DNA of 46,872 bases. It comes from Catajapyx aquilonaris. Lineage: Eukaryota. Positions within the stretch are counted from its first letter, which is position 1, and each line of letters begins with the position of its first letter. This document shows positions 1-46,872 of the stretch, piece by piece. The notes beneath the pieces were generated by a model. That model worked only from the letters and a program-made list of their open reading frames with translations. It did no database searches and was not told the origin of the DNA. A program made the position numbers and the translations under genes. Location: contig JYFJ02003048.1 of NCBI GenBank assembly GCA_000934665.2, positions 1 to 46,872 of the forward strand, given 5' to 3'.

Positions 1-62
1 GGGGAGGGGGGGGGGGTAGAAAATGGTCGGAAAAGTGTCCACGTAATTTATGGACGGCCCCC
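1..62. mobile_element. end of a MITE, Harbinger-like TIR
   Basis: ...ACGTAATTTATGGACGGCCCC resembles a common insect MITE terminus; other end outside the window. Confidence 0.45.
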
Positions 63-730
63 ATCGATGCGATGGCTCAAAATCATTTTCTTTAGAGAGC
101 CAGCTGCAGTCATCAAATGGCAGGATTTGTAGTAGTTTCAAACTACACAAAAATAGATTATTTTTAGTCAGTATCAGTACAATTAATATGAATGTTTAAT
201 TAGTTTTACATTCAGTGTATCATAATTTAATGGGCATGAAATTATTGACAAACTGTACATCAATGATAGAATATACCATGTTTCATAAGTGTATTATTCA
301 AATGTGAAGTTCCCCACAGTCATGAATAATGAAAGCAAAGTGAATTGATATATTCTTAGTTTCACCATTAGCTCTTGGTATCACTTGAGAAAGAGATGAT
401 CATACTCTTAGTCACCAGGTGGTAAATCAACATTTCTCTTAAATTTACAAATGCAAAATAGCAGTAGTTTTAAATGGTCTACAATTAATGAAAAAAGGTC
501 TTTGTCATATTTGGATGTCCTATATTTGGATGAGTCTACTTTCAATGTATTTATTTTTGTTATACTGCATAATCAGTACATATAATTTAACTAGCAGAGG
601 AGCCCGTTCTTCGCACGGCCTGTTTCCATGGTAATCACCAACAAATGCGTTGCCATGGGCACACAAAAAAACAAAGAAAATTTGCCTTACATAGTTACGT
701 AGATTATTATCAAAACAATTGTTATCAATT

Positions 731-979
731 GAAGAGTCCAGCAGGGGAAAAAGGGGGAATGTCTCACAAAAAATGTTCGTGAGAAATCGAAGAAATTGCT
801 TTATTTCTTCACGTGTATAAGGAATAATAGGGATATCTTCACGTCATTATATGCAACTGTCCCCCTTGTACCCATGGAAAGCCTCCAGGTATAAGTGGCA
901 CCTACGCTACTATTGTAATGTGCACTTGGCAGGAACCCCAATGGAATTTGACATTCCCCCTTTTTCCCCTGGACTCTTC
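731..979. mobile_element. MITE with ~30-bp TIRs flanked by AATT
   Basis: GAAGAGTCCAG..GGGGAAAAAGGGGGAATGTC / GACATTCCCCC..CCCCTGGACTCTTC; AATT on both sides. Confidence 0.75.
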
Positions 980-1083
980 AATTAATTAATTTCTAGCAGC
1001 AATCCCGTGTGTAGTGTCTGGTATATAATATTATGTTGAACGTGGTGTCAGTCAACATACACAGAAGTGATTGAAAGCGGAGG

Positions 1084-1720
1084 GATAATTGGACAGTGTT
1101 GTGCAATAATGGGTCAACCCACAAAAATGTCCAAATTGAGTTATGCCCAGGAACATACACCCAAAGGATAGTACCAGTACTTCATTCAGTTAAAATCAAG
1201 GTGGCGAAATCTCCATACTTCTGCCACAAATGACCGAAATGTTAACTCACGAATGGTGTGCATGGACAGTGTTATGCAATAATTTGTCAACCCACAAAAA
1301 TGTCATAATTGAGCCAATCCCAGGAACCGAAAGCAGAGGTTCTTAATCTTTCCGGGCCTCCGCACCCCTTTGTAGACAATATATTGGTCCTTGTCGCACC
1401 CCCTATACCAGAGGTGATTGATTAAGTTCATAATTAGACCAGTTATTAGCTTGGTTAGATAAGGTCCAGAGGTGCACCTCGCTCGCACCCCCAGGGAAGC
1501 CACCTCGCAACCCCTGGAGGTGAGGGCACCCCAGAACCGCTGACCTACATAGGATCCTACTTAATTCAGTTAAAACCACGCAGGTGAAATCTGCATACTT
1601 CTGCCATAAATGACCGAAAAGAACACTGAATTAATTTCACAGGTATGACCTTCAAAGCCTTTTTCTCAAAACTGTTCTCATGTGGGTTGACGCATTATTG
1701 CATAACACCGTCCAATTATC
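1084..1720. mobile_element. TIR element with an internal ~180-bp direct duplication
   Basis: GATAATTGGACAGTGTT..GTCAACCCACA at 1084, repeated near 1262, inverted at 1681-1720; related end near 27380-27432. Confidence 0.65.
1333..1542. mobile_element. hAT-like MITE nested in the previous element
   Basis: CAGAGGTTCT...AGAACCGCTG termini; homologous copy at ~45555-45680. Confidence 0.6.
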
Positions 1721-1728
1721 AAATACAG

Positions 1729-2270
1729 TAGGTACCCGTTTTACGCCGCTCCATTTTTACGCCGTTTTACGTTAGCACAGGTTTGAAAATGACATACAAT
1801 TTTTAAATTGAAAAATTGTGAAAAATGTGACGATAACAACACAAGCTCTGAACATAAGCACAACACTACTTCCACCCTTTTGAGTCCAAACACACGACCA
1901 CAAAATAATGCTATTTTTTGTCTTTCGTGGTGCCTTGCGGCGGGGTCTATCGATAAATCCAGCACCGTATTGTTGGTCTCATCGGAACCCTCCGAAGTCT
2001 GTTAAATACCATACGTCTTGCCAAAAGAAGGGAAAAGAGGCCTCAGAACCAGATGACCCTTAACCTGGAACCTTAACCATCATACGTGCATTATAAATGC
2101 TTGAAATAGTCGGCATTAAAAACTGCGATTTAAGCACTGTATCAGGGAAATTTTTGGAAATCTTGGACCCTATCTCATTTACTTCCATTATAATTTTGTC
2201 TCGTTTTACCCCTTTTCATTTTACTCCGCGTATTGCGGGAACCAATTACCGGCGTAAAACGGGTACTTCC
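1729..2270. mobile_element. TIR element (GTACCCGTTTTACGCCG)
   Basis: Inverted copy CGGCGTAAAACGGGTAC at 2250-2266; another left end begins near 2587. Confidence 0.65.
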
Positions 2271-3187
2271 TGTATCCTTCTGGAGAGCCTTGGGAGCCCG
2301 TTCGTAAGTACAGATCGCAGTAAATCATACTGCAATATATGTCAGTAGGCCATTATCAAAACCACACGACCTATTTCAGAACACCAGGAAACGCGAATGT
2401 CTGATTTTGCGCTTTTTATTTACGACCCAGGGAGAAATTATTACTATGTTCATTGTATGCTTTGCCATGTCTCCTATCACATATCCAGAGCACGGAAATC
2501 ATGATCCATAAACAAAATCACACTGATCAATAGGAAATTATGGTAGCCTGCTGGTTGTGAAACGGCCAAGAAAGATTTCACATGCGGGAAGTACCCGTTT
2601 TACGTAGCTCCATTTTACGCCGCGCCGGTTCGCATTAGCCCCGGTTTTAAAGTTACATTTGAAAATTTTGTATCGGAATTTTTTGAAAATAATATTTGAT
2701 GATAACACAATCTAAACATGAACGCATCACTTCAACACTTCTGGCACCCAAAGTGACTTTTCTTACCCTCCTGAATTACGATTTTCTTTGGATTTTTAAA
2801 TTCGGCTTGGCCTGTAGTGCTCAGAACATATCACCTCCGCTGCTAATTTCCCCGTTAGCAGGGTGAAAATACAGCCAAAAGGCGATGTTCCAAAGCCACA
2901 ACAACTGCGTCAGGTCGCGGTCGCCTTTCACCGCGTCTGTAGCTCTCTCCGGTGCCACGAAGGAGAAGGGTCATCTCGCACGCTTTGAAGTCGAAGGCGA
3001 TTATAATAATGGACAGCCAGGACAGGGAGCATATACTACATAAGAGGCGCAAACATTCGATTCGCTCGTCTCTCTGTTTGGAGCCAAGGCTGGCGGCCAT
3101 TTTGAAGCGGGGCCAACGAGGTGTAAATAGGGTACAGGCAGGCAGACGTAAAGGTCCGCCATCTTTGATGGTGCTGGCGGCGGCCAT

Positions 3188-3324
3188 GGCACTTCACGGC
3201 AAGAACACGCGCGAATTTGAATATTTTTGCAGTATGAGCTCCTTTAATGCACTTTTCTACGTATTAATTCCGTAAGTACGGCATAAAATATTCAAATTCG
3301 CGCGTGTTCTTGCCGTGAAGTGCC
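3188..3324. mobile_element. hairpin MITE with AT TSD (ISL2EU-like)
   Basis: ~38-bp perfect TIR GGCACTTCACGGCAAGAACACGCGCGAATTTGAATATTTT, flanked by AT. Confidence 0.75.
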
Positions 3325-3544
3325 ATTATTCGGGGTGGCCTCAGGCTTCGTCTTGGGTGGGATTTCCGCTAGACTAACGACCTGGGGAGCTCACAAAATG
3401 ACCTTCGTAAACGACAATGCACTGCACACAGCACATTCCCTCCCTGTCACTTCGCCCTTGGACCAGGGCGTCAAACGTTGGAACTTGATTCGACGAACTC
3501 GGGTACTTGTTCGTTGCTAGTCGCAAAAATCCGGACCCTAAGTG

Positions 3545-4890
3545 TTTTTACCTTTGCATTTTGTGATAAGAAGGTGCCACTTGGCACATACGTTCTCTAG
3601 GCCTTCAGGAATCACTGTAGCCTCCTGAGACCCGAGAAGAATTGAGTAACGGAATATCAGTTCCTATTGCATTTTCTGAACATGTTCCCAATAAGAAACG
3701 AGAAAAAAATTTTATATTTAAAATATCGTCAAAAATGGCGACAAACAACCAATGAGAACATTAGGACCCAATTGGTGCTACAAAATCAGAACGGATGAAA
3801 GCTGAAAATTGAAATACCACTTAATGGATCACTCACATAGTGCTCTATCCTCCAAACAATGTTTTAAAATTTTATTTTTGGTATTCGTGGTAGCAATTCC
3901 TCTCAGAAGACAATTAAAGATAAATGAAATTATTTTTTAACGCCACCACTCCAGGCATGGGGCTTGCTCCTTCCCTTCTTACCCGCTAAAGTGGTACCTT
4001 GCTAATCTACATTTTGAACTGAACTGCATAGTGAAAAGCACACTTCCTTGTGGGTGTATAGGTACAGGCACTTAAAGAAAAGTCACACCCATTCAGCTAA
4101 AAAAAAAAGGATGTCCATTCAAATGGACATTTTGTCTCAGGAAGAAAAGAAAATGACCAGTTCTCTGCAGCAACAAAGATCGTCACAGATAATTTTTTTC
4201 GTATTTCCTAATGCACATTCCTTGCGAATCCCAGGGCATTCACTACATTGACGAAAATAGCACTCTAAATATGAGTAAAAAAATAAAACTTATCAGATGA
4301 GCGCCTAGCTTCAGCAGCGCCATCAGCCATTTTTTTCGCGGCCCAAGACAGATATTCGATGCTAGGTGGCTACAGCTATTGAGGCCAGATTGTAATCATG
4401 GGATACCAACAGATTATAGTTCTGTTGGCATCACTAGTTGGCGCCAAAAAAACTTTTCCAGGTGTCCATTTAAATGGACATTTGGTCTCAGGAGGGTAGA
4501 GTTGACGGCACCTGATCGGCCCTTTAGGTCACAAGTTATGCGGTGTTGCCAAGAATGCCAACCATGAGGCGCAAAACATGGAAATGTCCTAAAGGTCGGA
4601 TAAAACCGCATGAGAATTGTAGAAAATGATACAGATCCACTCTTCCAGCACTCTGCCGATGTATTACAAGGTAATGAGGTGGCACCTGTCCACAACGGAC
4701 CCTGAGTATAGCGAAAGCCTGTCAATTGCGGAATTTTCTGGAAACTGGGATATATGCAGAGGGCATGAAATGCCCCCCCCCNCTGTTGACCTAAGGGACC
4801 GATCAGGTGCTGCCAACTCTAAAATGATTCCTGAAGGCCTAGAGAACGTATGTGCCAAATGGCACCTTATCACAAAATGCAAAGTTAAAC
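3545..4890. repeat. inverted repeat pairs 3545-3614/4825-4890 and ~4497-4532/4786-4821
   Basis: TTTGCATTTTGTGATAAG..GGCACATACGTTCTCTAGGCCTTCAGGAATCA and its reverse complement; segment ~3750-3955 also recurs at ~33425-33630. Confidence 0.6.
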
Positions 4891-5109
4891 AAGATTGGCA
4901 AATCACGTGAGCGTGATTAGAGTAGACTTTTTCATGTTTACTGCTATTGTCCCCAACGTCCGTCACGGGACTGGGACTGGGACTGAAACCACCCATAACT
5001 CACTTTCGGCCATGGAAGCGGACTTACCCTTTTCCTCCTTCCTTCTCCTACCCCCACATCGCCCCTTTCCCCTTTAAAAAATCTCTCCTAGCAAACCCAT
5101 CTTTTATAC

Positions 5110-5178
5110 CTTTTTTCATCCATCGAAAAAGTCTTATAGCACGGCTCTGTCCGTCCGTCCGTCCGTCTGTGGACAGGT
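5110..5178 (+). mobile_element. 5' part of a DINE-1/Helentron-like element, interrupted by a SINE
   Basis: T-run start followed by a (GTCC)n microsatellite. Confidence 0.45.
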
Positions 5179-5559
5179 GGGGGGAGGCACGGTGGCCAAG
5201 ATGGTAACGTCTCGGCTTGCTATGCGAAAGGTCCCGGGTTCAAATCCCCATCCGGGAACAAACCTTTCGCTTGCGTCAATGGGTCGTGACCCGCGCCTAT
5301 GGAGGCGTCTTGGCAACCTAGCCTCCTGGGGGACTGCACCTGGCCCACCGCTGGACAATGCACCTGCACATGTGTCCCCTCCCCAAAATCCCCTACCCTT
5401 ACCCTATTTCCCACTATTTCCTAGTAATCCTTGCACCGGTGAGGCGGTGATCGAAGTACAAACAATTAGAAAACTGTATGGTGGTCTGCCACCCCCCTAT
5501 AACGACCAAGTAGTTGTATCACGGGGTAAATAAAATAAATAAAAATAAAAATAAAAAAA
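5179..5559 (+). mobile_element. tRNA-derived SINE, head type A
   Basis: A box GGTGGCCAAGATGG, B box GGTTCAAATCC, (TAAAA)n tail; homologs at 16673 and 20408. Confidence 0.88.
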
Positions 5560-5744
5560 TCCCGTGTTGCTCGCCGTGTTGCTGTCTCGTGCATGATATG
5601 TGAACTTTGAGTATACCAAAGTGTTTGTCATGACTTTTACATAGTTGCTAGGTGTTTGGTTCAAAAATGACAAAAATGGCGGTTATCATGATTTTCCACC
5701 ACATCCTTCATTTCATGCCCAGCATACTGGTGCAACATGTAGAC

Positions 5745-6506
5745 CAGCCCACGGACACTACCCCTATCTTCTGGGCTTATGGGTCTGTCAGACAGGCGTT
5801 CCGTTCGCTCGTCGCCCCGCTCGCTTCGCGCGCATGGGTCACACTGGCGAGCGTTGCGCTCCGCTGTGCCCTGGGGGCCTCGTCAGTCGAGGAAATTGGG
5901 GGATTTTGGGAATGACGCAGCGAGGCAGGACCCTCTCGCTGCGTTCTCCTCCAGCGGCTCGTCGGGCTCCGATTGGCCGAGACCCTTTTCCCCCCAGCTG
6001 CCCACCCCAACCACCCCTGCCATCATGACCCACTTGTCCCCCGAGGCGAGGTCGCCTTTCACTTCTCCTGCTAAACCCTACGACCGAGTCAGCGCATGTC
6101 TGACAAGTTTGGGCACAGCGATCGCAGCGACATTTTTCGGGGCGAGCGAACGGAACGCCTGTGTGACAGACCCATTATCAACTGCCGAGGGATTACGCAC
6201 CGGGTGCTCACCTGAGACCGCCACGAGACATTTCCCAGAGCATTTATGTGGCGACCCTACCGGACTAAGGCTAAACTTTATAGGTACGAAGGGGAGGGCT
6301 ACATGCTGGCCCAACATGGCCGCCGGCGGCCATGTTGGGCCCCCCAATGTAGCCCTCCCCTTCGTACCTATTAGCCTTAGTCCGGTAGGGTCGCCACATA
6401 AATGCTCTGGGAAATGTCTCTTGCACTCTCAAGTGAGCACCCGGTGCGTAATCCCTCGGCAGGGGGTGGGTGGGGAGTGACCTAACCTGAGTCTTCTACA
6501 GCCATG
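5745..6506 (+). mobile_element. palindrome-bearing 8-bp-TSD element, copy 1
   Basis: TSD ATGTAGAC (5737-5744, 6507-6514); CAG...ATG ends; palindrome 6182-6462. Confidence 0.88.
5780..6174. mobile_element. PIF/Harbinger-type MITE nested in copy 1
   Basis: TIR TGGGTCTGTCA(G/C)ACAGGCGTTCCGTTCGCTCG; TTA TSD; site is empty in the copy at 37650. Confidence 0.85.
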
Positions 6507-7731
6507 ATGTAGACTGTAGGGTGTGTTGGCATATAAAAATCAAGTAATGTGATTGGGTAAGACATGAACTTGGCAGTCCGTCTCTCAACACAAGAATAAC
6601 AGTGGTGCGTGATAAGTAATGGCTTAATCAAGGAAATGAAGAGTCTGGCAAGAATGCTGCTGCTGCTGCCTGGGGGTGGAGGGTGAAGTGAAGAATTTTT
6701 TCGTTGTTGTAATTATGGTGGCAGCAATGGAAACCCTTCGATTATTGTACCCCCCCNCCCCCCCCCGGGACAGAAAGCTGGCATGCGTGTAACCGTAAAT
6801 AAACGACCGCATGTGTATAGGGCTGGCAGGTTTATTGTGCTGCCCACAAGAAACTCTTTTCCCTTCCTTTTCCAACATCTTAAGGTCCGGATTCAGTTGC
6901 AAACAGTTCCCAGAAAATCCACTAGTAGAATCAAGGGTGGAGGGTTGGGGGAAGGAGACTGGTGAGGGTGGAGTTGGTTTGAGAGAAGCGATGACCCACC
7001 GCCAATAGAAGGAAAGTGTTTCATTACTCTTTCCTTCAACACCCCTATCTAAGTCCCTATCTAAGTACATTAAAAACCTGCGAATAGCTCGTTTTTATGG
7101 TATCTATGACTATTAATCTGATTATCCTTGTTTTCCTATTATCCAGAGACACTCGCGCAGTCATTAGACGGAATAATCGGGTGTATATGGATTTTAAATC
7201 GATTTCCTGTCACCCGCCTTCTCTTATTATTGGCCCCAATTGCATCGATGATTCGTGCCTTTCGTATCGTATCCGTAGTAATTTTTTCATACTTTCTATC
7301 CAGAAAAATTCCACGCATGAGTCGACTCTGGTAAGTGAGGCGTGATTGCTTGATGAAAATTAATGACTTTGTATCGTATCTCCAGTCATCTTTTTACACT
7401 ATGGACCACAAGGCCAGTTTTAAGTCATATGGCTAATTTTAATCTTGCATATCCCTACCACTACCACCACAAGTCACAACACACCTCAACACCCCTGGGC
7501 AATAAGAATGAAACCAAGTTTCCCTTTCCTTTGGACTAAACAGTCTGGGAAAATCTGGGCCTTCAGCAAGAAATTTCTTGCAATTTCTCATGTTTGATCC
7601 CCAGAACATATGGTATTGCTCCATAACAATGGGAAATTTTTTGAAATACTGACTTAATATTTTATATGCATGGAAAAAACTCTCCCAAAATTCTCAAAAC
7701 TTTCCCCAAAAAATCATGATTTGCACTAATT

Positions 7732-8030
7732 TTTTAACAATTATTTCATTTATTTTACCCCATTGGGAGAATCGGTGCTACATTAGGGGGGTGGATACCA
7801 CCATTTCACCTCTCAATTTTTTCTGCAACTTTCACACATGGATGTGGCCAAGGATAGGGAAGGAAGGAAGAGACTGTGGCCTATTATACAGAAGCGACCC
7901 CAGAATTATCCTGCGGGGACCATGGAAAACGACAGAAAACCACGGTCAGGATCGCCGGCTCTGGGTATCAAACCCAGGACCTCCCAATTAGCAGTCAGAC
8001 TCCTCAACCACTACACCAACCTGCTTCGGT
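7732..8030 (-). mobile_element. tRNA-derived SINE, head type B, with structured tail
   Basis: Homologous to the 15865 copy; TSD GAT(T/G)TGCACTAATT (7718-7731, 8031-8044). Confidence 0.85.
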
Positions 8031-8670
8031 GATGTGCACTAATTAAAATGCCAGAACAGTGGCCAACTACTCCCAATACGCAAAAAATAAAATATCATGT
8101 GTTCCAAAGGAGCAGAAAAAGTTCTCTTGGCTCGATGATAATAGAAATATATTGCTCTAGATGGTGATTTCGCCTCCATTACAGAAACAACATGTTCATT
8201 TAAATGAGTTTTGCTATAAACACAAGTGTATGTTAGGGAAGGGGTGCAGGATGATTCACAAAATGCTACCTGTTATTACATGGGTGGATGAAAGAAAAAT
8301 TGTCCTGTGATTATCTTCGTAATGGAATTGAAATGGCCTTAATCAATAATACTGGAATAATTTTGGTGGAAAAGACTCTCAAAAACTCGATTATAAAAGG
8401 AATGCTGGAACTTGAGGAACACCCTGTGTTACCATATTTTAAAATCAATTGGTGGTAATACATTATAATACCGGTATTGGAAAAAAACAAAATTACAATT
8501 TTTAAAGAAATTTTCAGAAATTTGTAATGTCAGTATAGGAAAAACTAGTGTCTTATTTTCACTATGGATATTAAATTAGCAACAACCTTCTCTGATCCAC
8601 GGTGAAACTATTCAAGAAGACAATAATTGACAGCCCTTAATTAAGGAATTACTGAAGGTACGGTACTCAC

Positions 8671-8820
8671 AGTACACTTGTGTGGCTTTTCCCCTGTGTG
8701 GCGTCGCATGTGCACCACCAACATATACTGCGCTTTGAATGGTTTCTCTTCTCTGGAGCACTCTTTCCAGCGACATATAAATGATTTCTTATTGGCATGG
8801 ATATGGTCATTGTTGATATG
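8671..8820 (-). CDS. ci: ci/GLI exon, end of finger 1 and finger 2 (HINNDHI...[24 protein letters not shown])
   Basis: Diagnostic GLI finger sequence; acceptor ttgcag, donor GTGAGT; 50 codons; 101-bp upstream intron. Confidence 0.98.
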
Positions 8821-8921
8821 CTGCAATGCAAGAAATTATTACTACTTAGGGTCTAATGAGTATGATTATGCTTCCATGTGGCCACACTGCCTCTGGTGCA
8901 TGGGAATAATTCAAAACTCAC

Positions 8922-9173
8922 CTTCACCAGCTCCTCCTGAGTATTGAATTCTTGATCACAGTCTTTCCAATGGCAATGAGTCTCAATGAAGTCCCCAGGC
9001 TCGTCTTTCATTGGGTCATGAGATGAATCTCCTTTGTCACCAGAACTGCTTCCTCCACTGGCTCCCAAGGTAGAGCAAACTGGTTCCTTCTTCACCTTGC
9101 TTTGTCGTGCCTCCTCTGAGTCTACTGTGCTCGACACTGCATTTGGCGAGTCCTTGTTACCCAGCAGCTCTCC
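8922..9173 (-). CDS. ci: ci/GLI exon ending in zinc finger 1 (KDEPGDFIETHCHWKDC...ELVK)
   Basis: Acceptor tattcag, donor GTGAGT; 84 codons, phase 0/0; conserved Ci KDEPGDFIET motif. Confidence 0.96.
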
Positions 9174-9354
9174 CTGAATAAAAGAAAATGGCAAGTCTGT
9201 TAATACTGTAGAAAGCAACATTTAATGAATGTTCCAACTGAAATTTCACTCACACCAATTTCAAGGGTGCTCAAGTGCAGCTGCAAAGGTATATAACTAT
9301 ATCAGTAGAAGAGAAAGCCGGGTGAAAATTCATGAATGAATCCAGTGGAATGCA

Positions 9355-9359
<5 letters not shown>

Positions 9360-9397
<38 letters not shown>

Positions 9398-9731
9398 TTT
9401 TTTTCCATTACCCCACGGGGGGAGTCATACTACTCCTTAGGGGGGGTGGGTTGCCACCTTTGGAATTTGTTTTGGAGCGAGTTTAAGAATAATCTTAATT
9501 AGTATGCTCCAAGGGTGGGTGGGAGGGGATGTGCAAAGTGCAAGTGCAATGTCTCTAATCGTCATTTTGTGAACTCCCCCGGGTGGCTTAGTCTGCCGGA
9601 AATTGCCACCCGAAACGAAGCCAGAGATGGCCCAACTCTGCACGAAAGAAGGTGGGAACCCCGGGTGGGGATTGAACCCGGGACCTTAACTTCCGTGGGC
9701 GCGCGCGTTACCGCGGCGCCACTCCGTCTCC
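9360..9731 (-). mobile_element. tRNA-derived SINE, head type C, (TAA)n tail
   Basis: B box GGTTCAATCCC; 18-bp TSD CCAGTGGAATGCAATTAT (9342-9359, 9732-9749). Confidence 0.9.
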
Positions 9732-9930
9732 CCAGTGGAATGCAATTATATGCTATGAGTAAAACTTGCTTATAGCGGAATTGCTTCATACTGCATACAG
9801 TGTACTGAACAGGTTTCTGTTATGATCAACAGAAATGCATTGCAAATGACCAGCCATAAATTATGCTACAGTATATGAACAGGGTCCTTTACAGACAGGC
9901 TTCACTGTCAACTGTAGCCATAAGACTTAA

Positions 9931-10772
9931 GGGGGCACTACAGTCATCGACCTTCAAAAATTCGGTTTTATTTTTTATTTTCGAAAAAAATCAAGCGTCC
10001 TTTCCTGCGTCGAACGCGGCAAACCGCGTCCCGAAATTCAAAAAATTAGCGCGTCGGGAGCGGATGGCTGGCAACGACCTTCGGTTCCCCCTCCTCTCCC
10101 CACCTACCCGCTGGCATGAGCGCCATCGGGTGCTGCTCCCGCGCGGACGCGGAGGCACTATCGGTCCTGCTGTCAACAGCGCGTATGTGTGACACTAACG
10201 TTTTTTTAAAAATCGCATTATCGCTCTGTTACGTTACCCTAGTTTTAACTTTAAACGCGTTTGTCTCAGTTTGCCGGATTTGGACACTGTCGACATCGCC
10301 CAGGCTACAAAAATTTAGCTGAGGACTTCCCACTTCACCAGATTTATCCTCAAACATGTCGCTATCCAGTGGCCTAAAAGATTTAGCCTGCTCGAACTAC
10401 TTCTATTTTAAATTAATTAAATTCTTTCTCAAAACTGAGTTATCTTTCTGAAATCGTCAAGAAAATACTAAAACGATTTCAAAAATTATATTATATTCTA
10501 GGTCAATGGAAAACTACATGCTCAAGGAAGCCTGAGGTCCAATCTGACGGTTGTAGGTTGACTCCAGCGTCCTAAATCGTGTCGACAGTGGCGTGACGTC
10601 ACTCGGCCCGGGAGGCCCTTCGACACACGAACGTGATTCGATTATAGGCGCTAATAGGTCTTTGACTTATGTACATTCATGAAAATCAAGTCCCAACTTC
10701 TTGTCTCTAATAGTTTTTTTGATCAATTTTTTTTTTTACAAAACCCTTGATTTTGACTGTCACAGTGCCCCC
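9931..10772. mobile_element. TTAA-flanked element, Kolobok-like
   Basis: TTAA|GGGGGCACT...AGTGCCCCC|TTAA. Confidence 0.75.
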
Positions 10773-10776
10773 TTAA

Positions 10777-11676
10777 GAGGGCCGGGTCATATCGTTCCCG
10801 CCACTTTTTCTGGCCGCTTCGAGAGCAAATCCGTCGTGCAGACTTATTGTCTGCAACCTGCCCGTATGGGCGCGCTATCACAGATGCGGGCATGCGGTCT
10901 TTTGCCTTGGGCGGCGGATGAACCAGAGCTGCTTCCGGTCCTGCAACGGTTCGAATCAAACAATAATTGATCGATCGGCAACATGAAGTTTGACTGAGTA
11001 TCGGCGTCACAGGGGCTCGGCCGTGGATCCGCATATTTAAATTCTGGCCTTTATCTCTTTGCAAACGCATTTTCGAGCCGATTTAACTGTTTTTGTGGCG
11101 ATTACGTGGGACGAGCTGAGACGCTGTTAGCAGTCCAAGATTACAAAATCTGAAGGGGCCACGCGTGGCAACGTCGCGTCGTATCCGACCCTCTCCCACC
11201 ACCAACTCCCCCACCCGTCCGAAGGTCGGCCAGCAGCCAGCAGCCAGGAAGGGTGGGGGAGTGGGTGGTGGGAGAGGGTCGGATCCGACGCGACGTTGCC
11301 ACGCGTGGTCCCCTTCATATTTGGTAATCTGCTAACAGCGTCTCAGCTCGTCCCACGTCATCGCCACAAAAACAGTTAAATCGGCTGGAAAATGCGTTTG
11401 CAAAGAGATAAAGCCTAGGCGAGAGACTTGTCATTAGCAGTTACTTGTAGCTGCTAGAAAATAGCTACCGTGGTGTGGTTCGCCGTCTGGCCGCCACGAG
11501 GGGAATTCTTGCCTGCCAGGCGTCTCCACTCGCTGGCGGGAGACTATTATTTTACGAATATGACCTCTCGCCCTGGCCTTACCGTTCGTCTCTCAGAAAA
11601 ATTGCTTATACCCTCGGAATCAGGATTTCTTGCCCGATTTTTAGAACACAACTTGTATTTTGAGTGCCGTGTCCCT
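10777..11676. mobile_element. probable second TTAA-flanked element containing a foldback insert (~11047-11413)
   Basis: Imperfect ends GAGGGCCGGG / CCGTGTCCCT between TTAA sites; internal arms of ~165 bp are clearly inverted. Confidence 0.55.
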
Positions 11677-11977
11677 TTAACCCTTAACTAGTGACCTGGA
11701 AAATCCTAACACTCACGGTGACCTGGGGTGTTTTAAGACCCCAGGGGATTTTTTAAATGTAAATTGCATTTAATGATCAATAATTGATTTTAAATTCTTT
11801 TACACAACACCTGTAACTGTTTTCTACAATTTGGTTTAATTTTCAACTCTCTAGCTGCCGTAGAACGGAATTAAAAGAATCATATACCAAACCATGCAAT
11901 ATTTCCAGAATTTATGACGAATCTAGATTTTCTAAGTCCTGAAATATTTCACAACTGGTGACCTATATAAGTGTGTG

Positions 11978-12230
11978 GACGCGCATTGCTATCCTTGTGA
12001 GGAATTTTTTTCGCGTTTTTCCTATCCTTGTGAGGAATTTTGTCATTACGAGGTAGTTTTCCTGTACCTCATAGTGAACACACGCCTTACCAGGATAGGG
12101 AAAAATCGAAAAATACCTCATAAAGACAGTAAAAATATATTTCACCAAAATTTCGTGTGTTTCCTTGTAGGTTAGGTTAGTTTTAAATTTTAAATTTTGG
12201 AAAAACCTCACAAGGATAGGAATGCGCGCC
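11978..12230. mobile_element. nested TIR element
   Basis: CGCGCATT(G/C)CTATCCTTGTGAGG and its inverse; internal TAGGTTAGGTTAG. Confidence 0.65.
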
Positions 12231-12255
12231 TGGGTGCGTGAGTGTGTGTGTTTCT

Positions 12256-12538
12256 CTGTCTGTCTGTCCACCTCGGATATAGTAGACTCGGATATAATAG
12301 ACACCTCGGATATAGTAGACACATCATTGGTCACACGCCCCCTGGCAGGCCCCTGACTTCCGTAATTCTTGCTCACACGCCACCTCGGATATAGTAGACA
12401 TTGCACACGCGCCCCAATAATGCCAACGTAACAAAATACCGGGTGTCTACTATATCCGAGGTGTGTACTATATCCGCGGGACCAATGTGTCTACTATATC
12501 TGAGGTGTCTGCTATATCCGAGGTGGACAGGCAGACAG
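12256..12538. mobile_element. nested foldback element with 18-bp subrepeats
   Basis: CACCTCGGATATAGTAGA units on the left, inverted units on the right. Confidence 0.7.
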
Positions 12539-12819
12539 TGTCCTTCACGAAAATTCTCCGGATCATATTTTTCTAATTCCTGAAATGTTACTCAACTGGT
12601 GACCTAGGGTCTTTTAAGACCCCAGGTGACACCTCGGTGGGTAATTAATTATTGATTTTAGCGGTTGTGTGTGACTAAAAATGTTTTAAATCGAATATAT
12701 GTTGAGAAAGGTTCAACTGAAATTTACGAAAAAAAATATTTTCCTTGACATTAAAATTAAACATTTTATAACAAAAAAATTGCACCTGGGGTCTTGAAAG
12801 ACCCCAGGTCACCAGTTAA

Positions 12820-13160
12820 TAATAATTGGGTAGTGCGGACCTCTTTCGAGGTATTACACGGACCTTTATTTATTTTGCAATTTTACATAGTTTCGTCGCA
12901 ACGCCCTGGTCCACGGGCGTATGGGGAAGGGGAGCTTCCCAAGGGAGGGCGCTCTCATGTAGTTTCTAGTCATTGCAGACCCTCTTAAACACCAGACCTT
13001 TTCTCCTGGCCCCGAGCAGAGAAAGGAGTGCAATTCTGCTCCGGCATGTCGGGTGAAAAGCGGAAGACCCGGCCAAGCATAGGTGACGGGGACGGGCTTT
13101 GAACCCCGGCCTCCCGCTTGGCTGGCCAGCAGCGTAACCGCTAGACCACCATGCCTCCCT
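12820..13160 (-). mobile_element. tRNA-derived SINE, head type D
   Basis: TGGTCTAGCGG A box, GGTTCAAAGCC B box; 16-bp TSD CCAGGTCACCAGTTAA (12804-12819, 13161-13176). Confidence 0.82.
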
Positions 13161-13754
13161 CCAGGTCACCAGTTAAGTGTTAAGTAGCTATTGCCATGAA
13201 ATTTGTCAATTTTCCTGTCGGGGTCAGAGATAACCATTTTGCGACTTTCGACATGAACATTTGGTATGTATCTTACCAGACACTTTCAAATGATGAAAAC
13301 CACCATAAAAATGATATTTAGCTGCTTCTGGACTCAAACATCATATCGATCGAAGCATTTTTCAAAAAGTGGTACCAGATTTTGTAAGCCTATGTAGTGC
13401 ACTTCCGCAGCAAAGCCTATTCTTTTGTATTGGTAGTATTGGTATTCATTTCGTGGTTGTTGCGAAACAAGAGAAGGTGACTTGGTTGAAGGTCCTTACC
13501 ATGGTCGGAGTTCTCAAATATGCCTCGCAATCATGACCTGTTAGAAGCTATGAGTAATGCCCATGTAAGAGGACTGCCATTAGACATTGGCATGGAGCTT
13601 TGGCAGATATTCGATACTTTCTCCTGCAAAACGGCTCTAAAGTTTCAAGTGATACAGCCTTGTTATGGATGAGCAGCACCTGTAGTTATGGCAGTCAGAC
13701 TTTAACTAGGTAAGATGGCCTGAATCAAAGTGTTACCGGTAGGAGGGGGCTGAC

Positions 13755-13948
13755 CTCAGTCTTGTGAGCAGCAGCAGCCAAAGAGGGAAGGCCAAAGATG
13801 CTGGGTTGGCAAGTGGCTTGAGGCAATAGGCTCGAGTGAGACAAGAAGGGTGATGATGGTAAGCTTCCCCCTCGCATCAAGTGCGCCTGAAGCTGCTGCA
13901 GAGGGGCTGGAACACCTGGATGCACTCCTAGTGCTGGGCTAATAGCAC
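13755..13948 (-). CDS. ci: ci/GLI exon (GAISPALG...LQQLQAHLMR...HKTE)
   Basis: Acceptor tttgcag, donor GTCAGC; phase 1/0 links SYGHLSAG to AISPA and to the next exon in frame. Confidence 0.9.
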
Positions 13949-15501
13949 CTGCAAATTTAAAAAATAACAATATCAACAAGAACTCCTGTAAACTTGAATC
14001 AGCTTTACGCGTGCTACTTTGATTTTCCTTATGAATCGAAAATACTCATTACAATTCTGTCATAATATAGTCTCAGTTGGTATTTCTTCCAGCACAAAGA
14101 AAAAAATGCATTCCCAAGTCCCAACCTTATAACCAACAGAGACGTTTATACAGAAAATGCAAAATGTATGATAAGTCATAAATTATGTACGTACAGTACT
14201 ATCCTACTGTACTAATATAGAACACCACATTTTGTGGCCAGATTACTATCAACATTGGCCAAGTTTCTTGTCATTATGCAAAACTCACTGTCAATGTTTT
14301 GAGAATATGTACGTATAACTTTCATATTACAAAATGGATAGATAGATCAACAGATAAAAATACAGTGGGTATGCAAATAAAGCCAGGCCCAGACTAAGGC
14401 TAATTTTCTGTTTCTCATTTACTATTAATTTATTCCTGCCAACACTGTACATGATGACACATATCACCTTCTTTACCTGCTCTCCATTTTGATGCATAAT
14501 CTAACTTGAGGCTAAATTTAGGCACCATCAAGCAGAAATGTAAGAGGCTTAATACATTGGAAAGCGAGCCTGTCAACCATGCGCGGACTTTGTGCTGAAT
14601 AAGGAGTAGGTCATTACATGCTCTCTCTGTACATATTAAGATGCAGAGAAACTGCAGATGTTGTGTGGTTTTCCTTGGACTTGGAAACACAGAGCATCAC
14701 AATTTATATAAGTTATGTGTTGTTTAAAAAAAATCACAATCATCAATATTCAACCGCTGCTGTCTTTAAGCGCAATGGTGGTCTTTGAAGGCAGCTTTAC
14801 CTACACTCTTCACATATTAAACTATGCAACACTATTTGTCCATGGAAATTCATCGCTATTTCCATGTTCCTTAGGTCAATCGTTATTCCTAATGACCATT
14901 CATTTTGTCTGGAATTTGCATTTGACCTTGGGGCAGTCAAAAAACCAAAATCATCGAAATGTAAACAAATCAGAAATGGAAGAACAATGCGCTCGTATGG
15001 GTCATTCCGAATAAAGTGCGCCGAAATGCTGCTAGAACATCCAGGATTTTGGTGAAAATAATCACAGCTGTACATATCAAGTTTCAGCCCAATTTCGCAT
15101 ACAATGGGGAGGGGAAAATAGCGAAATTTCGGATAATTTGTTTCGGTTAGTGATTCAAGTGGTCAAAACACAATCAACATAATATATTAGGGTTAATAAA
15201 ATGAAACCCGTTCATGGAGTCTGGAGAGGATACTGCTGAATGCAGAGACTTGAAACTTCTACCATAGCAAGATAGTACCTTCTCAATGAATAGGTAAGAG
15301 CCTGCGCGCGCATACCAAGAACGCCGCCGCAGCCAATCAGAGATGGCGCGCTCCGTGTCGAGCGTGATGCCCGAGCAGGATCAGCGCATTGTTCTTCCAT
15401 TTCTGATTATCTTGCGGTACTCCAGGTTGTAATGGGCAATGTGAACACTGAACACTGTATACCATAACTAAGGCTGACCATTGCATTCAAGTAAGTCATA
15501 T

Positions 15502-15767
15502 TCACTCGCGTTCATCTCTTATATCAGCTGATCTACATGTGCAATGATGACAGGTGTGATTGCTAGCTGAGCCTGGCCTGGTCGGGTAAGGTCGACCGTG
15601 GATTGTCTGCCATCTCGGAATCGTCGGCACCATTCCACGATAGTTGTCTTTGCCACGCAACTGGCACTGTACAAAGCAACCTCCCACATCCTCCTATAGA
15701 TTTCCGCGCCTCTACAGCCCTCGGCCATCAGAAATGGAAGAACAATGCGCTCATATGGGTAGGTCAC
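15502..15767 (-). pseudogene. mariner transposase N-terminal HTH remnant
   Basis: YERIVLPFLMAEGCRGAEIYRRM...VAKTTIVEWCRRFRDGRQSTVDLTRPG, frameshifted and truncated. Confidence 0.85.
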
Positions 15768-15864
15768 GCTCGACCGGGCGCACGCATTTAGAAGGTATTG
15801 GTAGTGTACTATCTTGCTGTGGTAGAAGTTTCAAGTCTCTGCATTCCACAGTATCCTCTCCAGA

Positions 15865-16102
15865 ACCGAAGCAGGTTGGCATAGTGGATAAGGCGTCCGA
15901 CTGCTAATCGGGAGGTCCTGGGTTCGAATCCCGGGGCCGGCAACCTTGACTGTGGTTTTCTGTGGTTTTCCACGGTCTTTCTAGGATAATTCCGGGGTCG
16001 CTTCCGTATAATAGATTAATAGGCCACAGCCGCTTCCTTCCTTCCCTATCCTTGGAGGTTGAAAGGCAATGCTGGGCCAAAATCCTTAAATATCAATTAT
16101 AA
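15865..16102 (+). mobile_element. tRNA-derived SINE, head type B (GCT anticodon-like loop)
   Basis: TGGCATAGTGG A box, GGTTCGAATCC B box; 15-bp TSD AGTATCCTCTCCAGA (15850-15864, 16103-16117). Confidence 0.9.
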
Positions 16103-16672
16103 AGTATCCTCTCCAGACGCACAATGGGCCAAAAGGCAGCTTAGATGTAAACTAAAGTGTTTAAAGTAACAATCATATTAATAGGAAACTAGCAGGATAT
16201 CCGGCGTTGCTCGGGTTATGAAATACTTAGCATAGGAGTAACTCATTGATTTTTCTTTTTAATATTTTTAGATATACCCTGTGCTAGGGCCATGGGCCCT
16301 CTTAGGGGAGTGGATTACCACTCTCATGTGTGTGAGCTGTGTGCCTTTAACCCATAAAATGCTCTGAAGATGGCCTCTCTTTGTTCATATGTTACTTTCT
16401 GATCACAGTGAAACCTGCAGCAATTAATCACATGCTTCTGCAGTTAGGACCGTATTGTTCTGACTGATGGATAGGATCTGTGCAGATGGAACTAAGTTGC
16501 AAAGTAATTTCCACCGTCAATTTTAGAGACATAGGGATAAAATTTCTGGATAATTTAGATCGTTGCATATAAGTAAAACTTCTATATGTCGAATCTCCAT
16601 GGGACAGGAAAAAAACTCGAGTAATAGAAGATTCGAGTTAGGGAAGTTTATTTCATATTATTTTCCATTGTG

Positions 16673-17040
16673 GGGGAGGCGTGGTGGCCGAGATGGTAAC
16701 GTCTCGGCTTGCTGTGCGGAAGGTCTCGGGTTCGATCCCCGCCCGGGAGTTCTCTTCCGCCTGCGTCAGTGGGTCTCTAACCCGCGCCTAAGGAGCCGTT
16801 TTGGCAACCTAGCCTCCTGGGGGACTGCACATGACCCTTTTCAGACATTGCACGTTTGCGCCTGTGTCCCCTCCCCAAAAATCCGAATTCCCCTCCCCAT
16901 TTCCCTTTCTCCACTGCACGGTGTTAGAAGAAAAATTCAGAAGAATTTACATGAAAAATGGGGGTATTCCACCCCCCTAAAGGAGCGCTGATATTCTCCC
17001 AATGGGGTAAGTAAAATAAATTTAAAAATTTAAAAACAAA
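16673..17040 (+). mobile_element. tRNA-derived SINE, head type A variant, inside a pogo/Tigger-like MITE (~16572-17116)
   Basis: 16-bp TSD ATTATTTT(C/A)CATTGTG; host TIR GTAAAACTTCT..GTCGAA / TTCGAC..AGAAGTTTTAC. Confidence 0.85.
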
Positions 17041-17189
17041 ATTATTTTACATTGTGACCAACAAAGCTTATCATTTTCTTCGACTTAGGGAAGTTCGACT
17101 TACAGAAGTTTTACTGCTGTTGTACCAATAACTCATTTTTGGTGAAATTGTCAGATGGAACCTTGTTCTCACCCCACGATGTTATAAAA

Positions 17190-17908
17190 AATGTCTCCCA
17201 TTTTGTACGGTAAAACCTGTGTGTAGCGGAATTGCGCGGGACCTTAAAATTTTCCGTCATGGACAAGTTTCTACCATATTAGACATGCAGACTGTACAGG
17301 TCCTGCACCTGTCCATAACGAACCCTTTGTATACCGGAAAACTGTCTATTGCAGGATTTTTTCTGGGACAGTGGATATGGTGCTGGTCGGTAATTTCTGT
17401 GTCAATATTGAACCAGTTTTGCGGCCGTACAGAGTGTATGTTTTCTGAAATGGGGGCAGTTGTAGAAGGGGCCGGGGGAGGTGAGGAAGGGGGGAGGGTC
17501 GCACATTTATGGAAGCTGTTTAGGGGGTCGATGTTGGTAAAAGGTTGGAAACCACTGCTATAGTATATGATATGCATAGGACATGAATTCCGTGTCTAAT
17601 AGAGTGAAACCTGTGCACAGCGGAATCGCACAGGACCCTTAAATTTTCCGCAGAAGGACAAATTTCCGCTATATTAGACACGTGCTGTATATACACGAGT
17701 ATATCGTACGGTAAAATTTGTAAGTATATCGGACATGTAGACTGTAGTGAAACCTGTCTATAACGGACCGTTTGTATCGATACCGTCATCCTGCCCGTGG
17801 GCCCGGGCGATTCGCTCAAGGTTCCAGCATTGTACTGCATTGTACTTCAATATAATAAAGGTCCGTGCCCCACACCTGATACGGTCTAGCACTACCCGGA
17901 TTATTGTT

Positions 17909-17950
<42 letters not shown>

Positions 17951-18437
17951 ATAACGGACCGTTTGTATAGCGGAAACCTGTCTATTGCGGGAACGGGCGT
18001 ATGCACAGGACATAAATTCCGCGTCGAATATAGTGAAAACGTGTTAATTGCGGAAAATTTTAGGGTCCCGTGCGATTCCGCTAAGCACAGGTTTCACTGT
18101 ATTAGACACTGCCCTATGCATACACACGCCCGTTCCCAGAAAAAATCCTGCAATGGACAGGTTTCCGCTATACAAAGGGTCCGTTATGGACAGGTTTCCG
18201 CTATACAAAGGGTCCGTTATGGACAGGTTTCACTGTACAGTGTGCATGTCTAATATTATAGAAACTTGTCCATTACAGAAAATTTTAGGGTATCGTGCAA
18301 TTCCGATATACACATTTCACTGTATATCTATGCAGTACATGTCTAATGTAGCGGAAACTTGTCCATTACGGCAAATTTTGAGGTCCCGCGCAATTCCGCT
18401 ACAGACAGGTTTCTCCGTATAAAATGGGAGACATTTC
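17190..18437. mobile_element. composite foldback of pogo/Tigger-like modules with a central (GTT)n
   Basis: Outer arms AATGTCTCCCATTTT.TACGG.. inverted; repeated GTGAAACCTGT..GCGGAA motifs; 27-bp tandem duplication near 18153-18230. Confidence 0.7.
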
Positions 18438-20407
18438 AAACCATACCATATGCTTGGCATTATTATCGTTCAGTTTACCAAATACACAGCAATGATAAAA
18501 TATTGGCCTTGTTTTGCATATTCCGGCCCAAAAACTGTCTGGCATGTATTACATCAATCAATAAGAGTTCGGGATGTAAAACTGCACTCCATATGATTTC
18601 AAAATGGCAATATGAGAACTGCTACTGGGGGAGACTCCCTAAGTACACTACCGTATTGAAGGAGTTGCAGGGGGCTGTCCTTTGTCAAGCTTCCAGTCCA
18701 TACCCAGTCACGCCCAAGTAAGCAGGACAAAAGTTGTTTGTCATTGTTATCCCCCTCTGATTCCCAATGGCTTGCTGTATGGTGGGCTGGGTTTCAACAG
18801 GCAGCTCAGTCTCGATATTGTTAGCGAGCCATCCCCAATCCAATGGCCTCCAGGCGAGTGTGCCGCCCGCCAGTTCAACTATATATAGAGCGGCATTCTC
18901 TTCGCTCTCTTCTAGAGCTAGATTTTGGCTCCCAGGTTTCCATCTTGGAATTTCATCGGCCTGCAGGAACCAAAATAACGGGACAGCGAGACTTGGAACC
19001 GAGGCTGAAGTGGTGGTGGGATATAACTGCATCAGTTGTCAACACTGGCGGGGGGCGGATGTCATTGCAAAGGCTTCGAGTTGGTGCTGCTCAAGCCTGC
19101 AATCACTGCTCCAGAATGGAAGGTTGACACAACACGATACTTTTGGCGAGTGTTAATTGAACAGAGCGGTTGGGGCTTGACCAGCGCCCTCATTTGAGAG
19201 ACAAGTGCCACCTTATCGCTGACAACGACGGATTGACGTCAGATAGTGCTGGGCAGCAGGACCCATGGATGTCCTCAGGCCGCCTCCAGAATCCTAATTA
19301 GCCCAATAATTCCATTCCTTCTTTTCTTTGCCAATCCCATCAGTGCAATCTTCCTTGCCGCTCTTTCAACAAGTGTTCTAGCAGTATCAGTTAACAGATA
19401 CCAGTAGGGCTCAGGGTATCATGCAAGATTACCATAAGTTTCATTTGGCAGAGGAGAACGTCCACTTGTACTCAGTTTGCCATACACCGGGCACACAATC
19501 ACATAGGCATGATGCATGCCAACTTGGATCACGACATTATAACAGTCGTGTGAATTACTGTGCGGAATCATTTGATTGTCATTTATCGCATATCGATGTG
19601 GCTCAACTATTTGATTGATCGACCCTATTAACATAGCCTATCCCGCGGTATCGTTCCTTTTACAATGCTTTATTCCTTCAATTTGGTCACCTAATTATGA
19701 TTTTGACTGCAGATTGTAACATCCCAGCCCTTGGTGGATTTGGATATGCGCTGGCTGGCTGGCCTATGGTGGGTGCCATTAGATAATACTGTATTGCTAG
19801 AAGAAAACTGAATCTAGCGACCACATTGATATTGGAGAGAAACATGAATTAAGAAAATGAGATGTAGGCTTCTTGACCCCCCTCCCCCCTCCTCCTCCCC
19901 GAGTGCGAGTGGTGCAAATTGGCAAGCCGGGTCCAGGCTCAGTCCTATTCATCTCTCGAAGCAAGAACCACATTCATTTCCTGGTGAAGCCCTCCGCCCT
20001 GAAACTTCTGAGGGGCCCTTTCCCGGTGCGGCGGAACTAACTGGTATGCTCGAGTATGCTTAGCGTGTCCGTTGCGAACCCATTATGCTCGAGCAGAATG
20101 AATTAGGCGCGTCAGGTGAATATCCATCTTCATTCTGCGAGGTCCCAGAGGGTTACGGGCAGGAAGCGGGGAGCGGGGCAAATCTCAGCCGACGACACTA
20201 AAATGGCGGCAACCATCACTACCTGTCCTCGCTACATACACCACACTACCACTCATTAGCAGAGCTTTAACAACTTTAACAACAACAACAACAACTACAG
20301 CTGAACCCATAACATTCTTATTTGCATATACCGTGGGTCCATATTTCCGGGGTTATAACACTAGGCTAAAATAATATCGACGCATATTTTCATATTACAG
20401 TTAAATC

Positions 20408-20640
20408 GGGGGAAGGCACGGTGGCCGAGATGGTAACGTCTCGGCTTGCTATGCGAAAGGTCCCGGGTTCCAATCCCCGCCCGGGAACAAACCTTTCGCT
20501 TGCGTCAATGGGTCGTGACCAGCGCCTGAGGAGGCGTCTTGGCAACCTGGCCTCCTGGGGGACTGCACCTGGCACACCGCTGGACAATGCACCTGCACCT
20601 GTGTCCCCTCCCCAAAAATCCCCTCCCCTTACCCCATTTA
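20408..20640 (+). mobile_element. SINE head type A, 3' truncated
   Basis: Close match to 5179-5410. Confidence 0.85.
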
Positions 20641-20659
20641 CTACTATCCGTTTATTTAA

Positions 20660-21070
20660 TATAGAGCCCTGTGTTTGACTCTAAATAACTCCCAGGCAAA
20701 TTATCCAAAAAAATAAAGTTATACATCGTTCGAAAGCTTGTTTAAATCCACGTTACATATATGCGAGTTGTTTCCCTATCGTCAATCTCTAATTTTTTGT
20801 CGTAAAAATAAGGCGGAAAAGTGTCATTTTTTGCCTAGTTGCCGACGTTGCACCGCAAAGTGAATTTTTTGTGACACTTTCAGGAGGCCAAAAAAATCCG
20901 CCTGTGAACCCTGGGTAGTGCACATCTTCGTCTATCTAATGATATATTTGAAACATTGAGATCGTCATTTCTGTAATCATAATTAAGTTAATTGCACACC
21001 TCTGTTATCTCGGCCGTTTATAATCCTAATTACTTCGCGAATGTATCGACGGCAAGCCAGAAATGTGCAT
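20660..21070 (+). repeat. interspersed repeat; diverged inverted copy at ~35530-35920
   Basis: Shared CCTGTGAACCCTGG.TAGTGCA.ATCTT.GTCT.TCTAATGATATA and AAATAACTCCCAG blocks. Confidence 0.65.
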
Positions 21071-21202
21071 GATAAGATGACATTGTGCTTTATTACACTA
21101 AAATTTTTAAAAGTATTGTTTTACTAAGTTTAATAGAAAAGGACTCCGCCCGCTTTCTGGCGGGAATAGACGGCGATACTTTTAAATACATTTAAAATTT
21201 TT

Positions 21203-21323
21203 ATATATATATATATATGATATATATGATATATGATATATATATGATATATGATATATATATATGATATATATATATGATATATATATGATATATATAT
21301 ATGATATATATATATATATATAT
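21203..21323. repeat. (TA)n/(TGATA) microsatellite
   Basis: Direct inspection. Confidence 0.95.
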
Positions 21324-23171
21324 GAGGCATTCCACGTCAAGCGGCACACCTTCCGCTAAATCTTTGAGGACCTTGACCAAAATGTAGTGACGTGTACTAC
21401 TCATCGACCTGTGCAGGAATCCAAATTATTATCCCTCTGCGTTGCGTGGTTGCGTAACTACAGGGTGTCAAATGTGCCAGTTTTTGGACATTTTTGCTAC
21501 GTTCGCTGTGACTTAGATGGCCATAACTCCTAGACGGTCAGGTCAAATATAACATTTGATATGTGCATTCGAAGGGTAATCTTCCACTCTATGAGATGGC
21601 CATACTCAAAATTGAAAAATCCAAAAATATAAAATCAAATATGGCGTCCAAAACATTGATTTTGATATTGATCATGAATCGACCCCTACGATTTCTTTTG
21701 AATGGCACTTAAAATGACAAGGGCAATGTTTATTTTACATTTCCGAAAAATCTGGAGAACCCTTTTTTGATCTTTGCCGACAATAATAACTTTTTTGGTT
21801 CCAAACGCGTCCCGTCAGTGTGGTCACCTCATTTGGAGGACCATAACTAGGAGAAGGTCAGGTCAAATCTTATATTTGATATGCGTATTCGGAAGGTATT
21901 TTTATGCCCCAGGAGATGGTCATACTCAAAATGGAAAAATCCACAAACTTTAAATCAAAGATGACGGCCAATTTTTGATTTTGATTTTGATCAATAATCG
22001 ACCCCTACGATATCTTTTGAATGGGACTCAAAATGATCAGGGTAATGTTTACTTGAGATTTCCGCAAAATCTGGAGAACCCTTTTTTGAAAATTGCAAAT
22101 ATAAAAACATTTTAATGGCGAGACGCATACCGTAAATGTCAATTTACAATAAAATTACTCCAAATTTGTTGAGTTAAATTTTCATGTTGCACGTACTCCA
22201 GGTTCGATGCAGGTACTCCCACGAGCATAAAGATGGAGACGGCAGGCCCTTTTTTGACCTTTCTTTATCCGACTCAAATATTAATGAACTCCTTTTGGAC
22301 CGAGTTGGCTGCTTCATGCGTGTGTTTGTGTATTTATGTCAGTATATTTGATACCGTGATAGCTGAGACTGGCAGAGCAGCCTGCCGAAGGTGAAGGCTT
22401 GCCGTCTCCATCTTTATGCTCGCGGGTGGTACGTACTGCATGTATGATGCAGGTAAGGATAATGCCGGATTCTATCACTCTACATAAATATAATAAATAC
22501 CTATTTCGTCTCAGTTAACTTTGAGACTTACCTTTTTAGTATGTCACTAAAATCGGTATTTATTAATTATTATTACCAAGGTAGAGTGCTAGAATCAGGC
22601 ATTCTCATTATGTGTAGTTTGAATTCTTAACGCAGCAGATTTGGAGTAATTTTATTGATAATTGAGGTGACTACATTTACTCTCGCAACTCTCGCAACTA
22701 AAATGTTTTTATATTTGGGAATTATCAAAATAGGGTTCTCCAGATTTTGCGGAAATCTCAAGTAAACATTACCCTGATCATTTTGAGTCCCATTCAAAAG
22801 ATATCGTAGGGGTCGATTCATGACCAATATCAAAATCAATGTTTTGGACGCCATATTTGATTTTATATTTTTGGATTTTTCAATTTTGAGTATGGCCTTC
22901 TCATAGAGTGGAAGATTACCCTTCGAATGCACATATCAAATGTTATATTTGACCTGACCGTCTAGGAGATACGGCCATCTAAGTCACAGCGAACGTAGCA
23001 AAAATGTCCAAAAACTGGCACATTTGACACCCTGTAGTTACGCAACCACGCAACGCAGAGGGATAATAATTTGGATTCCTGCACAGGTCGATGAGTAGTA
23101 CACGTCACTACATTTTGGTCAAGGTCCTCAAAGATTTAGCGGAAGGTGTGCCGCTTGACGTGGAATGCCTC
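21324..23171. mobile_element. long-TIR foldback element, Sola2-like (GAG...CTC)
   Basis: GAGGCATTCCACGTCAAGCGG termini; arms of several hundred bp; ATAT flanks; small TIR insert at ~22213-22432. Confidence 0.85.
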
Positions 23172-23197
23172 ATATATATACGAGGCATTCCACGTCA

Positions 23198-23779
23198 AGG
23201 TGTGTTTATACCGTCTGGAAGTGAGCCCAGTTCCGGCGAACTAATTTCCTGCCGGGCACTCGAATCGTACTATCCGTTTACGCCATTGCGGTCTCACAGC
23301 CAGCGAGGAGTGGGACTCGGACACGGACTCGGAGCTCGCGAGTCATCAGTTGGGGAGGGCTGGGGTAGAGGGATGGAGGGGCGGCCGGGCAATGGCATGG
23401 ATGCGAGCCGCGGGAGACCCGCTTCTCCTCCTGCCGGCGAGGGGAACTGGGAGCTCCTTTGCTGTACTTCTCTGTTGCAGCCATCTTGTATGGGGGGGAT
23501 AAACTCCACCCTCTACCGTCGTTGATTGGTTCGAAAAGAGAAAGGCAAAGGGATGGGCGTCTCAACTGTGCGCGCGCATACGGGGAAGGCTCTGATTGGT
23601 CAGCAGGGGCACAGCAGAGGTTACGGATCCGTTGCTCCTGGCAGAAAAGACTCCTAGGGAGAATTGCGGTCGCAGGCGCTCGATTCCTTGCGACATTATT
23701 TCTGGTGGCCACGGTTTCCGTTGCCAAAGCACCCAGTTCGCCGGAACTGCCGTCACTTCCAGACGGTATAAACACACCT
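23198..23779. mobile_element. PIF/Harbinger-type MITE in the terminus of the foldback element
   Basis: TIR AGGTGTGTTTATACCGTCTGGAAGTGA; TCA TSD. Confidence 0.85.
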
Positions 23780-24799
23780 TCAAGCGGACCACCCCCCGAC
23801 AAATCTCGTACGATTTCGACCAAATTCCATAGGTGTGTTGTACTAGTGATTATATGTAAGAATCCCAGATATTGTCTCTCTGTCTCACGTGGAACCTTGC
23901 GAAACTACAGGGTGTGTAAGTTGTGATTTTTCACTCATTTTACGCTGCCAGGGCTTTGAATGGGAACTTCTGAACCCCTCAAGTGAATCCAAATGTGATG
24001 GGTGATTTCGGAACCTCTTTTAACGGCTTTTCATGATATCGCATTGAAAATTTCCGGAAGTAAAAAATTTTGACTTCAAGATGGCGGCGAAACTTTGATT
24101 TTCATATTCCTCAACGTTGGCCATTTTTGAGATTTTTTGAATGGCACTCAAAATGAACCTTGAAATGTGTGCTTCATATTTCCGAAGAGTTTAGGAGGAG
24201 CATTTTGGAATCTCACCCGCTAGAGGGCGAAAATGCAGCCGGCGCGCGTTTTCGACCTGCACGCTGTCAGTTGGAGGACCATAACACCCAGAAGATCGGG
24301 TTAAATATTAAACTTGATATGTGCATTGTAAATGTGTTTTCACGCTCTGTGAGATGGTTATCATCATCCTAATAAAATCAAACAATTTGGATCCAAAATG
24401 GCGGCCTAAATTATGCTTTTTGCATTCATCATTAATCTACCCAAACGATTTGTTTTGAATGGCGTTTGAAATTGTACCGGAAATGTTTACTCGAGATTTC
24501 CGCAAAATCAGGAGCACATATATACGATATATGCCAACCATAAGACATTTTGTGTATGTTAGGCCCTACTGAGAAAGGAGTCGGTTTCACGATTTTTCGA
24601 TAATTTTTATTGTCGTGTAAGAATGATTTTAAAAACTTTTCACGGGGTTATATGATTCATTTGACATTTTCTGATCCAGAAATAATTTTAAAACAGCCAA
24701 TTCAGTAATTGTTTAATTGTTATTATGCCACAATGTCTCAGCTGAGCATTCCAAAACGATTGTGCATAATATATCTCATTGTGGCATAATAACAATTAA

Positions 24800-25270
24800 C
24801 CCTTAACTGCGTAGGTGGGTGAAACACCTTTACTACGTAGGTGGAGCCTGAGAGGCTCCAACGGTATATTTAAATTTCTGCTTAGCAACTAAATTGTTAT
24901 ATTGGACTTTTCACATACAGAAAGTGCAGTTCAGATCATTAGGCTTCCGAAAACGTAAAAATCACACTCTGAGTCAGCATATTCCGACAGGGAAAATTGT
25001 TTAATTAACAGGTTACATCATGTGTTTGAGCAGATCAGGCTTCACCTGAGATATAGAGCCTGAGCGGTTCCAGGAGGGACCTGTTCCTCGTTACGAATTT
25101 TTTAAACCCAAAGAATAGGGACTAAAAAAAAATTTTCTTTCCTTTTCATGCTTAGGAAGGTTTTTCTGACAAAGTCACGGAAGGACAGGGGAAAATAAAA
25201 TTCAATGAAAAAGTTACATGCGTTTAAATAGTGCTTGGCGCCTCTCAGGCTCCACCTACGTAGTTAAGGG
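24800..25270. mobile_element. piggyBac-like MITE
   Basis: TTAA|CCCTTAACT(G/A)CGTAGGTGG...AGTTAAGGG|TTAA; absent from the opposite arm of the host. Confidence 0.88.
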
Positions 25271-27046
25271 TTAAACAATTACTGAATTGGCTGTTTTAAA
25301 ATTATTTCTGGATCAGAAAATGTCAAATGAATCATATAACCCCGTGAAAAGTTTTTAAAATCATTCTTACACGATATTAAAAATTATCGAAAAATCGTGA
25401 AACCGACTCCTTTCTCAGTAGGGCCTAACATGCACAAAATGTCTTATGGTTGGCATATATCGTATTTATGTGCTCCAGATTTTGCGGAAATCTCGAGTAA
25501 ACATTTCCGGTACAATTTCAAACGCCATTCAAAACAAATCGTTTGGGTAGATTAATGATGAATGCGAAAATCATAATTTAGGCCGCCATTTTGGATCCAA
25601 ATTTTTTGATTTTATTAGGATGATGATAACCATATCACAGAGAGTGAAAACACATTTACTATGCACATATCAAGTTTAATATTTAACCCGATCTTCTGGG
25701 TGTTATGGTCCTCCAACTGACAGCGTACATGTCGAAAACGCGCACCGGCTGCATTTTCGCCCTCTAGCGGGTGAGATTCCAAAAAGCTCCTCCTAAACTC
25801 TTGGGAAATATGAAGCACACATTTCACGCTTCATTTTGAGTGCCATTCAAAAAATCTCAAAAATGGCCAACGTTGAGGAATATGAAAATCAAAGTTTCGC
25901 CGCCATCTTGAAGTCAAAATTTTTTACTTCCGGCGATTTTCAATGGCGTATCATGAAAGACCGTTAAAAGAGGTTCCTAAATCACCCATCACATTTGGAT
26001 TCACTTCACGGGTTCAGAAGTTACGGGCCTCCATTCAAAGCCCTGGCAGCGTAAAATGACGCAGAGGATGTCAAATGGTTATATCCGGATTTAACTGTGT
26101 ATGTATGATCTACCTTTCATTCACATTCACACCTCACTCCCCCACCCATCCCCCTTCCCCCACCCTCCAGGGAACTATACCCTCTATCCCTATCCAACTT
26201 ATTGCAGAAAAAAAAGCATAGGCCAGTCCAGCCCCCTGTCACTTTCTCCCCTAGTTGTATGGATACGGTAATTTAATTCCTGTGTCTCCGTCAGGCCCGG
26301 ATTTTGGCGCTGGCGGCGCTACAACGTTCGCTATCCGCCATCTTTTTGAAGGTGCACTCTAGTGGTAAGTCTGCGGAAGGAAAGAATGATCGAGCCAATC
26401 GCGGCAGACTACCCGCCACCGGCTACCTACCACAGGAGTTGCACCTTGAACAAGATGAGGTCTTAGCGAACAATGGGACACAGATATTACACTGCCGAAT
26501 TCGAGGAGTGTCATAGGCAGGTCATTGGGCTGGGCCAGTCTCCCCTTGCACCCTTGCAAGATATCCTCNNNNNNNCCCCCCCCCCCCCGCCGCCCTCCAT
26601 AGCAGCCAATCCCATCACAGAACTCTGAGAAATCGTATTATCTTCATACCGTAATATCGGGGGAGCGGTGGAGCCCCCTGTCGGAGGGAAGGGTACTACC
26701 GTTATGGGTTATTGCCGTTGGTTATTGCACAAATATCGAATAGGTTTACAGCAGTTTGCAATAACAATGATTCAACCCTCTTTTTGGCCATCTCAGCACA
26801 TGCTCCACAACTGCTTTGGCATTGTAGTTTTCATGCTACAGCATCAGGCCTATGACACTCCTCGAATACGGTAGGTTAACACCTGTGTCCTGGCCAGACG
26901 GCGCTGATGGCGGAACATGGCGGATTTCCCTCCAGTGGAGCCTCCATATGGCTGCCGCCATCTTGAAGACTCATTCCGGTTGGCTGGCAAGTCAATCTGC
27001 CTACGGGTGGGTGCCACTAGGCCACAGCCGCTTCCTTCCTTCCCCT

Positions 27047-27273
27047 GGAGGAGGCGCGGTGTTCGGTGGGGGGCTTCCGGCCGCGCCTAGGGGAGTGTGT
27101 AAGCTTGGCCCCCCGAGGGACTGCACACGGCCCCCACCACAGGACAATGTACTGCACCTTTGTTCCTCCCTCCCTATCCCTTCCCTGTCCCTGCACCGGT
27201 GAGATTGTAAAGTTAGAAAAATGGAGGAGATCTCCTCCCCCTGCATTGACCAATTGGTCTCAAGGGGGATCCC

Positions 27274-27303
<30 letters not shown>
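27047..27303 (+). mobile_element. internally deleted SINE related to type A
   Basis: GGGACTGCAC..GGACAATG body, TGCACCGGTGAG block, structured tail, (TAAA)n. Confidence 0.7.
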
Positions 27304-27304
<1 letters not shown>

Positions 27305-27465
27305 ATTCTTGGTGGACTGATAGTACATTGTTCACACGCCTTGGTTACTGATTTAATTTCACAGACTGTGTGACATTCAAACTTTTTTCTCAAAACTGGT
27401 CTCATATGGGTTGACGCATAACACCGTCCAGTTGGAGCCATGTGTTTTTTTTTGTTAACACCTGT

Positions 27466-30113
27466 GGGCAATTCCACGTGAAAGTGACCACCTTTTGCAC
27501 GAAAAAATTTGCCCGTCGATGAGTGTGAGATATGTTTGAGTCCATCTCAAGTTATGACCTTTCCCATAAGGATTTGGTCCGCCGATGCGTGGTTGCCTAT
27601 CTACAGGCGCTAATTGCACTTGGATCACAGTTAGAGGCGCCCCCCTATTACATTTACATGACAACGTAAATGAATGATGTAATGCATGTTTCATGTGTGA
27701 AACTGTCTCCTCTTTCCGACAAAAATAGTCACTTTCCGATAGCTGTGCAAATTCATGTCAAAATGCGACATTTTTGCAAACAAATGACATTTTCAAAAAA
27801 AGAGCCAAAGTCAAATGTCATCACATTGATATCAAAATACACCTCACAGTGTCCTCTATCAGTGGTACAAACGGAATTTTGGAATACGAAATGGCTACGG
27901 AGCTATAGGCACTGACGTGGAGCGCTGCGCTAGTGGCCACGCCCGCTGAATGAAAATGAGCGGCCCACCTAGGTCCGTCTTCATGTATGAAGGGGTCTGG
28001 TACGTAATACCGAAAGACATAATACAGACGGAAAAATTTCCGACAGCTTTTTACCGAAAATATACATCCCCGACACCTCCTTAATAACTACACACACTAA
28101 CGTCTCGTTCCCCTTAACACCTTTGAAACCTTTATTACAACATCGCATATACACATCTTGGTCTTATTCATTATACATCTGCAATACCTACTCCCTCTAT
28201 TGTTCGACCCCATTCCCTAATATACTTTTCCCCTTCGCCTCACTTCTTCCTCCTTAAACACATTTCCTTTACATCTTTCCATTGCTTTATTTTCTTTCAC
28301 TCCCTCTTATTCTTATTCACATCTTCGTGTTATATATTTCATCTACTAACAGAGTCATTTCTTCATACCGCCCCAATACATATTTTCTTCCCGGAATCTG
28401 TTTTATCCGGTTGTACTACTTTGTCTTTAAATTTTTATTTCGTAATTCCGTAAATTTCGATATTACTTTCATTAGTTATTTTTCCCTTGTCGGCTTCTTT
28501 TTTTTCAATATTTCTGCTTGATCGGTCATATTTTTATTAGGTTTTTCCCTCCTGTCAGTATTTTCAATTTCGGTATTTTCCTGGTGTCGTTATTTTGACC
28601 TTTCCACTTTTTTCCCGTCGGTATTTTATCCCGTCCATATTACTTCCGTAGGTATTAAACCCGGGACCGGTCTCGGGCAGTGTACGCTTGTCCTTTGTGT
28701 TTAATTCACTTAATATAGTACGAGTATAGTATATATAGTATAGTTAATGTAGTTATAATTTTAATATACCGGGTATCAAGAAATAGTTCCAAATAAATAT
28801 TTGGTCCGCTACTGGGCAATTCCACGTGAACGTGATCACTGATCACCTTTTGCACAAAAAAAATCTGGCCATCGATAAGTGTCAAAGTGTGAGGAGATAT
28901 GTTTAGGTCCATGTTAGAACGTTTCGCATAAGAACTTGGTCCCCTGATGCGTGGTTGCCTCTCTACAGACGTAAATTGTACTTTGATCACATTTACACGA
29001 CAATGTAAATGCTTGATATGATACAAGTTTCATGTGTGAAATTGTCTCCTCCTTTCGACAAAAATGCTAACTTCCTGACAGATGTGCAAATTCATGGCAA
29101 AAAACGAGAATTTTGCAAACAAATGAAATTTTCGAAACGAAAGCCAAAGTTAAATACCATCAGTCATCACATTGATATCAAAAAATTCCCCATAGTGTCC
29201 TCTATCAGCCATATACAAACGGAATTTTGGCATACGCAAGGGTTACGGAGCTATAATCACTGACGTGGAGGGGTGCAGGAGTGCAATATATTCCATTATT
29301 AGTGAAATAGTGTAGGCTATGGAGCCGCAAGGAATTCCGTGCAGGTCTCAACAGTGAACATTCATTTGTCCGGTGACTAGGAACGAATAGAGGAATGAAT
29401 ATAAAAATAAAAAGTAGGCTACATGTTTCTCTACTGTAAATAATCGAGCATATTTTAATACACACTTGACACTTGTAAAAATTGAAACTTTGTTGAACAT
29501 GACAAGGGAATTTTCATTTATTCTTACTATTCTATGGTAATTTTTTTTGAACTATATTATTAAGTGAATTAAACACAAAGGACAAGCGTACACTACCTGA
29601 GACATGCAGACGGACCTAGGTGGGCCGCTCTTTTTCATTCAGCGGGCGTGGCCACTAGCGCAGCGCTCCACGTCAGTACCTATAGCTCCGTAACTATTTC
29701 GTATTCCAAAATTCCGTTTGTACCACTGATAGAGGACACTGTGAGGTGTATTTTGTATCAATGCGATGACATTTGACTTTGGCTCTTTTTTTGAAAATGT
29801 CATTTGTTTGCAAAAATGTCGCATTTTGACATGAATTTGCACAGCTATCGGAAAGTGACTATTTTTGTCGGAAAGAGGAGACAGTTTCACACATGAAACA
29901 TGTATTACATCATGCATTTACGTTGTCATGTAAATGGGTCGCCTCTAACTGTGATCCAAGTGCAATTAGCGCCTGTAGATAGGCAACCACGCATCGGCGG
30001 ACCAAATCCTTATGGGAAAGGTCATAACTTGAGATGGACTCAAACATATCTCACACTCATCGACGGCCAAATTTTTTCGTGCACAAGGTGGTCACGTTCA
30101 CGTGGAATTGCCC
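27466..30113. mobile_element. Sola2-like long-TIR non-autonomous element
   Basis: GGGCAATTCCACGTGAA termini; >500-bp TIRs; 4-bp TSD CTGT (27462-27465, 30114-30117); insert ~27994-28668 in the left arm. Confidence 0.85.
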
Positions 30114-30167
30114 CTGTGGGGTTTTTGACTTTTCACAATAAGTGTGCTGACTGAATCAAAGAACTGG

Positions 30168-30243
<76 letters not shown>
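30168..30243. repeat. (AAT)n microsatellite
   Basis: Direct inspection. Confidence 0.95.
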
Positions 30244-30244
<1 letters not shown>

Positions 30245-30627
30245 CAGGTACTGCTTCCTTCAGTTAGGGACGCAATGGGATTATTCCACTCAAAAAAGCG
30301 GCGGTGAGAATGGTAATGAGAGTTCGCGAGATTTGTTACTGATACGGAGACCTTGGAAACACACCGTAGTATGTAAATGCATTTAGAATTATTCTCGTGT
30401 GATTTCTTCTGGGATATATTGTCATTGAGTTGAGGCAGACAAACAGACAGAAAGACATAATTTATAATGATTGCACAAATGCGTCTGGAGGACCTTCGCG
30501 GACATACTGTACAAGAGAATGTACCTCCTCTGGCGAAAAATCTCACACGCATGTGGATAGTATGGCATAGGATCATAACATTATGGACAAGTGCAGAGGA
30601 ATGGAGGGTGCTCTCTCAGAATCTTAC

Positions 30628-30813
30628 CGGCTGAAAGATGTCCGTAGGAACCGCTGGCACTCGAGCTCCTGGATCCGTTCATGATGGAGACTAGTGAGTT
30701 GGGAGAGAAGCGTATCATGGAGTTGATGTCGAAGGAATCCGAATATGGAGAGCTGGACAAGGCTCGCTTCCGACTTTGGCGCAAACTTGGTCTGGGGCTT
30801 GTCAGCCTGGAAC
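30628..30813 (-). CDS. ci: ci/GLI exon, N-terminal repressor region with SUFU-binding SYGHLS motif
   Basis: [27 protein letters not shown]...SGSYGHLSA; acceptor cgacag, donor GTAAGA; phase 1/1. Confidence 0.97.
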
Positions 30814-31954
30814 CTGTCGACAAAAAAGAGGAGAGAGAAAAAAACAGAATCAATGACCGCCACCTGTCAAATGAAAGACAATTACGGTATATCCTAGGTA
30901 GGACAAGTCATAAATATCTCCTCAGACGCGAACTTGATGTAGCTGCAAGTAGAGAGGTAGCAGTGCAACTTATGCGAGGTACAGCCGTGCACCTGTTGTA
31001 GCTGTGAAACAAGTTCTGGTAAATCCCTGATCCGATCCCACAGCCAGCATAATTATACCCATTTATATCAATGCCAGCCGTAAGTCTGCAGACTCGATGA
31101 TTCAATGGGCCAATTAAGCGTAATATACGTGATGTTAGTAGACAGACGTACCCTTTGTGTACTTTCGCCGGGAAATTGCTAGGAATGTTCAAATTACCCC
31201 TCAATCAATCCCAAACGACACGTGTTCCGAATTTGCGAACACGCAAGAAACCCTGCCGACAAATTTCGAGACTTTACAGCCGGTTCTGGAAAAGAGTTAC
31301 CGACTCGTGTTAACCGTCACCTACAATGTTCTTTGGGTTTCAAAATCGCCAACGTGTTTTCCCTACCCTCCTCAAAAATTCATCATTTCGACCCGAATCG
31401 AACCCTGGCCGCCATTGAGACATGGCTCACACGAAATGTCTCATACATTCTCATACATTCCAGAGATATTTTATATTAATGATATTATCTGGGTGCTATG
31501 CGAAGAGTATTTCGAGAAAATAATACAGGCTGACTGTTGCGAGTCGTACATATAGTATGTTTTTTTGTTTATCCGTAGGCCTCTGTTAAGGAAGCCCTCC
31601 CACGTGTCTGAGGCATCCCCAGGCCAAGTGAAATATGTCTTCCTTGGCCCTTTGAAGGCGACACGCATCCGCCCATCATGCACCATAATCCTTCCTCTCT
31701 TTATTTTGCGCGTCTGACAAACCTACTTCATCCAGATGGAGATTCTAGACCACACCCAATCATTAGGCATACAGTGGGTACTGCAATGCTGCTACTGTAT
31801 GCCTTCCTTCAAATCAGCCCCTTACTATTACTCGTAGAAACATTAGAACATTGTCTGGCCGAGGACAGTCCTCGCCTTCTATGGACCTTTTAGTCGTGAC
31901 GTATTGTTTACCTTTTTTCGAGGCGGCCATGTTGTTGGTTGGGCAGAACCAGCA

Positions 31955-32145
31955 ATGGCGGCATGCTGTGCGGCTTATTTCTGCAACAATATCTCGAGTA
32001 AGTAAGCCACACCGGGCTTTTTTTCGGTTCCAAAGTGATGTGGAGAGGAGGGCCAGATTGTTGGCCGCCGCCGTCAAGAGAGTGGAGAAGGTCGGGAAAA
32101 GTTGGTAACCCACCAAACATCGACGGATTTGCGGAGCTCACACTT
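31955..32145 (+). pseudogene. THAP zinc-finger domain remnant (transposon-derived)
   Basis: MAACCAAYFCNN /frameshift/ FFRFQSDVERRARLLAAAVKR...W*PTKHRRICGAH matches the THAP C2CH signature. Confidence 0.78.
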
Positions 32146-32342
32146 TGCACAAAGCAACCCAATTTCCCGTGTTTATTTCCCTGCTGGAAGTAGCAGTGTG
32201 ACTAATTAGGGCTATATGTATTTCATATTTTTGTGTATGTGTGGGTGAGGCATTACTATGAGCTACAGACTTTGCACGCATAACTTCAGAAACAGAAGGT
32301 GTCGGAAGATGTGCCGCTTGACGTGGAATGCCTCATATATAT

Positions 32343-33420
32343 GAGGCATTCCACGTCAAGCGGGCCACCTTCCGACAAATCTTCGAGGACCTTGACCAAA
32401 ATTTAGTGACATGTACTACTCATCGACCTATGCAGGAATCCAAATTATTATACCTCTGCGTTGCGTGGTTGCGTAACTACAGGGTGTCAAATGTGCCCGT
32501 TTTTGGACATTTTTGCTACGTTCGCTGTCACTTAGATGGCCATATCTCCTAGAAGCTCAGGTCAAATATAACGTTTGATATGTGCATTCGAAGGGTAATC
32601 GTACGCTCTATGAGATGGTCATATTCAAAATTGAAAAATCCAAAAACTTTAAATCAAAGATGGCGCCCAAAACATTGATTTTTATATTGGTCATGAATCG
32701 ACCCCTACCACTTCTTTTGAATGGCACTAAAAATGACAAGGGCAATGTTTACTTCCCATTTCCGAAAAATCTGGAGAACCCTTTTTCGATATTGGCCGAC
32801 AATAATAACTTTTTCGGTTTCAAACGGTAAGTGTAGTCACCTCATTTGGAGGACCATAACTAGGAGGTCAGATCAAATCTTATATTTGATATGTGTATTC
32901 GGAAGGTATTTTTATGCCCCCAGGAGATGGTCATACTCAAAATGGAAAAATCCAAAAACTTAAATCAAAGATGACGGCCAATTTTTTATTTTGATATTGA
33001 TCAATAATCGACCCCTACGATTTCTTTTGAATGGCACTTAAAATGATCAGGGTAATGTTTACTTGAGATTTCAGCAAAATCTGGAGAACTTTTTTTTTTG
33101 AAAATTGCAAATATAAAAGCATTTTAGTTGCGAGACGCGTACCGTAAAATAATGTAGTCACCTCAATTATCAATAAAATGACTCCAAATTTGTCGAGTTA
33201 AATATTCATGTTGCACATAATGATAATGCTTGATTCTATCACTCCACATAAATATAATAAATACCTATTTCGTCTCAGTTAACTTTGAGACTTCTCTTTT
33301 TAGTATGTCACTAAAATCGGCATTAATTAATTATTATTATTACCAAGGTAGAGTGCTAGAATCAGGCATTCTCACGATGTGTAGCATGAATTTTTAACGC
33401 AACAAATTTGGAGTAATTTC
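32343..33420. mobile_element. third GAGGCATTCC foldback copy (left arm, centre, stub of right arm)
   Basis: Homologous to 21324-22660; preceded by an inverted terminal fragment at ~32300-32334. Confidence 0.85.
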
Positions 33421-36400
33421 TTACCAACGAGAACATTAGGACTCAATTGCTGCTACAAAAGCAGAACTGATAAATGTTGAAAAGTTAAATGCCACTCAAT
33501 GGATCACTCACATAGTGCTCTAACCTCCAAACAATGTTTTTTACATTCATTTGTGGAATTCATGGTAGCAAATCCTCTCAGAAGACAATTAAAGATAAAT
33601 ATGAAATTATTTGAAAGGTCACCACTCCAGGCAGTTCCAGGCTCCGTGTAGGAAAAAGGATTGCGACCAAAAATGGCCTCCTTCTCCCTCATTTCGAGCG
33701 TCAAAATATACGGCCTACATGGTGAGAATCATTCCATCCTTCTTTGCCGTTTTCCTCAGTTTCACTCATTCTGGAATGAGGCCCCTTTCTCCAACAACCC
33801 TTCCATTTTCCGCGGGAGGAATCAAATGACGATGTTCTCAAAGGTGAAGCTCAAAATAATGTGCTATATTTTCCATGTTATGGCAAAAAAAAGTGGCGTT
33901 GGTCACCGTCCGAGGGTTAACTACGTAACGGCGCCCAAAACTAATTGCACATCCCTATATTAGTTTTACTAGTACCATATGACTAGTACTGTACTATGAG
34001 TCTACCTGGCGATTGTCCGCGGGAATTTCTTCACCCAGTATATGTCATTTGACTGGAAAAGAGCAAGAGTAGATGACTGTGTGGATGAAGTTGGGCGGGG
34101 ACCGCTTTTTCTTACAGGCTGTTTTGTGATTGCTGTATTTGGATGCTTCTTTGGATGAGTACTAGATTGTTCTGTTTTTGTCAATTTTGCTTTTAGCACA
34201 TGCTGCTGACGTATGTCAGTAATTTACAGTTTTGGAAGTTTTTATGTATTATTGCACGATTGCAATGAGAACCATTGTTTTCGCAATGAACGTATAATAA
34301 TAATAATAACAACAACAACAACAACAATAAATTGAATAGGAATGAAAATAAATTAGGACCGAGTCCTTGATTTTTAAATATAGCCTATTTTGACTGTTTT
34401 TCAGGACCTAAAGTTGACGGGGTTTTTAGAACCTAAAAATCCGTTCTCTATAGTCATTATGAGTTACGAGTGACCTAAGGAACATGGAAATAGCGATGAA
34501 TTGACACGGAGAGAAAAGGTGGATTTTTGTTTCAAAGTGTTATTATTCATGATTATGATTGTGCAGACATTTGCCAACAGACACATTATACATAGCATCT
34601 TTGTGATCGCATGACAAGGAGTGTGCCTCAGTGCCTGAATACACGAGTAGAGAACCCCGCCATCCTGGGATTGGAGGGAAGAACATTTTCATTGGCAGCC
34701 TGCCTCCATTCTGCCAGCACGCCTTTCCACCAGAATTCCAACCAGACTCGCTTCTTGTCAGGTGCGTACGCGGGATTTCCACCGATATAAATCTGTGCTG
34801 ACTTTCGGGTCATCCTGTGCACACTCCATTTTACGGGGGAGATATTCTGGCAGACACGAATCCTTGTAAAAATAGTCTCGTTTCAAGTGGAAATTGATTA
34901 GCGAGTTACTCATCCACTGATCAGCTTGAAAACGTCTGATCATTTATATTGCCAGAAATTACCTTCAGATTTCTTCTCCCTCAAAAGTACCAAGCACAAC
35001 CATTGTTTGTCCCCCACATCTCTATCTATCTCCATCCCTCTCTGACACAAACGCACAATCCTCGCTCCTATTCAGTCATCAGTCATGACTCCTATGTGCA
35101 TTCCCTCTGGTATGTCCCGATTTGTACGTGGAATTAGAATCGCATGTGTGGAGAATAATACATCGCATCCTTGGGTGTATTCTCGTTGTACCGATTGGTT
35201 CGTACTAACGAACGCTGACGTAAAAATTATGTGAACCGATTAAGCTGGTTAAAAGTATGAGGGGACTCTGACAGTGATTTTAGCCAGGACTTGGGAGAAG
35301 ACTTTTAACCAGCTAAAAGTGAGTCATTTATTCTATTTTCCTCCTCGAACCGTATACGCCTAATCATGGTAACAAGGCACAACCTTTTCCTCTTTGGTCC
35401 CCCTATACCCCACTACCTACTGAATAGCCCTACCCATCCACCCAAAACAAGCCCGGGTGCTTGGATTTTAAATTTACTAAAACAGTACATTTAAATTTTT
35501 AGTCTCATAGAGCCCTGTTTAATTTCATCAGACATTTCTGGCTTGCTGACGGCATATTCGCGAAGTAATTTGGATGAGAAACGGCCGAGATAGCAATATA
35601 CTTAATTATGATTACACAAATGGTGCTTGCTACGTTTCAAATACAGTATATCATTAGACAGACAAAGATTTGCACTATCCAGGGTTCACAGGGGATTTGT
35701 TATTTTGCCTCCGGGAAGTGTCCGAAAAAAAATCCGTTTTCGGTGTAAGTCGGAAACTAGTCAAAAAATGACACATTTCTGTCTTCTTCTTGCGATAAAA
35801 CATTACACAATGAAGGGAAGTAAACAACTCGCACGTCCAAAAAAGTTATAATTATACTATATAACTTTTTTGGACCATTTTTCTGGGAGTTATTTCGAGT
35901 AAAACACAGGGACCAGTATTTAAACAATAGTCAGTCAGCGCCCATAGGAGGGATTCAAACTCTACCCTAACCTAACCTAACCCTCATTAGAGACTGCGCT
36001 ACAGGCAAGATCTTCATAGGAGGTGTGATTTATTATTTCCGGGTATATTCTATTCAGCAGTCAACAGCGAATGCACCGAAAATGATAGTAAATGAGTGTA
36101 GATACAAAACGATTCATTGCAAAGTCAACATAATAATATTATTTGACTTCGGTTCAGTTAGGGGCTGCAAAACAAAATCCTCCCATAATGAAAAAAAAGG
36201 TGTGGGAAAAGGTCCTATGAAACGTTGCACACTTGTACCAAATATTTGCCGTTTATATAGCCATGTTCTATAGGCAACTCTACATCATTGACTGGAGCTA
36301 GAAACTTCTCGATTATCTGGAGCATATGGCTAAAGGCTTTATTTAAAAACAAGTCTTTATCACTCTAATTATCATATCAACAATCTGGAGGGAACCCATC

Positions 36401-36630
36401 TGAATTTCAATTAGGTAAACTTTACCATTGTTGCCACAGGCAGTGACTGGCCACAGTGGACTTCTAGGCTTGGCGATGTATTGTAGGCTGTTTGTAATAT
36501 TATTTCTTGTAGAATCCTGTAGTTTCAATTAGGTCCGCATCTGTGGCCACTGCCAAGGACATTCTTCCTCCATTGTAGAGGGAAAATTGAGAGGGTGTGT
36601 TCTGGTGCTTTGCGAAGCTCAGAAAAGTCA

Positions 36631-36970
36631 TTTTTTTTTTTTTTTTTTTGCATTACCCCATATCTACACATATATGGGGGGTGGATTACCACCATCGGGA
36701 TTATTTTTGGAGCGAGTCAAGATTTAATCTTGTTAGTATGCTCCAAGGTAATTAGGAGGGGATGTGCAAAGTGCGTGTGCGCGGGCGAGTAGTGGTCATT
36801 TTGTGAACTCCCCCGGGTGGCTTAGTCTATCGGAAATTGCCACCCGAAACGAAGCCAGAGATGGCCCAACTCTGCACGAAAGAAGGTGGGAACCCCGGGT
36901 GGGGATTGAACCCGGGACCTTAACTTCCGTGGGCGCGCGCGTTACCGCGGCGCCACTCCGTCTCCCTTGT
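36631..36970 (-). mobile_element. SINE head type C, poly-A tail
   Basis: Head nearly identical to 9561-9731; TSD GAAAAGTCA. Confidence 0.88.
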
Positions 36971-37649
36971 GAAAAGTCACAAAATGGGCCGTGTAGCTCG
37001 TAAGCAAAGTGAATTTTTGCCTTAGAACTTATCACAGATTTCTGCTGGATGGGTGCACTGCCTGACTTGTCAGTTCAAGATGGGAATATTGATGAAAACG
37101 TTATGGATACCCCCAACGTATACCCCCAACAACCAATCTAAAGAAGTTTTAGTCTCACCTTAGTTTGTTTTGATAATTTTGTGCTTCATTTCTGAAATCA
37201 AAACCGGCTAAATCCATTTTTGGGGGGTGTGACACAAACTGAACGGATAATATTTTCCATTATTCTATGGAACTGCAATTGCATTGCCTCTACTTAGATA
37301 AAAGGAATTGCAGGTGTAATTAGCCAAAGAGGCCTTACCACCTGTGGGCAACAAACCAACAATGTCCGGCTCCCAGATCCATACAGTCTGGGGCCGGGGC
37401 ATACGAAACGTTCCAAGTCAATATTGTCCCAAGGAAGAACCGGAGCCGAAGCCCCAGGCCCCCGGAACCAGCATTAGCCCAAGCCCCCCTGGGCCAGCGC
37501 CAGCGGAAAAATGGCTTTAGTGCTATTATATCAAATTTATAAAAAAAAGGAAGGCGCATATTGCCTCTACTAGGACGCGATCTAGATCTACTCTGATATA
37601 GATCACCCGTGATTCAGACCAGACTACATCCTACAAGCACTCTCTCCAC

Positions 37650-38021
37650 CAGCCCCCGGACACTTATACTACATTCTGAGCTTATCGCCTGCCGAGGGGT
37701 TTTGCAGCGGGTGCTCACCTGAGAGCGCCATGAGACATTTCCCGGAGCTATCATGTGGCGACCCTACCGGACTAGGCTGAACTTTATAGTTCCAAAGGGA
37801 AGCGCTACATTGCTGGGGGACCCAACATGGGCGCCGGCGGCCATGTTGGGCCCGCATGTAGCGCTTCCCTTTTGTACCTATAAAGTTCAGCCTAGTCCGG
37901 TAGGGTCGCCCCATAATTGCTCTGGGAAATGTCTCATGGCGCTCTCAGGTGAGCACCCGCTGCAAAACCCCTCGGCAGGGGGTGGGTAGGAGTGACCTAA
38001 CCTGAGTCTTCTAAAACCATG
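37650..38021 (+). mobile_element. palindrome-bearing element, copy 2 (complete, 372 bp)
   Basis: TSD (C/G)TCTCCAC; palindrome ~37689-37978. Confidence 0.88.
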
Positions 38022-38882
38022 GTCTCCACTTTGATCCGGAAAAGGTTATGGAAACGGAAAAGAATGGAAGAAAAACTGTAAAATGAATACCTATTGTTTA
38101 TTTTTAAAACTACCGTCAACTGGGGTGAACTTGGTCCAAAAAGCTGTTTTACGTATATCATAGTATTGTACATACTGTATAGACCTGACGGAATGGCGGT
38201 GAAATAACACTTAATCACCAACGTCTTCTTGACCACACAATGCAGTTAATACGTACCATCGCGATTAATAAATTTTATATGAAATGAAAAATGGCAGGCC
38301 TATATTCCTCAGACATACTTTCTTCGATCCAATGAAAATATTTGACATCAGTAGAATATTTTTTGCCGAGTTACCGGTACTTTTATGCTGCCAAGAGTCC
38401 CTGTGGGGTCCAGATATACCCCACGTCGTAGCCAATGTACATAATTTTTTTAGAGAACACATCACAGCGAATCACAGCAAATTGTATTTTATAAAGTGTG
38501 AGTGTTGTTATATTCAGCAAGAAATATTGCTCGGAACTAAAATCATGCCGCCCCTGCAGCTGGGAATGTTTACGTTATAAGTCATTACTTACGGCACGGC
38601 ATCGAGCTGGAAGGCTACGAAGCTGCGATAACGGAGTCTCAAGTCCCTTATGACTCAACTAATGGTCACAGGAGATCGATTTTTTACAACACATACAGAC
38701 TATGAGAATACAGGCCGAATTTAGCGCGGAAAAATGGCTTTAGTGCTATTATATCAAATTTATAAAAAAAAAGGAATACTGCGTGGGGTCCGTACAGACC
38801 CCACGTCGTAGCCAATGTATGGCAGATTCACTTTGGTGATAAAGTGTTGAGAGAGGGATATGATGAATTTGGTTGGACTTAC

Positions 38883-39002
38883 CATCAAGGGAAAAGGGGA
38901 ACTCTGTGCTTCCAAGGGATGATGGCGGCGGGTGTACGTCTCCAAGCCCTCGGGAAGTCAAGGCAGATACCCCTGCCAGGTAGTCGGGATGCATAGGGAG
39001 CC
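38883..39002 (-). CDS. ci: cubitus interruptus/GLI internal exon (GLPMHPDYL...GSTEFPFSLDG)
   Basis: Acceptor tttgtag, donor GTAAGT, phase 1/1; joins the next exon in frame; resembles Ci N-terminal SLASTDFHFSVDG region. Confidence 0.88.
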
Positions 39003-39624
39003 CTACAAAGACAAAACCAAATGAAACCTACGCAAAGCAATACGAATTAGGTGCATGGGCACGTCATTCTTCACCACCTTTCATTATCCACAATTAACCC
39101 GAGGAGGTATTCACCAGTTTTTGTGCCCCGCAGACTGCTGGGCCATGTAACAATTTAAGTCTGGAGCCCACGCTGGGACTTTGACCTGTAGAAATGTGCC
39201 GACTGGGCCATTGTTCATCTCTGGAATCGCTTCATTAAAGAGGCATTGCGCTGTCAGGGACACCGCCCAAGATCATATGAAAAAGAAAGCGCTGGCTGTG
39301 CTACCACCACCACCATCACTCCAGAATTATGTGCTATTCCTACCAGAGGGAATGTTTGTCATCCGAAATTGATTGTAGTGTTGCAGCTGCATTTTCCTGG
39401 ACTCTACAACTAATCAGGGTGGGTGGGTGGGTGGAGGTTGGTCGGTTGAAGGTGCTGCTGGGGTTCATGAGAAATGAGGCTTCCAGGCCCATCCTGTCTC
39501 CCCACCCCCCTCTCTCTCCTCTGAAAATAGACCCGTAACGTGCTCGACATGCCGCCCTGTCAGCTCCTCTTCCTTCGTTTCACTTTCACCTCTGCCTCTC
39601 AACTTTTTCTGCCTCAGGTACTTC

Positions 39625-39625
<1 letters not shown>

Positions 39626-39685
<60 letters not shown>
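39626..39685. repeat. (CAT)n microsatellite
   Basis: Direct inspection. Confidence 0.95.
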
Positions 39686-39713
39686 GTGATATTTTTGTCG
39701 AAAAAAGGTATTA

Positions 39714-40348
39714 AGGTGCATTCACATATCCGCGATTGCGACTGCGACCACGACCCCGTGCCCGAGCTACGTCGCGGGCATGGTGTCGCCCAGCTGCTGG
39801 GGGCATTGTCGCAGCGCTGTTTCGGGCACGGCGTCGTGACAGCATTCACGTAAGCCGTCGCCACGATCTCATGCCCGAAAAAAACATGGCGGCTCCGCTG
39901 GCCTCCGCTGGCCTCCGGCCTTATCCCTCAAAGTACAGGCTTGCAAGGCATATTTCCGAAACAAATTTGCAACCGGCCATCTGATATGGTCAGAGGCCAA
40001 CTCCATGGACGTTTGTAATTGTAAAATAATTTAAGTTTTTAAAATAATGGAGCCATTATCAAAGATGGCGGTCCAATGACCCAACTGCAGAGCCCAAGCC
40101 ATGAGCCAGCCAGCCCATGCAAGCAACCTCCTTGCATGCAAGGCCTGGCAAGGCATCGCCAGCGACCGTGTGTCTGACGTCGCAGGTATCTGTATCTAGC
40201 AGATCCGGGCGACGGGCACCAAAACGGTCGCTGGACGGGAACTCCGTCGCTGGGGGCACCGCGTCGTGGATACGTGAACGCTCCGGCGACAGCGACGGGG
40301 AACCGAATCGGTCGCTGGGCACGAGATCGCGGATATGTGAATGCACCT
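39714..40348. mobile_element. PIF/Harbinger-type MITE
   Basis: TTA|AGGTGCATTCACATATCCGCGAT...|TTA. Confidence 0.88.
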
Positions 40349-40351
40349 TTA

Positions 40352-41116
40352 AGCCGCGTTTACCTGTGGGCGATTTGATCGCCGATGTCATCGCCCGTGA
40401 GTTGTAGCGCTCGGTTCTGATGTCATGACGCAAGCGATAGCACTTAAAGTGTATTCACATATCCGCGATTGCGACCGCGTGGGTGACCACCGGCCCCTGT
40501 CGCGTCGTGGGCATTGAGATCGCACAGCTGCTGGGAGCTCCGTTCCAGAGCTGGTTGGGGCACGGAATCGTGCCCGCATTCACGTATCTCCCCTCCGCGA
40601 TCCCATGCCCCAAAAACAAAGCTGGACGCTCCTCTGATCCGCCCGCCGCCGTATATCTCAAAGTACAGGTTTGGAAGGCGTATTTCCCGGACAATCCTAT
40701 AGCCGGCCATCTGGTATGGTCAGTGGTCAGCTCCATTCATATAATTCAAGTTTTTGGCCAAAATGGTAAGCACGTGACCTGCGATCCTGTGCCCCAACCG
40801 GCGGTATCTGGGTCTAGCGACGGGCACCAAATCGGTCGCAAGGCACGGGATCGCGGATATGTAAATGCACCTTCATACATCGCCCGTGTGTTTACAAGCC
40901 GGTGCCAGGTATCCAGGGTTACAAGAATGGTTTGACATGCCGCGGAGATGTCATCCTGATGTCATCGCCATCATCTATTTCAAACAGACCTGACCAATGA
41001 TGCCCTCCCTTCTTAAACGCGATTGCTACTTTCTGCAAAATTCACTGCTTTCATTGGGATTTCATGGTTCGACCATGACATCGCGGATCACCAATTGTCC
41101 ACATGTAAACGCATCT
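40352..41116. mobile_element. PIF/Harbinger-type MITE hosting a nested copy (40447-40872) of the 39714 family
   Basis: Imperfect TIR AG..GCGTTTAC.TGTGG.C.ATT..GATGTCAT; TTA TSD; nested element flanked by TTA/TCA. Confidence 0.75.
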
Positions 41117-41176
41117 TTAGACATTAGAATACACTGTAGCAGGTGGCGGCCACTTCCCCTTCTTGTGTACACCTTA

Positions 41177-41558
41177 GGCCCCTGCCACACTAGACAATTC
41201 CGTCGCGGTCCGCTCAAAAATGTCAAACACATGGACGTAAACGGGATTCCGTCGGAATGAGACACGCACTACGGATTTTTCGTCCTTCCGTCGAGCACCA
41301 GCCGAAGACACAGCGGAAAAAATCGGCAGCCGATTCCGTCTGGGACAATAATCCCATTGCTATACATTGATTCCGCCGGGGAAAGGCCACACTACCGACG
41401 GAAAAAGCGGGTTCGCTGGCATGGAAACCAGGGGATTGGTAGCTGAAAGGGCAGCAAGACGGCAGCATGGTCGATGGAAATTCCGCGTGAAAAAAGGTGC
41501 AAAATCATTCGGCGACGGAATTTCCGTCAAGGAAATTCTGTCTAGTGTGGCCAGGACC
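41177..41558. mobile_element. PIF/Harbinger-type MITE
   Basis: TTA|GGCCCCTGCCACACTAGACA...TGTCTAGTGTGGCCAGGACC|TTA. Confidence 0.85.
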
Positions 41559-41689
41559 TTAGCTGATCTCCCCCACCGAGAGGGTTTGCCACGCCGCACA
41601 GTAGTCAATATCAGAAAAAACACGAACGAAAATTAGAGCTCCTCAACTAAACCGTTTAAGTACGTAAAAACATGTCTCCCCAAGTTATC

Positions 41690-41980
41690 GGGGTCGCTGA
41701 TTTCGATTTTTAGGTTATTTTGAACGTAGGCCTACAGGGTATACCAAAAAAACACGATCGAATTTAAGAATCATTCTGTCGAATAAGCGGAATGAATAGG
41801 TTTGTGATGCTACCCTACGTTTTGCGGTCACTGCTTCATATTTTGAGGCTCTTATCAAACAAAGACCTACAGGGTGTACCAAAAACATGATAGAATTTAA
41901 TTATCGACAGAATAAGCGGTACAAGTAGGTGAAACTAATGCTTCCCCTGTTTTTACGGTCGCTGATTTACATTTTGAAGC
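41690..41980 (+). repeat. ~130-bp diverged tandem subrepeats
   Basis: GGTC(G/A)CTG.TT..ATTTT and CCTACAGGGT.TACCAAAAA recur. Confidence 0.6.
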
Positions 41981-41996
41981 AACTGTCGACCCAGGC

Positions 41997-42243
41997 CAGC
42001 CCACGGACACTACCCCTATCTTCTGGGCTACATTGGGGGGCCCAACATGGCCGCCGGCGGCCATGTTGGGCCAGCATGTAGCCCTCCCCTTTCGTACCTA
42101 TAAAGTTCAGCCTCAGTCCGGTAGGGTCGCCACATAAATGCTCTGGGAAATGTCTCGTGGCGGTCTCAGGTGAGGACCCACTGCAAAACCCCTCGGCAGG
42201 GGGTGGGTGGGGAGTGACCTAACCTGAGTCTTCTACAACCATG
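41997..42243 (+). mobile_element. palindrome-bearing element, copy 3 (left arm mostly deleted)
   Basis: TSD ACCCAGGC (41989-41996, 42244-42251). Confidence 0.88.
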
Positions 42244-42482
42244 ACCCAGGCCAACAAAATATATCATAAGCACCATAACCATTCCAAAAGTGAGGGTTCC
42301 CACAGCCGCGGTCGCTCGCCCTCGACGGCACCTTCGCCACGTTAATTTCCTTCCAGACCACAAGTTCTTTTGGGATTAATTTATGCCCAAGATCGCATTT
42401 TGTGAAGTGGAATAGCACCGTAATACTTATAGTAACTCAGTGCACAAAGCATATGAAGTGGGCCCTGAAAGTGAATAGGTAA

Positions 42483-43019
42483 AGGGGGGTTCACACTTGC
42501 TGACGGTAGCATACGAAAAGAACGGAACGAAAGAGTGGACCAATCAGAGCCCACTTGAGGATGACGAAAAGTGAAAGGGATTACTAAACGGAAAATACGA
42601 AAGGAATCAACTTCTCACGGACACGGAATACGGAAGCTTACGGACCTATCCACCAATGGAAGAGCCAGGAAAGCGGCAGGGGTGTGGCGACAGAAAGTGA
42701 AAGGGAAAGTGGGGGCAGCGACGCGACGGCAGCGCCTCTGGCGGGGGCAGGACGAAGGACATCAGTCGTGACTCTGGACCCAGGGGGAGCGGGGCTCGGG
42801 AGATGGGAGAAGAGAAGGGTATGATACCGGTCCGAAGGGAGGGAGAGCCCCAGGGAGAGTCCTGCCAGAGAGTTCAAGCACAGCGCATGCGCTGCGGGAT
42901 CCGGAGACTAAGCCAAGCCCCTCGCTTTTGTGTCTGAACACCTAGCCCCTAGTTCCGTTCGTTTCGTCATACCGTTCCGTTCGTTTCGTATGCTACAGTC
43001 AGCTAGTGTGAACCCGCCT
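42483..43019. mobile_element. PIF/Harbinger-type MITE
   Basis: TAA|AGG.GGGTTCACACT.GCTGAC.GTAGCATACGAAA...|TAA. Confidence 0.85.
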
Positions 43020-43574
43020 TAAGGGGCCCAAATTTCGTCACCCTTACGTTGTCTTCTTCTTGTTAGAAAATGGCTGAACGCAGCAATGTATAAGGAAAGT
43101 GAATGTTAATACACTGAACATGTACCTACTACGTCCCGCAATGAAATTTTTTAACAACGTTTAGGAAAAAGCACAGAATTGAAAAAGTGAAAACATCATT
43201 CAGTTTCTGCGTTTTAATGGGAGGAAATGCGTAAAAAAACATTTCTAAATTTGTGAATGCTTTAAAATGCTCGATTAATAACAATACAATGAAAACTGGT
43301 TTATCTGCACGATGAAAATGAAAGCTTTTCCCTATTTTCAAAATAATTAAAATTATGCCGTTGAATAATGAATGACTTGATCAATACAAGCATACGAGAA
43401 CGTTTTAACAGCAGGTAGTACAGATGCGCACAAACATTAATCCTTTAATGCAAATTTTCAGGGTGTGGAAATGTCAAGAAATTTAGCGCCGATCTGGGCA
43501 TGCTGGCATGGGCTGGGTTGGGTTGGGCCTCGTCACTTGTACCCTCTAGCGGGCAACATGAATACTTGGATATA

Positions 43575-43898
43575 CAGGGTGTTTCAACTTTTTTGCCCGA
43601 ACAGTTATCGGAAAATTGCACGTAGCTGCTACTTTGTAAGCAGTGACTTGCAACCGGTGATTTGTCGGAGGAATGGGGAAAAGGGGGTCGCACATCCCAT
43701 GGCATGTGTGACCCTCTTTTTTCCAAGCTTGACCCTCAATTTTCAGCGGGGAGCACGTATGCCACTTCAACCTACGATTCGCAGGGAATATTCCCCGTTC
43801 CTCTGAAAAATCACCGTTTGCAAGTCACTGCTTACAAAGTAGCAGCTACGTGCAATTTTCCGACAAAAATTGTTCGGACAAAAAGTTGAAACACCCTG
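43575..43898. mobile_element. Tc1/mariner-type MITE
   Basis: TA|CAGGGTGTTTCAACTTTTT...|TA with ~85-bp TIRs. Confidence 0.88.
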
Positions 43899-44124
43899 TA
43901 TGTGCGTGCAAGTTGCCTCCCTCCCACATTTCCTCATTTGCGGCGGGCCTAACTTTCAAAAGATCAATACAAAGGCGAAAAGTGAATTAGATGTTCCAAA
44001 AATTAACACCTTCGATTTATTTTTAATGGCGTAATGCCCACGTTAAGTTTTAATTGCTACAAAATTATCAAGGCTCGGCAAGACGCGGAATTTCCATGCC
44101 TTGCTTTATGATCATACTGGAGTA

Positions 44125-44259
44125 CAGTGGTGGAAATTAATGGAGAAGCACAAGTATCGCCGCCTAGCGGAGTTTTTCCTTTACATGAAGCTGCTTCTTG
44201 TAAAGGAAAAGCTCCGCCAGGCGGCGATACTTGTGCTTCTCCATTAATTTCCACCATTG
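44125..44259. mobile_element. 135-bp hairpin MITE, TA-flanked
   Basis: Near-perfect palindrome CA(G/A)TGGTGGAAATTAATGGAGAAGCACAAGTATCGCCGCC with a 1-nt centre. Confidence 0.85.
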
Positions 44260-44483
44260 TACCTTGTGTCAAATGCATGACATATGACAACTCTACTCTC
44301 CGAGCTTCTAGCCCGCAAATACGAGGCTCGTTCCGAAAATAAGCTTCCCTTCGCGATTATTTCCGAAAGTATTGTACATGAGGGTAAATTTTTTATCGTC
44401 AGCAGTTAGAGGACATTATTCTGCATGTGTGAGACAATTTGCTCTCCCTCGTGCACTCCGTGCATGGGCAGGAGGAAGCGTAA

Positions 44484-45192
44484 AGGTGCGTTCACATATA
44501 CGCGACTAAACACTTGCGAGGAATTTTCAGGTTTTGCTTTTTCGCGTCTTTTACGTCACGGAAAAATTTCCGGGCATTCGCGTATCCGCTACGCGATCAA
44601 ACTTACTCGTTAGTTATGGAGCATGCGCTGTGCAGCAGAGCAGGTAGAAGGGAGGATGTGGTCGGGGTCATGTGGGCAGGAGGAGGTCTTGGGCTGACAA
44701 AGATGGCGGAGGCCTGTGCTGCGGAGGCAGCCGGCATGGCAGTGAAAATGCTGCTGAACCCAAGGAACAGTGAATAGGCCGTAGGCTGAACCGACCTCGG
44801 AAGGGCGTCCAGCTCACATTGCACCAAGTGGGGCAAAAGCTGGACATCAGACATGGTGCGGAGGCTGGCCGGGTCGGGAGTTTGCGACAAAAAAAAATGT
44901 TACTTCCGAGCTCGGGCATCCGCATTCCTAACATGGCCGAGGAAGGCCGACAAGTCCGCGTGGCGGCGCTGGGTGGCTCGAACTAGCTCCAAAATTCGCT
45001 CGCGTCAAAAATTCGCTTCTATCTGGCTCTGACAGAGGAGCGCGATTTTTAGTTTAGTCGCGTGAGTGACCAAAATTTGCTCGCGTCTAGGAGAAAATCG
45101 CCGATACGTGAATGCCTTCGGCCAGACGCGAATTCGCTGAAAGCTGAAATTCGCTCGCTTTTGATCAAAATCGCGTATATGTGAACGAACCT
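44484..45192. mobile_element. PIF/Harbinger-type MITE, probably inside a decayed mariner derivative starting ~44322
   Basis: TAA|AGGT.CGTTCACATATACGCGA...|TAA; upstream TA|CGAGGCTCGTTCCGAAAATAAG resembles a mariner TIR. Confidence 0.8.
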
Positions 45193-45920
45193 TAAGAAAG
45201 CGACTTTCGCGCCGAGCGTTCCCACTCCATAAGCGCTTGAGTCAAAGAGCGTGGACGAAAGATGAAGTGCTGACGGTTATCGGAGAGTTCCACGTCATCT
45301 TCCAGACAACTGTGACCGGTAGGCATGTAAATCCATGTCTTGCCGAGCCTTATAAATATCGCGTTGGGTTGTTGGGAGTAGGTGGGATTTGCCTTTTACA
45401 GTTGGATCCACGATATCTGACACATCCAGATTATGTTTTCTGTATAGATATGTCCCATTCGGGGAACAGATTTTGCACAGCCATTTCAGTACAGATTTCT
45501 GGCCAATGCATTCACAAACCAAACGATACCTCTACTTCAGCGTTCTTTGAAGACAGTTGGTCCTTGTCGCACCCCCTATACCAGGGTGATTGATTAAGTT
45601 CATAGTTAGACTAAGTCCAGTGGTGCACCTTGCTCGCACCCCCAGGGGAGCCACCTCGCACCCCAGGTTAAGAATCGCTGCTCTAACCTAAAGTGATCCA
45701 CTGTGCCCAGGAGTTCATTAGAGAAGTTTGTCGGACTCATTATGAAACACTCTGCATAGCAATGCAATGGCGTGACATCCATTACATCACATTCAACTTT
45801 CAAATGTGATGTGGTTCCCACTGCAATAAAATGGTATGCTAGCTGTCATGTACGAGAAAGATATCTTCCTTGGCAATTCCGAGAAAACCCTTGTAGCATG
45901 CTGGATGGTGTGCTAGTCCA

Positions 45921-45974
45921 GAGGAGGAGGAGGAGGAGGGGGAGGAGGAGGAGGAGGAGGAGGAGGAGGAGGAG
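45921..45974. repeat. (GAG)n microsatellite
   Basis: Direct inspection. Confidence 0.95.
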
Positions 45975-46671
45975 GCTCCAGGCTGCTGCATAATATTACA
46001 CTTGGTTTCCTGCGGCACTGCTGAATGGGCCTTTTGTTTGTTTGGAGACAGCGCTCCGGTTGAAAGCCGTGATGAAGCAGAGATGGGGGGGAGAGAGGGA
46101 GAGAGGGAGAGAGGGAGAGAGGGAGAGGGAGAGAGCCATATTGGCAGGGGAATGCGCTTCTGCTGCTCTCTGCCAGCACCAGCCAACCTCCTCCTCATCC
46201 ATCCCCCCTTAAAGCATGGAAGCTCTCTTCTCCTCTTTCCTTGCTGCTGCCTGCCGGTTCCCTCCAATTCACTCCAGCTGTCACAACTACCGTACCCCTC
46301 ACACAAGGCCTTGGTGTGACTCCATGTCACCCATATCACCGGAAGGAGTGTAGCCTACTGCCAACACTCGATGTATTGGATTACAGTTCTCACCACAATA
46401 CCCACCTTTCGCCTTTGAATTGCACAACATCAGGTTAGAAGCTCAATTTTACACCAAAATTATTGTGCTTATAAAGTTCGCAGTGCACGTCGACGAACAG
46501 ACCAAGATACAGCTACGTTGCTTACAGTAGGCTACATTATGTCAATGCAAGCATGTCTATTGCAAACACTGACTACTATCTCAGGACAGGCCACTCCCCA
46601 TCTTATCGCGTTGGGAGGGAAACGAGGTCATGCACTCCGGAACCACTGGCGGCGCCCAGCAGGGTCCAGAC

Positions 46672-46872
46672 CACGGCCATAGAAGATAAGGTCTGGTCAC
46701 TCCCCACCCACCCCCTGCCGAGGGATTACGCACCGGGTGCTCACTTGAGAGCGCCACGAGACATTTCCCAGAGCTATCATGTGGCGACCCTACCGGACTA
46801 AGGCTGAACTTCACATGTACGAAGGGGAGGGCTACATTGGGGGGCCCAACATGGCCGCCGGCGGCCATGTTG
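46672..46872 (-). mobile_element. palindrome-bearing element, copy 4 (cut by window end)
   Basis: Reverse-oriented right end and one arm up to the palindrome centre; flank GTCCAGAC. Confidence 0.85.

Follow-up and report, generated by a model that had tools for sequence, protein, structure and literature searches.

Four copies of a palindromic element in the contig

The window, that is, the whole stretch of DNA analysed, is a complete contig of 46,872 nucleotides from Catajapyx aquilonaris. It contains four repeats, which are miniature non-autonomous copies (MITE) of a P-superfamily DNA transposon, arranged as follows.

5745..6506, + strand: copy 1, entire element of the G-left/C-right isomer, with a nested insert inside
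5737..5744, + strand: left target-site duplication of copy 1, 8 bp, identical to 6507-6514
5745..5779, + strand: unique L end of copy 1 before the insert; the L end picks up again at 6175-6181
5780..6174, unstranded: nested insert in copy 1, 395 bp, with 33-bp terminal inverted repeats and TTA flanks
6182..6324, + strand: left arm of copy 1, G-type bubble at 6305-6309
6325..6462, + strand: right arm of copy 1, C-type bubble at 6340-6346
6463..6506, + strand: unique R end of copy 1, terminating in CATG
6507..6514, + strand: right target-site duplication of copy 1
37650..38021, + strand: copy 2, complete at 372 bp, C-left isomer
37650-37687, 37688-37835, 37836-37979 and 37980-38021, + strand: L end, two arms and R end of copy 2
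41997..42243, + strand: copy 3, 247-bp deletion derivative; the C-left bubble almost abuts the L end
46672..46872, − strand: copy 4, partial, ended by the contig end
46672-46714 and 46715-46859, − strand: R end and right arm (C-type bubble) of copy 4, followed by 13 bases of the left arm

The four copies lie where a first-pass annotation had placed them, and its description of dissimilar ends around a spacerless palindrome centred on GCC|GGC holds; the centres are at 6324|6325, 37835|37836, 42055|42056 and 46859|46860. The tips, L of about 40 bp and R of about 45 bp, have only CA…TG and a subterminal motif in common. Inside them are inverted arms of 115-150 bp (~145 bp in the MITE), and the MITE centre is a ~56-bp imperfect hairpin; six transposase-bearing loci contain no match to it, the best local score being 25. 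The subterminal motif lies at position 9 of L and position 25 of R in the older group, an offset of 16 bp. The element is about 373 bp long, and most sampled copies measure 359-388 bp. It is thus short, non-coding and fairly uniform in length, as MITEs are, and it is present in many copies, with 183 exact L-end matches and 410 R-end pattern matches.

As had also been claimed, the mismatched bubble faces opposite ways: it is G-left/C-right in copy 1 and C-right in copy 4, whereas copies 2 and 3 are C-left/G-right. The first-pass annotation needs correcting in that copy 4 lies on the minus strand and is cut, that copy 3 lacks nearly the whole left arm, and that copy 1 is interrupted. The arms of copy 1 are 143 and 138 bp long, and its extra length is due to the 395-bp insert alone, ruling out that it is a longer, more complete element. 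The insert is a separate MITE, presumably PIF/Harbinger-like judging from its TTA duplication. Copy 2, with arms of about 148 and 144 bp, has a predicted fold of −175.8 kcal/mol (z = −29.7 against 100 shuffles). In copy 4, the contig stops 13 bases beyond the centre. Target-site duplications of 8 bp, absent from the first-pass annotation, are exact in copies 1 and 3 (41989-41996 and 42244-42251 in the latter) and match at 7/8 positions in copy 2; a target half-site lies beside copy 4 at 46664-46671.

Target sites and ends

Among the 143 sampled copies with one L and one R end, the 8-bp duplication is exact in 99 and has at most one mismatch in 125, within the 7-8 bp of the P superfamily. The symmetrised consensus of the 99 exact sites is the 14-bp palindromic motif of the Drosophila P element, with A/T three bases outside the target at 92/99 and 89/99 sites. 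The CA…TG termini of the superfamily are found as CAGC in 94/99 and as CATG or CGTG in 97/99. Since the ends agree in their first 2 bases only and lack terminal inverted repeats of 13-31 bp, this is not a canonical P element; the P/BuT5 elements of the repleta group carry only 3-bp terminal repeats (excerpts of PMC3698922).

The hAT superfamily shares the 8-bp duplication, and hobo/Hermes target sites likewise read GT…AC (excerpts of PMC2577343). The missing terminal repeats and a cognate gene that is P-type speak against this identity. KDZ elements are similar in that Kyakuja termini are CA..TG without terminal repeats and Zisupton makes 8-bp duplications (excerpts of PMC12730594), but again the cognate gene of the Catajapyx element is P-type. 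A search for the KDZ transposase (PF18758) gave 0 candidates in the genome, and the control searches likewise returned no match. A strict need for one end of each type is not established: forms of this family with two L or two R ends lack duplications of their own, but a diverged 247-bp sibling (L090) has two R-like ends and a perfect target duplication.

Transposase-bearing relatives

Sixty loci were examined around matches among 87 P-transposase hits. In the first 20, the MITE ends are not the loci's own, two containing chance MITE insertions. Among the next 40, two (L231 and L239) hold nested copies, and one, L218, carries a MITE end as its own: the L end plus about 115 bp of arm lie directly upstream of a THAP/P transposase gene (THAP PF05485, E 1.9e-6; P RNase H N PF21787, 1.9e-32; C PF21789, 1.2e-5). 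The contig of L218 contains no R end. A second locus, L251, is 80-92% identical to L218 and has one arm at each end, as well as the R end and, but for its last ~11 bases, the L end; no target duplication was found in the 6.7 kb beyond it, and its 527-aa frame matches no Pfam family. The MITE therefore shares its ends with an element encoding a transposase with THAP and P-type RNase H domains, though L218 and L251 are both broken, and the loci examined yielded no intact autonomous copy possessing both ends together with a target duplication.

Orientation of the interior across the genome

Both core orientations occur in all 7 groups defined by the R end (66:30 among 96 copies; chi-square p 0.69), and five of the groups are split about 50:50. 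In a tree built from the ends (81 columns, no branch with support ≥95), the orientation changes 19 times, against 19.1 with shuffled labels. The claim that the core is invertible is thus supported, and the single split in the end tree that would have spoken against it is not seen. The bubble is kept as a mismatch or as a single type in 121/127 typed copies, the same type being present on both sides in 6/127. No flip was caught at one single locus; when four contig sets of one sample were compared with one copy (L187), no piece among the matches listed spans the palindrome centre.

In C-right copies, 57/58 informative calls at markers 4-49 bp from the centre follow the bubble, whereas 11/12 at markers 97-138 bp away stay with the ends. 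Only the centre turns, and the outer arms keep to their ends. This gradient agrees with recombination between the arms or with a switch of template from one to the other; recombination between inverted repeats was one of the two routes that the first-pass annotation had named. Two further arm markers that it had described as swapping sides are no evidence of a swap. The first is the common allele, present in both arms in 23/32 oriented carriers, and in copy 3 the left arm needed for a comparison is missing. The second, among C-left copies, is found on the left (1), on the right (1) or on both sides (2).

The arms of one copy resemble each other more than those of different copies at 50-147 bp from the centre but not at 0-50 bp. 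Strictly private alleles are present in both arms in 5/70 cases (0/11 within 25 bp of the centre), copy- or group-specific variants also occur in both arms, and the homogenised tracts vary from copy to copy. It should be noted that mis-assembly at an identical arm run would imitate a marker gradient.

C-right is commoner in copies with long identical arm runs (15/27 vs 12/45, Fisher p 0.023), an excess that a dependence on homology would produce, as would assembly error.

Transposase-derived, non-palindromic interiors likewise occur both ways round, 4 vs 3: L adjoins the 5' side in L218, L253, L254 and L257, and the 3' side in L251, L259 and L260, none of which has both ends intact. L255 was left out of this count because its interior is itself a fold-back.

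Discussion

The interior of this MITE has been turned on many occasions, and the most likely cause is ordinary DNA repair, not a special virus-like mode of copying. We consider it fairly probable that a P-superfamily MITE has its interior inverted through arm homology during repair. A THAP/P transposase would cut and paste the element, making the 8-bp duplications, as the target signature and the cognate gene suggest. The MITE would have retained tips and arms while the ~56-bp imperfect hairpin took the place of the gene, which would account for its appearance as one spacerless palindrome. A strand under resynthesis may then quit one arm, copy the interior backwards off the other arm and return; a crossover with conversion could reach the same outcome. 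Either way, the centre would be inverted and a ring of arm sequence homogenised, with the outer arm and the tips unmoved. The two isomers are visible because the tips differ. The likely occasion would be gap repair after P excision or repair of breaks at the hairpin.

Exchange between copies is an unlikely source of the isomers, but it is the alternative that survives best. A broken copy would be repaired from another in either direction, or a copy would insert inverted into another's end and the resulting double element would be resolved through the arms. Forms with two L or two R ends exist, with unmatched flanks and no target duplications of their own (L120, L143), ends of the element have themselves served as insertion sites for other copies (L032, L091, L153), and one distal allele is found on either side although the bubble has not swapped; Galileo likewise has chimeric copies with unmatched flanks (excerpts of PMC3573991). 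However, matching flanks are kept in the 125 L-R copies counted above, so crossovers between loci must be rare, and arm-to-arm copying within an element is required by the variants, whether private or specific to a copy or group, that both arms carry.

It is very unlikely that the isomers are produced by a short-read assembler walking the palindrome either way and merging the arms. Contigs do break inside the palindrome (copy 4 of the window; L180, L185), and C-right makes up about half of the copies (18/35) in groups with near-identical arms, against 9/36 where the arms have diverged (p 0.029). Assembly error is a likely partial inflation of the C-right count and is possible for near-identical arms. 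It cannot account for the diverged-arm or one-armed copies: C-right is found in 8/29 copies whose longest identical arm-to-arm run is <31 bases, one-armed deletion copies show both states beside a unique end (copy 3, C-left; L200, C-right), and two single-armed loci (L218, L259) have opposite interiors. Merging would also have erased the bubble, which is retained in all but the six typed copies noted above.

Parvovirus terminal hairpins are imperfect and occur in two inverted-complement forms, flip and flop; Rep nicks at a fixed site and the whole hairpin inverts. The first-pass annotation had proposed a hairpin intermediate as one possibility. In parvovirus-like replication, a single-stranded hairpin would be nicked and extended to give flip and flop in each round. 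Such replication would agree with the very stable predicted fold, with the central mismatch maintained in all groups and with the even orientation in five of them. We regard it as highly improbable here, because the hairpin is not inverted as a whole, its distal markers staying in place in 11 of the 12 calls; the homogenised tracts are also unequal among copies, and the target signature and the cognate gene point to a P-type cut-and-paste transposase. The Catajapyx palindrome is moreover internal, between two unique tips, with partial inversion and scattered conversion tracts.

One ancient inversion that split two subfamilies is refuted, unless ends reshuffle between copies faster than they mutate: although some C-right copies are kin (L036, L116 and L210 have arm variants in common), so that part of the isomer count is inherited, the random orientation on the end tree, with at least 5 changes forced, four sets of identical ends carrying both orientations and a single C-right clade rejected (p-AU 1.2e-35), leaves it barely credible.

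Inversion through arm homology can be set beside several known systems. BuT5 of the Drosophila repleta group, a P-family MITE whose ends are common with an autonomous P element, likewise has 3-bp terminal repeats, imperfect subterminal repeats and 8-9-bp target duplications, but it is about 1 kb long with 16-17-bp sub-TIRs placed near-symmetrically at 32 and 30 bp (excerpts of PMC3698922). The Catajapyx element differs in its 16-bp motif offset, its 115-150-bp arms and an interior found both ways round; the excerpts of PMC3698922 make no mention of interior inversion in BuT5. Galileo, of the P superfamily, has long inverted repeats that draw recombination and conversion, with internal sequence recruited into the repeats and chimeric copies with unmatched flanks, whereas these long repeats form the termini, with both ends alike, and its duplications are 7 bp in most species (excerpts of PMC3573991 and PMC4168063). 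A flip of the Galileo interior would presumably equal a turn of the whole element, while in Catajapyx the unlike tips outside the arms make the isomers visible. The P element of Drosophila melanogaster shares the 8-bp duplication, the 14-bp target motif, the THAP and RNase H domains and an unequal spacing of transposase sites at the 5' and 3' ends (9 vs 21 bp), but has 31-bp perfect terminal and 11-bp internal repeats and no long arms (excerpts of PMC7776569 and PMC2577343). Plastid genomes show two orientations between inverted repeats through homologous recombination, and small loops of 5-50 bp flip between stems of 11-24 bp, though at a single locus of an organelle genome and in no dispersed transposon (excerpts of PMC12928735). 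No paper on such isomers came up in literature searches covering palindromes inside elements, P elements that lack terminal repeats and the inversion of transposon interiors, with most subscription journals and Repbase outside the scope.

As ordinary recombination is the probable mechanism, the surprise is moderate. The P-family design with unlike tips outside long inverted arms nevertheless makes visible an interior inversion that elements with identical ends would hide. With its hundreds of marked, independent hairpins, a single genome offers a natural data set on palindrome inversion and homogenisation by repair, resolving the effect by distance from the centre and by arm identity.

It is conceivable, though doubtful, that inversion is built into the transposition cycle. 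Each excision and gap repair would turn the interior with a chance of roughly 1/3 to 1/2, even the full-length transposase gene would come in two isomers with respect to a pair of non-equivalent ends, and arm likeness and the conserved central mismatch would be selected in a P lineage without terminal repeats.

Element layout and copies in the window

The window, eukaryotic DNA rich in repeats, spans one entire contig of an assembly of 286 Mb in 20,583 contigs. The four element copies of the first-pass annotation are confirmed at the following positions.

5745-6506: copy 1, bubble G-left/C-right
5780-6174: 395-bp insert nested in copy 1, with TTA flanks, presumably a Harbinger element
37650-38021: copy 2, C-left/G-right
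41997-42243: copy 3, C-left/G-right, left arm mostly deleted
46672-46872: copy 4, minus strand, C-right, truncated by the contig end 13 bases beyond the centre

The element is composed of a unique left end (L, ~40 bp, beginning with CAG), two inverted arms, and a unique right end (R, ~45 bp, terminating in CATG or CGTG). The arms join without a spacer in the element centre, between GCC and GGC, and copy 2 folds into a single long hairpin (z = -29.7). Complete window copies have 8-bp target duplications. The bubble, a mismatched site 15-22 bp from the centre, swaps sides between copies as had been claimed; two additional markers said to swap have no such meaning on checking. The conserved centre of every copy contains two inverted motifs (window 6312-6337) that resemble a YY1/Pho site, and a motif akin to these is present in the P element of L138, within its 5' region (L plus a number denotes a locus fetched from this genome).

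Genomic copies and target sites

Exact genome matches number 183 for a 22-base L-end pattern and 410 for a 26-base R-end pattern, and copies were sampled from part of the first 100 matches listed for each. By script, the fetched loci contain 166 R ends, 145 paired with an L end. Removal of L001 (window copy 3 itself) and one mis-paired nested copy leaves 143 copies; window copy 2, missed by the script patterns, is outside this set. The 8-bp duplication is exact in 99 of the 143 and has at most one mismatch in 125. The 99 target sites, once symmetrised, have as their consensus the 14-bp motif known from the Drosophila P element (excerpt of PMC2577343), and A/T occurs three bases beyond the duplication in 92/99 and 89/99 sites, as in the P motif quoted there.

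L and R have only CA…TG in common. A subterminal motif seen in the older group has its first base at L position 9 and at R position 25, an offset recalling the unequal spacing, 9 and 21 bp, of Drosophila P ends (excerpt of PMC7776569).

In L032, L091, and L153, copies have landed at target-like 8-mers inside an L or R end of the element itself, L153 showing a 12-base L stub and then an R-core-R unit. Copies of ~1.2 kb are found in L149, L151, and, by length, L116; L149 and L151 share an insertion at one site in the C-type arm, which may reflect amplification of a copy already interrupted. L090 (G000:C1275, 976-1222) is a 247-bp sibling that has diverged; both of its ends are R-like, its central hairpin differs, and its 8-bp duplication is perfect.

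Core orientation and possible assembly error

Among the 143 copies, 86 are C-left and 41 C-right, while four have C and two have G on both sides, and 10 are uncallable. The C-left:C-right ratio is 66:30 in the 96 copies whose flanks match and whose bubbles could both be called. It is 45:27 in the 72 that remain once loci fetched with copy 3 (C-left) as the similarity query are set aside. All seven R-end groups include both orientations (chi-square p 0.69, counting one unclassified copy).

The main caveat on the flip is assembly error as the source of the isomers. Contigs break within the palindrome in window copy 4, L180, and L185. C-right is commoner in copies with identical arm runs of >50 bases (15/27 vs 12/45, p 0.023) and in five groups with near-identical arms (18/35 vs 9/36, p 0.029), an excess predicted by homology-dependent recombination and by mis-assembly alike. 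However, C-right is present in 8 of 29 copies without an identical run of 31 bases, one-armed copies (copy 3, L200) adjoin the unique end in both states, and L218 and L259, with a single arm each, have opposite interiors. These cases speak against assembly error as the source of the whole pattern.

Extent of the inverted segment

Inversion of the core is confined to its central part. At informative sites near the centre (4-49 bp), 57 of 58 calls from 15 C-right copies follow the bubble; at 97-138 bp, 11 of 12 calls in C-right copies remain with the ends. The latter speaks against the hairpin intermediate proposed in the first-pass annotation, since a hairpin inverting as one unit would move the distal markers too. 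At 0-50 bp from the centre, the two arms of one copy resemble each other less than arms of different copies do; at 50-147 bp they resemble each other more. Homogenised tracts vary from copy to copy, and 5 of 70 strictly private alleles are in both arms (0 of 11 among those nearest the centre). Such a marker pattern is expected if the arms interact through a double template switch, or through a crossover accompanied by conversion; mis-assembly would likewise imitate the gradient.

The longer derivatives agree with turning of the interior, with the transposase in both orientations relative to L. Its 5' side adjoins L in L218, L253, L254, and L257, and its 3' side in L251, L259, and L260, none of these three having both ends intact and the L end of L260 being degraded.

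In a weakly supported tree built from the ends only (81 columns, with the 87 rows of the 96 that could be cut), orientation changes 19 times, against 19.1 in shuffles. Placing the C-right copies in a single clade is rejected (p-AU 1.2e-35), and both orientations are present within each of four sets of copies with identical ends. These results rule out one ancient inversion and uphold the earlier proposal of an invertible core.

Transposase-bearing relatives and origin of the palindrome

A genome search with the P RNase H gave 87 matches, and 60 larger surrounding stretches were fetched. L218 starts with the L end of the element (a MITE) and ~115 bp of its arm, broken up by insertions. Downstream follow a THAP domain and the N and C domains of RNase H; no R end is present in the L218 contig. 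L251, found with the 5' region of L218 (80-92% identity), is ~4.5 kb long with a 125-bp arm at both ends. The tip of L and the target duplication are missing from L251, and its longest frame has no Pfam match. Both loci are broken. Since the MITE arms beyond ~28 bp from the centre align to the L218 and L251 arms and the central 56 bp match none of six transposase loci, the palindrome is a pair of long subterminal inverted repeats that have come to lie on either side of a small hairpin.

Proposed mechanism

The element has a P-type target signature and a cognate gene, and its centre has inverted repeatedly, with copying from arm to arm. The transposase would move L-R units, and host repair would invert the centre with the other arm serving as template. 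Gap repair after P excision is the likely occasion, because it is prone to slippage and template switching (excerpt of PMC4168063); breaks at an extruded hairpin may be another. Exchange between copies also happens, as seen in L-L and R-R forms with unmatched flanks, in a fold-back of L239 that reaches into the flank, and in copies inserted in the element's own ends. The central mismatch is retained in every group, and loss of perfect palindromes from either the genome or the assembly would give this persistence. In L239, two L-L fold-back forms (903-1282 and 7046-7368), with symmetry reaching ~110 bp into the flank, lie around another P-family derivative.

Relatives and further repeats

In the part of the literature covered by the searches, no description of a transposon with interior isomers was found. 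In plastids, segments lying between inverted repeats are known to flip (excerpt of PMC12928735). As far as the excerpted sources describe them, the closest known elements are BuT5 and its master P element, whose terminal repeats are 3 bp long (excerpt of PMC3698922), and Galileo, with long repeats showing conversion and chimeras (excerpts of PMC3573991 and PMC4168063). The element belongs to the P superfamily, and its flip is real and well marked, with a cause that is probably ordinary.

A second P-transposase family is represented by L134:1769-8915 (+) and L135 (minus strand, 5.4 kb). Their ends (CAG… and …CTGTG) are not inverted repeats, yet are alike between the two copies; each copy has an exact 8-bp duplication and a subterminal motif at both ends in direct orientation. 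A third, less well supported case may be L138. The window also contains the following repeats.

21315-23180, 23965-26022, and 27466-30113: other large inverted-repeat elements, their arms 150-750 bp long and 95-98% complementary
5159-5398, 16651-16837, and 20388-20627: a dispersed repeat, present here three times, that by appearance only looks like a tRNA-derived SINE
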